A DNA stretch of 64,000 nt. It comes from a virus (taxonomy: Duplodnaviria > Caudoviricetes). This document shows positions 1-64,000 of this stretch, piece after piece; the stretch's first letter is position 1, and each line of letters starts with the position of its first letter. Under the pieces are notes generated by a model, which worked only from the letters and a program-made list of their open reading frames with translations, had not been told where the DNA came from and made no database searches. Location of the stretch: positions 1,593-65,592 of the IMG/VR virus record IMGVR_UViG_3300009181_000073, one strand, 5' to 3'. The translations under genes were made by a program, and so were the position numbers.

Positions 1-39
1 TTCCACTGATTCCCTATATGGCATTGGTCTACACTATCA

Positions 40-459
40 CTATTCTGATTCGTTGTCAACAATCATTGCATCCAGTTGTTTGAAAACACATTCCGAACAA
101 ACGTATGCCATGTTTGTATCAGCTGGATTGCCTGCACAACGCAAACAAACATTTGTTTTTGGGTCACGAACACACTTATCACAAACACTATCTTTGTTTG
201 CTGTTTGTTCTTTGCATCCCCAGCAACTATTTGTTTCCCTCTTGAAGTCTTCTTCGGTTAGAACAGGTTTTTTAAGAGCAGCAACCATTCGATTAAGATC
301 TGCTTGTAGAGAATCTAGATCATCACCAAAGGGTGCCATAAAGTCTGTTGACCGCATCTCTGGTTTGCCATCTTTGTCATAATAGCACTCGACAAGACCA
401 AACTCTTCATCGCTTTTTTTGAATACTCTGTAGTTCCACATCGTCATTGTCCTTAACAA
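40..459 (-). CDS. hypothetical protein, Cys-rich C-terminus
   Basis: ORF with four CxxC motifs; part of a minus-strand gene run. Confidence 0.6.
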   Translation of the reverse strand: MLRTMTMWNYRVFKKSDEEFGLVECYYDKDGKPEMRSTDFMAPFGDDLDSLQADLNRMVAALKKPVLTEEDFKRETNSCWGCKEQTANKDSVCDKCVRDPKTNVCLRCAGNPADTNMAYVCSECVFKQLDAMIVDNESE

Positions 460-763
460 AAGTTTTCACTTCTTCCCAAAGTGATTTCCCCCAAACATCA
501 TTTTTCCAGTCCCGTGGACATTCACCCAAACGCTCATAGAATATATTTTGCAAATATATATAAGAATCAATACCATCTGCATATAATGATATCATGTTTT
601 CGGCGGTGAAATCTCTACCAATAAAAGTGCCATAAGCGCAATATTCTACTCTATGGTTCTTAACTCTATTGACAAGTTTAATCGATTCGGTAAGGAACTT
701 TATCTCCTTAAGACGTTCACGCACTTGATTAATCATTGGTATTCTACAGAGCCTTTCCATCAA
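407..763 (-). CDS. hypothetical protein
   Basis: ORF coupled to its neighbours. Confidence 0.6.
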   Translation of the reverse strand: MMERLCRIPMINQVRERLKEIKFLTESIKLVNRVKNHRVEYCAYGTFIGRDFTAENMISLYADGIDSYIYLQNIFYERLGECPRDWKNDVWGKSLWEEVKTFVKDNDDVELQSIQKKR

Positions 764-963
764 TCCCAGTTATATTTCTCAAGAGCTTTATAAACATTAC
801 CAAAGGCTGTTTCCAGCCCATTCAGTGCCTTCAAAAGCTCGGGATCGGTGCTTGTTGCATCTGTGCGGCAGATGGCGCTAATGAGGCTGTAAAGACCATC
901 AGAGGTCTTGTAGTAGCCAGACCGAATCATTGTGTTTGGTACCGCAATCTTTGTTTTGCTCAT
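760..963 (-). CDS. hypothetical protein
   Basis: ATGA overlaps with both neighbours. Confidence 0.6.
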   Translation of the reverse strand: MSKTKIAVPNTMIRSGYYKTSDGLYSLISAICRTDATSTDPELLKALNGLETAFGNVYKALEKYNWD

Positions 964-1334
964 TGCTTTTTCTCATTTGATCCAAAGATCAGTTTATTGC
1001 CCAAATAAATAAGCTTGTTGGATTCTACCTTTTGCAAACTGTGCTTGTCAAAGAAATAACCAAAGCGATATGGATTATATGTAATCATTTTAGTCAAAGA
1101 ATAAGGCTTCTCTGAATCCTGTTCAACAATAATCCCTTCGGCAAAAGCATGAACATTCTTACGCTTACTGGAAATTACTCTTTGACGGCTTTTTTCCGAA
1201 ACCTTAAAGGTTACATCACGCATCAAAAGAGTAGAAGCATAACCAATAACTTTTCTCTTTACCATAATTGACCAGCAATTACGACGTAGATTCCAATATG
1301 CTTTTACTTTTTCTGCTTGTTTCATTGCCATCAC
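960..1334 (-). CDS. phage hypothetical protein
   Basis: YWNL..CWSI, RQRV..KRKNVHAF and YNPY motifs; upstream TTGACT-N17-TAAGTT promoter and RBS. Confidence 0.7.
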   Translation of the reverse strand: MMAMKQAEKVKAYWNLRRNCWSIMVKRKVIGYASTLLMRDVTFKVSEKSRQRVISSKRKNVHAFAEGIIVEQDSEKPYSLTKMITYNPYRFGYFFDKHSLQKVESNKLIYLGNKLIFGSNEKKQ

Positions 1335-1521
1335 CTTTCAAATGAGAACTTATCAGATTGAGTTGCGGCAGTCAACAGTGTTTCACATATCTATGATTGC
1401 TAGATATCCCAGCAATCCAAGGATAGCAATAATGAAAATAGAATATCCTCCAAAAACAAAAGTAGCAAACCAATCTGTTGGCTTTTTAGACTGTGAATTA
1501 TTTTGTCCCATTTTCTTTTCC

Positions 1522-1794
1522 TTATTGATCAATTATTTCTTGAACACGATGATACAACATGTTGGTGCCATATTGAATTCCAAAAACCGGCGTTAGAATA
1601 CGATAAAAAGGATAATCATTTGATTTGCCTTCAATGACTTCAATAACCATGATAATATCATTTTTATTGATACGATGTTCACCAGTTACTGGAGAAACTT
1701 TTGGAGATACGTTTACATCCAAGCTTTCAAAAACAAAAAAGAAATCTTTCAGCTGATAGAGCTTTCCAGGTTTTAGTCTTTTGTTTTTAGCCAT
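1522..1794 (-). CDS. GKLY-family small protein
   Basis: KPGKLYQL ... RILTPVFGIQYG. Confidence 0.7.
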   Translation of the reverse strand: MAKNKRLKPGKLYQLKDFFFVFESLDVNVSPKVSPVTGEHRINKNDIIMVIEVIEGKSNDYPFYRILTPVFGIQYGTNMLYHRVQEIIDQ

Positions 1795-1802
1795 TGTTTT
1801 AC

Positions 1803-1988
1803 TTATTCTTTACTGGATTTAAATCCAATAGCCCTGCTTTGTTTTACCACGGGCTTCTTGATATTAGAAGTCACTTTACCTTGTTGATTGAATCGGATAT
1901 TATAATCTCCGATGCTAACCTCGGATTCTTCTGTTTGGATTGTTAGGGTTTGTCCTGCTTTTTCCATGGTTAGCGTAATTTTATTCAT
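1803..1988 (-). CDS. hypothetical protein
   Basis: ORF downstream of TTGACT-N17-TATGAT. Confidence 0.55.
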   Translation of the reverse strand: MNKITLTMEKAGQTLTIQTEESEVSIGDYNIRFNQQGKVTSNIKKPVVKQSRAIGFKSSKE

Positions 1989-2008
1989 GTTTTATCGTAA
2001 ACCTCTTT

Positions 2009-2239
2009 CTATGTTTCTATCATACTGGAATCCTCGTTGGAAGTCAAATTTGGTGATTGCGGCTCAATTTTTTGTAGTCCAGTAGACCAATAACAAAAAA
2101 TCCTATCATCAATCTGTACAGCCCAATCATAAAAAGATTGCTTGCTTCGATCCTGAACTATTACCCCAATCTTATTGCGGCAACATCCATACAAAACCTT
2201 AACCGTATCTCCTACTTGCATCCCAATACCATATAACAA
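2009..2239 (-). CDS. small KOW/SH3-like hypothetical protein
   Basis: MQVGDTVKVLYG...GVIV pattern. Confidence 0.5.
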   Translation of the reverse strand: MLYGIGMQVGDTVKVLYGCCRNKIGVIVQDRSKQSFYDWAVQIDDRIFCYWSTGLQKIEPQSPNLTSNEDSSMIET

Positions 2240-2264
2240 TTTGACATATTATGTCAATTGCATT

Positions 2265-2615
2265 TCAACCGGAAGTAACATACCCCTCAACCGAATAAAA
2301 ACCACGAGCCTTTGAAATCTTATGCTTTGACATCTTAATGACATCCTCTAAGAAAGATAGAGAACACCTAACGCTCATGGCTTCAATATCACATTGTAAC
2401 GGCATCTTATGAAATCCTTGCAGAGATTCAGTGCAAACATATGAACCTGTATCGCAAATTCCAAAAGCCTTGCCACCACTGCAACTATCATTCACAAAAC
2501 AAATACCATAAAGATCAGGCCATTCATCACTCCTGTCAAGAATATCAGAAGGAATAATGTTGTAATCGTAATCATCAAACACAAATCCAGAAAACTGTAC
2601 CGTTCGCTCATGCAT
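2265..2615 (-). CDS. hypothetical protein
   Basis: 116-aa ORF in the gene run. Confidence 0.6.
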   Translation of the reverse strand: MHERTVQFSGFVFDDYDYNIIPSDILDRSDEWPDLYGICFVNDSCSGGKAFGICDTGSYVCTESLQGFHKMPLQCDIEAMSVRCSLSFLEDVIKMSKHKISKARGFYSVEGYVTSG

Positions 2616-2644
2616 AAATTACACCCAATACTGCTTGATTGTTT

Positions 2645-3286
2645 CTATTCAATCTGCTTCAATCCAGAGTATTTTATCCAATCAGGAATATTCCTGATAA
2701 CTCTGTCTCCAGCCAAAATATCGAATGTCTTTTCTTCGGAATTATCTTGAATGAAAAAGCCAAAACTGTCTTGAACGAAGTTTTTGTTTTTACCCTCTTT
2801 TTCTAAATAAAAACCAAAACCAATCTTGTTTAATTGAGCCAAACAACCGGGAATAATCCAAGAAACATCAGGCAAACCAATCGTATACTTTAGGTCTGCA
2901 CTCGTCAAGTCTGCACCACCGAGGTTTGCATCCTTGAGGTTCGCATCATGGAGGTCTGCACCCGTGAGGTTTGCACGATAGAGGATTGCACCCGTGAGGT
3001 TTGCACGATAGAGGATTGCACCCGTGAGGTTTGCATATCTGAGGTCTGCACCCTTGAGGTTCGCATCATAGAGGTCTGCACCCGTGAGGTTTGCACGATA
3101 GAGGTTTGCACCACGGAGGTTTGCATCACGGAGGTTTGCACCACGGAGGTTTGCACCTTGGAGGTTTGCACCACGGAGGTTTGCACCTTGGAGGTTTGCA
3201 CCTTGGAGGTTTGCACGTTGCCCTCCCTTTCCATCAAGCCAAAGTTTGTGCTGATCTAGAATCTTTTTTAGTTCAGATGCTTCCAT
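2645..3286 (-). CDS. pentapeptide repeat protein (paralog 1)
   Basis: A[ND]LxG repeats; N-cap ELKKILDQHKLW; conserved C-terminal WIIPGCL...KYSGLK domain. Confidence 0.95.
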   Translation of the reverse strand: MEASELKKILDQHKLWLDGKGGQRANLQGANLQGANLRGANLQGANLRGANLRDANLRGANLYRANLTGADLYDANLKGADLRYANLTGAILYRANLTGAILYRANLTGADLHDANLKDANLGGADLTSADLKYTIGLPDVSWIIPGCLAQLNKIGFGFYLEKEGKNKNFVQDSFGFFIQDNSEEKTFDILAGDRVIRNIPDWIKYSGLKQIE

Positions 3287-3293
3287 GTTTTAT

Positions 3294-3322
3294 ACTTTAG
3301 TTTGTTTGCGGCAAAAAGTCAA
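3294..3322 (-). promoter_or_regulatory. sigma70-type promoter, leaderless
   Basis: TTGACT-N17-TAAAGT, 7 nt before ATG 3286; -35 overlaps the upstream TGA. Confidence 0.7.
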
Positions 3323-3903
3323 ACCGATTCCGTTGCAACCTGCTTCAAACCAGAATACTTTACCCAATCAGGAATACCTCGAATAATTCTGTCTCCAAGG
3401 AGCATATCAAAAGTCTTTTCTATGGGATTGTCTTGAATAAAAAAACCAATGCTATCTTGAATGAAGTTTTCGTATTTTCCCTCTTTTTCTAGATAAAAAC
3501 CATAAGCAAACTGGTTTAACTGAACCAAGCAACCGGGAATAATCCATGAAACATGGGGCAAACCAATTGCACCCGTGAGGTTTGCATCTCTGAGGTTTGC
3601 ACCCGTGAGGTTTGCACCCGTGAGGTTTGCACCCGTGAGGTTTGCACCCGTGAGGTTTGCATCAAGGAGGTTTGCACCTTCGAGGTTTGCATCACGGAGG
3701 TCTGCACCACGGAGGCTTGCACCATGGAGGTCTGCACCACGGAGGTTTGCACCCGTGAGGTTTGCATCTCTGAGGTTTGCATCTCTGAGGTTTGCATCTC
3801 TGAGGTTTGCATCTCTGAGGTTTGCACGTTGCCCTTTCAACACATTGGTTTCAATCCAAAGCCGGTGCTGATCCAGAATCTCTTTTAGTTCAGATGCTTC
3901 CAT
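3319..3903 (-). CDS. pentapeptide repeat protein (paralog 2)
   Basis: [10 protein letters not shown] repeats; same N-cap and C-terminal domain. Confidence 0.95.
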
Positions 3904-3910
3904 GTTTTAT

Positions 3911-3939
3911 ACTTTAGTTTGTTTGCCGCAAAAAGTCAA
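3911..3939 (-). promoter_or_regulatory. sigma70-type promoter, leaderless
   Basis: Near-identical copy of 3294-3322; 7 nt before ATG 3903. Confidence 0.7.
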
Positions 3940-3946
3940 TAGATAT

Positions 3947-4204
3947 TCAATGCTCAATCAATTTAAATAATTGATTCACATTATGCCTAGATACTATCTT
4001 TCCAATAGTACCATCACAACTCAATATCTCTACATCATGCCTTATGCCATATTCATCTTCAACTATATCGTGTGATAACACCATAACACAGTTATCTGCA
4101 CGAATCAAATCGTAAAATATACTGTCACCACAAATTGTATGAGGAGTTGCTCCGTGATAGTAATTGTAAAGCTTACCAGAAAATAACCTACTCTGAAGCT
4201 TCAC
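3947..4204 (-). CDS. GKLY-family small protein
   Basis: FSGKLYNY ... EILSCDGTIGKI. Confidence 0.7.
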   Translation of the reverse strand: MKLQSRLFSGKLYNYYHGATPHTICGDSIFYDLIRADNCVMVLSHDIVEDEYGIRHDVEILSCDGTIGKIVSRHNVNQLFKLIEH

Positions 4205-4421
4205 GTTCTGCTTTTAATTGCTTGATAAGAGGTGCAGCTGTCTTGAGATTAGTGTAAAATACCGCAAGATATTCTGGATCTGTACCTATAATCTCCTCAA
4301 AGGAAATATTCTTCTCCCTTGTTATATCTTTCAAGGTACTAAGAACATATTCAAAATCATGATAATCCCTTGCAGTAAGGGAAAATGGAAACTGAATCTT
4401 TAACTCGTTTTTGTGTAGCAT
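4188..4421 (-). CDS. hypothetical protein
   Basis: ORF with GAGG RBS. Confidence 0.6.
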   Translation of the reverse strand: MLHKNELKIQFPFSLTARDYHDFEYVLSTLKDITREKNISFEEIIGTDPEYLAVFYTNLKTAAPLIKQLKAEREASE

Positions 4422-4434
4422 TGCTATGTTTCCT

Positions 4435-4701
4435 CTATTCCTTCAGAATCAATGTGGAACAATCAGGCATAAAGATGTATTCTACATTGCCATCTTTTGT
4501 TAGGATTTTCAATCTGTATTCGTCTTCAATGGGTGCAAAATCTGGATAAGTCCATTCTTCATATCCTAGCAGGACAAAAGACTCGTGTGAGTCTATTACA
4601 CAATATTGATCTTTTGAATTGATGTATTCAAAATCTATCCCTAGTTGATATAATTTTCCAATCTTAAGTTCCAATTGAATTGGCCTGCTCCCAAAAGTCA
4701 C
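4435..4701 (-). CDS. GKLY-family small protein
   Basis: LKIGKLYQL ... KILTKDGNVEYI; true start probably near 4674. Confidence 0.7.
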   Translation of the reverse strand: MTFGSRPIQLELKIGKLYQLGIDFEYINSKDQYCVIDSHESFVLLGYEEWTYPDFAPIEDEYRLKILTKDGNVEYIFMPDCSTLILKE

Positions 4702-4909
4702 TACAAATTATACACCAACCAACCATCCCTCTAGGAGTCAAAACTTTTACTTTGCCATTTTTAGTGCTTTTTTCAATCACCATAACTGTTTCTTTTTGGA
4801 AAACACTATCAATGCTTTCTTGCCCATCATCAAATTCATCATCTGCATAGATCATTTCAGAGGTATAACAAGAAATGTTTTTGTAAAGCTTTCCTACCAA
4901 AATGTCCAT
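4664..4909 (-). CDS. GKLY-family small protein
   Basis: LVGKLYKN ... KVLTPRGMVGWC. Confidence 0.75.
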   Translation of the reverse strand: MDILVGKLYKNISCYTSEMIYADDEFDDGQESIDSVFQKETVMVIEKSTKNGKVKVLTPRGMVGWCIICSDFWEQANSIGT

Positions 4910-4921
4910 GCAATTACTCCT

Positions 4922-5180
4922 GTGAACTACTCACAGGACAAGCCTGTGAGCTTCTAAAGAGTTTGTCTCTAGAACTTTAAGCACTTCACTGAAAATTACC
5001 GCTGTTAAACCAGTTGGTTTTATATTCTCTCCATGCTCGTAATCGTTCGTTCCGAACGATATCGGAAAAATTAATTAATCCGATAATTTTAATTATTATG
5101 CGAAATATGTTTTTTTTAAATGATTTAAAATGAATCGCATTCATCCCACAGGACGAGCCTGTGGGTTTTCTGCTCATGCA
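4922..5180 (-). mobile_element. non-autonomous IS200/IS605 mini-element (259 bp) retaining the omegaRNA region
   Basis: Left-end and right-end hairpins identical to those of the tnpB element at 44067-45423; TTTAT at 5181-5185; ends in TTCAC. Confidence 0.9.
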
Positions 5181-5188
5181 ATAAAAAT

Positions 5189-5217
5189 ACTATATCAGTA
5201 TAATATCTCAAAGTCAA
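5189..5217 (-). promoter_or_regulatory. sigma70-type promoter reading into the mini-element
   Basis: TTGACT-N17-TATAGT. Confidence 0.7.
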
Positions 5218-5223
5218 TAGTCT

Positions 5224-5472
5224 CTATTGTAGTTTTACAAACTGTCGAATATAGGCTTTGTGTATGTTGATGATACCAATAATGCCATTTGATATCAGTA
5301 CCTTGATTGTATAGAGATCAATAACAATATCTTTTTTCTTGAACGATAAAACCAAAAAAATATCTTGATGACTCAACAATCCATTGGTCCATTTGCCATC
5401 ATTATCATACAATGTCCAGCCTGTATCTTTTCCAGGCCATCGATATAATTTTCCTATCTCAAAACCATTCAT
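5224..5472 (-). CDS. GKLY-family small protein
   Basis: EIGKLYRW ... KVLISNGIIGII. Confidence 0.75.
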   Translation of the reverse strand: MNGFEIGKLYRWPGKDTGWTLYDNDGKWTNGLLSHQDIFLVLSFKKKDIVIDLYTIKVLISNGIIGIINIHKAYIRQFVKLQ

Positions 5473-5478
5473 TTTTAG

Positions 5479-5670
5479 CTATTTCGCTTTATTTTTTGTG
5501 AAATAAGAAATACCATAAAGAATTAATCCAGAAAAGATAAGAACACCATTTAGCACAGACCACCATGCTAGCTTCCACCACAAACGACTATAATATACGG
5601 CAGCAAATCCATAAATCACATTAGCCGCCATCCATAAATGATAGCTGATTTTCTGCAACTTTGTTTGCAT
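5479..5670 (-). CDS. small membrane protein
   Basis: Two hydrophobic segments. Confidence 0.6.
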   Translation of the reverse strand: MQTKLQKISYHLWMAANVIYGFAAVYYSRLWWKLAWWSVLNGVLIFSGLILYGISYFTKNKAK

Positions 5671-6089
5671 TATTTTGGTGCCTTCTTCTTCATGATAATA
5701 CGATTGCTTACTGGTGCAGCAGGTTCAGACTTTTTCTCTTCTACCGGCTTTGAATCAACTGCAACCTCAACAGGTGATTCAACAGGTTTTGGAGCCTCTA
5801 CAATGACAGCAGCTTCTGCTACCACTGCTTGTGTCTCGGTAACTTTGGAAGCCTCTACAGGAGCTTCCAGAGGCTTTGCGGCATAAGATTTGATAGACTG
5901 AAATAAACCGTATGAATTACATGCTTCAATTAGAAAAGTAGAAGCAATATAAGCAATAACACCGCTACTAACACCAATGATTAAAGGACGTACACCATTA
6001 AACAAAAAATGTAGTATAATGGCAATAATAACCGAAGTCAATGCCGTAATCGCTATCTGATAACTTGATTTAATAACACTTTTTTCCAT
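5670..6089 (-). CDS. membrane protein with acidic/Pro-rich tail
   Basis: Two TM segments then a low-complexity tail; AAGG RBS before ATG 6089. Confidence 0.65.
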   Translation of the reverse strand: MEKSVIKSSYQIAITALTSVIIAIILHFLFNGVRPLIIGVSSGVIAYIASTFLIEACNSYGLFQSIKSYAAKPLEAPVEASKVTETQAVVAEAAVIVEAPKPVESPVEVAVDSKPVEEKKSEPAAPVSNRIIMKKKAPK

Positions 6090-6292
6090 TTTATTTTCCT
6101 TTAGCAAGAACTATTCCTAGTTTTCTTCTTTGTAAATACCTGACTCTGCAAAAAACATTAGCAGACCCAGAAGAACACCAAATGGAACAAATCCAATCAG
6201 AATAATATTCGTAATCATTTTATTTTAAACCTTTTTAATAATGAGCGTTATCCGTGGTATGCGCTCCCCACCATCTAGTCAACCTAGTAAAA

Positions 6293-6526
6293 TCAGTGAA
6301 TGATCTTGTCGATGCTCTCAACGTGCTTTGGACGACCCCGTGAGGTCTTCAGCAGATGAGCAGATACCCGAACCTGAGTACCCTCCTCCGTGGAAACAGT
6401 CAGAGGTGCCACACAAGATACAAATACCTTGTCACCAGCCTTCAGGACAGGATCGTATCCTCCAAAACGAACATCCTCCAGAACAACCGCATGAACGCCA
6501 ACCTTGAGAGATGAAGAAGTAGTCAT
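6293..6526 (-). CDS. hypothetical protein with RGRPK (AT-hook-like) motif
   Basis: RBS and upstream TTGACA promoter. Confidence 0.6.
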   Translation of the reverse strand: MTTSSSLKVGVHAVVLEDVRFGGYDPVLKAGDKVFVSCVAPLTVSTEEGTQVRVSAHLLKTSRGRPKHVESIDKIIH

Positions 6527-6611
6527 TTTTTTGTTTTCCTTTTCTGTTTCGGGCCGTTGATGTATCTGTTTTACCAGCTTCCGTCGTCTTTGTCAACCAG
6601 TTCTTTTACTA

Positions 6612-6935
6612 TCAGTAGTATCGATCTTGCTCAGACCTTTCAACACATTCATCATGAAAATCCTCAATTAGCATATCATAAAGCTCTTCATCCGTTTTGC
6701 CGCTATATTCCAGTACGTCAGTGAAATCTAGAATAGGCCATTCACCATCATCCTTGTCCACAGCAAAAGCATGCGTAATAATAATTTCTGGATGAGAGAT
6801 ACGCTTATGAGAAGGATATAGCGGATAATTTACATGATATTCAATTTCGATTGAATATCCATCAACCACAAAAACCTTCTGATAGATATTGGCGTAGCTC
6901 TCTGGAGCATTACCGAAATTAATAAGTGAGTTCAT
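6612..6935 (-). CDS. hypothetical protein
   Basis: Acidic ORF with GGAG RBS. Confidence 0.6.
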   Translation of the reverse strand: MNSLINFGNAPESYANIYQKVFVVDGYSIEIEYHVNYPLYPSHKRISHPEIIITHAFAVDKDDGEWPILDFTDVLEYSGKTDEELYDMLIEDFHDECVERSEQDRYY

Positions 6936-7000
6936 TGTTATTCTCTCCCTTGATAGGATTGTTATAATAGAGTTTTCCAATATTAAGGTTTTTCATAAAA

Positions 7001-7261
7001 TTACTCCCACCAGCGATCTCCTTTAAAATAACTCACTTGGATCTCTGTAATCTTGCTGCCTTTATAATACCCCTTGTTGACTTTGAATCCATTGGATTCC
7101 AATAGCAACTCTCCTGATAAACGATTGTTGATTGTATCAAATTCCAGGTAAATCATAGATTTCGGGCCATATGTCTCGTTACTAAAATCTTTGTGGGTTT
7201 TAGGAACAATCGCCCCAGGAATATTCTTGACAACTTCAAATAATGCTTTTCTGGATTTCAT
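7001..7261 (-). CDS. hypothetical protein, leaderless
   Basis: TTGACT-N17-TAAGAT 6 nt before ATG. Confidence 0.65.
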   Translation of the reverse strand: MKSRKALFEVVKNIPGAIVPKTHKDFSNETYGPKSMIYLEFDTINNRLSGELLLESNGFKVNKGYYKGSKITEIQVSYFKGDRWWE

Positions 7262-7292
7262 CAGTGTATCTTATCGTTTTTGCGGCAAAAAG

Positions 7293-7832
7293 TCAAATTG
7301 GTTCTGCTGAAGTCTGTCTCAATCCAGAATACTTCACCCATTCAGGAATACCTCGAATAATCCTGTCTTCGACAAGCATGTCAAAAATCTTTTCTATGGC
7401 ATTGTCTTGAATAAAAAAGCCAAAACTGTCTTGAACGAAGTTTTCGTATTTTCTATCTTTCTCTAGATAAAAACCATAAGCAAACTGGTTTAACTGAGCT
7501 AAACAACCGGGAATAATCCAAGAAATATCTGGCAAACCAATTGCACATTTGAGGTTTGCACCTGCGAGGTTTGCACCAGTGAGGTTTGCACCAGTGAGGT
7601 TTGCACCTGCGAGGTTTGCACCTGCGAGGAATGCACCAGTGAGGTTTGCACCAGTGAGGTTTGCACCTGCGAGGTTTGCACCTGCGAGGAATGCACCAGT
7701 GAGGTTTGCACCAGTGAGGTTTGCACCGGAGAGGTTTGCATGGGTGAGGTCTGCACGGGTTCCTTGATTGCCTTTGGTTGAGAGCCAAAGCTTATGAGAA
7801 TCCAGAATATCTTTTAGTTTAGCTGCTTCCAT
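7293..7832 (-). CDS. pentapeptide repeat protein (paralog 3)
   Basis: [10 protein letters not shown] repeats with a 60-bp internal duplication; shared caps. Confidence 0.95.
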
Positions 7833-7880
7833 GAATCGAAGCTATCAAATCAAAAAATATACGTCAATAACAATAGCCAA

Positions 7881-8099
7881 TCAATTAATCTTTTGAATAT
7901 TACTAGGATGTATGTATACATAGCCAACCCTACCATCACCAACAAGAATTTTTAAACAATTATGCGGCAAAATCTCAATCAAACAAAAAATGTCATCTTC
8001 ATCAATAATTCCATTGTCGAAACCGTGAGCCACAATATCAAGCCACAAACAAATGTGGTCATACTCTTTAACTTGATATAATTTGCCAATCTCTAACAT
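7881..8099 (-). CDS. GKLY-family small protein
   Basis: EIGKLYQV ... KILVGDGRVGYV. Confidence 0.75.
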   Translation of the reverse strand: MLEIGKLYQVKEYDHICLWLDIVAHGFDNGIIDEDDIFCLIEILPHNCLKILVGDGRVGYVYIHPSNIQKIN

Positions 8100-8396
8100 T
8101 TACTCTCCTCCATTAACCAAAACAAATCTATCATCATACATGGGATGAACCATTATCGTTCCAATAATACCAGCAGATGTTAAAATATTAATACTATACA
8201 CAGTACCAACACAAGTCGGTGATGCCAAAATCATAAAAATCTCTTCTGCAAAAAGATAATATTGATTATTATCCCAATTATAATGCAAATCATCTGATTT
8301 TTCATGATCAATTGGATAAATAAAAAACCTATCCGGCTTACCATCTACTGTATAAACATGATGTGTACAAAGATTTCCTGGATTTAATGCAATCAT
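8100..8396 (-). CDS. GKLY-family small protein (divergent)
   Basis: NPGNLCT ... NILTSAGIIGTI. Confidence 0.65.
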   Translation of the reverse strand: MIALNPGNLCTHHVYTVDGKPDRFFIYPIDHEKSDDLHYNWDNNQYYLFAEEIFMILASPTCVGTVYSINILTSAGIIGTIMVHPMYDDRFVLVNGGE

Positions 8397-8677
8397 TTTT
8401 TTGCCTTAACAAGTTTTACCCTACCACTCTGGAAAAATATATAACCAACTATACCTTTGGCCGTCATCAACTTCAACCTTATTACATCAATACCCATCAT
8501 ATCTTTAACCGGAAAAGATTCCAAAATCATAAAAACATCACCCATGCCGATTTGATCAATTTTCTTAGAAAAGATATCATAAAAATCATCCTTGACAGCA
8601 ACACTCTTCGCTGGACTACTCTTCGCTAATTGATATAATCCTCCAGATATTAATCGTTTTTTAATGGGTTTAATCAT
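8393..8677 (-). CDS. GKLY-family small protein
   Basis: ISGGLYQL ... KLMTAKGIVGYI. Confidence 0.7.
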   Translation of the reverse strand: MIKPIKKRLISGGLYQLAKSSPAKSVAVKDDFYDIFSKKIDQIGMGDVFMILESFPVKDMMGIDVIRLKLMTAKGIVGYIFFQSGRVKLVKAKK

Positions 8678-8679
8678 GG

Positions 8680-8919
8680 CTATACCGCCTCGTGAATACA
8701 CGATCTGTGAACGTAAGTCCAACCAATAGAACCATCATCAGTCAAAATCTTCAACCTGATAGAGAATGGATCTTCAAAAGTATCCAATAAAAGAAATATA
8801 GAATTTCTATAAATTATTCCACATAAATCATTATTACGACTTCCGTCAGTCAAATACCATTTACTAGCAATTCCCTCCCCGTCAATTCTATAAAGCTTCC
8901 CTGGAATAATATCTAGCAT
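8680..8919 (-). CDS. GKLY-family small protein
   Basis: IPGKLYRI ... KILTDDGSIGWT. Confidence 0.75.
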   Translation of the reverse strand: MLDIIPGKLYRIDGEGIASKWYLTDGSRNNDLCGIIYRNSIFLLLDTFEDPFSIRLKILTDDGSIGWTYVHRSCIHEAV

Positions 8920-9233
8920 AATTTAAGCTCCTCTACCAATTCAAAGAATTCGTAATGTCCAGAAGAATATTTAAACCATCCAATAACCCCAGCATCAGTC
9001 AAAACTTTAATCCAATGTTCAAACTCATTAAATTCATTAACAGTAGCAATATCACTGAAAATTTCAAGAACCATAAAAGTATCATTCTCATACAACTTAT
9101 TGGTTTTTTCATCCAAATTGTTGATGCCAGCAAACAAAACCCACCACCATTCATCATATTCCATTGGCAAAGGATTGCGGCAAACATATAATTTACCTAC
9201 CTTAAATCCAGTTAAACTATTTCCGTTACTCAT
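8913..9233 (-). CDS. GKLY-family small protein
   Basis: KVGKLYVC ... KVLTDAGVIGWF. Confidence 0.75.
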   Translation of the reverse strand: MSNGNSLTGFKVGKLYVCRNPLPMEYDEWWWVLFAGINNLDEKTNKLYENDTFMVLEIFSDIATVNEFNEFEHWIKVLTDAGVIGWFKYSSGHYEFFELVEELKLC

Positions 9234-9501
9234 CCGTTAACTCCTCTAACCAAGCTGGCTCAATCCTGAACCATCCAAATAATCCCTTGCCAGACAATAC
9301 CTTTATCCATATCTTTCTTCTCACAATCTTACAAGGCTTTCCAATATCTAGCAACATAAAACTTTCCCTAAGAAACAATATATTATCCTTGTCAATTTGA
9401 TAATGTCGATTGTATTCATGATCAGAATTAGTCACCAAATAAAAGAAATCATGGTAACTTCGATCAATAAATTGATATAACTTACCAATAACCAATCTCA
9501 T
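9226..9501 (-). CDS. GKLY-family small protein
   Basis: VIGKLYQF ... KVLSGKGLFGWF. Confidence 0.75.
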   Translation of the reverse strand: MRLVIGKLYQFIDRSYHDFFYLVTNSDHEYNRHYQIDKDNILFLRESFMLLDIGKPCKIVRRKIWIKVLSGKGLFGWFRIEPAWLEELTDE

Positions 9502-9740
9502 ACAGTCTCAACCAATTGTAAATCATTACAATCGTACTTCAAAATATATCCAACAACCCCATCGCTCGTCAAAATCTTTAGCCATTTTGTTGAGCCGTAT
9601 TCTTTATCTAACTCACCAAGAAATAAAACAATGTCATTAAGCTGGAGATTTCCAATACGTTCCCCTAATTTTCCATCATCATCACTAAGAATACTTCTAG
9701 TAGATACAGAAGTATCCATGTATAATTTACCAATGATCAT
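9498..9740 (-). CDS. GKLY-family small protein
   Basis: MIIGKLYMD ... KILTSDGVVGYI. Confidence 0.75.
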   Translation of the reverse strand: MIIGKLYMDTSVSTRSILSDDDGKLGERIGNLQLNDIVLFLGELDKEYGSTKWLKILTSDGVVGYILKYDCNDLQLVETV

Positions 9741-9976
9741 ATTGCCTCTACCAATTGCCAATTATTACAATCGTAATTCGAAACATATCCAACAATCCCA
9801 TCACTCGTCAAAATCTTTAGCCATGTTGTTTGATAAAATTTCGGATTCTTACCAAGAAACAAAACAATATCATTTTGCCGCAATGTACCAATATATTCTC
9901 CTAATTCTCCAGCATTATCACTAATAATGCTTCTAGTAATCACAGAAGTAACCATGTATAATTTACCAATAATCAT
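9737..9976 (-). CDS. GKLY-family small protein
   Basis: MIIGKLYMV ... KILTSDGIVGYV; close duplicate of 9498-9740. Confidence 0.75.
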   Translation of the reverse strand: MIIGKLYMVTSVITRSIISDNAGELGEYIGTLRQNDIVLFLGKNPKFYQTTWLKILTSDGIVGYVSNYDCNNWQLVEAI

Positions 9977-9977
9977 T

Positions 9978-10223
9978 CTATAAGCCCTCAACCAATTTCC
10001 AATTACCGCATCCGATAGTAGTACAATAGCCAGCAATCCCATTAGATGTCAATACTTTTAATATTCCATACGGTGGAAATACACCAAGAACTAAAACAAT
10101 ATCATTGGCATCGATATGCCCAATCACATTATTTAAATAACAACGGTTCACATCATCAAAAGCACTAGAAAAAACAGCCTTTACATATGAATTACTTATT
10201 TCATACAACTTACCAATGATCAT
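9978..10223 (-). CDS. GKLY-family small protein, leaderless first gene of the array
   Basis: MIIGKLYEI ... KVLTSNGIAGYC; TTGACA-N17-TATCAT 6 nt upstream. Confidence 0.75.
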   Translation of the reverse strand: MIIGKLYEISNSYVKAVFSSAFDDVNRCYLNNVIGHIDANDIVLVLGVFPPYGILKVLTSNGIAGYCTTIGCGNWKLVEGL

Positions 10224-10266
10224 CCAATGATGATATCATGAAATATTGCGGCTGTCAAAAGGATCA

Positions 10267-11076
10267 TTAACCTTTCCAGCGATTGCTTTTAGACATATTA
10301 GCTTTTGCTTCCAAAGGCTGTAAATTATCTAATGCCCAACAAGCTTTAAATGCTGGATGATCCATTGAATCATATTTGAACCATGACTGTGGCTCAATGT
10401 GATCTATATGCCAATAAGAGCCATAGTTTTCCCATGACATCTCTGGTGTAAATCTCTGCTCAAGATGGAGCTTTAATTGCTCTGCGGTATATCCTACCAG
10501 GGTTTGCCATCCAGCTTTACATTTACTTAAATTTCTTTGCTTTAATGACTTACTAAGAAAATTACTCATATTTTCTCTTAGCTTGAACTGGGGATCTTTT
10601 TTAAGCCTTTCACGTTTATAAACCCTGTGTCGAGATCTAATTTTTTCTTTGTTGTTATTGGAATATTCTTTTTTATTTGCCGCAATATCTTCTTTGTTTT
10701 CATTGCGGTAATTCTTTTGATATTCTCTAATGGAATCTTTATTACTCTCACGAAATTTCTTTAATCGTTCTTTCTCTTTTTCTATGTTTTCTAAACTATA
10801 TTGTTTCAGCCTTTCCCGCTCTTTATCAACCCATTGTTGATTATTTTTATTTTCTTTGCGCCTTAATTTAGACTTCTCTGCTATTGCCTCTTTGTTTTTT
10901 ACATAATAGATTTTATCAGCAGCATTACTTTTATCTTTGTTTAATTCCGCATATATCTTTTGTTTATTCAAAATACATTGTTTGCATTCCGGTCTAATAC
11001 CATCCCGACATCCCTTGGCCTTGTAATATTCTTCTGATTCTTTTTCTATATTACAACCAGTGCATATCTTTTTCAT
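10267..11076 (-). CDS. HNH homing endonuclease
   Basis: N-terminal CxxC pairs, charged helical linker, WHIDHIEP ... NLQPL..KAN.SK. Confidence 0.85.
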   Translation of the reverse strand: MKKICTGCNIEKESEEYYKAKGCRDGIRPECKQCILNKQKIYAELNKDKSNAADKIYYVKNKEAIAEKSKLRRKENKNNQQWVDKERERLKQYSLENIEKEKERLKKFRESNKDSIREYQKNYRNENKEDIAANKKEYSNNNKEKIRSRHRVYKRERLKKDPQFKLRENMSNFLSKSLKQRNLSKCKAGWQTLVGYTAEQLKLHLEQRFTPEMSWENYGSYWHIDHIEPQSWFKYDSMDHPAFKACWALDNLQPLEAKANMSKSNRWKG

Positions 11077-11190
11077 GTTTTTACTACCCCAAGATAAATA
11101 CTACAAAAGAAAAAGACCGGAAGAGTAATTAAACCCTTCCAGCCTAATCCTTTTGGGTGCACCTCCCATATAAGAGAGGTACCGTCCGCC

Positions 11191-11961
11191 TCAGTCGTTG
11201 AAGATAATTCCCCGACTAGTCATCTCATAAGAGAAGTAATTGTTAGCTAAACCAAAGCGATTTTTCTGCATCTCAGCGATCCGCTGCCCATATGTCTCAC
11301 TCTTCCGCTCCGTGTCAATGCTCATATGCAAATGCGTGTCAATGCAGTGCTTAACCTCTTGACGACCGCTAAATGTACCATCTTTCGTCACTTGACCAAT
11401 AATCTGAGCAACAGCATAGGTCTTTTTGCACCACTCTGCCAGATCCCACATTGCTTCAACAGCCTGATTCTGCTGACCCGATGGACGACCCTTACCTTCA
11501 TGCTCCTTCTCAATCGTTTGCAGCGAGTCAATGAACAAAAAGAATCCCTTGCCCGGTGCAACGTTCGCTCGCAGCTTGTCAGAAGCCTCAATAATATCTC
11601 CAATCTCTGGTAGATTGGAATGAATCGCACGATCACGATTCTCAGCACTCAGCATTGCTTTTAGTTCCAGCCGCTCCAGTGTCATCTTGATCTGCTCACC
11701 AGATTCCTCACACGAATTGTAAAATACAGTGTGACCAGCATTAATCAGGTAATTCGCAAGCTGAAGGCAAACCGTGGTCTTACCACTGCCCGGTAGTCCA
11801 GTGATCAGTCCGACAGTTGATGGCCGAATACCTGATCCAGTGAATAGGGCATTTGCGTGTTGCCATCCTGTATCCAGAGAGATACGCAGTTGATCTGGTA
11901 CATCAATGTCTGCGAATGACTGGACTGTGTTCTGACCTGGGAGGCGACGTGATGATGACAT
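11191..11961 (-). CDS. RadA/Sms-like RecA-family ATPase (ATPase domain only)
   Basis: Walker A GLPGSGKTT, Walker B FIDSLQT, GQVTKDG and KNRFG motifs. Confidence 0.85.
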   Translation of the reverse strand: MSSSRRLPGQNTVQSFADIDVPDQLRISLDTGWQHANALFTGSGIRPSTVGLITGLPGSGKTTVCLQLANYLINAGHTVFYNSCEESGEQIKMTLERLELKAMLSAENRDRAIHSNLPEIGDIIEASDKLRANVAPGKGFFLFIDSLQTIEKEHEGKGRPSGQQNQAVEAMWDLAEWCKKTYAVAQIIGQVTKDGTFSGRQEVKHCIDTHLHMSIDTERKSETYGQRIAEMQKNRFGLANNYFSYEMTSRGIIFND

Positions 11962-12085
11962 ATGTTTTGTGATTACCTTTCTAGGAACGTTGTATCAGTT
12001 TTGGTTACGGTTGTCAACTGCGATTGTTTGGGACATTGTTTTGAGGGAGTCTTTGTTGTTTCCCTCACTCGATGTATGGATACTA

Positions 12086-12331
12086 TCAGAGGATTGTTTG
12101 TTCGTCAACAGGAATCATGTAGTCACTCCAGCTATCCAGAAATCGAACTATTCTGGTTTTTCCATCGGTGTTTAGTAATTTTAATGATTTTTTTTCTGAA
12201 CCTTCACAGTCAATTTCTTCAATAGGAATTACTATTTCTCCAATAGGCATAAATGATTCACCCGCTGGTGAAATTACAAGCATATGCCGATTTGTTATGT
12301 AGAGTTTACCGATTTGGATTTTGTTTGACAT
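12086..12331 (-). CDS. GKLY-family small protein
   Basis: QIGKLYIT ... KLLNTDG. Confidence 0.7.
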   Translation of the reverse strand: MSNKIQIGKLYITNRHMLVISPAGESFMPIGEIVIPIEEIDCEGSEKKSLKLLNTDGKTRIVRFLDSWSDYMIPVDEQTIL

Positions 12332-12334
12332 TTA

Positions 12335-12580
12335 TTATTCTTTTGCGGCAGAAATAAAATAATTACTTAGAATTTCCTGGTAAGTTTGAAACCATCCAAT
12401 CATTCCATTTTCTGATAATAGCTTAATGGAAAGCTTGGTATAATCTTGCTTGCCATGAATGATTTCAACAGGTATCAGGATTTCCCCATCCCTAACACTA
12501 TACCAATCTCCGCTAGATTGTTTTAAAACGAAGAAACCTTGTGCTGTATAAAGCTTGCCAATTTCAAGATTAAGTTGCAT
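12335..12580 (-). CDS. GKLY-family small protein
   Basis: EIGKLYTA ... KLLSENGMIGWF. Confidence 0.75.
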   Translation of the reverse strand: MQLNLEIGKLYTAQGFFVLKQSSGDWYSVRDGEILIPVEIIHGKQDYTKLSIKLLSENGMIGWFQTYQEILSNYFISAAKE

Positions 12581-12837
12581 TATTGTGCATTGACTAATGT
12601 TAGATATTTGTGCAGAATGGATTTATAGGTCAAAAACCAACCTGTTATTCCGTTTTGTGTTAATACTTTTATTGCCACTATATCTTCGTTGCCATTTTCG
12701 GTTTGTATTTCAAGGGGAATAATCAATGTATCTTTTCTATAACTGCTGATTTTATGATTTGCAGGTTTCCAACTCGGAGCGGGAATCAAATCATAATTAC
12801 AATTAACCTGATATAGTTTTCCAATTTGTATATTCAT
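12580..12837 (-). CDS. GKLY-family small protein
   Basis: QIGKLYQV ... KVLTQNGITGWF. Confidence 0.75.
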   Translation of the reverse strand: MNIQIGKLYQVNCNYDLIPAPSWKPANHKISSYRKDTLIIPLEIQTENGNEDIVAIKVLTQNGITGWFLTYKSILHKYLTLVNAQ

Positions 12838-13184
12838 TTGGTTTTGTTATTTTTCTCTGGATCAACCCAACCTTTCGGTGGAGCCCAGCCTTCTTTCAAT
12901 GCCTGAGTCATCCATTCAGGACGTAATCCCTTCATACCCAAGCATATACGCAATGCTTCTCTTTTGGAAGAGTTTTTTTCTTCTTGAAGAAGTTTTTGTT
13001 TTGTTGTTAGAATAAATGGTAATTGACCAAATTGATCATCAATCCAAACTTGTCCAGAGGAATCCAATACCCAAGTAGCGGGAATCTCCCAACCGGGATA
13101 ATAAATCTTGCCGCCATTCTTCAATGGAAAAGCTGGTTCCCCTCCAGTGAAATCATCAAATTTATATTCTTCCAGAAATACCAT
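12834..13184 (-). CDS. hypothetical protein
   Basis: AAGGA RBS and TTGACA promoter upstream. Confidence 0.65.
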   Translation of the reverse strand: MVFLEEYKFDDFTGGEPAFPLKNGGKIYYPGWEIPATWVLDSSGQVWIDDQFGQLPFILTTKQKLLQEEKNSSKREALRICLGMKGLRPEWMTQALKEGWAPPKGWVDPEKNNKTK

Positions 13185-13239
13185 TGTTTATCCTTGATAG
13201 TTCAACTTTTACCATGTAGACAGTGCGATGTCAATGGTT

Positions 13240-13608
13240 TTATTTTTCCATCAACAATGCTTGTGTTATTAGTTCTGCTGAAGAGCGATCATGGTAATAT
13301 TCAGAGAGACTGGTTGCCCATTCAATGACACGAAGAGAATAATCTTTAAATTGTTGTTGCAAAGGAACCATGATAATTTCTGGATCTTCTGGATTACCTA
13401 TGGTAAATTCAGTAAAGATTGGGAGCATTGCTTTGTTTGCCGCCTTATATTCAGTGCGACCTTCAATCCATCCAGAAGCCCTTAGAATCGATTGCATTGC
13501 CTTGGGTGTAACTTTCCCCAAGCACAATGAGTAATGCCATTGTAGAGCCCTTGTGACCTCGCAGAGACACATAAGATGCTGTTCTGAATCTGTGGCGGCA
13601 TTCAACAT
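13240..13608 (-). CDS. hypothetical protein
   Basis: 122-aa ORF in the gene run. Confidence 0.6.
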   Translation of the reverse strand: MLNAATDSEQHLMCLCEVTRALQWHYSLCLGKVTPKAMQSILRASGWIEGRTEYKAANKAMLPIFTEFTIGNPEDPEIIMVPLQQQFKDYSLRVIEWATSLSEYYHDRSSAELITQALLMEK

Positions 13609-13620
13609 AATTTTCTTTCT

Positions 13621-14373
13621 TCAACTAGCTTTCTTCAATCCAGAATACTTTACCCAATGGGGAATATTCCTGATAATCCGATCTCCTACTAGCATATCGA
13701 ATGTCTTTTCTTCGGAATTATCTTGAATGAAAAAACCAATGCCATCTTGACTAAAGTTTTCGTATTTATCCTCTTTTTCTAGATAAAATTCATACTTAAT
13801 CCTATTCAATTGAACCAAACAGCCGGGAATAATCCATGAAACATTTGGCAAACCAGTTGCATCACGGAGATATGCATATTGTAGGTTTGCACCTTCGAGG
13901 TTTGCACCCGTGAGGTCTGCACCAACGAGGTCTGCACCACGGAGGTTTGCACCACGAAGGTCTGCACCTTCGAGGTTTGCATCACGGAGGTTTGCACCAT
14001 TGAGGTTTGCATTAATGAAACTTACATATTCAAGGTTTGCACCACGGAGGTTTGCACCTGATAGGTTTGCACCACGGAATCCTGCACAATAGAGGATTGC
14101 ACCCGTGAGGCTTGCACCCGTGAGGTTTGCACCCGTGAGGGTTGCACCAAGGAGGTTTGCACCATCGAGGTTTGCACCTTCGAGGTTTGCACCACGGAGG
14201 CTTGCACGAGTGAGGTTTGCATCCTTGAGGTTTGCACGTTCGAGGTCTGCGCCACGGAGTTGTGCCCCTTCAAGATTTGCACTCTTGAGATATGCCTGTG
14301 ATCCTTGCATCCCACTGGTTTCAATCCAAAGTTTGTGTTGCTCCAGAATCTGGTTTAGTTCAGACTGTTCCAT
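13621..14373 (-). CDS. pentapeptide repeat protein (paralog 4)
   Basis: Longest repeat tract of the four; shared caps; TTGACA-N17-TAATCT 6 nt before ATG. Confidence 0.95.
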
Positions 14374-14413
14374 ACGTGCAGATTATCATTCTGCAATCCG
14401 AATGTCAATGGCT

Positions 14414-14656
14414 TTATAGCTTTACAAAATACGTCTCAAGAAGTCTTTCTGCACAACAAATATATCCAACCAATCCTTCGCTGGTCAATAAACGAAATCC
14501 ATGACGTCCATATTTCATGCTATATTGTTCTAATATCATGACGATTTGATTATCAACATCGGACAAGTAATCATCAGGATCAATGACACAATCTCTGGAT
14601 TTGAAAAGACACGAACAGTGTTGAAACATATACATTTTACCAGTTTGAATAATCAT
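14414..14656 (-). CDS. GKLY-family small protein
   Basis: QTGKMYMF ... [12 protein letters not shown]. Confidence 0.7.
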
Positions 14657-15239
14657 TGCGGCAAACACTCCTCAAAATCATCTATGAAATCATCGAAAAT
14701 AGAAATATAACCAACAAAACCATGTTGGTTAATAATTTTACAAACGCATCTTGGATAACGATTATATCCATGCCAAATTAACATGAAAATATCATCAGGC
14801 CATAAACAATCAATAGGCTTAATGTTTGAAATACTGTCGTAATTACTATATCCAGTTATTCCATTCTCTTTATTGTATGAGCAGAAAACCCACAGGCTCG
14901 TCCTGTGGGATGAATGCGATTCATTTTAAATCATTTAAACAAAAACATATTTTGCATAATAATTAAAAACATCGGAGCAATTAATTTTTCCGATATCGTT
15001 CGGAACGAACGATTACGAGCATGGAGAGAATATAAAACCAACTGGTTTACCAGCGGTAATTTTCAGTGAAGTGCTTAAAGTTCTAGAGACAAACTCTTTA
15101 GAAGCTCACAGGCTTGTCCTGTGAGTAGTTCACTGTAGTATTTTCCAATCGTAAAATGATAATAGTATTTGTCTGTACCATCTTCATACTTACGATCTTT
15201 TGCCAACCATTTATATAACTTACCGTTTTCAAATTTCAT
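14653..15239 (-). pseudogene. GKLY-family gene interrupted by a mini-element
   Basis: Removing 14874-15133 gives in-frame MKFENGKLYKW...TIGKYY|NKENG...KIINQHGFVGYI...CLPQ*. Confidence 0.85.
14874..15133 (+). mobile_element. non-autonomous IS200/IS605 mini-element (260 bp) retaining the omegaRNA region
   Basis: Follows TTTAT (14869-14873), ends in TTCAC, near-identical to 4922-5180. Confidence 0.9.
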
Positions 15240-15286
15240 TATTTGTTTACCGCAATTTCAATAGATTGATAATCTAACTCAGTATA

Positions 15287-15652
15287 TTAAGGTATTGTTA
15301 ATGACCGCCGATAGCTTTCAATATAACTAATGATATTCTGTGTTCCAATAGGATTTGCACTATGTACCACGTATTCTGGAATTATCAGTGGTACCCTTGA
15401 TGTCCAAGCCAGTGAAGCACGTTTAGGATAGTCAATAAAAAGCCATTTAAGAAATACCATTGTAGTATCCTCAAATCCATGCTGAATTCCTAAATCATGA
15501 TCCAAACTCATGAACTTTGGCATGTCATATAGCCGAACAATTTCCTGTGCTCGGCGTGAACTCCTTGCAATAAGAATATTCATGTCAGGCCACTGAGAAC
15601 GATCAACCATCTCAATCGTTCTCTCATCGTCCAGAAACAAAATGTAATCCAT
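15287..15652 (-). CDS. cyclic-phosphate-processing receiver (cREC-type) domain protein
   Basis: LFLDDER, SLDHDLG and VHSANPIG motifs. Confidence 0.75.
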   Translation of the reverse strand: MDYILFLDDERTIEMVDRSQWPDMNILIARSSRRAQEIVRLYDMPKFMSLDHDLGIQHGFEDTTMVFLKWLFIDYPKRASLAWTSRVPLIIPEYVVHSANPIGTQNIISYIESYRRSLTIP

Positions 15653-15680
15653 GACTATTCCTCAGTTTAGCTTTCTAATT

Positions 15681-15968
15681 TCAATGGTTGTTTACAGCAA
15701 TTTCAATGTCTGGATAATGCAAACTAGCATACCCAATGTACCCATCACTTGTCAATACCTTTTCTGGTTGATCTTTTGAAACACTAATAATCATGAAAAC
15801 TGTTCCAGGTTCAGCGGAATAGCCAAGAGCATAACAATGATAATCTTGCAAGGAATCATAAAGACATAATACAGCACTATCCCATGGAGTGTATCTATAT
15901 AACGATCCAGCCTTAAAATTATTTCTGCTTTTTGTAGGAACAAAAGACATTGTAGAATCATCATTCAT
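15681..15968 (-). CDS. GKLY-family small protein
   Basis: KAGSLYRY ... KVLTSDGYIGYA. Confidence 0.7.
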   Translation of the reverse strand: MNDDSTMSFVPTKSRNNFKAGSLYRYTPWDSAVLCLYDSLQDYHCYALGYSAEPGTVFMIISVSKDQPEKVLTSDGYIGYASLHYPDIEIAVNNH

Positions 15969-16209
15969 GGCTTATAATTTCCCAACTGTCAGGTCTTATA
16001 ATACCAATACATCCAATCTCTCCACTGCCTGATAAAAATTTATTTCCATAAATTGTGCTTGGAACAAGCACAAAAAGTAAAATCTCATCAATTAAAATAA
16101 TTCTACATTCTCTAACTCGTGCATTGGGATAAAACCATGTTATCTCTTGACCTTTATAACGATATAGCTTTCCTGTGATTAATTGGGTCATTTTAATGTC
16201 TCGCCGCAA
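15961..16209 (-). CDS. GKLY-family small protein
   Basis: ITGKLYRY ... KFLSGSGEIGCI. Confidence 0.7.
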   Translation of the reverse strand: MRRDIKMTQLITGKLYRYKGQEITWFYPNARVRECRIILIDEILLFVLVPSTIYGNKFLSGSGEIGCIGIIRPDSWEIISHE

Positions 16210-16214
16210 TCTTT

Positions 16215-16463
16215 CTAATGTTCAATTAATTTCATTCTAAAATACTGATAATCATAAATCCATCCAATCTCACCAGTTTCTAACAAAACCCTGATTTCAC
16301 CGTTTACACACCCATTGTAATTTTTCTGGATAGGTTCATCTAATACCATTACAATTCCAGATTCTTTTTCTGGATCATTTATAATTTTACCTGTTTCACT
16401 CCAGCATGCTGTACCTTGGCGAATGCGATATAACTTACCAACTTTAATATTGGTCTTAATCAT
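16215..16463 (-). CDS. GKLY-family small protein
   Basis: KVGKLYRI ... RVLLETGEIGWI. Confidence 0.75.
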   Translation of the reverse strand: MIKTNIKVGKLYRIRQGTACWSETGKIINDPEKESGIVMVLDEPIQKNYNGCVNGEIRVLLETGEIGWIYDYQYFRMKLIEH

Positions 16464-16726
16464 TGCATTAACCCTTGATTCATGACCTTATCTAAATAAT
16501 CCTCAACCTCTCCCTCATATTCAATTGTGTCAGGTGGAAATTCTGCTACAAGAATATTTGTATCATTGTTTCCAGACCACTCATATTCTGGAAGATTAAA
16601 CTTCTCACGTAAATGATTCATGAAATCTTCTGCTCGACCGTAATCCTTCGGCAAAGCATAAAATTCAACCGTGCAATCAGAAATTGAATGGATTCTAGGC
16701 GGATTTAATTTCTTGTTTTTAATCAT
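16460..16726 (-). CDS. hypothetical protein
   Basis: ATGA-coupled ORF; IHSISDCTVEF resembles IYKISECSIEF of 40218-40514. Confidence 0.6.
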   Translation of the reverse strand: MIKNKKLNPPRIHSISDCTVEFYALPKDYGRAEDFMNHLREKFNLPEYEWSGNNDTNILVAEFPPDTIEYEGEVEDYLDKVMNQGLMQ

Positions 16727-17070
16727 GTTACCACCCCTTGACCAGATTGTTCAATCCAATACTCCATACCCCATTTATAAATCATAACCCATCCAACTTC
16801 ACCTTCGGAGGTAAGAACTTTATAAAAAACTGTATCGTCTTTGTCTTTGACTGAGTATTTCTCAAGGCACATCACTAAACTATTTGGAGAAACATGAGAT
16901 ACTTTGCAGTTAAATTCTTTGGACCAAAACATAGTGGAAGCTGTCATATGTTTGGGTGACTCAAAAATTGATGGCCCACAATTAAAAATACCCCTGGTGA
17001 TTAATTCAATATCTACTTGATAAAGGAACCAAAAATACTTCTTGAACTCGTAAATCTTACCAACTTCCAT
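16723..17070 (-). CDS. GKLY-family protein (long subtype)
   Basis: MEVGKIYEF ... KVLTSEGEVGWV. Confidence 0.75.
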   Translation of the reverse strand: MEVGKIYEFKKYFWFLYQVDIELITRGIFNCGPSIFESPKHMTASTMFWSKEFNCKVSHVSPNSLVMCLEKYSVKDKDDTVFYKVLTSEGEVGWVMIYKWGMEYWIEQSGQGVVT

Positions 17071-17072
17071 AG

Positions 17073-17411
17073 CTAGTCATTTACCTCCATCCCTGTAGTG
17101 CTTTGTTTAATTAAATACTCCATACCCCATTTATGAACCATAAACCATCCAACTTCACCTTCGGGAGTCAGTAGTTTATAAAAATCCGTTTCATCATTAA
17201 ATGGCTCTCTATCAAGAAACATCACTAAACTATCCGCATTTAAAAATGAAATATGTATATCAGGCAATGCATTGTATTGTTGACAACACTCCTCTGCAAT
17301 TTCTGCTGAAGTCACACAAGATACAAAAATATCCTCTAAGTCTTCCTTTTTTGTAAAGAAAAACCAATAAAACTTCTTGAGTGCGTAAAGCTTACCTACT
17401 TCCATGCTCAA
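17073..17411 (-). CDS. GKLY-family protein (long subtype)
   Basis: MEVGKLYAL ... KLLTPEGEVGWF. Confidence 0.75.
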   Translation of the reverse strand: MSMEVGKLYALKKFYWFFFTKKEDLEDIFVSCVTSAEIAEECCQQYNALPDIHISFLNADSLVMFLDREPFNDETDFYKLLTPEGEVGWFMVHKWGMEYLIKQSTTGMEVND

Positions 17412-17731
17412 TACTTATTTTTTAATTCCATAATATCATTTTCACACCAGTCAGCACGGTGAATCCATCCAGCAACTCCTTCTGCTGTTAGAATCCGGCA
17501 AAACTTGTTATTTTGTTCCAATACCATAAAAATACTTGCTAGATCAATGAAAGAAACATTGCAGTCTAATTTCTTGCTCCAAAAACTAACATAAAATCTG
17601 GCCAGTCCGAATCCATGGGTAGCAGAGGCTCCTTCATTCATATCTTCAACAACGATAGTGGCAGTTTCCTCTGAAGGAAAAAGAAGCCAATAAAGTTGGC
17701 TAGTCTGATAAAGCTTGCCAATTTCCATCAT
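17408..17731 (-). CDS. GKLY-family protein (long subtype)
   Basis: MEIGKLYQT ... RILTAEGVAGWI. Confidence 0.75.
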   Translation of the reverse strand: MMEIGKLYQTSQLYWLLFPSEETATIVVEDMNEGASATHGFGLARFYVSFWSKKLDCNVSFIDLASIFMVLEQNNKFCRILTAEGVAGWIHRADWCENDIMELKNKY

Positions 17732-18003
17732 TCAGCCTTTACCTCTTCAATATCATTCCTGCACCAATCAGCAAGATAAATCCAACCAATGTTTCCTTCG
17801 GGGGAGAGAACCTTGCAATACTTCTGCTTCTGCTCTAAAAACACAAACAAACTGTTTGGAGGAATATAAGAAGCTTTGCACTTCTTGTTCCAATACCGGG
17901 CGCAGGTCGCCGTGACGGCACTGAGGGCGATATCGATCTCATCTTCTGATCGATACAGCATCCAATAAAACTCCTTGGTTTTGTACAGCTTACCTATTTC
18001 CAT
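17728..18003 (-). CDS. GKLY-family protein
   Basis: MEIGKLYKT ... KVLSPEGNIGWI. Confidence 0.75.
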   Translation of the reverse strand: MEIGKLYKTKEFYWMLYRSEDEIDIALSAVTATCARYWNKKCKASYIPPNSLFVFLEQKQKYCKVLSPEGNIGWIYLADWCRNDIEEVKAE

Positions 18004-18071
18004 AAACTTCCTCAATATCCTTCACATGGTCACCTTAGCAAATATTAAAAATATTGTCAAGAACTCTGTGG

Positions 18072-18383
18072 TCAAGATTCAATCAATTGGAAATTATTAA
18101 AGTAAATTGCACTGACCCAACCAATAATTCCAGTGCTCGTTAAAATCTTTACTTTATAAGAAATAGTTGAATACCATTTACTTTCGTACTTTACGGCATT
18201 GCTCAAAATAACGCACGTTATATTATCCATGCGCCCCTTGTCACCATTTACATTGACGCAATCAATCCTATTCTGGTCATCATCACGAACATAACAATAT
18301 TCAACAAAATATAGTTTGCCAATTTGCAGCGGATATTCCTTCGCTTGGTAAAATGCTAACTGATTTTTTTCCATATCAATCAA
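18072..18383 (-). CDS. GKLY-family protein
   Basis: QIGKLYFV ... KILTSTGIIGWV. Confidence 0.7.
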   Translation of the reverse strand: MIDMEKNQLAFYQAKEYPLQIGKLYFVEYCYVRDDDQNRIDCVNVNGDKGRMDNITCVILSNAVKYESKWYSTISYKVKILTSTGIIGWVSAIYFNNFQLIES

Positions 18384-18420
18384 TCAATCCTATCATACCA
18401 TCAGAGAAAGATCAATAAAA

Positions 18421-19392
18421 TTGTTAACCAATTTTTTCGAATATCATATTTCATTCATAGTTATTAACATGGTTAATATAAATAATTTTAAGTGCGATCA
18501 GTGTAGTAAAAATTTTATCAGAGAAGTTAGACAAATACGTAAGAATAGTAAAAATTGTTTCTGTAGCAAACAATGCGGCTATAATCACAGCCGCCACTCA
18601 ATAGAATTACCATGCGGCAATTGCAAAAAACCAACCGTTCGCTTGCGTGCAGTAGTGAATTCTTCAAAGAGTGGATTCATATTCTGTTCTCAATCTTGCT
18701 CAGCAATCTATAGCAATACGCATAAAAAACAAGGCACCAGAAGATCAAAACTTGAAACATGGCTAGAAGAACAATTAAGAGAAAAATATCCAACGCTGGA
18801 TATCTTGTGCAATCAAAAGAATGCTATCAACTCTGAACTAGATATCCACTTTCCAGCACTAAAACTTGCTTTTGAATTAAATGGAATATTCCATTATGAA
18901 CCAATCTATGGCCAAGATAAGTTAAATAAAATACAAAACAATGATAATAGAAAATATCAAGCTTGCATAGAAAATAAAATAGAACTCTGTATCATTGATA
19001 CCTCAAAGTTTGGCTATTTTAAAATATCAGGAGCAATGAAGTTTCTGGATATCATCACAAATATCGTTGACAATAACATAACAAAACATATTGCGGCAAA
19101 CATTGAAATTAACTCTACCGATATCAATAGAGGATTCATTCAGCCAAAAATAAAAAAAGAAATAACCTGCTCCACTTATAATCTTATGGAGAAAGCTGTC
19201 TCTTGGAATAAATTAATAGAAACAGAAAACTTAACCAAAGCAGATATCGCTCGGCTAGAACAAAAGTCAAGAGCATATATCACCAATGTAATGAAATTAT
19301 TAGAACTACCACAGGATATCCAGAAAGCACTGTTAGATAAATCCTATCCCAAAACTTCCTTTAAAAATATCCTCAATCAATTCATAAAATAA
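18421..19392 (+). CDS. putative homing endonuclease (Zn ribbons, Vsr/DUF559-like nuclease, ParB-like HTH)
   Basis: CxxC/FCSxxC repeats; ELDIHFP.LKLAFELNGIFHY; C-terminal LTKADIARLEQKSRAYITNVMKLLELP. Confidence 0.7.
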   Translation: MLTNFFEYHISFIVINMVNINNFKCDQCSKNFIREVRQIRKNSKNCFCSKQCGYNHSRHSIELPCGNCKKPTVRLRAVVNSSKSGFIFCSQSCSAIYSNTHKKQGTRRSKLETWLEEQLREKYPTLDILCNQKNAINSELDIHFPALKLAFELNGIFHYEPIYGQDKLNKIQNNDNRKYQACIENKIELCIIDTSKFGYFKISGAMKFLDIITNIVDNNITKHIAANIEINSTDINRGFIQPKIKKEITCSTYNLMEKAVSWNKLIETENLTKADIARLEQKSRAYITNVMKLLELPQDIQKALLDKSYPKTSFKNILNQFIK

Positions 19393-19430
19393 AACCAGCA
19401 AACCCTTCTGGATATTGCTGGCTCTTGTTG

Positions 19431-19504
19431 CGTACCCACCTAGACTTGAACTAGGGACATTCTACTTAACAGGCAGACGCTCTAACCGACTGAGCTATGG
19501 GCAC
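19431..19504 (-). tRNA. tRNA-Asn(GUU)
   Basis: Cloverleaf GTGCCCA/TGGGTAC, anticodon arm TCTGC-CTGTTAA-GTAGA, TTCAAGT T loop; no encoded CCA. Confidence 0.9.
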
Positions 19505-19554
19505 ATGAAACATGTTATAATCTATTTTGTAATGCGTATTTTGTATAACCTATA

Positions 19555-20031
19555 TTATTCTTTATGATGTATTTCTCTATGACAATTAGCACACAATATC
19601 AAACATTTATCTAATTCTATTTTTAGAGAATCCCATTTCCTAGAACTACCATCCCCAATACCAAAATCCTTTTTCGTTGGATCAATGTGATGAAACTCTA
19701 ATGCTGATATGCATCTATTGTAACTGCATTTCTCACAACTGCCACCCTTGTATTCAACACACCTTTTTTTCAAATTCTTTCTGGCTGATGTTGTGCAACA
19801 TGCACCACACTTCGTCATGCGATCTCCTTTATGCTTGTAAATAAATTCTTTGCCGCATGTAGAACATATCTGATGCTTGCCACGCATTGTCTCTTGATCA
19901 ATATCTTTTTTGGTATTGTGATTACCAAAAGGAGAACAAGATAAACAATATTTTCTGGATTGTAAGTTTCTATGCTTACCGTCAATCTTAATGTTTTTAA
20001 TCTCGGAGTTACACTTAATACAAATCTTCAT
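19555..20031 (-). CDS. HNH endonuclease
   Basis: CEKC...ALEFHHIDP...LCANCHREIH. Confidence 0.85.
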   Translation of the reverse strand: MKICIKCNSEIKNIKIDGKHRNLQSRKYCLSCSPFGNHNTKKDIDQETMRGKHQICSTCGKEFIYKHKGDRMTKCGACCTTSARKNLKKRCVEYKGGSCEKCSYNRCISALEFHHIDPTKKDFGIGDGSSRKWDSLKIELDKCLILCANCHREIHHKE

Positions 20032-20873
20032 AGAGTTTCATTTTGATTGGCAAGTGCACTTTCTTGTGCTTTAATCCATTTGCGTATGGTATTATCACTA
20101 ACACCATATTTTTTCCCAACAGCAACATAAGTGCTATTGATAAGATCTTGTTTTAACTCTTCTAGAGATGGTCTAGATACTTTCCGCTGATATAAACTAT
20201 AGCAAGCAAAACACCGTTTGGAAGAGTAGGATATTTCTTTCCCACATTCACATTTTCTAGCATCAGCTTTAATCTTCTCTTTAATCTCTAAAAGAGGAAG
20301 TTTCATTATTTCTAATAGTTTATTTAAACAAATACTAACATCTTTACAGACTTCAGAAGCAGTAAATCGTATTACTCTCCAGCCTATAGATTCTGTCCAT
20401 TTATCTCTACGTTCATCAATTCTTTTCACATTATCTGTTAAGTGTAGTTTGCCATCAATTTCCACATCAATTCTTTCTTCTGGAAATGCAAAATCAAACT
20501 GATATATGCTCATTGGTTTTTCTGGCTCAAAATTTGTAAGACCATACTCTTTCAATGCTTTTTCGAAAATAAGTTCTGGTATAGATCTTTTACTAGAATG
20601 ATTCAACCGATAAGGAACTTTTTCTGGATGTAATTTAAGATACGCTGTGCGTCTTGCAGATATTTTCTTTTTTGTTTCTTCAGTATGTTTCCTTGGATTC
20701 TTAATAGCGGCTAATCTTAGTGCTTCTGTTCTTGAACGGAATACAATATCTCCTCTTTTTTTAGCTTTATATAGTGCCGCTACTCTAACACCATATTTTT
20801 GAGTTATTTCTTTTTGAGTTAGCCCACTCTCATAGTCTGCTTGTATTAAATTCCAATCATATTTTTTCTTCAT
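20028..20873 (-). CDS. putative homing endonuclease (HTH, NUMOD3-like, DUF559-like)
   Basis: HTEETKKKIS; FDFAFPEERIDVEIDGKLH...DERRD; terminal HTHs. Confidence 0.75.
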   Translation of the reverse strand: MKKKYDWNLIQADYESGLTQKEITQKYGVRVAALYKAKKRGDIVFRSRTEALRLAAIKNPRKHTEETKKKISARRTAYLKLHPEKVPYRLNHSSKRSIPELIFEKALKEYGLTNFEPEKPMSIYQFDFAFPEERIDVEIDGKLHLTDNVKRIDERRDKWTESIGWRVIRFTASEVCKDVSICLNKLLEIMKLPLLEIKEKIKADARKCECGKEISYSSKRCFACYSLYQRKVSRPSLEELKQDLINSTYVAVGKKYGVSDNTIRKWIKAQESALANQNETL

Positions 20874-20917
20874 ATTTATAAGTAGAGTATCAGACTCTGA
20901 TTATAAAATTATTTTCG

Positions 20918-20991
20918 TGGGATCGGTGAGACTTGAACTCACGTTATTCACATATTAAAAGTATGGTGCATGGCCACTATGCTACGATCCC
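20918..20991 (-). tRNA. tRNA-Lys(UUU)
   Basis: GGGATCG/CGATCCC acceptor, CATA-CTTTTAA-TATG anticodon arm, GTGAG-TTCAAGT-CTCAC T arm. Confidence 0.85.
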
Positions 20992-21196
20992 AAACATTGA
21001 TCAGCTGTTGGCTGACTGAGTTACAGACCCAATGTAATAAGCGTTTATACCATGCGCTTCCCGGTTCAGCAAGTAAGATAAAATAAATTAATCTAAGGGA
21101 TGGTTGTTAAGATAATGTATTTTTGCTAAGGTAACTGATTCTATTATATAGTATATTCTAAGTTAAAGCTAAGTTAAATCAGTGTGATCTTTGATA

Positions 21197-22102
21197 TCAG
21201 ATATTACTTTCTGATAGTTTATTTTCTTTTAATAGCTTTTTGAATTTTTCAAATTGCTCTAAGACAAATTTTTTATTTTCTTTACCACGATCTTCTATCA
21301 CATATGGAGTATATCCACACTTTTTTATTTCTATAATCTTTACTGCATCTCTTGACTGAACTGCTTGAAGATTATGTTTAAACGTTATTTTTCTATAGTG
21401 CCATATTCCATTCCAGAGTATAGCAATTTTTAGATCTGGTAATATGATATCAGCATCCCAGCCATTGAAGTATGGTTTATTGGTGATTACGTTTTTGTAT
21501 TCACCGGCACACAGATCAGCCATATAGATTTCATTCTTGCTTCTTCTGTATAATTTTTCAGCTGATCTTTTGCCGCCTACTTTTCCTAGTCTTGAATAAT
21601 CAAATGATTGATGAGCACATCTTTTGGAACAAAACTTTTTTTGGTTTCCTCCTAGTGGATCTTTGCATGTTTGACAATGCAAACCATTTGCAACTTCTCT
21701 AGATGTAATTCTAATGCATTTCTTACATTTTTTTCTATCGTAACTTTTATCTATCAGATATTCATTATTACATCTAATACAAATTCTTAATTCTTGTTTT
21801 GGTGGTTTGTGGGCATTGTTATACGAGGCCGCACAAGAAGCATTACAAAACTTCTTACGTTTAATTTCTGATACAACATTCCCAGTTATTTCTTTTCCGC
21901 AGTGTTTGCATTCTTTGTAAGTTTTTAACATTACAATTCTATTTTTTTGGCATTCTTTACTGCAAAAGAAATAAACTTGTGGTTTTATTTTGTTTTGTAT
22001 TTTAAACTCAGCAAATCTTCTTAAATAACCTTTTGAACAAACACTACATTTCAGTTCTATCATCTTTTCCATAAAGCCTCTATTATAAATAGTATGCCTC
22101 AT
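21197..22102 (-). CDS. putative homing endonuclease (Zn ribbons, Vsr/DUF559-like)
   Basis: Multiple CxxC/FCxxxC; WDADIILPDLKIAILWNGIWHY, related to 18421-19392. Confidence 0.7.
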   Translation of the reverse strand: MRHTIYNRGFMEKMIELKCSVCSKGYLRRFAEFKIQNKIKPQVYFFCSKECQKNRIVMLKTYKECKHCGKEITGNVVSEIKRKKFCNASCAASYNNAHKPPKQELRICIRCNNEYLIDKSYDRKKCKKCIRITSREVANGLHCQTCKDPLGGNQKKFCSKRCAHQSFDYSRLGKVGGKRSAEKLYRRSKNEIYMADLCAGEYKNVITNKPYFNGWDADIILPDLKIAILWNGIWHYRKITFKHNLQAVQSRDAVKIIEIKKCGYTPYVIEDRGKENKKFVLEQFEKFKKLLKENKLSESNI

Positions 22103-22158
22103 GTTTTTCGAACTTGCCTACAATCGTTATAGTGAGTGAATCCTATAACTTTTCTTTG

Positions 22159-22441
22159 TAGGACCATCGGGATTTGAACCCGCATCGGGCGATTATCTTT
22201 CCTACTCCCTATTTCTAGGGCCGAAACATTGTTTCGTTGTAGGCTGGACTATATCTTCACCATTTCAGGTGTTTGGTATCTAGTCTCTACGGCGCTCTTA
22301 CTTTCGTAAGTTCCCTCGGTATTGTCTTCAGCTTTACCTGTTCAGAGTTTCACCGATATCCCCAAATCCACCTACAAAGTTAGTTTCCCTTGTAGGGCTC
22401 ATATTTAAGTCGCCTGCTCTAACCAATTGAGCTATGGTCCC
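22159..22441 (-). tRNA. intron-containing tRNA-Ile(UAU); exons 22441-22407 and 22196-22159
   Basis: Spliced anticodon arm GGCGA-CT-TAT-AA-TCGCC; acceptor GGGACCA/TGGTCCT; Ile2-like body. Confidence 0.85.
22197..22406 (-). ncRNA. group I intron (210 nt, IC3-like, no ORF)
   Basis: P1 exon CUU with GAG (U.G at splice site); R element GTAGAGACTAG; S element AAGATATAGTCC; terminal G. Confidence 0.9.
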
Positions 22442-22486
22442 ATTCTTTCTTAAACTTCTCTTACTTACCTTTCTTCTTACATTCTT

Positions 22487-22515
22487 ATCTTAGTTCATTC
22501 TCTTCAGATTGTCAA
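22487..22515 (-). promoter_or_regulatory. sigma70-type promoter for the tRNA region
   Basis: TTGACA-N17-TAAGAT; a second TTGACT-N17-TAAGAT lies at about 22572-22600. Confidence 0.7.
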
Positions 22516-22596
22516 CACATTCTTGATTCCCTTTGTTTTCTTTTGATTCACTGTCTCTCAACCATGAATGTATCTTACAGGATGGCTGGTTGATAG

Positions 22597-22854
22597 TCAA
22601 GAGATTGCGGTGAACACTAACTTGACGTTGTTGCTTTCATAGATATAACCTACATCTCCTGTCTCTGTTAATATTTTATATGTATGGCCGTTCCAGGGCA
22701 GTTCGATCTTGTCTGACAGCAACATGATTGTCTGATCAGACAATACTTGTTTAGCTTTATGATCAGCAATGAATTCTATATTTGAGGATAGATAAATGGG
22801 TGTACTGATTATTGGTCTTGAAACATTATAGAGCTTACCGATTTCTAGTTTCAT
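22597..22854 (-). CDS. GKLY-family small protein
   Basis: EIGKLYNV ... KILTETGDVGYI. Confidence 0.75.
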   Translation of the reverse strand: MKLEIGKLYNVSRPIISTPIYLSSNIEFIADHKAKQVLSDQTIMLLSDKIELPWNGHTYKILTETGDVGYIYESNNVKLVFTAIS

Positions 22855-22855
22855 T

Positions 22856-23137
22856 TTATTCGTTAATTTCTGTGAAGATCAAAGAATCTTCGCTATTATC
22901 CCAGATATATCCAATGATACCATCTGATGTTAGGATTTTGTATGAATTTTCTTGCAGATACTTGTTTATTATAACGGGTGAGCTTAATAGAACAAAGACT
23001 TCATTGTCTTTCAAGAAACGGATTTTGTTGGTAGAAAGACATTTAAAATCCTTGAACACAACTGGATTTGCTTCTCTTGTTTTTTCTAGCATTTTTACGG
23101 CGGTGTAGAGTTTACCGATTTTTGGTTTTTGGTTCAT
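22856..23137 (-). CDS. GKLY-family small protein
   Basis: KIGKLYTA ... KILTSDGIIGYI. Confidence 0.75.
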   Translation of the reverse strand: MNQKPKIGKLYTAVKMLEKTREANPVVFKDFKCLSTNKIRFLKDNEVFVLLSSPVIINKYLQENSYKILTSDGIIGYIWDNSEDSLIFTEINE

Positions 23138-23156
23138 GTAGATTTTTGCGGCAGAA

Positions 23157-23417
23157 TTATGGTTCTTTGAAAATATCTTCGACTTGTCTTGTTGGAAAGA
23201 ATATCCAGCCACACACACCATCAGGAGTTAAAAACTTGCAATCACTCCAGGAATATTTCTGCACGTGCTCAACAAGCATTACAGTGGTGTTTTTATCAAG
23301 CTGGATATACTTCTCTTCGCTATATCTTTCCTTGGGATTAGAAAGCGTTGATGACGGCTCAGTATACAGTGTTCTTTGTACTTTGACAACGTAAAGCTTG
23401 CCGGGTTGTAATATCAT
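23157..23417 (-). CDS. GKLY-family small protein
   Basis: QPGKLYVV ... KFLTPDGVCGWI. Confidence 0.75.
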   Translation of the reverse strand: MILQPGKLYVVKVQRTLYTEPSSTLSNPKERYSEEKYIQLDKNTTVMLVEHVQKYSWSDCKFLTPDGVCGWIFFPTRQVEDIFKEP

Positions 23418-23671
23418 GGCTTAGAAAACATCTTCCTTTCTTTGTTATAAAAGATATATCCTATGTCCCCATTGCTAGACAATATTTTAACCCTGCTAAA
23501 CTCAACACAAACTTTATCATAATGGCCATTTAGATCGGATACATTACTTAGCAATAAGATAATATCACCTTTTTGAATTACTGGTTTGCAAGCCGCAACA
23601 TAACATTCATCATCTGCATAAAGCGCTCTATCATAATTGAGCTTGCAAAGTTTTCCAGGAGATAGGTTCAT
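23414..23671 (-). CDS. GKLY-family small protein
   Basis: SPGKLCKL ... KILSSNGDIGYI. Confidence 0.75.
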   Translation of the reverse strand: MNLSPGKLCKLNYDRALYADDECYVAACKPVIQKGDIILLLSNVSDLNGHYDKVCVEFSRVKILSSNGDIGYIFYNKERKMFSKP

Positions 23672-23958
23672 TTATTTTTCTTCTGCAAAGGTTTTACTTC
23701 TTTGATAAATCCACAATATTCTTCATTGATATTATCAATCCAGCCAATATTGCCATTTTGAGATATGACTTTATACTCATCCCAATCGTTTGCTTGCATT
23801 ATTCCCAATATGACAATGATTTCATTTTTTTTGAGAAACTCAATTACTGCCGGATCTTCTTGAGAATTATGATAGATGTAACTTGGATCAAATGCTTTGT
23901 TATATAATCTTTTTTGTGTCTGTAATTTGTACAGCTTTCCAAATTGATATTCAGTCAT
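23668..23958 (-). CDS. GKLY-family small protein
   Basis: QFGKLYKL ... KVISQNGNIGWI. Confidence 0.75.
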   Translation of the reverse strand: MTEYQFGKLYKLQTQKRLYNKAFDPSYIYHNSQEDPAVIEFLKKNEIIVILGIMQANDWDEYKVISQNGNIGWIDNINEEYCGFIKEVKPLQKKNK

Positions 23959-24197
23959 AGTTTAATTTTCTTAAAAGGAGGACAGATATTACTAACTTCT
24001 ATTCTAATCCATCCCACTATCCCATTACTCGTCAAAATCTTAAATGCCCACTCATACCAAGGTAATTTTTCTTGTTTTAGTAGAACAACTATCTGGTCTT
24101 TAGGGATTGTATCCAAATAATGTTTATAAGGATCATGTTCGTATATTGATCTTTTATAAGATAGCTTGTACAGCTTTCCTATTTGATAATTAATCAT
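23955..24197 (-). CDS. GKLY-family small protein
   Basis: QIGKLYKL ... KILTSNGIVGWI. Confidence 0.75.
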   Translation of the reverse strand: MINYQIGKLYKLSYKRSIYEHDPYKHYLDTIPKDQIVVLLKQEKLPWYEWAFKILTSNGIVGWIRIEVSNICPPFKKIKL

Positions 24198-24447
24198 TTG
24201 TTATTTCCAAGAGCATATCAAAAGGCATTTTACTGAGATTGTCGCTCCAAATCCATCCTATTGTTCCTTTATCCGTGAGTATTTTAAAATGGCGATATTC
24301 TCCATGATCAATTAACCCAATAAAAAGAACTATATCATTCTTTGTCATCATGTATTCATAGTCGTAAAGTAGACCATCTGATGAATGTCTGTAAAAGGAG
24401 TTAGTTGCGGCGAGCTTATACAGCTTCCCTATTTGATAATTAATCAT
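24190..24447 (-). CDS. GKLY-family small protein
   Basis: QIGKLYKL ... KILTDKGTIGWI. Confidence 0.75.
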   Translation of the reverse strand: MINYQIGKLYKLAATNSFYRHSSDGLLYDYEYMMTKNDIVLFIGLIDHGEYRHFKILTDKGTIGWIWSDNLSKMPFDMLLEITND

Positions 24448-24468
24448 TTGTTATTTGCTAAACTAATT

Positions 24469-24729
24469 CTATTCAGAATCTACTCGTTCCCAATAAAGAA
24501 TATCAAGCGGACACCATCCAATAATTCCATCAGATGTCATTACCTTATACCACATATTCAGATCATGAACTTCTTTTTGCAAAACAATAAAAGTAGATCC
24601 CAGTTTAATATGTCCAATAATATTATTACCCAGCATTTGATCGCTTAAGCTAGTGCTATTTGCAATTTGACTTGGGATTCTACGATAAAGTTTTCCAATA
24701 ATAAATCCTGGGCTCTTCTTTTTTTTCAT
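24469..24729 (-). CDS. GKLY-family small protein
   Basis: IIGKLYRR ... KVMTSDGIIGWC. Confidence 0.75.
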   Translation of the reverse strand: MKKKKSPGFIIGKLYRRIPSQIANSTSLSDQMLGNNIIGHIKLGSTFIVLQKEVHDLNMWYKVMTSDGIIGWCPLDILYWERVDSE

Positions 24730-24950
24730 GATATCATCTCCCAATAAATACCATAATATAGAGCGCAACCAATCTCACCATTTGAATTCAGTAATCTTAC
24801 CCGTGTTTCCCATCTTACTGATTCTACTTCAATACACAGTAGCACATCTCCATTCCTAATATACTCGCCATCGTACAACCAGTCACGATTTTCCATCATG
24901 ATTGCCATACTACTATTATGCTTATATCGATATAGTTTACCTGGAATCAT
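24726..24950 (-). CDS. GKLY-family small protein
   Basis: MIPGKLYRY ... RLLNSNGEIGCA. Confidence 0.75.
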   Translation of the reverse strand: MIPGKLYRYKHNSSMAIMMENRDWLYDGEYIRNGDVLLCIEVESVRWETRVRLLNSNGEIGCALYYGIYWEMIS

Positions 24951-25171
24951 TTATTCGTCTCTTTCCAACGATATTCACCATAATATATCCAACCAACTTT
25001 ACCGTCATCGGTCAATATTTTTCTAATGTTTCCATCATGAATGATGCAAATCACAATCGAATCGCCTATCATATCAATAATATTGGCTTTCGTATAACTA
25101 CCACGAGGGTCGTTATCATAAATTACGACAGGCATCGAATGTGTATATTGGTATAGTTTACCGGGAATCAT
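24947..25171 (-). CDS. GKLY-family small protein
   Basis: MIPGKLYQY ... KILTDDGKVGWI. Confidence 0.75.
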   Translation of the reverse strand: MIPGKLYQYTHSMPVVIYDNDPRGSYTKANIIDMIGDSIVICIIHDGNIRKILTDDGKVGWIYYGEYRWKETNK

Positions 25172-25184
25172 TTATTCGTCTCTT

Positions 25185-26348
25185 TCAGCGATCACCTTTA
25201 ATACAGTTCAAATAATTCATTTGTGCATACTGAGGAACATTGTATGCTGTTAGACCATTGTATTTAATTTCTACAAGCTTACCGATCCATTTTTCTCGTT
25301 CACGCAAACATTTGGCAGCATCCTCCATCGTACCTTGGAAAGTAGCATCAAAATTCATTTTTCCATCTTGTGAGCGCAGAGAAATAATCTTTGCTTTACC
25401 GCTCCAATTTCCAGAACCTTCTTTGATATCCACAATATAAAAATCATCAGTGTCTTCTGGTTTAACCTTGAGCAAACGTTTGCTTCGCTTGTGCTCGTAG
25501 GCGGCGTCTGAATGCCTTAGAATGCCACCTTCATGTCCCAAGGCAAGAATGTCATCATAGCAGCTTTGCATCGTTTCTAGGCTATCTAGAACGGTACTGG
25601 AGACGGCTAGAGTATATTGATACTTTCCAGCAACATTGGTATCAATCCAAGCCTTTCGTTTGGCATAAGGAGCTTCTTCACTTAGCTGATCTGAGAATCC
25701 ATAACCATCATAAATATAGAATTTAATGATCTCACGGCTTTTTTGTAGATCTGCCGCAGAAACATTCTTTGTCTTGCGTGCCAGACTGACAATCTCATTG
25801 AGCCGCTGCCGAAGATCATCATTAAAACATTCACCATCCAAAACAGCTTCTGGATGCAGAGCAAAGAATGGCTGCAAGGATTCCTGAATATGTGGAATTG
25901 ATACAAACCTTTCACCTTTACGGGTGAAAAGGCCATGACGAGTTGCAACCAGTCGCATTCCATTAAGCTTGGTCTGTAGCAGCCATCGGCCATCACAGAA
26001 ATCAATCTTATCGGCATAGTCATTGTATGACTTGGCAAGCATTGGTTCAACAAATTGGAAATTGTCGATATCAGAAATATTCTTGTGATAACCAAGTTTA
26101 AGCTGCTTGGTATAACGGCTTTCAATTTCTTTTTGAGCTTGTTCTACAGCAGTTGTGGCATTAGCACGCCCAGTGTTCTTTGCTTCTGCAACAGTCCATT
26201 CGCTGGTTACAAGCTCTCCATTCAGGACACCAGAAATGGTACGATAGCAGTCGGTCTGCTGCTCCATAGACCAAACACGAACTTTTCCTGTAGTATCACG
26301 AGAAAAGAGATTACCAGCATTACAAATTGAACCCATTGTTTTCTCCAT
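25185..26348 (-). CDS. ATP-dependent DNA ligase
   Basis: PMLAK, motif I KLNGMR, LDGE, FYIYD, EGGILR, LLKVK and OB-fold tail. Confidence 0.92.
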   Translation of the reverse strand: MEKTMGSICNAGNLFSRDTTGKVRVWSMEQQTDCYRTISGVLNGELVTSEWTVAEAKNTGRANATTAVEQAQKEIESRYTKQLKLGYHKNISDIDNFQFVEPMLAKSYNDYADKIDFCDGRWLLQTKLNGMRLVATRHGLFTRKGERFVSIPHIQESLQPFFALHPEAVLDGECFNDDLRQRLNEIVSLARKTKNVSAADLQKSREIIKFYIYDGYGFSDQLSEEAPYAKRKAWIDTNVAGKYQYTLAVSSTVLDSLETMQSCYDDILALGHEGGILRHSDAAYEHKRSKRLLKVKPEDTDDFYIVDIKEGSGNWSGKAKIISLRSQDGKMNFDATFQGTMEDAAKCLREREKWIGKLVEIKYNGLTAYNVPQYAQMNYLNCIKGDR

Positions 26349-26381
26349 ATAGCGATACTATATCAGAGACGATGGCATCTG

Positions 26382-27128
26382 TCAAACAGATTTGGTTTTG
26401 ACGTATTCTTGATAGGAGTCGTATGTGTTTGGTTTATCATTCAATAAATCAACCAATACGGGGATAGGGCTTTTGGCTGGATCTTTATCTAGTTTGATAT
26501 AAGAGATTTTATTTAGGTTCATTGGTCCTGCCCCGAGAACTTCTTGTTGATATTCAAATGATCCGCCAACAACGAGATATTTTGCTGCGGCAAACATATT
26601 AAAAAAGAAATTATTGTTTACAGTATCTACTTCTGCTAACACTATATACCCAAGCACTGAACCAGCACCAGACTCTGACTTAGCTTGATTGAATAATCTT
26701 TGCAGGGAGGATACATCAATAGTCCAGCTAGAGAAGTTGCTTCCTTGTTTATTGGGAAGGATTCCTCCTATAGACATACCCATTTTTGCTGGTTTTTCTA
26801 ATCCAGTAATAGATTTAATAGAATCTTCAGATAAACCAATCAATAATCTCCATGCCTTTTGATTGTTTACTTTAAAGAAATCTGGATATAGTCCTTTGGA
26901 AGAGACTTCAATCATTTCTGGAACAAGATCATTTAATCCTTGTTTTTCATTCCAGGAATAATAAGATCCTAAAGCATTCCAAAGTTTGTTTTCTGCCGCA
27001 GTGTTTTCTTCTGGTGGGATATCTTCTTTAAAGATATCATGTCTAAATTTACCAAACAAGTGCTGACCATAGATTGCATCAGACTGTTCATTGTCAATGG
27101 ATGGGAAAAGTATTTCTAACAGATTCAT
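26382..27128 (-). CDS. hypothetical protein
   Basis: 248-aa ORF. Confidence 0.7.
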   Translation of the reverse strand: MNLLEILFPSIDNEQSDAIYGQHLFGKFRHDIFKEDIPPEENTAAENKLWNALGSYYSWNEKQGLNDLVPEMIEVSSKGLYPDFFKVNNQKAWRLLIGLSEDSIKSITGLEKPAKMGMSIGGILPNKQGSNFSSWTIDVSSLQRLFNQAKSESGAGSVLGYIVLAEVDTVNNNFFFNMFAAAKYLVVGGSFEYQQEVLGAGPMNLNKISYIKLDKDPAKSPIPVLVDLLNDKPNTYDSYQEYVKTKSV

Positions 27129-27139
27129 ATGATGATTAA

Positions 27140-27475
27140 TTATTTGCCCTGGTGAACAAAGTATAATTTTAATTTATCGAAGTCATCGTCTGCTAAGTAA
27201 AAGTATCCTACATTTCCAGAAGCAGTTAAAATTTTATACCAATAAACATTATCCAGAACTTCATCTTGACTGATTTCAATCAGAAAAAAAGTTCCTTTTT
27301 CATTCATTTGAGAATAATCAACTTCTACATCATAATATCTTTTGCTGGTACGATTATTATAATGTGGTCCCAATTCCCAAACAATCAAATAATCTTTTTT
27401 ATAATATTTGCGGCGGCAATAATATAATTGCCCGTTAATAAGATCTTTGCGTAATAGCTTTTTAATAACCATCAA
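27140..27475 (-). CDS. GKLY-family protein (divergent)
   Basis: INGQLYYC ... KILTASGNVGYF. Confidence 0.7.
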   Translation of the reverse strand: MMVIKKLLRKDLINGQLYYCRRKYYKKDYLIVWELGPHYNNRTSKRYYDVEVDYSQMNEKGTFFLIEISQDEVLDNVYWYKILTASGNVGYFYLADDDFDKLKLYFVHQGK

Positions 27476-27485
27476 ATATTACTTA

Positions 27486-27749
27486 TTACAATTGCTTGAA
27501 GTTACTGTCTGCAACTTTACTAAAAACACAAACAACACCAACAATACCATTGCTATTCAGAAACTTAATTTGTGTCACTGTAGACATACGCATCTTTGTC
27601 ATATGGAAAACATCAAGAATCATCAAAATATCATTTGGAACAACTTGACCAATACAGTTATTATATTTTCTTTCTTCTAACAAGTCTCCATCCCATATGG
27701 GAATCTTGCTGGCTCCACAATAAGAATATAATTTTCCTGGAACTATCAT
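27486..27749 (-). CDS. GKLY-family small protein
   Basis: VPGKLYSY ... KFLNSNGIVGVV. Confidence 0.75.
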   Translation of the reverse strand: MIVPGKLYSYCGASKIPIWDGDLLEERKYNNCIGQVVPNDILMILDVFHMTKMRMSTVTQIKFLNSNGIVGVVCVFSKVADSNFKQL

Positions 27750-27985
27750 TCAATAACCTCTTCAAAAAAATTAGTGTTTCGATCCCCACTATGAATAAAA
27801 CCAATAATTCCGTCCGTGGTTAAAATTCTCGTATCTTCCGTTAAAGACGACTTAGTATTATTAATAAACTCAATACACACAAATGGTTCATCTTCTTTCA
27901 ATAAACCAAGATGTTTGGAATACGTAGAGTCCTGCCAAATGTGATAAACATATTTTTTCGAAACATATAGTTTACCGGGAATCAT
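27746..27985 (-). CDS. GKLY-family small protein
   Basis: MIPGKLYVS ... RILTTDGIIGFI. Confidence 0.75.
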   Translation of the reverse strand: MIPGKLYVSKKYVYHIWQDSTYSKHLGLLKEDEPFVCIEFINNTKSSLTEDTRILTTDGIIGFIHSGDRNTNFFEEVIE

Positions 27986-28239
27986 TATTCCTTTACCTCT
28001 TTAAATAAATCGCCCTTATTAGAACGAATATATCCAATGTTTCCATTCGCATCTAATACCTTACAAAAACAATCAATGTTTTCAATAACCATGAAAACAG
28101 TAGTAAAATCTATATACATGAGAAGATTTGATAAATATTGTGGACTGCCATCGCCGAATGGTAGATTTGAAAATATAATATTTTCGAATAATGGGGTATT
28201 ATAAGTTACAGAACAATATAATTTACCTGGAATAATCAT
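27985..28239 (-). CDS. GKLY-family small protein
   Basis: IPGKLYCS ... KVLDANGNIGYI. Confidence 0.75.
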   Translation of the reverse strand: MIIPGKLYCSVTYNTPLFENIIFSNLPFGDGSPQYLSNLLMYIDFTTVFMVIENIDCFCKVLDANGNIGYIRSNKGDLFKEVKE

Positions 28240-28490
28240 TCCATTGCCTCTTTGAAACGAGCACTAAAACCATCGGTATAACGAATATATCCAATGTTTC
28301 CATCGGTATCTAATATTTTAGAAAAACCATAGAAGTTATCTTTCATGTTTTCAATAACCATGAAAACAGTTTCAGATCGCATATAGGAAAGAAAATCTGA
28401 CAGATAATGTTGACCTTCGTCGTATAATTCAATACTTCCCCATACTTCTGTACTGTAAGCCGAAGAACGATATAGCTTACCGGGAATCAT
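28236..28490 (-). CDS. GKLY-family small protein
   Basis: MIPGKLYRS ... KILDTDGNIGYI. Confidence 0.75.
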   Translation of the reverse strand: MIPGKLYRSSAYSTEVWGSIELYDEGQHYLSDFLSYMRSETVFMVIENMKDNFYGFSKILDTDGNIGYIRYTDGFSARFKEAME

Positions 28491-28744
28491 TATTCCCTTA
28501 CCTCTTTGAAAATAGCACTAAAATGATTGTTATGAATATATCCAATGTTTCCATCGGTATCTAATATTTTAGAAAAACCATAGAAGTTATAATTATCTTT
28601 CATGTTTTCAATAACCATGAAAACAGTTTCAGGTGGCATATACATAAGAAAATCTAACAGATAGTGTTTACCTTCGTAATTTTCAATTCTTCCCCATATC
28701 TCTGTATTATAAACCGGAGAACAATATAATTTACCGGGAATCAT
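28490..28744 (-). CDS. GKLY-family small protein
   Basis: MIPGKLYCS ... KILDTDGNIGYI. Confidence 0.75.
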   Translation of the reverse strand: MIPGKLYCSPVYNTEIWGRIENYEGKHYLLDFLMYMPPETVFMVIENMKDNYNFYGFSKILDTDGNIGYIHNNHFSAIFKEVRE

Positions 28745-29130
28745 TAACCCCACCGAATAATATCATCTGGATTAGATACGCTTGCGGCAAGCTGTAGGAG
28801 CCTCTCCAGTCGAGCAGAAACATAGCCCTCATCTCTGCCGCAATAATAAATTTGAGCGCCCTGAAGGCCCCTCTCCATGCTTGGAGCAATGGATTCATTC
28901 GTGGTGTTGCTCGTATTGTTCAAACGAATAATAGTGCGGCGAACCAAAACAGACAAATCCTTGGCGCTAATCTCTCCGTAAAGCTCGCCGTCAACATCAC
29001 AAAGACCCAATACCAAAAGAATATCCCGAGCATTGCTGTTGCTTACATTAAGTTCAGGACAACCCCCAGTAACATTGTAATCTTCATCATACTGAACAGG
29101 ATTCTTAGGATCATAAAATGTAACACTCAT
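28744..29130 (-). CDS. hypothetical protein
   Basis: ORF behind TTGACT-N17-TAGATT. Confidence 0.65.
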   Translation of the reverse strand: MSVTFYDPKNPVQYDEDYNVTGGCPELNVSNSNARDILLVLGLCDVDGELYGEISAKDLSVLVRRTIIRLNNTSNTTNESIAPSMERGLQGAQIYYCGRDEGYVSARLERLLQLAASVSNPDDIIRWG

Positions 29131-29283
29131 AGTCAAACTAATCTACACCATCCAATCCAGTAAGTCAAACAATATCTATGTAATGGAAGACAACCAATAG
29201 AAGAAGGCCAATAGAACATAGTTGTCTTTGTTGTTGACTTATCTGTCACAAAAGAGTAGATTCACAAAAGAGGAAATAAAAAC

Positions 29284-29427
29284 ATGTCTAAAGGTAGTGA
29301 TCCATTTGATGCTCTAATTGGCCTAGTACGTATTTGGCTTTGGGTTCCAATTATTTTGTTCATGATCAAATTTATCTTTTGGTCAACCGTTTTTATTGGC
29401 ATTTATGCTTGGATTTGTTCACTCTGA
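29284..29427 (+). CDS. small membrane protein (47 aa, not in the ORF track)
   Basis: MSKGSDPFDALIGLVRIWLWVPIILF...; GAGG RBS; TTGACT-N17-TAGATT promoter. Confidence 0.6.
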   Translation: MSKGSDPFDALIGLVRIWLWVPIILFMIKFIFWSTVFIGIYAWICSL

Positions 29428-29441
29428 TTTCTGGAGGAATT

Positions 29442-29660
29442 ATGAAAAATACTATTGAGAATGATGTATTCGTGGTCATGGAAGGTGCAAAAATCGGTGG
29501 AGTATATCGTTGGCGTGATGATGCCAATGTTCATGCCCAAGCTGTCGGAGGTACTGTTGTTGTTCAAGGTATCAAAAACAAAATCCCAGGTTGGGTAGAA
29601 ACAATGGTCGCTTCCGCAAAAGAAAAAGCCCAAATGCAAAACTCTGTGGTACGCCGATGA
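29442..29660 (+). CDS. hypothetical protein
   Basis: GGAGG RBS before MKNTIEND. Confidence 0.65.
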   Translation: MKNTIENDVFVVMEGAKIGGVYRWRDDANVHAQAVGGTVVVQGIKNKIPGWVETMVASAKEKAQMQNSVVRR

Positions 29661-30124
29661 ATGATGATACAAAAATTGGAATCCCATCAAAGCAAGCAGC
29701 AATGATGCTATCTCAACTTGCTGATATGGACTATGATCAAGTTGGAATCATTCATGATCTTGGACTCGGTATTGCTTCTACAATGGAAACAATTGCAGCA
29801 ACTATAGAAAATCCACCAAAGAAAATCAAAAAAGGTTGCCAAGTAATTCAATTGGGAAGCCAACTGTTTGTACCAATCAGAGATCTTAAAAAATCTTTGG
29901 AAGATGGTGAATTGGATTTGGAATCATACTTGCGTAAACTAAATGCAATCACAGATGATCTTTGTGAGATTACAGAAAAAAATCATGCAGTTATGGCAAA
30001 TCCAAATATACGAAATCATATGAAACGATTAGCAAATACAATCGTTATCGGCGTTGAGGCTGGATCTATTCTGAATACTATGTTTGGAATTATTGATAGC
30101 GAAGATTTGATTCATTCTGATTAG
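29657..30124 (+). CDS. hypothetical protein
   Basis: ATGA-coupled start MNDDTKIG. Confidence 0.65.
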   Translation: MNDDTKIGIPSKQAAMMLSQLADMDYDQVGIIHDLGLGIASTMETIAATIENPPKKIKKGCQVIQLGSQLFVPIRDLKKSLEDGELDLESYLRKLNAITDDLCEITEKNHAVMANPNIRNHMKRLANTIVIGVEAGSILNTMFGIIDSEDLIHSD

Positions 30125-31604
30125 GATGTAGAATATCCTTTGAGTCTGCTTTCTTTTTAGTTTCTGATGGTTTAAGATTATCCATAGACCAATAAGATTT
30201 AAATCCTGGATGATTTGGTGAATCGTATATAAAACATGATTTTGGTTTTATATGTTTTATATACCAATAAGATCCATAATTTTCCCAACTCATTTTTTCA
30301 TCAAATAATTTTTCCAAATGCTCTTTCAGTTGGATTGTTGAATACCCAATTAAAGACTGCCATTTTGCTTTGGATTTCAGTAGATTATCATTTTTTAATG
30401 ATTCTCGCACAGCATGGCTCATACATTTTCCTAATCGAAAATGTATGTCTGTTTTGCTTTTTTCCCTTTCAGCCTTATTTCGTTTAGCACGAACTTCTGG
30501 ATTGGATAAATATTCCTTCTGCCGAAGCATAACTTTATCTTTATTTAACTTATAATGGTTTCTTTGTCTTACTAATTCTTTATCTTTATTTTTCTCTCTA
30601 TATACCTTGTTTTGTAATTTTATCTTTTCTGCATTTCTCTGCCCGTGTTTTATTCTCACGTTTCGAACATGCTCTTTATTTTTAGGATTTGATATATAAC
30701 GAGCGAATGCAATCGCATGGACGCATTTTTTACAATTTACGCTTTTTTTATTATCTCTTTTCAAAAGGAAATCTATTCCACATGTTTTACATTTTCTTTC
30801 AAGGGACGGAACAAGACCATGTTTCTCCTTATACCTTTTCATGATCATTGATTTAATACATTCCTTGCAGTTTATATTTTTTGAGTCATTCCGGCGAATA
30901 TTGTATTTTGAACCACAGTTTTGACATATGCGCTCTATACAAACATTGGTCTTACCACGTGTCTCATCCAATATATTAATCATCTTCTTACGAAACTCTG
31001 GATCTTGCCAACGATTCTTCAATCTCTCGGATGCCAAAATACTTGCTTCTGATTCTGCAAGACTTTCTATTTGATTTTTACGATATGTTGGATCTTTCCA
31101 ACATGCCTGCTGTGCTTTACTCTGTTTCTCTCTAACTGAGTCCGATGACATTATTTCATGCATTTTCTGCCGATAGCTATGATTGCCCCAGCGTTCCTTG
31201 CTTTGCTTTGATAAGAACTGTTTAGTCTCTTCTGGAGTCATTGAAAAACATGAACGCTCTTTGGCTTCGGTCTTTTGTTTGAAGTTATAGCATTGACCTT
31301 GCTTGTCGTAATATTGTGCTATCCACCACTCTTCCCTATGATTTCTCTGTTCCTTTGATGAGTCTTCCATAACCTCAAGGATATAGAATTCAATGAAGTC
31401 ATCATGTCCAAGCTCTTCCTTGCACTTGGCAAAGTCATTTCTAAGAAATCGATTGCAATGCTTACCGTTCAGCAAAGATCTAACATGATCACGCCAACGA
31501 GATTTGAACTGTTTGGCTTGTCCGATGTAGATCCGATTATTATGAGTGTTTAGGATTTTGTAAATCCCAGGCTTGAGTAAATTTTCTTCGTCATGTAGCT
31601 TCAT
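30090..31604 (-). CDS. GIY-YIG homing endonuclease with degenerate C-terminal HNH-like domain
   Basis: GIYKILN...IYIGQA...RW..H; C-terminus parallels that of the HNH at 10267-11076. Confidence 0.8.
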   Translation of the reverse strand: MKLHDEENLLKPGIYKILNTHNNRIYIGQAKQFKSRWRDHVRSLLNGKHCNRFLRNDFAKCKEELGHDDFIEFYILEVMEDSSKEQRNHREEWWIAQYYDKQGQCYNFKQKTEAKERSCFSMTPEETKQFLSKQSKERWGNHSYRQKMHEIMSSDSVREKQSKAQQACWKDPTYRKNQIESLAESEASILASERLKNRWQDPEFRKKMINILDETRGKTNVCIERICQNCGSKYNIRRNDSKNINCKECIKSMIMKRYKEKHGLVPSLERKCKTCGIDFLLKRDNKKSVNCKKCVHAIAFARYISNPKNKEHVRNVRIKHGQRNAEKIKLQNKVYREKNKDKELVRQRNHYKLNKDKVMLRQKEYLSNPEVRAKRNKAEREKSKTDIHFRLGKCMSHAVRESLKNDNLLKSKAKWQSLIGYSTIQLKEHLEKLFDEKMSWENYGSYWYIKHIKPKSCFIYDSPNHPGFKSYWSMDNLKPSETKKKADSKDILHPNQNESNLRYQ

Positions 31605-31640
31605 ATCAATACGTATGAAGCAGAGGGAGGTTTGTATCCG

Positions 31641-32057
31641 TCAGCCCAGTCCCGCATATGTTAGAATATTAACATATGCATTACTACCAGTATAATAAGG
31701 GTCACTGGCACTCCATGGATATGAGCCAGTCAAAGTAGGAATGCTTGCTGTTGGAATTCCTGTCAATCCTGCCGCTACACAAAATGTAGATCCAGTAACC
31801 CACATTTCTTTCACACGAAAATCAAAAGTAACACTTTGTCCGCTGGCAACAGTGTATTTATTGGTTCCAACAAGACCATTTGCTGTAAAGGCAAATGTTG
31901 TTGCTCCACCTGTTGCTCCAATGGTTATATCTTTGGTTACATATGGGAATTCTATTTTAACAGCAGTACCAGCAGCAGCAGTGCTGCTTGTAAGAAATGG
32001 TAATCCCGAAGTCTGATAAGCTGGGACGAAGTTATAACCGGGTGGTGGGTATTGCAT
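31641..32057 (-). CDS. hypothetical protein, possibly structural (Thr/Gly/Ala-rich)
   Basis: Beta-rich composition. Confidence 0.6.
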   Translation of the reverse strand: MQYPPPGYNFVPAYQTSGLPFLTSSTAAAGTAVKIEFPYVTKDITIGATGGATTFAFTANGLVGTNKYTVASGQSVTFDFRVKEMWVTGSTFCVAAGLTGIPTASIPTLTGSYPWSASDPYYTGSNAYVNILTYAGLG

Positions 32058-32120
32058 ATTATTTTTTCCTTTTGACTATTTAGTCAATAACTATTAATCA
32101 GAATAGAAAAGGGGATTTAT

Positions 32121-32621
32121 ATGAAAGAAATTAATATTGAAGAATGTCTGGAAGAGTGTATTAAACACTATGGTGATAGTGAATATGCACCACTAGCTGT
32201 TTTTCTTGGCATGACCGAAGCTTTACAGATGATGCTGCACAGCCATCATTGGGAGACCCAAGGGCCTACGTACTTTGCTGATCACCAATTGTTTCAGCGT
32301 CTATATACAGCAATGGATGCACAGATTGATCAGCTGGGTGAAAGGGTAGTAGGACTATCCAAGGAACCAAAACTTGTTAATTATTTTTCTCGTATGAAGG
32401 TTAAGCAGAAATTCCTTGAGACATGTACTACACCAGATCCATATATGGTGGTAAGTCTTGCCGCAGAAAAAGCTTATGTTCATATTGGTGAAAAGCTAAT
32501 GGATAGATTGAAAGAAGCTGGTCTTCTTTCTAGAGGTCTAGAACAAATGCTTGGTAATATTCTAGATGTACATGAAACACACGTTTATCTACTAGATCAA
32601 AGAACCAAAGGTATGCTTTAA
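32121..32621 (+). CDS. dps: Dps/ferritin-like protein
   Basis: HHWETQGPTYFADHQLFQRLY...DQLGER ferroxidase pattern. Confidence 0.85.
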   Translation: MKEINIEECLEECIKHYGDSEYAPLAVFLGMTEALQMMLHSHHWETQGPTYFADHQLFQRLYTAMDAQIDQLGERVVGLSKEPKLVNYFSRMKVKQKFLETCTTPDPYMVVSLAAEKAYVHIGEKLMDRLKEAGLLSRGLEQMLGNILDVHETHVYLLDQRTKGML

Positions 32622-33082
32622 GCCTTCATTTCTTCTTCTACCGGCTCTTTCGAGCTTTCATCTTTTACTTCCTCATCTTTTACTGAATGATCCACGATCG
32701 TAAACTTAACCTTTTTGGTAGATTTAATCCCAAATGGTTTCCCTTTGCGATAAAGGATTTCAGCAAACCCAGAGCCAACAGCCATTGTAAGGTCTTCTGG
32801 AGAAATTTTAACCTCCTGCTTTGTCATAGCATTAATTGCCGACAAACAATCTGCTTCTAGTGCCGTAACCTTATATTGAGAATGTTCCAGCCCTACAATA
32901 TCATCAATCTTTACTTTCTTTAGCCAATCTTTGTTCATCTCTAGATCAGGAATAGACTTACCAGAAGCCATGAATTTCATGATGCCATTGAGATGATCAC
33001 GGCATTGTCGTCCTGGATAAAGATATTCATTTGGATGATTCTTGACTTTTACTGTGATGGTCTTTGTTTCTGTTTTTGCCAT
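32618..33082 (-). CDS. hypothetical protein
   Basis: 154-aa ORF. Confidence 0.65.
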   Translation of the reverse strand: MAKTETKTITVKVKNHPNEYLYPGRQCRDHLNGIMKFMASGKSIPDLEMNKDWLKKVKIDDIVGLEHSQYKVTALEADCLSAINAMTKQEVKISPEDLTMAVGSGFAEILYRKGKPFGIKSTKKVKFTIVDHSVKDEEVKDESSKEPVEEEMKA

Positions 33083-33249
33083 TTTATTTGTTTTTCTTTA
33101 ATAGAGAACGAATTTTTGTTTTAAAACTTGATAGAACTAGTATAGAGTTTTCTACTAATGAATGCAAGTCTAATTGAAGATAGAATCTACAACAGAGCAA
33201 ACAAATAAAATAAAAAATTATTTTAATTATTCGCATTGCTTCGATAGTC

Positions 33250-33462
33250 TCAGTCTTCGGTTTGAGCAGCAGGAGGGGTTGTAACTGGGACTTCATCTGA
33301 TTCCTCATATGAGGAGAAGAAATCATCCGATGGCCTTTGAGGCTTTATATTGCGCTGTTGAGAACGAGACACGTGGCGTTCCACATCTTTTTCAGATAGA
33401 CGCTTCTTTGTAAAGCGTTCAAAACCACCAGCATACTTGTTGTTTTTTCCTACCTTAGCCAT
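33250..33462 (-). CDS. small basic hypothetical protein
   Basis: AAGGA RBS. Confidence 0.55.
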   Translation of the reverse strand: MAKVGKNNKYAGGFERFTKKRLSEKDVERHVSRSQQRNIKPQRPSDDFFSSYEESDEVPVTTPPAAQTED

Positions 33463-33547
33463 CTTGTTTATCCTTGTTTCCTTTTCGTTGTTGTGGACTG
33501 ATCAATCAGTCTTGATATAGAGACTATATGTTAGTTGCCGCCGAATG

Positions 33548-33787
33548 TCAATCGCTACTTACAAGAATCATTTCATGGGGTTTCATCAATATTTCTCCAG
33601 AATAACCTTCTGAATTTAAAATGCCAAAGATATTGTATTCCTCATAAGGTGCTTTTCTGACAGATAATAGCATTAAAACTTCTTCACCCGTAACAGCAAG
33701 TGGAGTGTGGTTAGTAGTCATTGCTGCAAGTATAATCGGAGAGCCTGATAGAAGTTGGATTTTGTATAGTTTACCTATATGGAACAT
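33548..33787 (-). CDS. GKLY-family small protein
   Basis: HIGKLYKI ... GILNSEGYSGEI. Confidence 0.7.
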   Translation of the reverse strand: MFHIGKLYKIQLLSGSPIILAAMTTNHTPLAVTGEEVLMLLSVRKAPYEEYNIFGILNSEGYSGEILMKPHEMILVSSD

Positions 33788-34083
33788 TAGTTTAATGTAG
33801 CTGGAATACAAATCCCATAGCGAATCAAGGATTCTATAAATGATTCTTCATCATGAAAATTTACATGCAATGTGTTTTGTGCATTTAATGCCTTTGACAC
33901 TGATTCCATGAATTCTTGATTGTTTTTAAATGGCACCTTTTCAGCTGATCTAAGGGCTTCAACAAAATTTTCTGGCGTATTAAAAATAAAAATCTCACGT
34001 TCATGTGTGGTTTCTCCAATTAATACAACAGGTTGTCCAGCCTTAAACATTTTGATACTTTTCTGATTGGAATCTTTCTTCAT
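33787..34083 (-). CDS. hypothetical protein
   Basis: ORF in the gene run. Confidence 0.6.
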   Translation of the reverse strand: MKKDSNQKSIKMFKAGQPVVLIGETTHEREIFIFNTPENFVEALRSAEKVPFKNNQEFMESVSKALNAQNTLHVNFHDEESFIESLIRYGICIPATLN

Positions 34084-34087
34084 GTTT

Positions 34088-34273
34088 TTATTTCTGTTTT
34101 GATTCAAAGCTTTTTAGCCGAAAGTCTGGAATACTCTCATACTCTTTTGTCAACATATCATACACAACAAATTGTTTCAATCCTTTATCAACATCACAAA
34201 CAATGCCGTGAACATTCTTTCGATGTGTAAACTGAAACTTATATTCTTTGCCAATCCTTAGTGTTTCTAGCAT
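34088..34273 (-). CDS. small beta-barrel-like hypothetical protein
   Basis: LRIGKEYKF; possibly a distant GKLY relative. Confidence 0.5.
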   Translation of the reverse strand: MLETLRIGKEYKFQFTHRKNVHGIVCDVDKGLKQFVVYDMLTKEYESIPDFRLKSFESKQK

Positions 34274-34296
34274 AATTATTTTCTTTTAGATTATTG

Positions 34297-34545
34297 TTAA
34301 AGCATTTTTATTTCTTTTGGATATAAATACGATATGGTGCCAACCTGACCGGAAGGAAATAGTGCAGTAATCTTACAGTATTTACCATTACATTCAATAC
34401 CTAGCATTAGAAAAACAGTTTCTTTGCTTGGGAATGTTACAGATTTATCATTTATAACCGCTCCAAAGTCATCATCGAATATATTAAACACAATCTGATA
34501 TAGTTTACCAATAGGAAACTTTTGTTTTATCTCTTCGGTTGTCAT
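34297..34545 (-). CDS. GKLY-family small protein
   Basis: FPIGKLYQI ... TALFPSGQVGTI. Confidence 0.7.
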   Translation of the reverse strand: MTTEEIKQKFPIGKLYQIVFNIFDDDFGAVINDKSVTFPSKETVFLMLGIECNGKYCKITALFPSGQVGTISYLYPKEIKML

Positions 34546-34596
34546 TGGTTCTTTCTACTAGTGTTATCAGATCGTTTTTCCTATTTATAAAGCATT

Positions 34597-34869
34597 TTAT
34601 TGAATTAATTTCAAATTATGTTCATCAAACAAAAATATCTCGCAACATTCTCCAGTGGAAAGTAAAGCAGTTATCTTAACATACCCTATACAATCATCGC
34701 ATGCATTTATATCAAGCAAAAGAAAAAAATCTTCATTGCATTTAAATGCACGATAATTATCATTTACATATGCTTCAAAAAAATTTGAAGCATTTCCAAA
34801 ATTAATTTGATATAGTTTACCAATAGGAAACTTTTGTTTTAGCTCTTTATTTGCCATTGATGTATTCAC
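34597..34869 (-). CDS. GKLY-family small protein
   Basis: FPIGKLYQI ... TALLSTGE. Confidence 0.7.
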   Translation of the reverse strand: MNTSMANKELKQKFPIGKLYQINFGNASNFFEAYVNDNYRAFKCNEDFFLLLDINACDDCIGYVKITALLSTGECCEIFLFDEHNLKLIQ

Positions 34870-34892
34870 TCTTACGATAATAATTGGATTTT

Positions 34893-35159
34893 TTATCGTT
34901 CAACTAATTCCATATCACCTGGACAAATCGCATATACCAAAAATAATTTTCCATCGCTCGCCAATACTGTGGCTTCTGTTTGACAAATTTCTTCTGGGTC
35001 ATGTGAAGAAGCATAATATACACTGGTTTCAATTAACATGAACAGTTCGTTTGTGAATTGCCAAGCCTTCAAACTGTGAATGTCATAGAACAAATGATTG
35101 GATTTTACTTTGTATATTTTACCTACAACGAAAAGATCCCGATAATCACCATTCTTCAT
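34893..35159 (-). CDS. GKLY-family small protein
   Basis: VVGKIYKV ... TVLASDGK. Confidence 0.65.
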   Translation of the reverse strand: MKNGDYRDLFVVGKIYKVKSNHLFYDIHSLKAWQFTNELFMLIETSVYYASSHDPEEICQTEATVLASDGKLFLVYAICPGDMELVER

Positions 35160-36199
35160 GCGATCACTCCACCACCCATTACTACATCATCCTGATAAAA
35201 AACACAACTTTGTCCTGCTGCTACTCCAAATACATCATTGGCCAATGTAACTTCTACCGCATCACCTTCACCAAGACTCCTAATCGCCTCTACAGTGACA
35301 GGAGCAGAGTGATACCTCAGAACGGCTGTGATCCCAGTTGTATCGCCCTTAAAGTCAATCCTGTGGTTATTGAGACGCAGTGTGCGAGCACTGGCTTGTT
35401 CCCGTGTTCCTACAACCACACGGTTGCTAGCTGGAAGCACGTTAAGAACATATCGAGGAGTACCGGTTCCTCCAATACTTGCACGCTGACCTGTGACAAA
35501 ACGTGCATAACCGTTATGCCGACCAATGACCGTTCCAGTTGAATCAATGAACTCCCCTGGATTACTTTCTGTGTTAATACCATGCTTTGCAAGAAATGCC
35601 TCCTTTGTTCCACCCTCCAGAAAACACAAATCCGTAGAATCCTTCTTATCAGCTACATGCAGCCCAAACTCACGAGCTAGAGCACGAGTGTCATCCTTGC
35701 TCGTAAATTCTCCAAGAGGAAACATAATCCGATCAACAAGATGTGTAGGAGTCTCCCAAAGAAAATAACTTTGATCCTTTGCAGCATTAACCGCCTTGGC
35801 AATCTTGCCATCCTTAACACGAGCATAATGCCCAGTTGCAACATAATCACAACCAAAATGGTTTGCAACTGCAACAAGCACTGGAATCTTCACAGTGCTA
35901 TTACAAGATACACAAGGATTATATGCAATCCCATCACGAGCACCCTGAACGTATTTGTCAATGATATTCTTCTTAAAATGCTGCTTCCAGTTTGTAACAA
36001 GGTATTCAATACCCATCTTGTCACAAACCATCTTGGCATCACGAATATCCTTGAATGTGCAGCAACCCTCCGATTCTTCTGAGGTAGCCTCAAGAAGCTT
36101 TAGGGTATAGCCATATACTTCATGCCCTTGCTGCTTCAGCAAAGCAATAGTAACTGCGCTATCAATTCCACCGCTTAGCCCAACTAGTACCTTTGACAT
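35156..36199 (-). CDS. mnmA: tRNA-specific 2-thiouridylase MnmA
   Basis: SGGIDS PP-loop, NPCVSCN, ATGHYA, KDQSYFL, DLCF, GQSCVFY; leaderless promoter TTGACA-N17-TATCCT. Confidence 0.95.
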   Translation of the reverse strand: MSKVLVGLSGGIDSAVTIALLKQQGHEVYGYTLKLLEATSEESEGCCTFKDIRDAKMVCDKMGIEYLVTNWKQHFKKNIIDKYVQGARDGIAYNPCVSCNSTVKIPVLVAVANHFGCDYVATGHYARVKDGKIAKAVNAAKDQSYFLWETPTHLVDRIMFPLGEFTSKDDTRALAREFGLHVADKKDSTDLCFLEGGTKEAFLAKHGINTESNPGEFIDSTGTVIGRHNGYARFVTGQRASIGGTGTPRYVLNVLPASNRVVVGTREQASARTLRLNNHRIDFKGDTTGITAVLRYHSAPVTVEAIRSLGEGDAVEVTLANDVFGVAAGQSCVFYQDDVVMGGGVIA

Positions 36200-36252
36200 G
36201 GACAAAGGATAACAGGCTAAGCGGGATGTGTCAATGTGATTGTTGTTTTTAA

Positions 36253-36513
36253 TTAACGGATTGGATGGAGTTTGCGGATTAGTTTTGCGGCAATTTCATG
36301 AATTCGACAATATACATATTGTCTCCAGACTACTTCAGACATTCCAGAAATATTGACTTGGTCTGAGATTTTAATATCACCATTGGTCAAGAGTAGAAAA
36401 TAATTTCCTGATCCTCTATATTCAATCTCTAAAGTGCCACCATACGTTTCAATATATTTTCTGGATATCTCTTTGGCAATCCCTAGAAAAATACTATGCT
36501 CGATTGTAATCAT
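36253..36513 (-). CDS. hypothetical protein
   Basis: ORF in the gene run. Confidence 0.55.
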   Translation of the reverse strand: MITIEHSIFLGIAKEISRKYIETYGGTLEIEYRGSGNYFLLLTNGDIKISDQVNISGMSEVVWRQYVYCRIHEIAAKLIRKLHPIR

Positions 36514-36721
36514 CTACTTTTACCTCACCAACCACATAGCTTGCTGGAACAAATACAGATACTTTTACCGGAGAACCTAAAAGTTCTCCATAAAGACCCT
36601 CTTTGTATTTTGACCACATTACACAACGTACTTTTGTTTGATTGGTTAGGAGATAGATTTTACCAGTGTCAGTTTCTACTTGTACTTTTTTATTTGGTGT
36701 TTTCTTATTAGTTGTCGTCAT
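36494..36721 (-). CDS. hypothetical protein
   Basis: AAGGA RBS before MTTTNKK. Confidence 0.55.
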   Translation of the reverse strand: MTTTNKKTPNKKVQVETDTGKIYLLTNQTKVRCVMWSKYKEGLYGELLGSPVKVSVFVPASYVVGEVKVDDYNRA

Positions 36722-37103
36722 TAGCATTTCCTTTAGCATGTTCATCACAAGAAGTATAAAACCACCCTCTGTGTGATCTAATTTTAGATGTCTCTATTTT
36801 ACCACAAACCTCACAGGTTTCTCCAGAGATTCTTTCTGCTTCGTCAACCATTTTAACTACTTCGTCATCACCGCCTTCAAAATATGCACGCAATGTGCCA
36901 AATTTTTCTTTTATTTGAACGAAGTAAGCTGGGACATAGTCACTCTTGACTATCTTTTCATAACCAACAATACCATCGAATAAATTCCGTAACAATTTTT
37001 CCCATCCAGAATTGTGTTCAAAATACGCAATTCTTTTTAATAGTTTAGGATAATCTTGTTTAAGTTTTTCTTGCCATTTAAAGGCATCTTCATTATTTGA
37101 CAT
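36708..37103 (-). CDS. conserved-type phage hypothetical protein
   Basis: QIKEKFGTLRAY ... TCEVCG ... TSC motif. Confidence 0.75.
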   Translation of the reverse strand: MSNNEDAFKWQEKLKQDYPKLLKRIAYFEHNSGWEKLLRNLFDGIVGYEKIVKSDYVPAYFVQIKEKFGTLRAYFEGGDDEVVKMVDEAERISGETCEVCGKIETSKIRSHRGWFYTSCDEHAKGNANDDN

Positions 37104-37492
37104 TAGAGTCTCCTTAAAATTCTTTGGTAAGTAGCAGCTTCTCTTGTGCTATAAGGGTCAGGAACACATCTTCCTGTGTGGTACATACCAAATGCTCTAT
37201 CCATTCTCCTGCTACATCTCAAGGCTCTTTGTAACCCTCTCAGTGATGCTGCTGCACAATCTTGTAAACTATTTCTACAAAGTCTTGGACAACATGACAT
37301 TCCAAAAGGAATAACACCACCACGGGTACGAAACCCTGTTTCATAATAGCTAACGGTTAACATCATTGCTGCATCTTCTCTGGTTTGAGCAGTTGCAGTA
37401 ATTTGATGCGCCATTATTTCTGCTTGGTCTTGGGGCAAATATCTCGATAATGAGATTATAATGACCAAAACTGCTTGATATAAGAAATCCAT
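37103..37492 (-). CDS. putative lysozyme-like/transglycosylase protein with N-terminal hydrophobic segment
   Basis: SYYETGF (ES/ET catalytic-like) and MYHTG motifs; GGAGG RBS. Confidence 0.45.
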   Translation of the reverse strand: MDFLYQAVLVIIISLSRYLPQDQAEIMAHQITATAQTREDAAMMLTVSYYETGFRTRGGVIPFGMSCCPRLCRNSLQDCAAASLRGLQRALRCSRRMDRAFGMYHTGRCVPDPYSTREAATYQRILRRL

Positions 37493-37643
37493 TTTTCCTC
37501 CATTGTGTTTTTCAACACGGGTTGAGCCGTATAAGTAGGGTTACTCCTCTGTAAAACCATCTTACTTTTGGGTACACTATCCTACATCAACAGAGAAAAA
37601 ATAGATTGAGTTTAAAAAGGAGATATAAATGCGATTGATTAAA

Positions 37644-37886
37644 TCAACAGCCGGGTTCAGCATCCATTGATGGCGCTGCATCTTGGTGTGGTACTTGGGC
37701 ATCAGTACATCGAACAACAGAGTCAGGAGCAGCACCTACAGCCGCATCTGAGGAAGGAGGAACATCAGATGCATCTACTGCTACATCAGCAGTAGCATCG
37801 ACAGAAACAGGCGCTGTGCATGATTCACAGCCGCTAAATGTTAGAGCGGCAATAACTAGAAAAATCATTGTTGAGAAACGTGACAT
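37644..37886 (-). CDS. predicted lipoprotein
   Basis: Signal peptide ending in lipobox-like FSGC, then Asp/Ala-rich linker. Confidence 0.6.
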   Translation of the reverse strand: MSRFSTMIFLVIAALTFSGCESCTAPVSVDATADVAVDASDVPPSSDAAVGAAPDSVVRCTDAQVPHQDAAPSMDAEPGC

Positions 37887-37977
37887 GTTTGTAATACCTT
37901 TCATATGGTTGAGATTCTACAGCTTAACAAAATAGTAGTCAAGTGTTTATTAACCATGCTATATTTATTGGTTACAC

Positions 37978-38763
37978 ATGAAAACATTAAATGAAGAAGA
38001 TAAACCTGCTCTAGATGATAAAGCTATAAGCCAAATAGTTGTAGACACTTTGGTTAGCGCTACCAAAAAAAGCGATACAAAAAATAGACTGGAAGATGCA
38101 TTAAAAACTACACCAGTCTCCCCAAAGAAAATAGCAGATGCTCTGGCACCATCAAAAATAACTGGTAGCCAAAGTACCACTACTTCTAAAAGTACAAAAG
38201 GAACCACTGGCTCAAAACCAACCGGTAGCAAATCTATCAGTGACAATAATGATTCAAATCAAACTAATTCAACCGTCAGTGAAACTATATATAACAAAGG
38301 AAAAAATATGAATAGCACAAAATTAAAACTTATGATTCATGAAGAAGTTAAGAAATCCTATGGACATTTATCCATAAAAGAGCAACGGCTACTTGAAGAA
38401 GGTGTTTTTGATAGCGTGAAAAATGCTATTACCGGCACTGTAAGCAGTGCTGCAACTAAAGTAAAAGGTAAACTAGCAAAAATTCCAGGATTAGAATCTC
38501 TTTTGGCATCCGTTAAAGGAAAAACTAGCATAGGAGATTTATTAGTGACTATAGCAACTGCTCTTGGTGGACCAAAAGAAGATGCCGCAAAAGCACTAAG
38601 AAATGCAGCTGTTTTAGCCGATAAAGAAAAAGCCGAAGAAGCTAAAAATGCACCACCACCTGGAGCAGCATCTGGAGCAGCACCTGGGGCAGCACCTGGG
38701 GCAGCACCTGGGGCACCACTAAAAGAATTTGTTTCTTATTTGTTCGAAGGAACAGAACGCTGA
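37978..38763 (+). CDS. hypothetical protein with Pro/Ala/Gly repeats
   Basis: 261-aa ORF with GAAPG repeats. Confidence 0.7.
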   Translation: MKTLNEEDKPALDDKAISQIVVDTLVSATKKSDTKNRLEDALKTTPVSPKKIADALAPSKITGSQSTTTSKSTKGTTGSKPTGSKSISDNNDSNQTNSTVSETIYNKGKNMNSTKLKLMIHEEVKKSYGHLSIKEQRLLEEGVFDSVKNAITGTVSSAATKVKGKLAKIPGLESLLASVKGKTSIGDLLVTIATALGGPKEDAAKALRNAAVLADKEKAEEAKNAPPPGAASGAAPGAAPGAAPGAPLKEFVSYLFEGTER

Positions 38764-38765
38764 AA

Positions 38766-39026
38766 TTATCGCTTCTTGCGATAAACAGGGAGAAGCCATT
38801 GAAAAACATGGCTTGTAATCAAAGCCTTCAATTGACCATTACCTACCATCTCAATCTCATAAAGATCTTCTTCAACCTTACGAACAAATTGAAACTTTGA
38901 TCCAACTGGAATTCTAGTAATTGGATTACTTGTTCCAATTGATGGCATGCAAGGAATGTAGTTACCTTGCGATTCAGTCATGACAACTGAATATTCACGA
39001 TAAAACCTTGGCTCTTTGATCAACAT
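38766..39026 (-). CDS. hypothetical protein, leaderless
   Basis: TTGACC-N17-CATACT 6 nt before ATG. Confidence 0.6.
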   Translation of the reverse strand: MLIKEPRFYREYSVVMTESQGNYIPCMPSIGTSNPITRIPVGSKFQFVRKVEEDLYEIEMVGNGQLKALITSHVFQWLLPVYRKKR

Positions 39027-39057
39027 ACAGTTAGTATGTCAAATATTCAAACAAAGG

Positions 39058-39342
39058 TCAAGTCTTGGGTTGAGATTCTAATTTTTTTACTAATCGATTT
39101 AAACGGCTGCAAGTTTGAGAAATTATATGACGCATTGCACTTCCAACAGTATATGCTGATTTAAGCGCCTGTAGATGTTGAATTGTATTTTTTAACAAAC
39201 CAATATGTTTGGTAGAATCAATTGATACGTTTTTTTCTTTATAAAGAAAATCTGGCTTGCGAATCATATGATACTTCCACTTCTTGCTTTCTGCAAGAAT
39301 GGATTCCGCTATGATTTGCTTTAATGAATCTTCCGGTTTCAT
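39058..39342 (-). CDS. hypothetical protein
   Basis: LKQIIAESILAE N-terminus. Confidence 0.6.
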   Translation of the reverse strand: MKPEDSLKQIIAESILAESKKWKYHMIRKPDFLYKEKNVSIDSTKHIGLLKNTIQHLQALKSAYTVGSAMRHIISQTCSRLNRLVKKLESQPKT

Positions 39343-39348
39343 TTTATA

Positions 39349-39789
39349 TCATGCCGCAGCTGGTGGAGCAGCTGGTGGGGCAGCTGGCGGGGCAGCAGCT
39401 TCTGGTGCAGGAGGTGCTTCTGGTGCTGGTGGGGCAGCTGCCTCTGGAGTAGCAGTTTTATCTGAAACGTTCTGGACAATTTTACCAATGTTCCAAAGCA
39501 GAGTATCTAGTTTTTGTTTTTGATCATCTTCCATGGCTTTATAAAGTGTTGTTAATTGACCAAATACTTCTGGATCATCGAAAGATTTACCAGCACGAAT
39601 AACATTGAATCTTTCAATCATGTTTTCAATAGTCAGTGGATCACCACCTTTGCCTCTTGGTACGCCTGGACCACCATCTGGGGCTAGTGCTGGTGTAGCT
39701 GGGGCGGGAGGGGCAAGCTCTACTTCTTCTTGTTCTTTTAGAATTTTAGCCACATTAAAAAGAGACAAGGCAATTAAATTTTTTCTCAT
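39349..39789 (-). CDS. hypothetical protein with Pro/Ala tail
   Basis: GGAG RBS; AAPP repeats. Confidence 0.7.
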   Translation of the reverse strand: MRKNLIALSLFNVAKILKEQEEVELAPPAPATPALAPDGGPGVPRGKGGDPLTIENMIERFNVIRAGKSFDDPEVFGQLTTLYKAMEDDQKQKLDTLLWNIGKIVQNVSDKTATPEAAAPPAPEAPPAPEAAAPPAAPPAAPPAAA

Positions 39790-39805
39790 TAGATATTCTC
39801 CAGTA

Positions 39806-40225
39806 TTAAATATTCGTTACAAATAAAAGATCAACATTACACATAACTGCATTCATATCTTTTGCAGAAATATTAAGTGTTTTTGCCTTGCCTTCAAATA
39901 TTACATATTTTCTATTGGACATTCTAACTTCTAATTTAGTTAGAATGTTTTCTTTTTCGTTGAGAAACAAAAGGAAATCCGTAATCAAAATATATCCAGC
40001 AAGCTTAATTTTATCTTTATAGCTACGATAAGATTTTACCTGAATAGGGAAAGTAACTTCTTGCTCATTGTTAAAAAAGAACAATAAATTGATTGGATCA
40101 ATGATTTCTTTCTTAGAAATATCTTGATTAACAAAACCATCATTTTGTTCTTCCATGTCAATTTCTGATGCCTCATCGCTAACAATAAATCGTTCCCCTG
40201 CTGCATTAACAATCACTTTAGACAT
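39806..40225 (-). CDS. hypothetical protein
   Basis: AGGAG RBS. Confidence 0.65.
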   Translation of the reverse strand: MSKVIVNAAGERFIVSDEASEIDMEEQNDGFVNQDISKKEIIDPINLLFFFNNEQEVTFPIQVKSYRSYKDKIKLAGYILITDFLLFLNEKENILTKLEVRMSNRKYVIFEGKAKTLNISAKDMNAVMCNVDLLFVTNI

Positions 40226-40514
40226 TCTTACTCTCCTTAAATATTTTCAAAATTTTTTCGTATAAATCATTAATCAAAACTTTTTCTTTAGAAAAAAGCT
40301 TTACCGAAATACCCTCATCAACAGAATCGATCTCTAGCAATATCATTCTATTATGTTTTAAATGCAATATCTCAAATATTATTTCTTGTTTTTGATTTTC
40401 ATCAACGACATTTAAATTAAACTCAATAGAACATTCAGATATTTTATATATCTTTGGTTCTTCGTTTTCTTCAAAAGAATTTTTATGAAAAAATTTTGAT
40501 ATGATATCAAACAT
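40218..40514 (-). CDS. hypothetical protein
   Basis: ORF overlapping its neighbour. Confidence 0.55.
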   Translation of the reverse strand: MFDIISKFFHKNSFEENEEPKIYKISECSIEFNLNVVDENQKQEIIFEILHLKHNRMILLEIDSVDEGISVKLFSKEKVLINDLYEKILKIFKESKNV

Positions 40515-40519
40515 ATAAT

Positions 40520-40558
40520 AATAGGAAGCCAGTGTTGTTTTATGGCTTCCTATTTTTT
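40520..40558. terminator. intrinsic terminator-like hairpin
   Basis: AATAGGAAGCCA ... TGGCTTCCTATT with flanking A/T tracts. Confidence 0.55.
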
Positions 40559-40561
40559 AGA

Positions 40562-41782
40562 TTAAGCTTTGGCTTTACGTGCTGCAACAGCAGCAGCAGT
40601 AGAACCAGCTGGACGACCCCGAAGTGCAATTGATTTCAATTCTTTACGAATTTCTCTTACTTCTGGGTTTTGATCAATAAAATCTCCAAGAGAGTTAAAG
40701 TTTGTGCGTTTATCCATCTCTGCTTTAAATCCTTCATAAAGCTCACTAATGATCTCATCAATATAACGATCTGAATCTTCTGGATTATTTGCCGTGTGAA
40801 TAATCATATCCAGCACATCCTGACCTTCTCCAGCCATACGTGTAATCACATCATTGAAAACATCAATCTCTTGACTACCAAGGCTTTTTACACCTTGTTT
40901 ACGGAGCTCATCAGCAAAATCTGCAATACCTTCTGCAAATGCTTTTTGATGGTTTTGCTCGTCATCTTCACCAACTCCCTTAAATGCTTTTACCATCGAA
41001 TCGGAAAACATTGATGAATATTTGTCAACAGAACTATTAACAATTTTATTTAGACGGGTAAGCATATCCTTTGCATCCATCTTTGCATCTTGATCTGCAT
41101 TTGGATTTTTAAGGAAATCACTTAGAAGTGCAAGCATACCTTCATCACCAGAAACATGCTTAAGAGCACTCTCAATACGATTTAGAACTGATTGCTTGGT
41201 GGTTGTTTCAGTTGGATCAGCCGCAAGCAAATCTGCAATCGTTGTCTTGGCCTCTTCTGCACCTTTAACAGTGTCATAAGTACGAGCACCTTCTCCTGGC
41301 TCTTCGCCCTCTGATTTATCAGCCATGGCAGCTTGTAGCTGGCCATAATCAATGTGTGTGCCACCAAACTCCTTGGCATCCTTATAAGCCTTAACCATTT
41401 TAAATAATGGATCAGCATCCTTAGAGAAATTTGAATTAGCAAAAATCCAGCGGTTAAGATTTAGTTGCTCAACAAAATCATCTGGGCTTTTTGAATCTTC
41501 ATAAAGATCCATGACTTTCTTCATGTCTTCTTGGTCAAGCTTGAGACTTGACGATGGAGAAACAATGTAGGTTTTTAGAAACCAGCGGATAAAATCATTT
41601 TTAGATGGTTTCTTGGAAATTTCTTGTGTCTTTGTTCCAGACTCAAACCCATCCCATACCGCATTGTAATTCGAAGAACGATAAACTTTCTCGTCTTTCT
41701 TTTCTTCTTCGGCTTCTGCTAGCAAACGAGATACGAATTCATTGCGGACCATTGTGCGAATTTTTTCACGAAGTTGTGCCAT
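40562..41782 (-). CDS. hypothetical acidic helical protein
   Basis: 406-aa ORF with AAGGA RBS. Confidence 0.8.
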   Translation of the reverse strand: MAQLREKIRTMVRNEFVSRLLAEAEEEKKDEKVYRSSNYNAVWDGFESGTKTQEISKKPSKNDFIRWFLKTYIVSPSSSLKLDQEDMKKVMDLYEDSKSPDDFVEQLNLNRWIFANSNFSKDADPLFKMVKAYKDAKEFGGTHIDYGQLQAAMADKSEGEEPGEGARTYDTVKGAEEAKTTIADLLAADPTETTTKQSVLNRIESALKHVSGDEGMLALLSDFLKNPNADQDAKMDAKDMLTRLNKIVNSSVDKYSSMFSDSMVKAFKGVGEDDEQNHQKAFAEGIADFADELRKQGVKSLGSQEIDVFNDVITRMAGEGQDVLDMIIHTANNPEDSDRYIDEIISELYEGFKAEMDKRTNFNSLGDFIDQNPEVREIRKELKSIALRGRPAGSTAAAVAARKAKA

Positions 41783-41841
41783 TGTATTTATTCCTTTGTA
41801 AAAGTCTTTGTGTTAATTATGTTTCCAGGAAACTTTGTCCA

Positions 41842-42219
41842 TCAAACCCATTCGTGGATCTTGAGATTGTCATCAGTCATGACACGATCATCTTCATGAT
41901 TAAATCCTCTGCCGTCCATCAAAATATACATCCATGCATCCTCTTCAAAAGCTTTAAGCTTTACAAGCTCACGCCTATAAAAACTACCATTGCTCTCTAG
42001 CCGATCCAATGTGTTCAATGTCTTATCATCAATACGATATAATTCCCCAGAAATATGAAATCCATCCTTAGAATGGATTACTCCAGGAAAACTACACAAT
42101 GAAATCATTTTAAAATCTGCGGAACTTGTCATGTCAGAACCACAGTATTCACTGGATTGAAGCAGCCTATTGTTACCATAGCCATTTTTAAGACTGCCAT
42201 ATACAAATACGTTATGCAT
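41842..42219 (-). CDS. gamma-glutamylcyclotransferase (AIG2-like) family protein
   Basis: VFVYGSLK, GELY, LDRLE, YRR motifs. Confidence 0.85.
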   Translation of the reverse strand: MHNVFVYGSLKNGYGNNRLLQSSEYCGSDMTSSADFKMISLCSFPGVIHSKDGFHISGELYRIDDKTLNTLDRLESNGSFYRRELVKLKAFEEDAWMYILMDGRGFNHEDDRVMTDDNLKIHEWV

Positions 42220-42287
42220 TATGTCCCTCTGTTCTCAGTTAGATTACAGAGGAACTGTAACACGAATGCATAACCACCGTCAATAGT

Positions 42288-42893
42288 TCAGCTTAACCAG
42301 CTTTTCTTTTCTTTTTCGCCCTCAAGCCAATGCTGCAAACAACGTGGTTCATATGTTTCTTTGCCACCAATCAATACTTGATCCGTGCTGGATGCTGATA
42401 ACTTCCTAAATGTTCGTGTGGCATCTTCGCCGCATACAGAACAAATTCCTGAAAGCTTATAAACAACATCGGCAATCGAAAGAAGATAAGGCATAGAACC
42501 AAATGGAATACCATTACTATCCAAATCTAATCCTACAGCAACAACATCAATACCCTTTTCCAAATATGTTAATATTGAATTATTACAAAGATTAGTAAAG
42601 AATTGTGCCTCATCAATCAGCACAATATCAATACCCTCTAAATCTTCATTGGAAAGAACATCATTTACATCCAGCAAACGAACACTATGACCTGTTAGCT
42701 TTTTAAGCGATGTTCCATCGTGAGACACAATATCATCAATACTATATCGTTTATCAATGGTAGGCTTTACAACTATTGCTTTTTTATTCTCTTCAAGAGA
42801 AGTTTCTAATTCAGCAATTAAACTAGTCGTTTTTCCGCAAAACATCGGTGCAGCATATACAGTAAGCGTCCCTGTTTTTTTATTATTAATCAT
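42288..42893 (-). CDS. tdk: thymidine kinase
   Basis: PMFCGKTT, IDEAQF, GLDLD...PFG, CSVCG, YEPRC. Confidence 0.92.
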   Translation of the reverse strand: MINNKKTGTLTVYAAPMFCGKTTSLIAELETSLEENKKAIVVKPTIDKRYSIDDIVSHDGTSLKKLTGHSVRLLDVNDVLSNEDLEGIDIVLIDEAQFFTNLCNNSILTYLEKGIDVVAVGLDLDSNGIPFGSMPYLLSIADVVYKLSGICSVCGEDATRTFRKLSASSTDQVLIGGKETYEPRCLQHWLEGEKEKKSWLS

Positions 42894-43195
42894 GAATTAT
42901 ATGTAAACTCCAAAATTAAGTCTGGTCCTTTGTCATATCTTACCACTGTTACATCACGATATTCAACAGATTTCATAAGAGTTCCAGATAAATCATACTG
43001 TCTAACAATAAGACTCGTAAACCTAGTACCAATAACAGCAGATGTTAATGGATTATAAGCAACAAGAGGTCTTGTTAAACATAAAGAAACTTGACGAGAA
43101 TCTGTTCCAATGAATTTAGAACGAGAACTGTCAAACTGATATAACTCACTGCTGTTCGGTAAACCTACCGTAAAAGTATAATAATGATCTTTCAT
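42890..43195 (-). CDS. hypothetical protein
   Basis: ATGA-coupled to tdk. Confidence 0.55.
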   Translation of the reverse strand: MKDHYYTFTVGLPNSSELYQFDSSRSKFIGTDSRQVSLCLTRPLVAYNPLTSAVIGTRFTSLIVRQYDLSGTLMKSVEYRDVTVVRYDKGPDLILEFTYNS

Positions 43196-44066
43196 AGCAT
43201 ACTATATTACAAAGATCATTCAACTATGTTTACAGGCATAGTCCATCCTTTATAAGATTTAATCTTACCACTTGAAAGATTGATCATGCTTTGTTTTCTT
43301 AATCCATTCACTTTACAGAATTGACTAATATTCTTAAAAGTAACCTTATGGCCTTCTGGATTTATCATTGTATATGATTTGGCTATGCTGTCATATCTTG
43401 CTGCTTTTCTTTCAAATATCATTTCTTTTGTAATTCCATAAGCAGTCCAGCCCTTATAGTACCATTGAGTTCCTTTTGCTAAATTATATAACTGTGTACG
43501 CTCCATGTTATTCTCTCTAGAGAAATTTTCTAAATTATTAAACTCTACTACATTCCCTATAGGAGATAGTATTTTATACACTTTGCCGCTATGTGGTTTA
43601 TCAACAAATATACGATTCTTTACCACCCATGATCCACAACTCTTTCTGACACCTGATAAAAGTTTAGATATATGAGATTGATTAACCACATGTTTCTTGG
43701 CAAAAACTGAAGGATTAAAAACTTCTTCTTCAATTCCATTCTTTCTATTTACTATAATTCTACTAGAGAATTCCATATCAGCCATTCGCCATTGCCTATA
43801 ATCCAGTACTTCTTTGGTTACTAGTTTTTTAATCTCATTGTGATCTAAATTATATTTGCCGCAAAACCTTATCATATCCTCTACAACATATTCTTTGCCG
43901 TCTGGACCAATAAACCAATCACGGTCTTCTCTATATTTTTTTTTATTAAACTTCTGGCTTGCAGGAATAACAGCAATCTGATAGTGATTGTATCTCTGCT
44001 CATTGCCATATTCAGCAAATAGTTTGTTTAGATAATACTGTTCCCTTTCCATCCTAGAGACTTTAT

Positions 44067-45423
44067 TGCATGAGCAGAAAACCCACAGGCTCGTCCTGTG
44101 GGATGAATGCGAATAATTTAGAAAAATAAAACTTATGTTATATTTATCATCAAGCATAAAGTAATGGCACTACAAAACAAAACATATCAATACAGAATCT
44201 ATCCAAATTCAGAACAACAGCAGTTGTTCTCGAAAATGTTTGGATGCTCTCGTTTTGTTTGGAATTTCTTTCTTAACAAAGAAAAAGAACATTTTCTAAA
44301 AAATAAAGAAAAAATCGAAGAAGAAAGAACAAAAAACTATCTTTCTTACTATGACAATGCAAAAGCTTTAACTCTTTTAAAACAAGAACCAGAAACCAAG
44401 TTTCTGAAAGATGCAAACTCGCAAAGTTTGCAAACAACACTTAAAAATTTAGAGATTGCCTATAAAAGATTCTTCAAAAAGCAAAGTGGGTTTCCAAATT
44501 TCAAAAAGAAATTTGGAAAACAATCTATTTGCATTCCACAAAGCCTTTCAATCGAAAATGGAATGCTCCATATTCCAAAGTTTAAAACCGGAATCCAAAT
44601 CAAACAACACAGACCAATCAAAGGCAGAATAACAACTTCAACCATTACCAAAACACCAACCAACAAGTATTTTGTTTCTATTTCCGTGGAAGAAACTATT
44701 CATAACTTACCAAAAATAAACAATGCTGTTGGGGTTGATCTTGGAATCAAGAGTTTTGCTTTTTTGTCTAACGGAGAAGAGATATCGAATCCAAAATATC
44801 TTGTTAAGTATTCAAACCAACTAAAGAAACAGCAGCAGCAGCTTTCAAGTAAATTGAAAGGTTCAAATAGAAGAAACAAACAAAAGCTAAAAGTAGCAAA
44901 AATTCACGAAAGAGTTACCAATCTCCGAAAAGATTTTCAACATAAACTTTCTTTGAAATTAGTTCACGAAAACCAAGTGATTTGTATAGAAGATTTAAGT
45001 GTTAAAAACATGTTGAAAAACCACAACTTATCAAAAGCTATTCAAGATAGTTCTTGGAGTAGTTTTGTTAATTTGTTAGAATACAAGTGTAAATGGTACG
45101 GAAGAACATTAATCAAAGTTGATAGATTTTTTCCAAGTTCTAAAACTTGTTCGGACTGTGGCTACATCAATCAAAATCTAAAACTCAAAGATAGAGAATG
45201 GGTTTGTAAAGGTTGTGGAGTAGTCCATCAGAGGGATTGGAATGCATCAAAAAATATTCTTAAACAAGGATTAAACCTTGTTGATAGATCGTTCGGAACG
45301 AACGATTACGGGCATGGAGGAAACGTAAAACCAAGTGCAAACTTGGAAATTTCCGATGAAGTGCTTAAAGTTCTAGAGACAAACTCTTTAGAAGCTCACA
45401 GGCTTGTCCTGTGAGTAGTTCAC
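44067..45423 (+). mobile_element. IS200/IS605-family element, tnpB only (IS1341-like)
   Basis: Follows TTTAT; left hairpin CCCACAGG-CTCGT-CCTGTGGG, right hairpin CTCACAGG-CTTGT-CCTGTGAG; ends in TTCAC; no target duplication. Confidence 0.92.
44164..45414 (+). CDS. tnpB: TnpB RNA-guided nuclease
   Basis: N-terminal HTH; RuvC GVDLG, IEDL, RDWNA; Zn finger CSDC/CKGC; D-E-D triad intact. Confidence 0.95.
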   Translation: MALQNKTYQYRIYPNSEQQQLFSKMFGCSRFVWNFFLNKEKEHFLKNKEKIEEERTKNYLSYYDNAKALTLLKQEPETKFLKDANSQSLQTTLKNLEIAYKRFFKKQSGFPNFKKKFGKQSICIPQSLSIENGMLHIPKFKTGIQIKQHRPIKGRITTSTITKTPTNKYFVSISVEETIHNLPKINNAVGVDLGIKSFAFLSNGEEISNPKYLVKYSNQLKKQQQQLSSKLKGSNRRNKQKLKVAKIHERVTNLRKDFQHKLSLKLVHENQVICIEDLSVKNMLKNHNLSKAIQDSSWSSFVNLLEYKCKWYGRTLIKVDRFFPSSKTCSDCGYINQNLKLKDREWVCKGCGVVHQRDWNASKNILKQGLNLVDRSFGTNDYGHGGNVKPSANLEISDEVLKVLETNSLEAHRLVL

Positions 45424-45750
45424 TACCTGGAACTACTTCCACAATATCAAATACAAAATTACATTCTCCAGATTTGTTATAATCATTTTGCATAAATCTA
45501 TTATGATGTTTGTTTTTACGCAATGCTCTTAAATGCGCCATCCATCTGTCTTCAAACCAGTGTGTAGAACCAATATACATTCTACCGTTAAGTTTATTGA
45601 CAATAGAATATATGCCAGCATGTTTGGAATTACCGCTATATCTTAATTCTGCCGTTATAACAACTTTGTTCCAAGACATATCATAATCTCCAAAAAACAA
45701 GACCCCCGATAGTTTCCTTCGGAGGTCTTATTAATATTCAATCTATTCTA

Positions 45751-46038
45751 TCATGTAAAACGTTGAGATTTTCCGTTTTGTCCAAAATGTTTTGTCTTAC
45801 CTGTCATAGCCCTTAAATCAGGACTATTGTGATGTGCTGCTTTACTTGGCGTATCAGACTTGCCTTCTACAGCACGTTTGATCTCATCATTTATTCTTTT
45901 TATTAACCATCGCTTGTAAACAACTGGGAAATGATAATATGTTTCCCAGTCCATACCAGCATAATATGTTAATATAAAAAATGGTTCAAGCAGTACATCT
46001 TCCTTATGTTCACTTGTTAGGCCAAAAGAATTCCGCAC
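45751..46038 (-). CDS. small protein adjacent to the baseplate hub gene
   Basis: FILTYYAGMDWETYYHFPVVYKRW; pattern and position typical of tail assembly chaperones. Confidence 0.5.
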   Translation of the reverse strand: MRNSFGLTSEHKEDVLLEPFFILTYYAGMDWETYYHFPVVYKRWLIKRINDEIKRAVEGKSDTPSKAAHHNSPDLRAMTGKTKHFGQNGKSQRFT

Positions 46039-46909
46039 CTAGTGGTACGTTCATCACCTCCTGATGGCCGCAACCATTACAAACGAACTCGGAGGTCATA
46101 TCAATACCGGGTTCATTATCTGTAAGAATTTTACGTAATGTTAGTGAATCCTTGGCAGGCATATATTGACAGAACTGGTTAATGAAGCTTCTATCGGTAG
46201 ATCCATCAATAGCAATGATAGAAAACATAAGTTTGGTGGTGACAAGGTTTTCTTGCACGATACCTTTCTTACGTTTTGCTTCCATGTCTTGAAGCATTCT
46301 TTCTTCTTCTTTTCCGGTAAGGAATTTAAAGATTACTGTCTTCTTTGATACAGGAAGATCGACTTCAAAAGCATTGTGACCAGGAGCAGCTTGTTTTAGC
46401 TTCTGGAGATCAAGTTCTTTAATAGGAAGGCTTTGGAGATCCAGGGAGAAGTCCTGCTGAGTATCGCAAGAAGGGCAAGTTACCTTGGGTGCATATTCAG
46501 CACCGTACCCAGTAATACGAACTGCAACCATGAGAGCATTGCGATCCCCAGAAATCAATGAGTTGACATCAATGCTTTTATCAAGTACACATGACTTGAG
46601 AAGCTCTGTAATAACAGTACCTTTACGAACCAAGGTACGATTCATTAGAATATCTTCTTCTTTTGCAGTCATTGATTTGATATCGATGTTTTCTGCTAGA
46701 TGAAGTGGACCATCTGAATAAACCAAACCACGTGATGGAAGTGGTACAGATGCAACTGGTAGTTCGAAACCTAAATCTTTACGTGCTGTTTGTGAAGCCG
46801 TTTGTAAAGGAATTCCACCAGGGCCAACCATTGGACCACCTTCAAGTGCTGATCTTGTTGCAAAGATGCTATTCTTAAGTTCTCTGCTTTCGTCGTCTGT
46901 CATAGCCAT
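46010..46909 (-). CDS. T4 gp26-like baseplate hub assembly protein
   Basis: VPLPSRG, MTAKEEDIL, RITGYG.EY, CPSC and CNGC. Confidence 0.75.
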   Translation of the reverse strand: MAMTDDESRELKNSIFATRSALEGGPMVGPGGIPLQTASQTARKDLGFELPVASVPLPSRGLVYSDGPLHLAENIDIKSMTAKEEDILMNRTLVRKGTVITELLKSCVLDKSIDVNSLISGDRNALMVAVRITGYGAEYAPKVTCPSCDTQQDFSLDLQSLPIKELDLQKLKQAAPGHNAFEVDLPVSKKTVIFKFLTGKEEERMLQDMEAKRKKGIVQENLVTTKLMFSIIAIDGSTDRSFINQFCQYMPAKDSLTLRKILTDNEPGIDMTSEFVCNGCGHQEVMNVPLGAEFFWPNK

Positions 46910-47006
46910 AATATAATATCTCCAGTATCTTTAGATGTACTTCTACATAGTGTACATGAATAATATATTATTGTTTATTAATTCTTAGAGGGGAAAATGG
47001 AGAAAA

Positions 47007-47387
47007 TTAAATTTCAGACTTGACTGCATCACTAACTGGCATTGGCTCAGTTGATGGTTTTTTATCTTTTTTGCCGTGATTTTCTTCTTTTTTAGCATTT
47101 GGAAGATTTTTTAGTACGTTTGCGGCATGGACCACTGCTTCAATTACTTTGGAATGCATATCAGCCATTGTTTGGCTATAGATTTGTTGATGATCATCAT
47201 CCATTTCATCTGGATTCAATAAGTCGAGAGCATCAACCATGTTTTCTTCAAACTTCATTGCTGCTTGTTGTGCTTCAATGGTCAATGAACGAATAGCTTG
47301 AAATTTAACGCCTTCTTTTAAAAGAAGGATTTTCTTTTCCACCATAAGTGAAACAAGCTTCTTTAATTTTTCTTCTGTTAACATCAT
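47007..47387 (-). CDS. hypothetical protein
   Basis: LTEEKLKKLV N-terminus. Confidence 0.65.
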   Translation of the reverse strand: MMLTEEKLKKLVSLMVEKKILLLKEGVKFQAIRSLTIEAQQAAMKFEENMVDALDLLNPDEMDDDHQQIYSQTMADMHSKVIEAVVHAANVLKNLPNAKKEENHGKKDKKPSTEPMPVSDAVKSEI

Positions 47388-47395
47388 ATTGACCC

Positions 47396-47791
47396 TTATT
47401 CTTTTCCTGTGTATTTTAGATATCCATGAACGGAGTCAATCATGCTTGCAGCAACTGCAATTTTTTCTTGGACCCATTCTTCATTATCAGATACTTGATC
47501 GGCCATATCACGAAGCTCTGCCGATTTATGAGCGATCTTAGCAAGATTGCTGAGAATCATAGATTTTTCCCCTTGATCATCGTGATCATGGTCTGTATGA
47601 TCATGACCAAAAGCATCGTGATCATCATGAGCTAGCCCTGGGAATAATCCTGATGATATTGTTGGTTCGTCTAGCTTAACAATCTTGATTGAAGATGGTT
47701 CCATATCCAGACCCATTTCTTTCATTGTTTCACAAGCACATTCTTTGATTAGTTTTTTTAATTGACCCATTGTTATATTCATATTACTCAT
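47396..47791 (-). CDS. hypothetical protein with His/Asp-rich tract
   Basis: ITMGQLKKLIKE; HDDHDAFGHDHTDHDHDD; EWVQEKI. Confidence 0.7.
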   Translation of the reverse strand: MSNMNITMGQLKKLIKECACETMKEMGLDMEPSSIKIVKLDEPTISSGLFPGLAHDDHDAFGHDHTDHDHDDQGEKSMILSNLAKIAHKSAELRDMADQVSDNEEWVQEKIAVAASMIDSVHGYLKYTGKE

Positions 47792-48365
47792 CTCCTGTTT
47801 GATTATATAATCTCTTGTAATGTAAATATTCTTTTATAGACTTTTGCAACTTAGATTCTTTAACAATTGCTGGAATTGCATTAACTTGTACAGGTGCAGT
47901 TGTTTTTGATGTCCCTGGTTTATTTATTTTTGTATATATTTTTGGGTAAAATTGTTTCATAACATTATTGATATCATCTTTTTTATTTTCTAATTCTTTA
48001 TCAGATATCATCTTTGAATAAAAATCTTGAACCTTTTTGTCATCTTTTGTATCTTGGAAAGCGTTTTGAAAACTTTGTTTAACACCCACATAATTTTTTG
48101 ATTTTTGTATTGCAGTCTTCAATGCTAGAAAATCTTTGTCTTCTTCCTGTGGTGCTCCTGTCGCTCCTGGAGCGGCTGGAACTGCTGGGACAGCTCCTGG
48201 TGCAGCTGGTGCTGGTGGGGCTCCTGCAACGGCCCCTGGTGCAGCTGGCGGTGCAGCTGGCGGTGCAGCGTTCGGATCTTGTTCCAGTAATATAGAAACA
48301 TCACCCAAACTCTCAGAAATGACTTTATCTATTTCTTCATTGATAATTTTTAATATTTTGTTCAT
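47784..48365 (-). CDS. hypothetical protein with Pro/Ala linker
   Basis: MNKILKIINEE start; AAPP repeats. Confidence 0.65.
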   Translation of the reverse strand: MNKILKIINEEIDKVISESLGDVSILLEQDPNAAPPAAPPAAPGAVAGAPPAPAAPGAVPAVPAAPGATGAPQEEDKDFLALKTAIQKSKNYVGVKQSFQNAFQDTKDDKKVQDFYSKMISDKELENKKDDINNVMKQFYPKIYTKINKPGTSKTTAPVQVNAIPAIVKESKLQKSIKEYLHYKRLYNQTGDE

Positions 48366-48433
48366 GATTTTGATTAATAAATATTCCAACAGTGGAACAT
48401 AACCAATAGAAGAAGGACGAAAGAATGAATTTA

Positions 48434-48910
48434 TTATTTTCCTAGAAATCTTAATAATTTATGTTTTCGTGCAACAAGTTCTCTGAGGCCGGGATGTTTG
48501 ATTTCTATTTCAAGAAGTTCTGAAAGCGTTACCCACTTGTAATCTACATTTTCCCAGTTTAATTTAGGTTTAAATTCATGATCCAGTTTGGCAAGATAAG
48601 TGTAATACTTGAATATTACATTTATTTTTTTAATTTCATTATAGTTTATTTTTCTGAAGGTATACAGTGGTTTAAGATCAAGATCATCATCAAATTCTAT
48701 TTCTTCTCTTGTTTCTCTAACAGCACCTTCTTCAGCAGATTCTCCAGGCTCTACTTTTCCTCCAACAGTGCTCCAAGTGTTTCCTTTATGAACTTTTGGA
48801 TTTCTTAAAAGAATAAGGAATCTTTTGGTATCTTTGGCAAAGAATAATATACCGGCACCAATTTTCTTCTCCGTTTTGTTTTCAAATAATAATTTTTGCA
48901 GTTCTAACAT
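48434..48910 (-). CDS. NUDIX hydrolase
   Basis: GGKVEPGESAEEGAVRETREE Nudix box. Confidence 0.9.
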   Translation of the reverse strand: MLELQKLLFENKTEKKIGAGILFFAKDTKRFLILLRNPKVHKGNTWSTVGGKVEPGESAEEGAVRETREEIEFDDDLDLKPLYTFRKINYNEIKKINVIFKYYTYLAKLDHEFKPKLNWENVDYKWVTLSELLEIEIKHPGLRELVARKHKLLRFLGK

Positions 48911-48933
48911 TTTTCTTTTACTTTATGACGACT

Positions 48934-49614
48934 TCAGCGATAAATGCTAGGAATCGTTCTTGCAATTTCTTTATAAACGTCATCTTGCAAAAAAGATTCA
49001 TTCTTAAGATGTTTTTTTATAGCACTTGGAAAAGGCCATGTAAAATAGTATAAGCTAGTTGAAAGCTGTTTTGTAATCCATTCGTATATTGGTTCCATTT
49101 GTTCGTCATTTAGCTTGTCTTCTTTACGAGCAAACAGTATACTTGTTCTGTATGCTCTTAATTCAAACCAATACCGGAATGGAGCCGGTATTGGTGCAAG
49201 GCACAACAAGAACATTAAGCACCACAAGAAACTCAATGATAGAGGCGCTAGGAAGCTCAATAGAGCCAGCGAAGCTAGGGATTGTGGGAACAGATATAGG
49301 AACTTGAAGAGTAGATTGGTGAGGCGTTTAGAGTCCATGATGTGAATAGATTCATGTGCCAATACACGAATAAGATTTTTTATATCTGCATTTTTTAATA
49401 GATCATCTGGAACATATACCGTTTGGCCAATGGTTGTATAATATCTTTCCATGAATTGCGGGCTAATCTTTGTAATTGAAAATAGCCATCCTATTGCATG
49501 CATTAGCTTTGAAGAGTTTTTTGGTTCTACATACATGTTATATTGAGTTTTATTATAAAACTTAATTAAAAAATCTTTTACTTCTTTTGGCAACTCTGTT
49601 GATGTGGTGCTCAT
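48934..49614 (-). CDS. putative membrane-associated zincin-like protein
   Basis: LAHESIH motif, hydrophobic segment, FELRAY third-ligand motif. Confidence 0.6.
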   Translation of the reverse strand: MSTTSTELPKEVKDFLIKFYNKTQYNMYVEPKNSSKLMHAIGWLFSITKISPQFMERYYTTIGQTVYVPDDLLKNADIKNLIRVLAHESIHIMDSKRLTNLLFKFLYLFPQSLASLALLSFLAPLSLSFLWCLMFLLCLAPIPAPFRYWFELRAYRTSILFARKEDKLNDEQMEPIYEWITKQLSTSLYYFTWPFPSAIKKHLKNESFLQDDVYKEIARTIPSIYR

Positions 49615-49725
49615 ATATTTTTCTTTCTAGAAATAAATAGAACCACTTGACAACTTTTATCCCGTGTTTACAATTTCAAACACGCCGAGAAATTAATCCG
49701 GCAATAAAATAAAAGGAAATAAATT

Positions 49726-50151
49726 ATGTCAACAGTACACATGCCATCAGAAGATTATTTTTTCGCAAAATCATTATTGAATGATCGGTTTGGTTACGAT
49801 CCAGGTCGTAATTCAAAATATCGAAAATATCGAAATGATGAACTTCTTAAACTTTCAACCGAAGAATTTAATTCGGTAGGTAGTATCACTGCTATGCCAG
49901 ATGGAACCGTTAAAATTGAAGAAGAAGTTCCAGGCTTTAGTAAAGAAGATGTAACAGTCCTTCTTAAAGAAGGTCGCCTATCAGTAACATTGAAACGTGA
50001 AGGCCGTAAAGAAAAACGATTTACATATCATGTATCCAGTAAAGTAGACTCTACTAAAATTACCGCATCTTGTAAAGATGGAATTCTTACATTGCTACTA
50101 CCACCGGTTACAAAAAAGCAAGTAGAACCACTAACAATCGCTGTTAGCTGA
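49726..50151 (+). CDS. small heat shock protein (Hsp20)
   Basis: EVPGFSKEDV ... ITASCKDGILTLLLP; upstream TTGACA-N17-TACAAT. Confidence 0.85.
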   Translation: MSTVHMPSEDYFFAKSLLNDRFGYDPGRNSKYRKYRNDELLKLSTEEFNSVGSITAMPDGTVKIEEEVPGFSKEDVTVLLKEGRLSVTLKREGRKEKRFTYHVSSKVDSTKITASCKDGILTLLLPPVTKKQVEPLTIAVS

Positions 50152-50172
50152 ATTTGATATTATAGCATTTAT

Positions 50173-50973
50173 TTAAATAATTTTAATTGGATTACCAACT
50201 CTAAATGGAATAAATGCTATAAGCTTTCTTTCGCCTTCTCCATAACTTTTTTCTGGACTTCCGGCAGTAACCCGCAATTCTGCTCCATTCATATATCTCA
50301 ATAATCCTACAGGTAGCTTTAATCGATCAGTAATAGTATGAGAAATATTTAATTCTTTAAGCTCTTCACTGCTCTTGTGGAGAAAAATATTCAACATTTT
50401 TTGAGATTTTTCTTGAAGCGTCAAAGCGATTTGTTTTAAATATTTAGTTAGGAATATTCCTATAGTTCCATCTTGTTGACCTACGATATACAAAACTGAT
50501 TCACCTTTCATATCCCTTCCAGTAATATCACGATCAAAATCCTTTTTAAGTTCAAAAACAATATCATTTCCAGATTGAGTTCTCTTTTTTATTTGTATTG
50601 ATGTTCTGTTAGGGAATTGGCTTTTAAGTTCTGGATCTTTAAAGGTTATAAATCCATCTATTTTTTGATACATATCTTCTTGAATGGTTGGAACTTCTAT
50701 ATCACCCAATGGAATAAGTTTTTTAATCAAATTCGATTCGAGTACTTTTCCAAGCATTACCCTGGTTTCTTCATCCATATTTTTTAATAAGTCTGTATTA
50801 TCACTACCAACACGAATTATACCATGCTTTTCTGGTGGTGCAAGCATTTCTTGAGGCGGCAATATTCTTGATGTCAATTTTCTGGGTGGAGTAGGTCTTG
50901 GTGCTGGCTTATATACTCTTGGCGAGTATTCAGATAAAAAGAAATCATTACCCCTGGTGTTTTTAAAAATCAT
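50173..50973 (-). CDS. hypothetical protein, possible PD-(D/E)XK nuclease
   Basis: EDMYQKIDG ... SIQIKKR. Confidence 0.5.
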   Translation of the reverse strand: MIFKNTRGNDFFLSEYSPRVYKPAPRPTPPRKLTSRILPPQEMLAPPEKHGIIRVGSDNTDLLKNMDEETRVMLGKVLESNLIKKLIPLGDIEVPTIQEDMYQKIDGFITFKDPELKSQFPNRTSIQIKKRTQSGNDIVFELKKDFDRDITGRDMKGESVLYIVGQQDGTIGIFLTKYLKQIALTLQEKSQKMLNIFLHKSSEELKELNISHTITDRLKLPVGLLRYMNGAELRVTAGSPEKSYGEGERKLIAFIPFRVGNPIKII

Positions 50974-51008
50974 ACTATATCCCTTGCTATGATTAATAAG
51001 TATGATTG

Positions 51009-51545
51009 TTATTTATATTGAAGTCGCTTCTTTAGTTCTCTTTTCCCATCCCGATTTAATTCACATGTTCGATCAATAATCGTCATTCCAACTAAATGAT
51101 CTATTTCATGCAAATAAATGCGGGCATCCATATCAGTTAAAATCTTCTCTACTGGTAAAAATTGTCCATCCACGATGTCTAGCCAAGTAGCTTTAATTTT
51201 TTTTGTACGCTTAACTAATAGCTCAACTCTTGGAACAGATAAACATCCTTCCTTCTCTGCTGGACCTTCTTCACCAATAGCTTTATATTTTGGATTAAAA
51301 TAAACATGATACTTCTCATGGTCTTCATTATCCCTAATAATAAAAAAGCTTTTCTGGATTCCAATCTGATTTGCGGCAATTCCAATTCCATCATAAGCCA
51401 AACAAGCTTTTAATGCCTGCCTGCACTCATTATAAAGCTCTTCATTAATTTCCACAACAGGATTTGTTGGTTTAATTTTATGAGCATATACAATACAGTT
51501 AAGAATAATTTTATCTGTATATGCTTCTTTGATATGTAATAACAT
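51009..51545 (-). CDS. def: peptide deformylase
   Basis: GIGIAANQIG, EGCLS, HEIDHLVG. Confidence 0.95.
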   Translation of the reverse strand: MLLHIKEAYTDKIILNCIVYAHKIKPTNPVVEINEELYNECRQALKACLAYDGIGIAANQIGIQKSFFIIRDNEDHEKYHVYFNPKYKAIGEEGPAEKEGCLSVPRVELLVKRTKKIKATWLDIVDGQFLPVEKILTDMDARIYLHEIDHLVGMTIIDRTCELNRDGKRELKKRLQYK

Positions 51546-51568
51546 TTTTTCCTCTATGATAATAATAC

Positions 51569-51602
51569 AAAAAAAGAAGGGCAGTGTTTAGCTGCCCTTC
51601 TT
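51569..51602 (-). terminator. intrinsic terminator
   Basis: AAGAAGGGCAG / CTGCCCTTCTT stem with T tract on the minus strand. Confidence 0.75.
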
Positions 51603-51696
51603 CAGTAACTGATCAACAATATTTTGGCTAATAAGATATATTATAATTCAAACTACGTATGTAACAATAAGTATTGTCGTATAATCAAAAAACTAT

Positions 51697-53016
51697 TCAA
51701 ACACGCTTAACTGCTTTCTCAGCCCCCATTTTTGCTACGAGGTCTCCTGGTCGAGTATTTGTAGCATCACCATTTTCTGTAATAACCCAGAGAACCTTTG
51801 TACCCACAATTGCTCCCATTTTAGGGGCATAACCATCAGTAAAGATGATTACTGCGGAATACTTGCCACGATGCTTGGGATTATTCAAGTACCGCTGAAC
51901 ACAATCAAAATCAGTGCCACCATTCCGAGTACGCTTCCACTTGAAATTGTTCATGTTCTTGACTGAATAAAATGATGACTCATCAATTTCAGTATCGAAA
52001 TTTACAACATCAATTTGTGATTCACGGCTGCAAGCATAGGCTTCTGCCAAACCACGCTGGACATCCTCATTACTAACAGAACCCGATTGATCAATTGCCC
52101 AAAGAACATTCGCAATAGTGGTTCGCTTAACTCCCGGAAAAAGATAAGGCATACGCTTGTTAATGCGCTTTACCGTGGAGTAACGATCCATTGATCGTGC
52201 CCGCCCAATAAACATCCGAAGAATTGCCTTCCAATCAAGCTCATTCTTTAGAAGACGCTCAATCTCCGATGAAATCTCCGATGGAATAGAACCCCATGAT
52301 GCATTGCGTTGAGCATTCTTAACACCCTTCTCAATTAGTTCACGGACCTTCTCCCGCATAATGTCACGGAATTCGTCAGGAGCTTCGCCCCAATTACCAT
52401 GACCATCAAGAGTCTCACCGTTCTCATTACCAATCTCTAGGACATATTCGCCCTCACCATTGGTCTTTGAATTATCCTTGGCATACTGCTCAAGACGTGC
52501 CATATACCAATCCGAAGATTCAAGCTTTGGAAAGCTCTTAATAAGCTCTGCAAGCTTGGGATCATCAGTCTTAGGAGCACGCCCCGGCATCAGACAAAAC
52601 TCTGGCAGCTTGTCTTCGCCAATAATACTGTTAATAGCAAGGTCTGTCGCCACATTCCATAGACGAGAACGCTTACGATCAGCAACAGCACGTTCTGAGA
52701 TATGCATGAATGCTACATGAAATAGCTCGTGCATCAGAACGCCTTGACGCTGCTTCTTCGACATTCCACGCATGAAGTCAGGGTTAAAACCCATCTTGAT
52801 GTTTGCGTTCTTGTCACACATTACATATGCGGTATCCACCTTCCAGTCTGCAATTTTTGGAATATACATGCTCATGCCACCGAGAAATGGCTCTGCTTGC
52901 ATAAGCTCAATAAAATCAGCACCAAACTGATACTCAGCAGGATCAACTGCCGGATCTGGCTCATGCCGAACATTAAGCTCTGTAACCTTGTTTGTCGTGT
53001 CGTTGTTTTCGCTCAT
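51697..53016 (-). CDS. DUF2201-type metallopeptidase plus VWA domain protein
   Basis: HELFH, WNVATDLAIN, MIDAS IDQSGS, GGTDF, FTDG; leaderless promoter. Confidence 0.88.
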   Translation of the reverse strand: MSENNDTTNKVTELNVRHEPDPAVDPAEYQFGADFIELMQAEPFLGGMSMYIPKIADWKVDTAYVMCDKNANIKMGFNPDFMRGMSKKQRQGVLMHELFHVAFMHISERAVADRKRSRLWNVATDLAINSIIGEDKLPEFCLMPGRAPKTDDPKLAELIKSFPKLESSDWYMARLEQYAKDNSKTNGEGEYVLEIGNENGETLDGHGNWGEAPDEFRDIMREKVRELIEKGVKNAQRNASWGSIPSEISSEIERLLKNELDWKAILRMFIGRARSMDRYSTVKRINKRMPYLFPGVKRTTIANVLWAIDQSGSVSNEDVQRGLAEAYACSRESQIDVVNFDTEIDESSFYSVKNMNNFKWKRTRNGGTDFDCVQRYLNNPKHRGKYSAVIIFTDGYAPKMGAIVGTKVLWVITENGDATNTRPGDLVAKMGAEKAVKRV

Positions 53017-53109
53017 GTATGCACTCTACATGATCCTAGTAGAGAAGTCAAAAACTATCTTTGATCAATAACTTCTTGCTTTTGTTTTCTGGGAATGATA
53101 GGATCGCAA

Positions 53110-53340
53110 TATATGCCACAAAATACAAAACTAGATAAAGATAAATGCGACTGCTGCAATAAAGTAAAAAATGGATCAATGATTTATATTGGGGGAGAAC
53201 CCATGGAATTTTTTTGCTGTGATTGCAACCCTGCTATGTACAAACGCACATATAAGGAACACTTCGAAGAATTGGCCGAACAACAGGAACAACAGAATGA
53301 AGTGAGATGGGGAAAGAATGGATTGACTCTCTCACGGTGA
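53110..53340 (+). CDS. small Cys-rich hypothetical protein
   Basis: CDCC and CCDC motifs; start approximate. Confidence 0.45.
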   Translation, partial: YMPQNTKLDKDKCDCCNKVKNGSMIYIGGEPMEFFCCDCNPAMYKRTYKEHFEELAEQQEQQNEVRWGKNGLTLSR

Positions 53341-53405
53341 TCTGATAGATTCGGTTTGTAAGCAAGAAACACTAACGAAAACAAAAGAAAGAAAAGGAAA
53401 ACAAT

Positions 53406-54692
53406 ATGTCTCTCGCAGCACTTAGCCTCGATATCAAGTCCACAAAGCGCCTGTTCACTCGTTTCTCGCCAAATCGTGCGACCATGCTTCGTGGTCGGCA
53501 TGGTATCGGCAAGTCGCAGGTGGTCTATCAGATTGCCGGTGAGTATCGCTCAGACTTCTATAAGGAACATGGTAACTGCGAGCGTGTAAGCGCAGCCTTT
53601 GCCAAGGAATCCGGTGTTCGTAAGATGATCGAATCCTTCTGGAAGAAGAACGGTACTGATCCAAAGTATGATGGTTGTGACCGCAATGTCTGGCACTATG
53701 ACATGGGCGTCCCTGTTATTGAGCGTCGCCTTTCTCAGATGACTGAGGGTGATATTACCGGCATCCCTTTCGAGGGTAATCGTGGTGGCACGGTTTTCCG
53801 TGCGGTTGAGTGGCTTCTTGGTACTTGTGAGTTTCCTTCGGTGCTCTTCCTTGATGAGCTTAACCGTGCGATCAAGGGTGTCGAGCAAGCCACGTTCCAG
53901 CTTGCCGATAGCAAGGCTTTTGATGGCAACCTGCTTCATGCAGAAACACGGGTGATGGTTGCGGTGAACATTGGTGACCAGTACGATGTTACACCAATGG
54001 ACCCAGCGGCAATTAGCCGATATGCAGTGGTTGATCTTGATCCAACCCTAGAGGATTGGATTGCATGGGCCGGTGATAATTGCCATCCTGCACTGGCAGA
54101 ATTCATCCGTAGCAATCCACGCTACCTTGAATTCAAGGATACTTGTGAGCCAAACAAGAAGTATCCAGATCGTCGTGCTTGGGGAAACCTTGATGGAGAA
54201 CTGGCATATGCCGGTCTTTACAAGGAGTGCAACGATGTGCTGTTCTGCCACATGGCTGCATCAATGGTTGGTTTCGAAGCCGCTAACGCTTACTGGAACT
54301 TTTTCAAGGAGCGTGCCGCTGATATCTCTGCGGAAGATGTTCTTGCCGACTGGTCATCAGTCCTCAAGCGTCTGCCAAAGGATGAAGCAAAGCGTCACCA
54401 GAAGTTTATCGAAATCATGGGCAAGATGGATCATCATCTAAAGACCCATGAGATGACTCCCGATGAGGCTGCACAGTATGGTAAGTATATGAATGATGCA
54501 CCAGCAGAAGTGCTGATGGGAGCTTGGAAGTCGATCAATGTTAACAAAAAGAATCTCTTTATGACTCATCCCCATATCGAGCATCTGATTGTCCGAGTCC
54601 TTGCATCCTCAAATGCAGGAACTCCGGCTCCAACACCGCCAGCACCGGCTCCTGTTCCTGCAAAAGCAGTTAAGCCACGCACCCGCAAGTAA
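53406..54692 (+). CDS. MoxR-like AAA+ ATPase
   Basis: GRHGIGKS, LFLDELNR, MDPAAISRY, PDRRAW. Confidence 0.88.
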   Translation: MSLAALSLDIKSTKRLFTRFSPNRATMLRGRHGIGKSQVVYQIAGEYRSDFYKEHGNCERVSAAFAKESGVRKMIESFWKKNGTDPKYDGCDRNVWHYDMGVPVIERRLSQMTEGDITGIPFEGNRGGTVFRAVEWLLGTCEFPSVLFLDELNRAIKGVEQATFQLADSKAFDGNLLHAETRVMVAVNIGDQYDVTPMDPAAISRYAVVDLDPTLEDWIAWAGDNCHPALAEFIRSNPRYLEFKDTCEPNKKYPDRRAWGNLDGELAYAGLYKECNDVLFCHMAASMVGFEAANAYWNFFKERAADISAEDVLADWSSVLKRLPKDEAKRHQKFIEIMGKMDHHLKTHEMTPDEAAQYGKYMNDAPAEVLMGAWKSINVNKKNLFMTHPHIEHLIVRVLASSNAGTPAPTPPAPAPVPAKAVKPRTRK

Positions 54693-54720
54693 TCAGGCAA
54701 TCGACCAAATAAACTAAACG

Positions 54721-54751
54721 AGGGAAGTACAGAAATGTGCTTCCCTTTTTT
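54721..54751 (+). terminator. intrinsic terminator
   Basis: AGGGAAGTACA / TGTGCTTCCCT stem followed by a T run. Confidence 0.75.
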
Positions 54752-54820
54752 ATTGGTTTTACCAATCTCTTGATTCTGTAAATTTGTATTGATATGATCT
54801 TCCTTAGAAAAGGAAAAATT

Positions 54821-55330
54821 ATGCAATCAATCACTTCAGCATCAGTATCAGGTCGAGCCATTCAACAACTAACAATTAAATTTATCAAAACACATCCCAA
54901 TGCTGTTATGCCAAAACCTGCCCACCAATATGGTGATGCTGGATTTGATATTTATGCTGTAGAAGAAACAGTGCTGCCGCCAGGAGAAGTTACTGTTGTT
55001 CGAACAGGATTACAATTAGCAGATTGTCCAACCAATGGAATCAATGGCGCACAATATTATCTTGACATCAGATCACGATCTGGACTATCCAGGAAGCTTG
55101 TTTTTCCTGTCACTGGAACAGTTGATGTAAATTATCGTGGTGAAGTTGGTGTGGTTCTTGCAAACTTCGGCAAAGTGCCATATGTGGTTAATTCAGGAGA
55201 GCGTGTTGCACAACTTGTCATTCAGCAAATTATTGCCAATACACCAACAATGTCAGTTGTTTTTGAGGAGACTGACTCCGTAGCAGATACAGATCGTGGA
55301 TCAGGTGGATTTGGTTCCAGTGGCGTCTGA
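54821..55330 (+). CDS. dut: dUTPase
   Basis: AGFDI, RSGLS, GTVDVNYRGE, RVAQL, RGSGGFGSSG. Confidence 0.95.
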   Translation: MQSITSASVSGRAIQQLTIKFIKTHPNAVMPKPAHQYGDAGFDIYAVEETVLPPGEVTVVRTGLQLADCPTNGINGAQYYLDIRSRSGLSRKLVFPVTGTVDVNYRGEVGVVLANFGKVPYVVNSGERVAQLVIQQIIANTPTMSVVFEETDSVADTDRGSGGFGSSGV

Positions 55331-55332
55331 TA

Positions 55333-55791
55333 ATGTTATTAAAAGATATTATCAATATTAAACCAGGAACCTTAATAAAAGGTTTTAAAATAAAACCTTT
55401 CCGAAACCGATCTGCTATATTTAATTTAGATGGATGGGAGATTACACCAGAATTTGATTTTGAATGTATCCAAACTATATTCTATCCTCTAGGTTATATC
55501 CCAGGACAATATAAAATTTATAATAGCAGTGAATTACAAGTCAGTGACGAAGAAATAAATGAATTGCACCAAGAAGACTTTTGGAAAAATTGGGATCGTA
55601 GTTATTTTATAAAATATAATATTGGCGATCCCATTGGTATCCACCTTGGCGAATATATTATTTGCGACGGTGATGAATTATCTAACAAAGGTACAAGCTT
55701 ATATTCTAAAATATTGCTGCCAAGTGGGGATATAGGCTTTCTTGTATTCCATTCCAAAAACTGGAAGAAAAAAGAAATGGAACTTGTATGA
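55333..55791 (+). CDS. GKLY-related protein with a large insertion
   Basis: IKPGTLI ... KILLPSGDIGFL. Confidence 0.55.
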   Translation: MLLKDIINIKPGTLIKGFKIKPFRNRSAIFNLDGWEITPEFDFECIQTIFYPLGYIPGQYKIYNSSELQVSDEEINELHQEDFWKNWDRSYFIKYNIGDPIGIHLGEYIICDGDELSNKGTSLYSKILLPSGDIGFLVFHSKNWKKKEMELV

Positions 55792-56780
55792 TTAATAAAT
55801 CAATTTTAGTAATTGATTCTTTCAATGTTTTCATGAGACACTTCTGCGTAAATGAAACTGTAACAGCGGGCGGGGATCTTGTTGGTGGAGTGGTTGGATT
55901 TGTTAAAGCATTAGGAACATATATCGATCAGCTAAGACCAGACTCTGTTTATGTAATATGGGAACAAGGCGGTCCATCACAAAGAAGAAAACATATCTAT
56001 CCAAACTATAAAGCAAATCGTGCAACCAATAAAGCTTTACAAGATGTTTACCGCAATGATGGAAAATATATAGCATCATCAGATGGTAAAAATAAACTAT
56101 TCCAATTACAACTTTTAACAAAAATTCTCGGTCATCTTCCTGTTTGTCAAATCTATGTGCAAGACACAGAATGCGATGATGTTATAGCTTATCTCGTAAA
56201 AAGAAAATTCCAAAACAATAACCAAACAAAAATTATCGTATCCAGTGATAAAGATTTCTATCAACTACTAGAAGATAAAGATGTAAGGATATTTGATCCA
56301 GGAAAAAAAATATTAATAGATTCTAAATATGTTTTAGATAACTTTGGTATATCAGCAAGAAATTTTACTCTTGCTCGTGCTTTAGTCGGAGATACATCAG
56401 ATAATCTTAATGGCGTTCCAGGCATAGGTCTTAAAACTGTCATCAATAGATTCCCAGATTTTAAAAAAGAAGATGTAGATCTGGATCTATCTTGGATTAA
56501 ATCTGAAGCCGCAAAACTTCTAAATGAAAATAAAAAAGGACCAAAGTGTTACAGTGACATTGTCAGTCACATGGATATCATCGAGAGAAACTGGAAATTA
56601 ATGTACCTAGATACCTCCTGCTTGGCCTCTACGCAGATTTCTAAAATTGACTACCGCCTTGAAATATTTAAACCAATTTGTAATAAAATGGATTATATTA
56701 AAACCTTTGTAGGGGCGGATATTCCTTTAACTCACGACATCGACCAAGCGTTTTTATATGCTAAAACGCTACTTCGATAA
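55788..56780 (+). CDS. 5'-3' exonuclease / flap endonuclease (T4 RNase H-like)
   Basis: LVIDSFN, YKANR, ECDDVIA, SSDKDFYQL, GDTSDNLNGVPGIGLKT. Confidence 0.92.
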   Translation: MINKSILVIDSFNVFMRHFCVNETVTAGGDLVGGVVGFVKALGTYIDQLRPDSVYVIWEQGGPSQRRKHIYPNYKANRATNKALQDVYRNDGKYIASSDGKNKLFQLQLLTKILGHLPVCQIYVQDTECDDVIAYLVKRKFQNNNQTKIIVSSDKDFYQLLEDKDVRIFDPGKKILIDSKYVLDNFGISARNFTLARALVGDTSDNLNGVPGIGLKTVINRFPDFKKEDVDLDLSWIKSEAAKLLNENKKGPKCYSDIVSHMDIIERNWKLMYLDTSCLASTQISKIDYRLEIFKPICNKMDYIKTFVGADIPLTHDIDQAFLYAKTLLR

Positions 56781-56912
56781 TCTTTTGAAACTTTCAAAGT
56801 AGTCTATAGTTACACTTACAGTGCTCAAGTAGGTGCCAAAACTAGTTTATAAAAGTTATCAGATAGTATACATTCAGTCATAACAACCCAAACCCAAACG
56901 GAGCTAATTTAA

Positions 56913-58343
56913 ATGTCAACAGGTAACAGTCCAGTATTATTTGCATCACTCGGAAAATCATTTCAAGAAAAATTACTCCAAGCTCTATTAACAGATAAAC
57001 TATGGGGTACTCAATTCATCGAAGTATTCAATGTCGATGAATGCCTAGAACCAATCTATCTTAAAATGATCGCTAGCAAGTATATCAATTACTATCATGC
57101 ATATAAAGAATTCCCAACACTAGAACTTCTTATCACAATCATCAAAGATGAATTAACAAATAATCAAGACCTTGTTCTCCGTGAACAATGCTATAACTTC
57201 CTCCAAAAAGTTATCCGAAATGAAAATGGTAACGATCTCCCCTGGGTAAAAGAAAAAGCTTTCACCTTCTGCCGACAGCAAATGCTTAAAAAAGCATTAA
57301 CAGAATCTGTAGACATCATCCTCACAGACAAATATGAAACCGTTGTAGATATCATGAAAACTGCTATCGCTGCCGGGATGGCTTCGTCAAATGGTCACGA
57401 CTATATGAATGATATCGATGCTCGATATTCCGTAACGTTCCGCCATGCAGTAAAAACTGGAATCCCTGAACTAGATGAAAAGAAAATCATGGGAGGTGGG
57501 CTTGGTGCCGGTGAAATCGGTATCGTCTGTGCGCCATCAGGTGTTGGTAAATCACATCTACTAACACACTTCGGTGCTCAAGCACTACTGCAAGGCAAAA
57601 ATGTATTCCATTATACCATGGAACTAAATGAACGCTATGTAGGTATCCGTTATGATAGCCACCTTACAGAAATCAATTCATCCGATTGTTCTGACGCAAC
57701 TGACTTGATTAAACAATACTTTGAAGCAAATCGTGAACACATGGGAAGATTAATTATTAAAGAATTCCCAGCACGAAGCATCACATGCAATAACATTAAA
57801 TCACATATTGATAAAATGACATACAAAGGTATTCGCCCAGATCTAGTCATTATCGATTATGCTGGAATTATTCGGTCAACCGAGAAATATGATCTCCCTC
57901 GACTCGAAATGCAATTCGTTATTCAAGAAATTCGTAAAATGGCCAAAGAACTAGATGTACCAGTTTGGACAGCACTCCAATCAAATAAAGAAGGAGCCAA
58001 AGCAGATATCGTAGATCTTACAAACCTTGCCGAATCATATGGACAAGCAGCAGAAGCAGATTTCGTTCTCGGACTCCAACGCATGAGTACGCAAAAAGCA
58101 ACAGGCTTCGGAACTATGTTCATCGCCAAAAATCGATTCGGAATCGATGGATTGCAATTTAAAGTACATCTCGATACCGCTCGTAGCAAAATCCGTGTGC
58201 TAAGCGATGCAGAAGTAGAAGATATTAAAAATGATAACGATATCGAAAAAGAACGAATTCAAAATGATACCGTAAGTAGATTTAAAGCAGCAATCAAGAA
58301 AAGCAAAGAAGATCTACAACTCAGCAGCCTGTCAGCAAAATAG
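56913..58343 (+). CDS. DnaB-like replicative helicase
   Basis: APSGVGKS, TMEL, IIDY, WTALQSN, AKNRFG. Confidence 0.92.
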   Translation: MSTGNSPVLFASLGKSFQEKLLQALLTDKLWGTQFIEVFNVDECLEPIYLKMIASKYINYYHAYKEFPTLELLITIIKDELTNNQDLVLREQCYNFLQKVIRNENGNDLPWVKEKAFTFCRQQMLKKALTESVDIILTDKYETVVDIMKTAIAAGMASSNGHDYMNDIDARYSVTFRHAVKTGIPELDEKKIMGGGLGAGEIGIVCAPSGVGKSHLLTHFGAQALLQGKNVFHYTMELNERYVGIRYDSHLTEINSSDCSDATDLIKQYFEANREHMGRLIIKEFPARSITCNNIKSHIDKMTYKGIRPDLVIIDYAGIIRSTEKYDLPRLEMQFVIQEIRKMAKELDVPVWTALQSNKEGAKADIVDLTNLAESYGQAAEADFVLGLQRMSTQKATGFGTMFIAKNRFGIDGLQFKVHLDTARSKIRVLSDAEVEDIKNDNDIEKERIQNDTVSRFKAAIKKSKEDLQLSSLSAK

Positions 58344-58352
58344 GAGAATACT

Positions 58353-59321
58353 ATGTTACTAAATGGAAGAATCACATATAAACCATTCGAATATGATAAA
58401 GCATACGATTATTGGTTGCGTCAACAACAATCACACTGGCTCCCAACAGAAGTACAAATGGGGCCAGATGTCCAAGATTGGAAACTCAATATCACAGAAA
58501 CAGAAAAATCAGTAGTCGCTGGTGTACTAAAAGGATTCATCCAAACTGAACTGGTCGTAAATGATTATTGGACAGGAAGAGTCGCAAAATGGTTCCCACA
58601 CCCAGAAGTCGCAATGATGGCAACAACCTTCGGTGCCTTCGAAACAATCCATACAGTAGCATATGCTCACCTAAATGATACGCTAGGTCTCGAAGACTAT
58701 GATGCTTTCCTAACAGAACCAACAGCAAAAGCTAAAATCGATCGCCTCCTTTCAATAGAAAATACTAATGAGAAAAAAGAAATGGCAAGAAGCCTAGCAG
58801 TATTCTCAGCATTCACAGAAGGTGTTAGCCTGTTCTCGTCATTCGCTATCCTATTCAACTTCTCCAGATTCAATAAACTAAAAGGAGTAGGACAAATCAT
58901 ATCCTGGAGCGTCCTGGATGAATCTCTGCACTCTGAAGCAGGTACATGGCTCTTTAGAGAATTTGTTAAAGAAAATCCAGAAGTATGGAACGATGAACTG
59001 AAAAAATCAATCTATGATGCAGCAAGAGCTACAATAGAAATCGAAGACGCTTTCATCGATAATGTTTTTAATAATAAAACAATCGAAGGTATCGATCCAA
59101 AAGATCTTAAATGCTTCATTCGACATAGAGCAAATGTAAAACTCGGTGAAGTAATGTGTAAAACAAACTGGAAAAATATAGACCAAGAAGCACTAAAAAG
59201 AATGGCTTGGTTCGATACCCTATCACAAGGCGTATCACAACAAGACTTCTTCGCCGGTAGAGAAACACAATACTCAAAAGGTTCCATCTCCTTTGAAGAT
59301 ATTTTTAATGAAAAGAAATAA
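58353..59321 (+). CDS. nrdB: ribonucleotide reductase class I beta subunit
   Basis: ETIH...Y, EGVSLFSSF, DESLH di-metal ligands. Confidence 0.95.
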   Translation: MLLNGRITYKPFEYDKAYDYWLRQQQSHWLPTEVQMGPDVQDWKLNITETEKSVVAGVLKGFIQTELVVNDYWTGRVAKWFPHPEVAMMATTFGAFETIHTVAYAHLNDTLGLEDYDAFLTEPTAKAKIDRLLSIENTNEKKEMARSLAVFSAFTEGVSLFSSFAILFNFSRFNKLKGVGQIISWSVLDESLHSEAGTWLFREFVKENPEVWNDELKKSIYDAARATIEIEDAFIDNVFNNKTIEGIDPKDLKCFIRHRANVKLGEVMCKTNWKNIDQEALKRMAWFDTLSQGVSQQDFFAGRETQYSKGSISFEDIFNEKK

Positions 59322-59322
59322 T

Positions 59323-61029
59323 ATGAAATCACTGCAAGAACTAAAACAAGAAAACCAAGCTCCAGAATTCTTAACAGATGAAGGTTACAAAACTCTCTGC
59401 GGCGGATACCTGCTAGAAAATGAAACACCAAAAGGTATGTACCAAAGAATCTCTAAAGCCTCCGCTCAAAGACTCAATAAACCAGAACTAGAAAATAAAT
59501 TCTTCGAACTGTTCTGGAAAAATTGGCTGGGACCAGCTTCACCCGTCTGCTCAAACATGGGATCAAATAGAGGACTCCCAATCTCTTGCTTCGCTGGATA
59601 TATCCCAGACTCAGTAGATGGTATCATGTCCTCTATGCATGAACTAGCATCAATGTCAAAATATGGTGGAGGTGTGGCTCAACACTATAATGATGTCCGT
59701 GGACGAGGTAGCATCATCGCCGGTAATGGATACTCAGATGGTGTAGTCCCATTTATGAAAATTCAAGACTCCACAACAATCGGTATCTCACAAGGTGGAA
59801 CCCGCCGAGGTGCAACAGCATCCTACCTCCCAATCGAACATCCAGATATCGAAGAATTCCTCAAAATTAGAAAACCTCAAGGTGACCCAAATCGTCAATG
59901 CCTCAATATCCACCATGCAGTCTGTGTATCAGACCAATTCATGGATAAAATTAAAAATGGTGACGAAAAAGCAAGGTACCTCTGGAAAGAAATCCTGAAA
60001 ACTAGATTCGAAACCGGTGAACCATATCTCTTCTTCTCCGATACAGTAAATCGAGAAAATCCAGATTGCTACAAAAATAATAACCTATCAGTGCTCGGTA
60101 GCAACATCTGTACCGAAATTACTCTCGCAACAGATAAAGAACATAGCTTCGTCTGCTGCCTATCATCACTAAATCTAGCACGATGGGACGAATGGAAAGA
60201 TACAAATGCAGTGCAACTAGCTATCTGGTTCCTGGATGGTGTCATGGAAGAATTTATCGTCAAAGCAAAAGATATCCCAGGATTCGAAAAATCTGTACGC
60301 TTCGCAGAAAAATCTAGAGCTCTAGGTCTCGGCGTGTTCGGATTCCATTCACTCCTCCAACAAAAAGGTCTCCCATACGATAGCTTCGAAACCTATCGAC
60401 TCAATAACCAAATCTTTAAACTAATAGAATCTGAATCTAAAATCGCTACCCAACAATTAGCTGAAGAATATGGTGAACCAGAATGGTGTAAAGGATACGG
60501 TGTCCGTAACACACACACAATCGCCCTGGCACCCACTGTAACAAATGCCATCATCAGCGGAAACGTCAGCCCATCAATCGAACCATGGACCGCTAACGCA
60601 TTCGCAAGAAAAACCGCAAAAGGTACCTTCATCCATCGTAACAGCATCCTTGAAGCTTTACTGGAATCTAAAAATAAAAATGATGAACAAGTCTGGAACT
60701 CTATCGTATCAAATGAAGGTAGTGTGCAACATCTAGATTTCCTATCCAGTGACGAAAAAGCTACATTCCTAACAGCAAGAGAAATTAATCAATTCGTTAT
60801 CGTTAAACTTGCCGCACAAAGACAAAAATATATCGACCAAGCTCAAAGCATTAATCTCTTCTTCCCTTCAAATGCTGATCCAACTTATATCCATAAAGTC
60901 CATATGATGGCTTATCACGAAGGTCTTAAAACTTTATACTATTGTCGAGCAGGTAGCGTCCTAAAAGGTGACTCAGGATCTAGAGCATACAAACGTGAAG
61001 AAAATGAATGCGTAGCCTGTGAAGGATAA
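59323..61029 (+). CDS. nrdA: ribonucleotide reductase class I alpha subunit (no ATP cone)
   Basis: PISCF, SNICTEI, LAPT, TLYY, C-terminal CVACEG. Confidence 0.95.
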   Translation: MKSLQELKQENQAPEFLTDEGYKTLCGGYLLENETPKGMYQRISKASAQRLNKPELENKFFELFWKNWLGPASPVCSNMGSNRGLPISCFAGYIPDSVDGIMSSMHELASMSKYGGGVAQHYNDVRGRGSIIAGNGYSDGVVPFMKIQDSTTIGISQGGTRRGATASYLPIEHPDIEEFLKIRKPQGDPNRQCLNIHHAVCVSDQFMDKIKNGDEKARYLWKEILKTRFETGEPYLFFSDTVNRENPDCYKNNNLSVLGSNICTEITLATDKEHSFVCCLSSLNLARWDEWKDTNAVQLAIWFLDGVMEEFIVKAKDIPGFEKSVRFAEKSRALGLGVFGFHSLLQQKGLPYDSFETYRLNNQIFKLIESESKIATQQLAEEYGEPEWCKGYGVRNTHTIALAPTVTNAIISGNVSPSIEPWTANAFARKTAKGTFIHRNSILEALLESKNKNDEQVWNSIVSNEGSVQHLDFLSSDEKATFLTAREINQFVIVKLAAQRQKYIDQAQSINLFFPSNADPTYIHKVHMMAYHEGLKTLYYCRAGSVLKGDSGSRAYKREENECVACEG

Positions 61030-61034
61030 TATCG

Positions 61035-61348
61035 TTGTCATCTACCCCTAGAGAAATAATACCAACCCAATTCAATCACTCAATCACAATACCACTTTAA
61101 CCCCACAAATCAATAATTGATATAAAATATTGTACTTTTCTCTAGGGGTAGAGACAACAATATTTTATATCAATTTATTCCAATTGCCACTTTATACCTC
61201 CAAAACATTAATTAAACATTTTTAACCATTTCTAACACTTCTCAAACCTAACAACCATATCACCAATAAATTTATCAATTGCCGTTTAAACATATGCCAA
61301 GGCCAATTGATAAAATAATGGTGTCATTTCTCTAGGGGTAGATGACAA
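61035..61348. repeat. three copies of a 21-22 bp hairpin-centred motif TTTCTCTAGGGGTAGA(T)GACAA
   Basis: 61035-61056 (minus), 61137-61157 and 61327-61348 (plus). Confidence 0.85.
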
Positions 61349-61442
61349 CAATATTATCATTTCTTATCTCTTGACCCATCAATCAATCTATGATATACTG
61401 GATACCTGTAATAACCTCTAACTCAGAAAGATTGTAACCATT

Positions 61443-62372
61443 ATGCTAGGTCTTTGTTGCCAATTCCTTGAACCCCGTACAAAACGTGATGGCTCAACCG
61501 TGTTCGAAAACAGTATCAATGAACAATCTATGCAACTAGGCCGATTCAAATCAGGGGCCTATAATACAACATATATCCAAAACGTCTACCGAAATAACGT
61601 CGAGGAAGTCATTAAATTGATCCCTAAGCTCGTAGCAAATAATATCCATTGCTTCCGGCTGTCAAGCAATATCTTCTCCCTATGGGAATTCAATAACCAT
61701 ATCGCCAAACAAGATGATCTCCTAATCTCTAGGCTAAATCATTGCGGCAATCTATTCAAAGTTAATAATATCAGGGTAACAACACACCCAGGACAATTTA
61801 CAGTCCTATCCAGTGATAGTGATGATGTAGTCTGTAAATCTATCATGGAACTAGATTATCATGCTTGGACCTTCGACCAAATGAATCTACCACAATCACC
61901 AGATAATGCAATCAATATCCATGGAGGTAAAGCAGATAGATCATCTAAACTTATCTCCGTAATCAATTCATTGCCTCATCATATCAAATCTAGGCTAACT
62001 CTGGAAAATGATGAAACATCCTATAACCTCATGGACCTTATCAGTATCTATGATGCAACAGGTGTGCCTGTATGCTGGGACTCACATCACCATGTCTTCA
62101 ATGATGCAGGTATTCCAATGGATGAAGCTTTCCATTTAGCTACTATGACATGGAATAAGACAGGTTGCAAGCCCCTTCAACATATTAGCAACACTATTCC
62201 AGGTCAAGAAAATGGCAACTATACCGAAAGACGTAAACATAGCGACTATATCCATTACGTACCACAACCACAACTATTAGGTCTACAAAATAATGTCATC
62301 GACCTTGAAGTAGAAGCAAAAATGAAAAATCTAGCCATCTCAAAAATGAGAAACGATTTCAATGTCCAATAA
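61443..62372 (+). CDS. uvsE: UV damage endonuclease UvsE
   Basis: LGLCC, FRLSS, HPGQF, NIHGG, LENDE, DSHHH, HSDY, EAKMK. Confidence 0.92.
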   Translation: MLGLCCQFLEPRTKRDGSTVFENSINEQSMQLGRFKSGAYNTTYIQNVYRNNVEEVIKLIPKLVANNIHCFRLSSNIFSLWEFNNHIAKQDDLLISRLNHCGNLFKVNNIRVTTHPGQFTVLSSDSDDVVCKSIMELDYHAWTFDQMNLPQSPDNAINIHGGKADRSSKLISVINSLPHHIKSRLTLENDETSYNLMDLISIYDATGVPVCWDSHHHVFNDAGIPMDEAFHLATMTWNKTGCKPLQHISNTIPGQENGNYTERRKHSDYIHYVPQPQLLGLQNNVIDLEVEAKMKNLAISKMRNDFNVQ

Positions 62373-62388
62373 TTAATCCATCACAAAC

Positions 62389-62459
62389 GCTTGCCACAAT
62401 ATACCCATTATATAGCCAAAATAATGGTAATAAAAAATATTGTGGCAAGTGCTTTTTTT
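62389..62459 (+). terminator. long hairpin with T tract after uvsE
   Basis: CTTGCCACAATAT / ATATTGTGGCAAG then T7. Confidence 0.6.
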
Positions 62460-63380
62460 GACAAATTTTGATATCAATTAATATTTATCAATAATGTTGT
62501 GTGCGACGGGATTAAACCCCCTCCCTTGAAATTGTCCCTAATTTATACTTATTCTCCTATCGCCCCACACATCATCACCCATGCTGGTTACTTCTCACAA
62601 GGTAGCCAGCATGCTTTTATGTTATCTCCTTCATTTATTATTTTCAATTGATTTCATCATTGACCTCCACATTGCAATCATCTATGGTGTGACATAATAT
62701 GTCCATTGGGATGCAAAAAAATCTACAAAACAAGGCAAAAACAGAACTGCCTCTAGCGGGGTTGCCGGTGGGGTTTCCATACTGGCGTTTTTAGGGGTGC
62801 CAGAGGGGTTTTTAAAATTGGCCCTAGCGATGCTGCCAGAGCCATTTTGGAGAAGCCTATTGTCTAGCGCTATCAAAAACGCCAATTTTGGATATTTCTT
62901 TGGATGATGATGTTAAAAAGTGCTTAGAAATGGGTATTTTATAGATTGTCTGGATGGAGGTAAGATGATGGAGTGAAGGTGTTATTATTATTCTATGGGA
63001 TATATTCTATTGATGGAATGGATTCTTTTGTGGGATTCAGATAATCTTTATCTAGTGAGAGAGTGAGAGAGTGAGAGAGGATATATTACAATGGTTACTG
63101 GATATGATGATATAGTAATGATTGATATGTTATGGGAGATATGATATACTGGGTGCTTGTCTTTAATATAGAGACAAGATATGAGTATGATCTCTTAGAT
63201 ATATTCTATTGATAAGATATAGTCAAGGAGATATATTGTTTATTATAAAAGGTTGAGGAAGATGACTGAGAATTGAGGTGATCGACCGGAGATGATAAAT
63301 TGAGGTGATCGACTGGGTATGGAATAATATTTATGTGTTTATTTTTGTGGGTATAATTGAGTGATTGCCGCAAAAGTTTT
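62460..63380. other. noncoding region with a G/C skew switch, candidate replication origin
   Basis: C-rich on the left, G-rich on the right, with a GC-richer palindromic core and short repeats. Confidence 0.45.
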
Positions 63381-63381
63381 A

Positions 63382-63903
63382 CTAGTCTTTGGCTTTCATG
63401 TTTTTATCTTCTGGTTTAAAGTTGTAGGGAAATTTGGTATTTTTGTTATATGAAGCATCTGTCAGGTTTGCTCCACTGAGGTTTGCATGATAGAGGTTTG
63501 CACCAACGAGGTTTGCATCACGGAGGTTTGCATCACGGAGTTTTGCACCATAGAGGTCTGCACGGGTGAGGTCTGCACCCGTGAGGTTTGCACCCGTGAG
63601 GTTTGCACCATACAGGTGTGCATCCGAGAGGATTGCACGGGTGAGGTTTGCACCCGTGAGGTTTGCATCTTCGAGGTTTGCACGGGTGAGTTTTGCATCC
63701 GAGAGGTCTGCATCCGTGAGGTTTGCATCACCGAGATATGCACCACGGAGGTCTGCACGGGTGAGGTTTGCATCCGTGAGGTTTGCACCAACGAGGTTTG
63801 CATCCGTGAGGTCTGCATCCGTGAGGTCTGCACGGGCAAGGATTGCCTGAGAAAGATTTGCTTGAGAGAGATTTGCATTTGATAGATTCGTTTTGATTAA
63901 CAT
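63382..63903 (-). CDS. pentapeptide repeat protein (different caps; may extend upstream)
   Basis: ANLTD/ANLTG repeats ending Y..NTKFP..FKP. Confidence 0.9.
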   Translation of the reverse strand: MLIKTNLSNANLSQANLSQAILARADLTDADLTDANLVGANLTDANLTRADLRGAYLGDANLTDADLSDAKLTRANLEDANLTGANLTRAILSDAHLYGANLTGANLTGADLTRADLYGAKLRDANLRDANLVGANLYHANLSGANLTDASYNKNTKFPYNFKPEDKNMKAKD

Positions 63904-64000
63904 TGCATTTGAAAAATTCTTTCGAGAAAGATCTTTTCCAGAAAAATCTTGATTTGAATAGTTTGTTTTTACGATTGATATCTCATCTTTGGTTGAAATT

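Follow-up and report, generated by a model that had tools for sequence, protein, structure and literature searches.

The 64,000-nt phage sequence analysed here (the window) raises the question of why one genome should carry dozens of genes for the same kind of small protein, with conserved ends and divergent middles. Giant eukaryotic viruses are characterised by large paralogue expansions; to our knowledge, such expansions have rarely been documented in phages. A family HMM built from 41 seeds was applied, with the --max option, to all 802 six-frame ORFs of at least 35 aa. At E<1e-5 this recovered 47 ORFs sharing the profile; every one is encoded on the minus strand and falls within 1522-35186, which places 47 copies in 33.7 kb. 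A second, independent search with a profile, covering all of the 65,592-b record, returned 48 matches: 46 intact genes, the C-terminal part of a gene split by an insert, and a weak plus-strand match. From these two counts, the 47 minus-strand genes, one of them interrupted, reported in the first-pass annotation are exactly right; the regular expression GK[LIM]Y picks out 44 ORFs of that strand below 35.2 kb. The family thus comprises 46 intact genes and one split gene, plus a separate 25-aa remnant (Table 1). A longer relative previously proposed at 55333 does not belong to it, as this best plus-strand match (E 0.0064) is confined to the last 27 residues of the protein.

Table 1. Window coordinates of family members, of the remnant and of the excluded plus-strand protein, with E values from the family HMM.
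Feature	Coordinates	Strand	Member coordinates	HMM E	Remarks
Single member, 90 aa	1522..1794	-		9.8e-14	row of alignment A1
Single member, 85 aa	3947..4204	-		2.9e-14	GTG start
Two members	4435..4909	-	4435-4674, 4664-4909	8.9e-13, 2.5e-20	L035 orthologues
Single member, 82 aa	5224..5472	-		9e-19	
5' remnant of a member, 25 aa	6919..6996	-		0.13	stops just past GKLYY
Nine-member array	7881..10223	-	7881-8099, 8100-8396, 8393-8677, 8680-8919, 8913-9233, 9226-9501, 9498-9740, 9737-9976, 9978-10223	2.1e-9 to 5.6e-23	intergenic gaps -11 to +2 nt
Three-member array	12086..12837	-	12086-12331, 12335-12580, 12580-12837	3e-13 to 2.5e-20	
Single member, 80 aa	14414..14656	-		1.4e-19	
Split member	14653..15239	-	N-part 15136-15239, C-part 14653-14873	0.054 (N), 7.8e-7 (C)	262-bp insert, about 14874-15135
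Three members	15681..16463	-	15681-15968, 15961-16191, 16215-16463	1.2e-7, 4.2e-14, 2.6e-15	
Four long-form members, 91-115 aa	16723..18003	-	16723-17070, 17073-17405, 17408-17728, 17728-18003	3e-18 to 2.4e-20	
Single member, 100 aa	18072..18374	-		2.5e-15	
Ten-member array	22597..25171	-	22597-22854, 22856-23137, 23157-23417, 23414-23671, 23668-23958, 23955-24197, 24190-24447, 24469-24729, 24726-24950, 24947-25171	2.7e-13 to 2.7e-21	directly downstream of DNA ligase gene
Six-member array	27140..28744	-	27140-27472, 27486-27749, 27746-27985, 27985-28239, 28236-28490, 28490-28744	1.9e-9 to 2.7e-20	contains youngest paralogue pair (76% identity)
Single member, 79 aa	33548..33787	-		2.7e-13	
Three members	34297..35159	-	34297-34545, 34597-34857, 34893-35159	6.3e-12, 1.7e-13, 1.6e-10	downstream of MnmA-like gene
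152-aa protein, excluded from family	55333..55791	+		0.0064	weak C-terminal resemblance; hhalign probability 44% over 27 columns

All 46 intact members are 72-115 aa long, within the 70-115 aa previously given for most of them. The terminal motifs had been drawn too tightly. The N-terminal pattern [ILM]x[IPV]GKLY fits 26 of the 46 and not the rest, with exact GKLY in 38 and GK[LIM]Y in 41; the C-terminal pattern K[IV]L[TS]xxGx[IV]G[WY] fits only 16 as written, but 36 in a relaxed form. The high divergence noted between these anchors is clear: pairwise identity between paralogues has a median of 22% and a maximum of 76%, and is 44% in core columns against 11% in variable ones. The two damaged copies can each be compared with the relative L035. 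At the site of the remnant, where an unrelated ORF (6612-6980) replaces the remainder of the gene, L035 has an intact member in which 21 of the first 23 residues are identical. The insert in the split member is transposon-derived, with ends matching those of the TnpB element; the L035 orthologue is uninterrupted, and both window parts align to adjacent positions in it.

The first-pass annotation proposed an SH3-like barrel, and structure prediction bears this out. AlphaFold2 models of a short member (24190-24447) and a long member (17408-17728) both have a pLDDT of 90.9, and both contain the five core strands (a to e) and the RT, n-Src and distal loops of SH3-like small beta-barrels; the long model combines these strands with two helices within the RT loop, and a helical hairpin at this place characterises the long subfamily. 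In a wide VIA-align search both models matched the 2evr SH3b domain best (Z 7.4 and 7.3); SH3b domains of endolysin, lysostaphin and NlpC/P60 proteins and canonical SH3 domains came next, and the top SH3b/SH3 matches cover 68-70 residues. Foldseek lists were likewise dominated by SH3 and SH3b, with no match at E<=0.001; every fold match has a Z below 8, and values of this order are, by the tool's own note, common for small barrels. A search of PDB sequences with the profile of alignment A1 found the Pex13 SH3 domain at E 0.0059-0.008, aligned strand for strand. This alignment and the conservation map agree with the earlier view, in which barrel strands make up the conserved ends and loops the divergent middles. 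The near-invariant G-K-L-Y, hydrophobic strand, K-[IV]-L, G and G-W correspond to strands a to d and the distal turn, while the hypervariable stretches correspond to the RT loop, the n-Src loop and the C-terminal tail. The members are predicted to be stand-alone, soluble SH3/SH3b-like beta-barrels.

As had been suspected, they belong to no recognised named family: none reached a Pfam cut-off and none matched PHROGs, which leaves the family currently invisible to annotation pipelines. The only Pfam family to recur was SH3_3, which 10 of the 46 members matched at E<=1, with 3.6e-5 as the best value. Among eight members scanned singly none reached its gathering cut-off of 27 bits (best 14.3 bits), and member 1 scored 13.5 bits in the 46-member scan. 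In canonical SH3 domains PxxP ligands are bound by a Trp in strand c and by Pro and Tyr of the 3-10 turn. These residues are not conserved in the family: the column preceding K55 is variable (top residue I, 22%), no P or Y is conserved after strand d, and of the aromatics only Y10 and W65 are conserved.

This weak SH3_3 signal, together with top structural matches to the SH3b domains of peptidoglycan hydrolases and endolysins, would fit free cell-wall-binding modules acting in lysis or adsorption, as would the stand-alone SH3 gene adjoining the lysis cassette in Drexlerviridae, as described in the available text of PMC13164509. This explanation is nevertheless improbable. Signal peptides and hydrophobic N-termini are absent from the members, only three of 46 having a 19-aa Kyte-Doolittle window of at least 1.6; no endolysin or holin was found near the arrays when the large ORFs of the window were annotated; and 47 divergent copies are hard to square with one wall ligand.

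SH3-like barrels also often bind nucleic acids, and the members might be regulators, chromatin proteins or acidic DNA mimics built on Sso7d-, Tudor- or KOW-type barrels. The fold lists do include helicase SH3, Tudor and NusG KOW domains, at Z 5.5-6.5, and 11 of the 46 members are basic (pI of at least 7.5). However, the median pI is 5.5, with 22 of 46 below 5.5, and charges from -11 to +10 indicate that there is no common electrostatic character. As the hypervariable loops also speak against one shared type of ligand, the probability of this alternative is low.

The arrays had been described as translationally coupled, and the spacing agrees: of 45 consecutive family pairs, 32 are no more than 60 nt apart, including 19 that overlap, mostly by 4 nt, and seven spaced by 0-10 nt. 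The statement that they often lie behind sigma70 promoters is weak. Promoter-like sites number 98 in positions 1-20000 against 75.6 +/- 8.8 in shuffled sequences, and 70 against 67.5 +/- 7.9 in positions 20001-36500, and some matches within genes reflect the coding motif L-T (TTGACN). Three operon starts nonetheless have a good site upstream, at 10258-10230 (the nine-member array), 26385-26357 and 36234-36206. Expression data consist of contigs from two RNA libraries only, in which DNA carry-over is possible.

The arrays are located among replication and nucleotide-metabolism genes. Annotation of the large ORFs of the window identified ligase, MnmA (domains detected in 35156-36205), receiver-domain, ATPase and homing-endonuclease genes as neighbours, and family genes share operons with DNA ligase, tRNA-modification, receiver-domain and pentapeptide-repeat genes. 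These operons, together with the lack of export signals, make action inside the infected cell most likely. Small size and high copy number would also be compatible with internal proteins packaged in the virion and injected, diversified to meet the host on entry, and no observation contradicts such proteins outright. The arrangement among replication genes, in operons shared with ligase and MnmA, and the lack of structural genes in the window make such a role very improbable.

Searches beyond the window show that the expansion is not peculiar to it. Two other IMG/VR jumbo contigs, G006 and G007, contain 29 and 39 matches, likewise in arrays, answering the question of copy number elsewhere; at metagenome loci 158 members were found over 18 of 18 loci, all co-oriented, and 844 representative clusters match at E<=1e-3. 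A tblastn search of 50,697 GenBank phage records with two members gave no match. The family is present in every related contig found, and the clade that carries it consists of uncultivated freshwater jumbo phages.

For 41 of the 46 members the best match is another window sequence, not one from G006 or G007. Each of the seven closest paralogue pairs consists of neighbours in a single array, with the two genes directly adjacent in six cases; the genes arose through local tandem duplication followed by divergence. Counterparts at 50-96% identity exist for 34 of the 46 members, and in the variable regions these pairs share 78% identity, compared with 11% for paralogues. Across 23 orthologous pairs formed with L035 and L019, the core has an omega of 0.23 and the variable regions and loops one of 0.46. 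Each paralogue is hence kept by purifying selection between related phages, and a loop omega below 1 in orthologues provides no direct sign of an arms race. Between close paralogues, where dN/dS had been suggested as a check, omega is 0-0.46 in the core and 0.27-1.0 in variable columns. At the same time, strains differ by gain, loss and replacement of entire genes, as in the ten-member array, which is syntenic with one in L019 where five members are extra and one is replaced.

This turnover, and a loop omega close to 1 in the two paralogue pairs of most recent origin, might suggest filler DNA, in which tandem duplication follows an increase in capsid size and the copies drift with little or no individual function. 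Tandem duplication has been proposed as a route to jumbo genomes, according to the accessible part of Hua 2017 (PMC5646251). Such an origin is highly improbable given that 46 of 48 motif-initiated loci are intact ORFs, 44 of these 46 with an ATG start, that omega is low between orthologues, and that the arrays occupy syntenic places in relatives with only 67-70% DNA identity. Fixed ends and variable middles also resemble programmed-variation cassettes, whether as silent copies that reach an expression site by recombination or as sequences targeted by a diversity-generating retroelement. Yet each copy carries a start and a stop codon of its own, and overlaps with the neighbouring gene are common; GKLY codons differ at synonymous sites, so the constraint acts on the protein, and motifs conserved in this way do not provide tracts of DNA homology. 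The 65.6-kb record, which spans about 24% of the genome, contains no reverse transcriptase (RVT_1) match, and cassettes of this kind are exceedingly unlikely.

In SH3 and SH3b domains the ligand groove is framed by the RT and n-Src loops, the places at which the paralogues differ most. By this analogy the family is most likely a repertoire of binding modules, in which a fixed barrel with differing RT and n-Src loops would give each paralogue its own target. The earlier suggestion of diversified small binding scaffolds is supported in its structural part, by the fold and by the fixed core with variable loops; purifying selection on each copy and rapid copy turnover are also part of the pattern expected of a binding repertoire with a constant scaffold and variable ligand-facing loops. 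Host proteins inside the infected cell are the most likely targets, whether for takeover or for counter-defence. The best structural matches, it should be said, are cell-wall-binding SH3b domains, which runs against an intracellular reading. The whole explanation, an unnamed, lineage-specific SH3/SH3b-like expansion serving as an intracellular binding repertoire for takeover or counter-defence, is given about an even chance of being correct. A more specific form of it is possible but doubtful: a germline-encoded library of dozens of SH3-like binders, carried by a clade of jumbo phages, in which every paralogue would neutralise or redirect a host protein of its own (one defence system each, for instance) and turnover between strains would track the defence repertoire of local hosts.

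About a third of a 34-kb stretch of jumbo-phage DNA is given over to one small fold. If the members bind host proteins, one scaffold would offer many testable pairs of interacting phage and host proteins, and would bear on how and why jumbo genomes grow. Were the binder library real, giant viruses with their ankyrin, BTB and F-box expansions would have a parallel among phages, and small binding scaffolds would have a natural source.

Among known systems, the best fold matches (Z 6.5-7.4) are bacterial SH3b/SH3_3 domains (PF08239), among them the N-terminal domain of the Nostoc NlpC/P60 endopeptidase (2evr), lysostaphin SH3b and the phiSM101 endolysin. On reading the alignments, these share with the family the hydrophobic strand, the [KR]-[IV]-L-type strand and G-x-x-G-[WY]. 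The family differs in being free-standing, without a catalytic partner domain or export signal, in its N-terminal G-K-L-Y strand, hypervariable RT loop and tens of copies per genome, and in staying below the SH3_3 cut-off in every member. Eukaryotic SH3, represented by Pex13 (PDB 1jqq/1n5z), is the best profile match among solved structures (E 0.006); the GKLY strand corresponds to the SH3 ALYDY strand, but the family is phage-encoded and lacks conserved PxxP-binding residues. The Drexlerviridae (T1-like) protein DUF7244 is also a free, small, phage-encoded SH3 protein, but is single-copy and, in the text available, a proposed lysis aid (PMC13164509); DUF7244 gave no match in the Pfam scan of the 46 members, made with a library copy that may not hold the model. 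A precedent for SH3-like domains in counter-defence is Nip, a protein of Bacillus phage phi3T for which use of such domains is predicted, though the likeness is one of description: in the accessible account it is a single-copy protein of 279 aa that combines two SH3-like domains with an HU-like dimerisation domain (PMC11984713).

The size of the expansion had been called unusual in one phage, which it is, but it is not without precedent. About 35 zinc-ribbon copies are described for phage G in the available part of Iyer 2021 (PMC7824862), and arrays of more than 30 genes are known from phages G and 121Q in passages of PMC5646251 and the review PMC13282480. With 47 copies the present family exceeds 30 tandem copies in one phage genome and ranks with the largest gene expansions observed in phages, and like those arrays it is a very large, lineage-specific tandem set of small jumbo-phage genes. 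The arrays of G and 121Q, as far as these sources describe them, consist of 'very similar' genes of another fold, whereas the paralogues here have a median identity of 22%, combine a conserved core with hypervariable loops, and form an expansion that recurs across a clade.

Searching with the pattern GK[LIM]Y identifies 44 minus-strand ORFs below 35.2 kb, from which 41 seeds were taken for a family HMM. Among all 802 six-frame ORFs of at least 35 aa, this HMM matches 47 at E < 1e-5. These occupy the minus strand only, from 1522 to 35186; the top plus-strand match reaches E 0.0064. An independent profile scan covering the entire record returned 48 matches, namely 46 intact genes, the C-terminal part of a split gene and a weak plus-strand match. 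Hence the count of 47 members, one of them interrupted, made in the first-pass annotation was exact. The 'longer relative' it placed at 55333 is left out, being a 152-aa protein that is family-like over its last 27 residues only. The intact members are 72-115 aa long throughout and 38 of the 46 contain an exact GKLY; the C-terminal motif originally described is found in just 16 of the 46 as a strict expression, but in 36 once relaxed.

Consecutive members are closely packed, with 32 of the 45 neighbouring pairs spaced by at most 60 nt and 19 overlapping, mostly by 4 nt. This fits operons with coupled translation, as had been proposed. The accompanying suggestion of sigma70 promoters holds only in part: promoter-like sites are in modest excess over 1-20000 (98, against 75.6 ± 8.8 by chance) but not over 20001-36500 (70, against 67.5 ± 7.9), while good individual matches lie upstream of three groups, before the first gene of the nine-gene array, the ligase heading the ten-gene array and the MnmA gene heading a three-gene group. 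Several members are matched in part, at 95-100% identity, by contigs from two freshwater metatranscriptome studies, with DNA carry-over possible; these contigs cover parts of 16000-30000 only, and the gaps carry no meaning.

The predicted fold agrees with the SH3-like barrel first suggested. An AlphaFold2 model of the short-form member at 24190-24447, built from a 46-row alignment, is all-beta with seven strands (pLDDT 90.9), and that of the long form at 17408-17728 (also pLDDT 90.9) repeats these strands and adds two helices past the first ones. For both, the best VIA-align (wide) match is 2evr, the SH3b domain of a Nostoc NlpC/P60 endopeptidase (Z 7.4 and 7.3), followed by endolysin, lysostaphin and other SH3b domains and by canonical SH3 domains. 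Foldseek lists consist almost wholly of SH3 or SH3b, with no match at E ≤ 0.001 in the PDB or BFVD. As Z scores below 8 are common among small barrels, the fold searches by themselves are no proof; however, the sequence agrees with them, since the family profile matches the Pex13 SH3 domain (E 0.006) in a strand-for-strand alignment. Pfam SH3_3 is the sole recurrent family, for ten of the 46 members, all under the cut-off. Cell-wall binding, in the manner of such SH3b domains, is a weaker reading of the family's role; none of the members has a hydrophobic N-terminus. Nucleic-acid binding is likewise a weaker reading for proteins whose pI varies between 4.35 and 10 (median 5.5).

Mapped onto the model, the conserved motifs form the barrel strands: G7-K8-L9-Y10 is strand a, residues 39-44 strand b, K55-I-L57 strand c and I63-G-W-I66 strand d, with G61 at the distal turn. 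The high-entropy positions fall in the RT hairpin (11-36), the n-Src loop (45-54) and the tail from 67 onward, which bears out the description of fixed ends and variable middles. Paralogues are 44% identical to one another over the core columns and 11% over the variable ones.

The family does not appear to have been named. No member reaches any Pfam cut-off, none of the 46 matches any PHROGs family, database relatives are all 'hypothetical protein' lacking Pfam domains, and the ESM Atlas clusters closest to the family consist of viral proteins without a name. A tblastn search with two of the 46 members against 50,697 GenBank phage records found no match, and no account of the family was found in the literature, supplementary family lists (Iyer 2021, jumbo-phage surveys) lying outside the scope of that search. 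Relatives can nevertheless be detected: a profile search of 1.84 billion proteins gave 844 representative clusters at E ≤ 1e-3, and among the best 150 of these, 142 are shorter than 200 aa, 119 of them with a GKLY-like motif near the N-terminus. The few long database matches were matched via repeated stretches, five to nine per protein, and the search for longer fused forms, a type rated as weak evidence, scored none among 5,255 candidates. Of the P0062/P0086 relatives, one (194 aa) has two matched stretches and resembles two members fused in tandem, and the other (140 aa) has a Cys-rich C-terminal tail.

For copy number per genome, a check called for at the outset, a tight 11-sequence alignment (A3) served as the query for related loci; the single proteins P0048 and P0004 retrieved no relative from IMG/VR. 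Two other jumbo-phage contigs there hold 29 matches (G006; 122,895 b, 33% complete) and 39 matches (G007; 260,466 b, 70% complete); their arrays, like those of the window, adjoin homologues of ligase and MnmA. Arrays are also present in each of the 18 metagenome loci that a motif pattern retrieved, with 158 members within 123 kb, all co-oriented. The profile search that was positive for G006 and G007 detected no member in five IMG/VR contigs whose link to the window is a DNA ligase 45-53% identical, nor in Microcystis phage Mel-JY01 and two uncultured phages of ~485 kb; nor did the family HMM in six ligase loci.

In the closest paralogue pairs, both genes are neighbours inside a single array, and 41 of the 46 members have a better match within the window than to any member in G006 or G007, which fits local tandem duplication in each lineage. 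Metagenomic counterparts at 50-96% identity exist for 34 of the 46 members, these pairs being 90% identical in core and 78% in variable columns. Two metagenome loci, L035 and L019, are syntenic with 4.5-25.5 kb of the window at 83-99% DNA identity. The 23 orthologue pairs they provide give an omega of 0.23 for core and 0.46 for variable columns, and the proposed comparison of close, young paralogues gave 0-0.46 and 0.27-1.0, respectively. That the arrays are neutral filler DNA is a weaker explanation. So is programmed variation among copies: the GKLY codons vary synonymously, which implies constraint on the protein rather than a DNA repeat. Gene content of the family turns over fast between strains, and of the 41 members that L035 and L019 carry, 19 lack a window partner at ≥50% identity; within the ten-gene array, five members are extra in L019 and one is replaced.

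Several features of the arrays and their surroundings are listed in the table. The interrupted member is whole in L035, and the terminal hairpins of its insert match those of the TnpB (IS605 OrfB) element, which itself splits a GIY-YIG endonuclease gene. Two ORF-less derivatives have these hairpins in common with the TnpB element, and both are absent from L035. A 122-aa ORF unrelated to the family follows the GKLYY remnant, and this locus is a gene replacement with its junction at the conserved motif. TnpB was considered as an indicator of the host and rejected, its closest relative (85% identity over 416 aa) lying in a MAG that is labelled Candidatus Saccharibacteria, on a contig of 30 kb, and other matches being spread over many phyla. 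No family member was found in that MAG, and the contig may be a mis-binned phage contig or hold a shared mobile element.

Features of the array region and of the remainder of the window
Feature	Position	Strand	Remarks
Split family member	N-part 15136-15239; C-part 14653-14873	-	insert of ~262 bp
ORF-less IS605 derivative	about 14874-15135		splits the member
ORF-less IS605 derivative	about 4922-5214		between two members
Family member remnant, 5' end	6919-6996	-	25 aa, ends just past GKLYY; intact member in L035
ORF following remnant	6612-6980	-	gene replacement
IS605-family element	44061-45424 (ends approximate)		416-aa TnpB gene, 44164-45414 (+)
Split GIY-YIG endonuclease gene	45365-45700; 43216-44157
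cREC_REC-domain protein (cyclic-phosphate processing receiver)	15287-15652	-	121 aa; E 3e-14; within array region
Pentapeptide-repeat genes	2645-3286; 3319-3903; 7293-7832; 13621-14373; also 63382-63999
tRNA-Ile(UAU) gene	22158-22441	-	210-nt group I intron in anticodon loop
DUF2201 metallopeptidase/VWA protein	51697-53016	-	divergent pair with ATPase
ATPase (PHROG 1297)	53406-54692	+	divergent pair with DUF2201 protein

The IMG/VR source record of 65,592 b, whose bases 1593-65592 make up the window, is ~24% complete by CheckV, implying a full genome near 270 kb; by helicase, the nearest isolate is Mel-JY01, at only 36% identity. Besides those of the family, the window has genes for an ATP-dependent DNA ligase, a DnaB-type helicase, both ribonucleotide reductase subunits, a 5'-3' exonuclease, the metallopeptidase/VWA protein with its ATPase, GIY-YIG and DUF559 endonucleases, a ParB-like protein, a KaiC/RecA-like ATPase, an MnmA-like tRNA thiouridylase, the receiver-domain protein and tRNAs. 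No structural genes were found among the annotated genes of the window; that the family members are virion proteins is a weaker reading. Gene strand changes from minus to plus at the divergent pair. Pentapeptide-repeat proteins, assigned in two cases by Pfam and otherwise from membership in DNA repeat families D1 and D2, form a second paralogue family with a 15-nt period scattered among the arrays, and similar DNA adjoins arrays in three metagenome loci (L020, L031 and L035). The default tRNA scan made no call for the intron-split tRNA-Ile(UAU), for which ARAGORN in intron mode was positive and Rfam Intron_gpI scored 33.8 bits (E 4.8e-7), under the gathering score; at 81% identity, the stretch matches part of a 485-kb uncultured phage, LR745208.1.

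It is therefore well supported that these genes represent an unnamed, divergent family of free-standing SH3b-like proteins, tandemly duplicated in a clade of freshwater jumbo phages. The variable segments of the family are the loops by which, in SH3 and SH3b domains, the ligand groove is framed. Members appear cytoplasmic, and their genes are transcribed together with those for DNA- and tRNA-metabolism enzymes. These properties, along with the conservation of copies between relatives and their fast gain and loss, make a set of binding modules that work inside the cell, in host takeover or counter-defence, the favoured reading; we infer this function with about an even chance of its being correct. 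Compared with the tandem arrays already known from jumbo phages, what is new is the fold, the extreme divergence upon a fixed scaffold, the presence of 47 copies in roughly one quarter of a genome and the way such arrays recur across the clade.

Follow-up and report, generated by a model that had tools for sequence, protein, structure and literature searches.

The closest described systems to the locus reported here are ISDra2 and the PATEs of Geobacillus stearothermophilus. For ISDra2, Nakagawa 2023 (PMC10097598) gives a functional scaffold of 116 nt and a dispensable region 5' of -116. The PATEs, in the Meers 2023 preprint (PMC10055086), are protein-less, multicopy, bounded by IS200/IS605 ends and moved in trans, and that preprint already proposes the guide-RNA idea for them. 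According to the Zedaveinyte 2023 preprint, another TnpB is active in E. coli when an omegaRNA is provided in trans, and Table 1 of a 2026 review (PMC13565253) names 'coinfected phages/plasmids' as a target of transposon homing, theoretical for phages. The locus described below is a well-documented natural example of an arrangement that had already been anticipated in print.

The window analysed here is a 64,000-nucleotide stretch of a 65,592-bp viral record (IMGVR_UViG_3300009181_000073:1593-65592). We confirmed that it carries one TnpB element and two protein-less derivatives (minis) of the same transposon lineage, in a large freshwater phage:

44067..45423, + strand: full IS200/IS605-type TnpB-only element, 1357 bp, with both ends in common with the minis
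5180..4922, - strand: mini1, protein-less derivative, 259 bp, intergenic and oriented like the flanking genes
14874..15133, + strand: mini2, protein-less (PATE-like) derivative, 260 bp
44062..44066, + strand: TTTAT of the full element, insertion motif and predicted TAM
5185..5181, - strand: TTTAT of mini1
14869-14873, + strand: TTTAT of mini2
44164..45414, + strand: tnpB, intact, 416 aa, with Pfam domains and a match to ISDra2 TnpB

All three copies have the terminal sequence TAGTTCAC and TTTAT directly 5'. The 23-nt motif named in an earlier sequence-only reading and a left-end stretch of 38 nt each occur three times in the window against an expectation of 0 (from shuffles for the former), and a right-end 11-mer occurs three times against 0.61 expected. 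The minis have their first ~46-51 nt in common with full-length left ends, and the last 136 nt of the full element (139 nt in the minis) are common to the full right end and the minis, while the ~70 nt between are AT-rich and have no match to the full element. Repeat counts and alignment thus bear out what a sequence-only reading of this DNA had described, namely a left end and terminal ~140 nt shared by all three copies and an AT-rich segment in place of the ORF; the 16-nt right flanks that it named also read as given. Identity is 97% between the two minis but only 87% between them and the right end of the resident element. Their longest ORFs (51-63 codons) cross hairpins and scaffold and have no tnpB counterpart, and they keep both ends with no protein-coding gene between, which places them among the PATE or miniature IS200/IS605 elements. 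Subterminal imperfect palindromes are present at both ends of all three copies (left-end stems CCCACAGG and CCTGTGGG; right-end stems CTCACAGG and CCTGTGAG), with no terminal inverted repeats, as in the IS200/IS605 family. The reading had also proposed a search for additional copies; BLAST of the whole 65,592-bp record gave none, and a covariance model found three matches of 160-167 bits, the next match in the window reaching only 16.6 bits. Like the PATEs, the minis are protein-less and multicopy, have IS200/IS605 ends and would be moved in trans, but they reside in phage genomes, and the likeness is set by the description in that preprint rather than by detailed architecture. Comparison with relatives adds deletion derivatives of independent origin, covariation among the minis themselves and alleles that lack the element.

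TTTAT adjoins 19 of the 19 readable distinct left junctions of the element group (L197 was excluded because its boundary is unclear), in agreement with its earlier designation as the insertion motif; ISDra2, in contrast, uses TTGAT. The ~260-bp lineage alone occupies nine distinct, unrelated sites that share TTTAT (the two in the window and those in L008, L040, L202, L206, L196, L007 and L132). Two of the insertions in the window interrupt genes:

43216..45700, - strand: GIY-YIG homing-endonuclease gene that the TnpB element interrupts, with the N-terminal part at 45700..45424 and the C-terminal part at 44066..43216
14653..15239, - strand: small gene belonging to a family of 'GKLY' paralogues and interrupted by mini2

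The N-terminal piece matches Pfam GIY-YIG (E 4.7e-8), and removal of the full element in silico joins the two pieces in frame into a 384-codon GIY-YIG frame on the - strand; removal of mini2 gives a 114-codon frame, also on the - strand. Insertion 3' of a fixed motif, the lack of a target-site duplication and seamless excision are all typical of IS200/IS605 elements.

Element-free alleles of the mini sites do exist in relatives. In DNA contigs of a related strain (run X2) both sites are bridged without an element: at the mini1 site positions 4919-5192 are skipped, with 11 other letters between, and at the mini2 site 14859-15135 are skipped. The sequence-only reading had inferred that such alleles could be cut. 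The empty mini1 allele has GTTAT and a mismatch at target position 3, and the empty mini2 allele is fully diverged over 17 nt. Both readable empty alleles therefore lack an intact TTTAT with a matching target, and this relative would probably not be cut as its alleles stand. Another relative, with flanks 97% identical, has a mini at a site that is empty in the window.

The TnpB protein aligns with that of ISDra2 (8h1j, 8exa; E about 1e-78) over nearly its full length, and matches the Pfam families OrfB_IS605 (2.5e-29), Cas12f1-like_TNB (2.4e-25) and HTH_OrfB_IS605 (1.1e-17). The RuvC-like D-E-D triad and the zinc finger of IS200/IS605 TnpB/OrfB proteins are both kept, with catalytic motifs GVDLGIK (D192), CIEDL (E277) and HQRDWN (D358) and two aligned CxxC pairs (C329/C332 and C348/C351). 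The gene is intact, and a dN/dS of 0.09-0.11 over codons 1-370 indicates purifying selection. Between the window and its closest partner (L057), dS falls about ten-fold, from 0.34 over codons 1-370 to 0.03 over the last 46 codons, which is where the gene overlaps the scaffold.

Unlike ISDra2, the element has a phage host and contains no tnpA. As the sequence-only reading had noted, the window has no tnpA, and the proposed search of the rest of the genome also came back empty: no Y1 transposase (Pfam PF01797) was found in the 65.6-kb record, which CheckV estimates to be ~24% complete. Such an absence is expected of a non-autonomous element and is compatible with IS200/IS605 membership. A candidate partner is seen in L198, a related viral or metagenome contig with a tnpA-plus-tnpB element that has the same end hairpins and a TnpA with a Y1_Tnp domain (E 2e-28).

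The retained right-end stretch is supported by comparative sequence analysis as an omegaRNA scaffold region under structural constraint:

45285..45423, + strand: full-element region of the predicted omegaRNA scaffold, covariance model 167 bits, overlapping the last ~43 tnpB codons
14992..15133, + strand: predicted omegaRNA scaffold of mini2, covariance model 160 bits
4922..5063, - strand: predicted omegaRNA scaffold of mini1, covariance model 161 bits

As in ISDra2, the guide RNA would come from the 3' end of tnpB and run through the right end, with the adjacent flank as the guide. The parts also follow one another as in ISDra2: the first stem is followed by internal stems, these by a terminal hairpin whose 4-5-nt loop lies at about -21..-17, and this in turn by GUUCA at -6..-2 and the guide. 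The first stem begins at -114, close to the 116-nt ISDra2 scaffold, whose exact length is retained in one natural derivative. An extra variable hairpin within the first-stem loop is not found in ISDra2, and two invariant GAA stretches are candidate partners for a pseudoknot like the one in ISDra2. Fold z-scores were -4.5 for the full element and -4.2 for mini2; in mini1 a single C-to-A change weakens the internal hairpin. The sequence-only reading had proposed a check of covariation in the scaffold variants; across 11 right ends the structure comprises five helices and 37 pairs, 8 of the pairs have two-sided changes, and hardly any pair is disrupted. The covariance model also matches the 3' ends of tnpB genes with only 41-55% protein identity. 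An Rfam search of the window at the gathering score returned no omegaRNA family and only two tRNAs. The scaffold of the minis differs from the resident one in one internal hairpin and the adjoining helix pair, and compatibility with the resident TnpB is therefore assumed.

The sequence-only reading had taken the length of the retained right end as a sign of selection on the RNA. Another explanation, which we judge unlikely but the most serious of the alternatives, is that the minis are ordinary TnpA-mobilised miniatures with no RNA function, in which the scaffold is a passenger kept since the founding deletion happened to end there, and young copies and gene conversion account for its preservation. 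All ~260-bp minis have one deletion architecture and are therefore counted as one event; as both minis in the window belong to this lineage, the original argument from retained length rested on a single deletion. It is meaningful only with two further derivatives, a 199-bp lineage (L045 = L199) whose 83 nt of left end abut right-end sequence of exactly 116 nt, and a 587-bp lineage (L203) that keeps 197 nt of right end. That three independent derivatives keep at least 116 nt, one of them stopping exactly at -116, speaks against a passenger, while a 44-bp derivative (L006) that has lost the scaffold altogether demonstrates that such loss occurs and weakens the argument.

Sequence variation among the minis bears on the same question. 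Differences among the six closest copies are few along their whole length, which favours the passenger explanation. In favour of constraint on the RNA, variable columns in these six number 6 of 113 in the scaffold against 8 of 56 in the spacer, which are small counts. The right end of L132 is 99% identical to that of the resident full element, which implies either exchange between minis and full elements or repeated origin. Against the passenger explanation, pairing is kept in 98.8% of cells across the nine dispersed minis, which among themselves have seven pairs with two-sided changes, compared with 1.5 +/- 1.0 in shuffles (0 of 500 reach 7) and at most one in slid controls. Nor does the scaffold vary more than the TnpA-recognised left end. 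Furthermore, the mini-type internal hairpin occurs in minis only (6 of 6 IMG/VR matches); no full-length element in that database has it, and its maintenance therefore cannot be ascribed to gene conversion. L007, L196 and L132 account for most of the two-sided changes in the minis, and these changes could have come from exchange with full-length elements rather than from selection within the minis.

The long right end might instead serve transposition, its stems in single-stranded DNA being needed by TnpA, or strongly helpful to it, in recognition, excision or the choice of strand. The scaffold does end in a TnpA-type right-end hairpin, single-stranded DNA would fold alike, and covariation is unable to separate RNA from DNA. 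We nevertheless find this improbable. The ends required by TnpA in IS608 are short subterminal hairpins with a few flanking bases, a left end of only ~50 nt suffices here, and L198, which bears tnpA, has nothing beyond the terminal hairpin in common with these right ends (32.6 bits in the covariance model against 160-171). Moreover, the conserved stems match the ISDra2 omegaRNA scaffold in both order and length.

Each copy is followed by a 16-nt right flank in the position of the predicted guide, and promoter-like sites lie upstream of tnpB and in the mini spacer:

45424..45439, + strand: guide predicted for the full element, inside the interrupted GIY-YIG gene
15134..15149, + strand: predicted guide of mini2
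4906..4921, - strand: predicted guide of mini1, covering the AGGAG and ATG of the gene at 4909..4664
44117..44144, + strand: promoter-like site upstream of tnpB, TTTAGA, 16-nt spacer, TATATT, with TG before the second hexamer
14934..14963, + strand: weak promoter-like match within the AT-rich mini2 spacer, TTTAAA, 18-nt spacer, AATAAT, 9/12

The site upstream of tnpB is a consensus match only, also 9/12; both are weak matches within AT-rich DNA. CATAATAATTAAA, in the promoter-like stretch of the mini spacer, is invariant in 9 of 9 minis, and the scan called no site in the homologous stretch of the 199-bp lineage. Contigs from RNA libraries (X19, X20) cover both minis and also cross the element borders into other flanks; being contigs rather than reads, they are silent on RNA ends, strand and level, and DNA carry-over is possible. 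In another reading the mini RNAs are TnpB decoys, or antisense or roadblock regulators of the genes in or beside which they lie. The mini1 flank spans both the ribosome-binding site and the start codon of its downstream neighbour, the genes that contain mini2 and the full element run antisense to them, and PMC10705468 describes nuclease-dead TnpB relatives that repress genes. But with a resident TnpB that keeps all catalytic motifs under purifying selection, a ~260-bp lineage at nine unrelated sites and nothing specific in support of a decoy role, we regard it as very improbable.

The explanation that we favour for the whole, and consider reasonably probable, is that the three copies belong to one IS200/IS605 lineage in which the PATE-like minis would home by means of an omegaRNA loaded in trans into the resident TnpB. 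All three copies would have been inserted 3' of TTTAT by a Y1 TnpA acting in trans, without target duplication. Each mini consists of a left end with a TnpA-type hairpin, an AT-rich promoter-like stretch and a complete scaffold ending in the right-end hairpin. From this layout we infer transcription through the right end into the adjoining 16 nt, after which the RNA would be bound by the resident TnpB and trimmed at its 5' end; trans-loading of this kind is plausible. The complex would then cut an element-free site, TTTAT followed by that flank, created by TnpA excision or carried by a co-infecting relative, and recombinational repair off the occupied copy would restore or spread the element. 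At occupied sites the target is preceded by TTCAC instead of TTTAT, which would make them immune. The sole perfect match to the full-element guide in the window is its own site, preceded by TTCAC, and the window has no TTTAT-flanked near-match to any of the three predicted guides, so no self-cutting would be expected. The predicted outcome resembles that of phage homing endonuclease genes and of non-restorative homing by transposons, in which the element-free allele is cut and repair copies the element in. Unlike homing endonucleases, recognition would rely on an RNA guide and TTTAT rather than on protein, and one nuclease could serve several loci.

The system supplies a compact TnpB with a TTTAT motif and natural scaffold variants. 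Deletions of this kind may have repeatedly pared the transposon down to a left end, a promoter and exactly the functional scaffold, and, if the mini RNAs load TnpB, the system would bear on how little of an insertion sequence suffices for a working guide gene, the natural 116-nt trim being equal to the engineered ISDra2 trim. It would also be a natural arrangement of multiple guides with one nuclease outside CRISPR, and a test bed for RNA-guided homing between co-infecting phages. More tentatively, and with doubt outweighing confidence, we suggest that the minis are selected stand-alone guide genes, satellites on a single phage TnpB by which several loci at once would be driven or defended whenever related phages share a cell. 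If their RNAs load TnpB, this group of freshwater phages would make a natural system for asking whether guide-only satellites can exploit a transposon nuclease.

The observation of one TnpB element accompanied by two protein-less minis is correct, and the anatomy of all three is clean. The motifs by which the sequence-only reading had recognized them each occur three times in the window, where none or fewer than one would be expected, and reading of the sequence together with an alignment of the three places gave the following features.

44067-45423, + strand: full element, a TnpB-only IS200/IS605-type copy of 1357 bp
5180..4922, - strand: mini1, a protein-less derivative of 259 bp
14874-15133, + strand: mini2, a protein-less derivative of 260 bp

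As had been claimed, TTTAT lies directly 5' of all three, and TAGTTCAC is the right terminus of each. The minis have their first ~46-51 nt in common with full-length left ends and their final 139 nt (136 nt in full-element numbering) in common with the full element; between these lie ~70 nt of AT-rich sequence without a counterpart in the full element. Identity between the two minis is 97%, whereas they match the resident right end at only 87%. BLAST over the whole 65,592-bp IMG/VR virus record, of which the window covers bases 1593-65592 and which has an estimated completeness of ~24% (CheckV), found no further copies, and neither did a covariance model built on 11 right ends, which gave three matches of 160-167 bits in the window and a next best of 16.6 bits. 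On the opposite strand, each left-end hairpin (window 5145-5165, 14889-14909, and 44082-44102) is followed by a T-run and has a terminator-like score, and antisense transcription leaving the element could be stopped there.

The 416-aa open reading frame contains all three TnpB Pfam domains and can be aligned over its entire length with the ISDra2 TnpB of known structure (E ~1e-78); its D, E, and D motifs and its two CxxC pairs are all in place. We compared the gene with three related copies of full length, namely L171 and the pair L057 and L058, whose tnpB sequences do not differ. Between the window and these copies, dN/dS is 0.09-0.11 over codons 1-370 and rises to 0.6-1.2 over the final 46 codons, which overlap the scaffold; dS is lower in the second region than in the first, at 0.03 compared with 0.34 for L057 and 0.34 compared with 0.59 for L171. 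As dN/dS rises while dS falls, the tail is constrained as nucleic acid and not as protein, a relation also described for the ISDra2 tnpB tail in passages of Nakagawa et al. (PMC10097598). No close relative of the phage was found in INPHARED, where the DNA matches were to tnpB alone (65-69% identity) and the best helicase match, to a Microcystis phage, had 36% identity.

The covariation proposed as a check on the scaffold, the right-end omegaRNA region, is present. RNAalifold on 11 right ends (four full-length, seven from minis) predicted five helices with 37 pairs, eight of which show two-sided changes, with almost none broken. For the nine ~260-bp minis alone, on a structure in which 55 pairs were named, 98.8% of cells are paired and seven pairs have two-sided changes, compared with 1.5 +/- 1.0 in shuffles (0/500 reach seven) and at most one in slid controls. 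These changes are mostly in the three minis L007, L196, and L132, and exchange with full-length elements could therefore be their source; the right end of L132 is 99% identical to the resident full element. Among the six closest minis, variable columns number 6/113 in the scaffold, 8/56 in the spacer, and 3/45 in the left end, all small counts. The internal hairpin of the minis differs from the full type and was found in minis only (6/6 IMG/VR matches); its loop reads CUUG rather than UUUA in three copies, and one pair is broken in mini1.

For ISDra2, it is reported in sections of PMC10097598 that a 116-nt scaffold (-116 to -1, counted back from the right end) suffices and that -231 to -117 is dispensable. 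The order of parts here matches that of the ISDra2 omegaRNA, with a first stem from -114, internal stems, and a terminal hairpin (loop, -21..-17), and GUUCA at -6..-2 stands where ISDra2 has a pseudoknot strand. In contrast to ISDra2, an extra variable hairpin lies within the loop of the first stem. Because the candidate 3' strand of the pseudoknot is invariant among copies, its partner is not assignable. Rfam returned no omegaRNA family at gathering score, the only matches being two tRNAs.

A scan of IMG/VR with the hairpin core as query found 45 loci, 19 of them in this element group; the remaining 26 represent one unrelated GC-rich coding context and were excluded. Metagenome contigs, scanned specifically for the left end, yielded 14 loci, comprising five ~260-bp minis (L195 and L204 being one site), one 199-bp mini, one 587-bp derivative, four left ends of the full TnpB-only type, and three that have tnpA after the left end. 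Across 185,579 species genomes there were 74 loci. Elements of this group are present at L132 and L171 only; the others have just ~20-36 nt around the hairpin in common. Both element-bearing loci are labelled as Candidatus Saccharibacteria MAG contigs, their flanks look phage-like with small unknown ORFs, and the insertion site of L171 is common to the IMG/VR contig L046. They may be phage contigs binned with a MAG, and with such flanks a Saccharibacteria host was not drawn from the labels. One IMG/VR contig of 109,652 bp (L008/L044, L034/L037, L033/L038) is nearly mirror-symmetric, with identical elements and left flanks at x and 109,653-x but differing right flanks for its two tnpB copies, which suggests an assembly chimera through the repeat. 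Over all scans, the ~260-bp lineage occupies nine distinct sites, and TTTAT abuts 19/19 readable distinct left junctions (L197, with an unclear boundary, was left out).

Other shortened forms have arisen as well. In the 199-bp mini (L045, the same as L199), related to L171/L046, 83 nt of left end, which span the counterpart of the promoter-like site of tnpB, are fused to a right end of exactly 116 nt. The 587-bp derivative (L203) has lost two internal segments and retains a right end of 197 nt. A 44-bp form without scaffold, seen once (L006:593-637), is one chimeric hairpin flanked by TTTAT and TAGTTCAC; its 5' side is left-end-like and its 3' side right-end-like, and it is possibly a recombination product of the two ends. 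The whole scaffold is thus kept in three of four independent shortened forms, and the sole form present at many sites is among these three.

We excised each element exactly in silico, keeping TTTAT. Removal of the full element restores a - strand frame of 384 codons, with a GIY-YIG domain as its N-terminal piece. This homing-endonuclease gene (window 43216-45700, - strand) is split by the TnpB element with its halves still in frame after removal; here, a selfish nuclease element has been inactivated by a second one. The window has a heavy load of homing-type nucleases, with HNH, endonuclease VII-like, and 'homing endonuclease' PHROGs (18421-20873, 30090-31604, 51697-53016, and 10267-11076); two such genes adjoin tRNA-Asn (19430-19504) and tRNA-Lys (20917-20991). 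Excision of mini2 restores a 114-codon frame of the small 'GKLY' family, paralogues of ~80-110 aa whose products begin with a ...GKLY... motif (window 4435-5472, 14414-15239, and others) and which had no family match; a member lies on either side of mini1, and another is interrupted by mini2. Mini1 itself lies between genes, and the AGGAG and ATG of the following gene fall within its right flank.

Empty sites, for which a search of relatives had been proposed, were found for both minis in contigs of a relative from the DNA run X2 (from another study than the run in which the phage is best represented), which bridge the sites without an element. Window position 4918 is joined to 5193 with 11 other letters between at the mini1 site, and 14858 to 15136 with 17 other letters between at the mini2 site. 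The same relative's contig skips 9615-9850 and so has one copy fewer of a 236-bp tandem duplication (9507-9976, two copies, 81% alike). Five pentapeptide-repeat proteins (phrog_7713, phrog_923) are encoded at 2645-3286, 3319-3903, 7293-7832, 13621-14373, and 63382-63999; sequencing-run contigs join between these genes, which thus act as repeats in assemblies. The reverse case is L196, a mini-bearing locus whose flanks match window 51003-52741 at 97% identity. The window itself lacks a mini there, and its empty site (51640-51700 against L196:1040-1420) is without TTTAT and has an indel relative to that mini's flank. For the TnpB site, an IMG/VR search with the C-terminal piece of the split endonuclease found no empty allele, as the matches covered solely the part read from the element's left end, and the flanks of this site are absent from records G001 and G002.

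The reported lack of tnpA in the window extends to the whole 65,592-bp record, in which no Y1 transposase was found. An IS605-type element of 1596 bp lies at locus L198 in a related 109-kb contig, which also has minis and two tnpB copies 93-94% identical to the window's. The element has a different tnpB (386 aa) and, on the opposite strand, a divergent tnpA (153 aa; Y1_Tnp, E 2e-28), and its left- and right-end hairpins are the same as those here. The terminus of this element is TAATTGAC. A tnpA of the L198 type is a credible source of transposase in trans. At another locus (L205), a left end and a truncated tnpA remnant lie beside genes of the pentapeptide-repeat and 'GKLY' kinds that also occur in the window.

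Promoter-like sites, each a 9/12 consensus match, lie upstream of tnpB and in both mini spacers, and the CATAATAATTAAA stretch is invariant in 9/9 minis; in lineage B (L045), the counterpart of the tnpB site was not picked up by the promoter scan. Contigs from two RNA libraries (X19 and X20) cover both minis and run on into other flanks; contigs do not reveal where an RNA begins or stops. Depth of X19 contigs over the minis is 15 and 44.5, compared with 0-1.9 in adjacent bins, and the X2 DNA ratio at the minis, ~4-6-fold, is below the X19 ratio; we did not take this excess as evidence of expression, as it compares contig depths from different samples over multi-copy elements. Mini1 lies between two genes in sense orientation, so read-through could also supply its RNA, and TnpB is described in parts of Nety (2023, PMC10278001) as trimming the 5' end of its own transcript.

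The earlier proposal was that TnpB, loaded in trans with the three guides, would cut element-free alleles of co-infecting relatives. Each predicted guide (the 16-nt right flank) is matched perfectly in the window at its own flank alone, after TTCAC, and no TTTAT-preceded match with two or fewer mismatches over the first 12 nt of a guide occurs in the window. The phage would therefore be safe from its own predicted guides, as the model requires. In the X2 relative, the mini1 empty allele has GTTAT in place of TTTAT and a mismatch at target position 3, and most of 17 nt differ in that of mini2, where the flanks are ~97% identical; by their sequence, these alleles would not be targets as they stand. 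At the L196 site, the empty allele present in the window has diverged too. Such divergence fits either ordinary divergence or the survival of resistant alleles under drive, between which three sites cannot decide.

PATE-like elements (palindrome-associated transposable elements) are reported from Geobacillus in parts of the Meers et al. 2023 preprint (PMC10055086), whose Discussion states that PATEs often encode omegaRNAs needing TnpB in trans, and passages of Zedaveinyte et al. (2023 preprint) describe a TnpB that works with an omegaRNA expressed in trans. We found no paper on guide-only minis in a phage in the literature searched, and supplements may bear on this point. Sections of a 2026 review (PMC13565253) discuss 'transposon non-restorative homing', with co-infected phages and plasmids as targets, as theoretical for homologous DNA such as that of phages. 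The guide-RNA interpretation is the expected one for such elements and is better supported here than in the sequence-only reading; supplying guides to TnpB is a plausible candidate function of the minis, with transcription and guided cleavage as its predicted steps.
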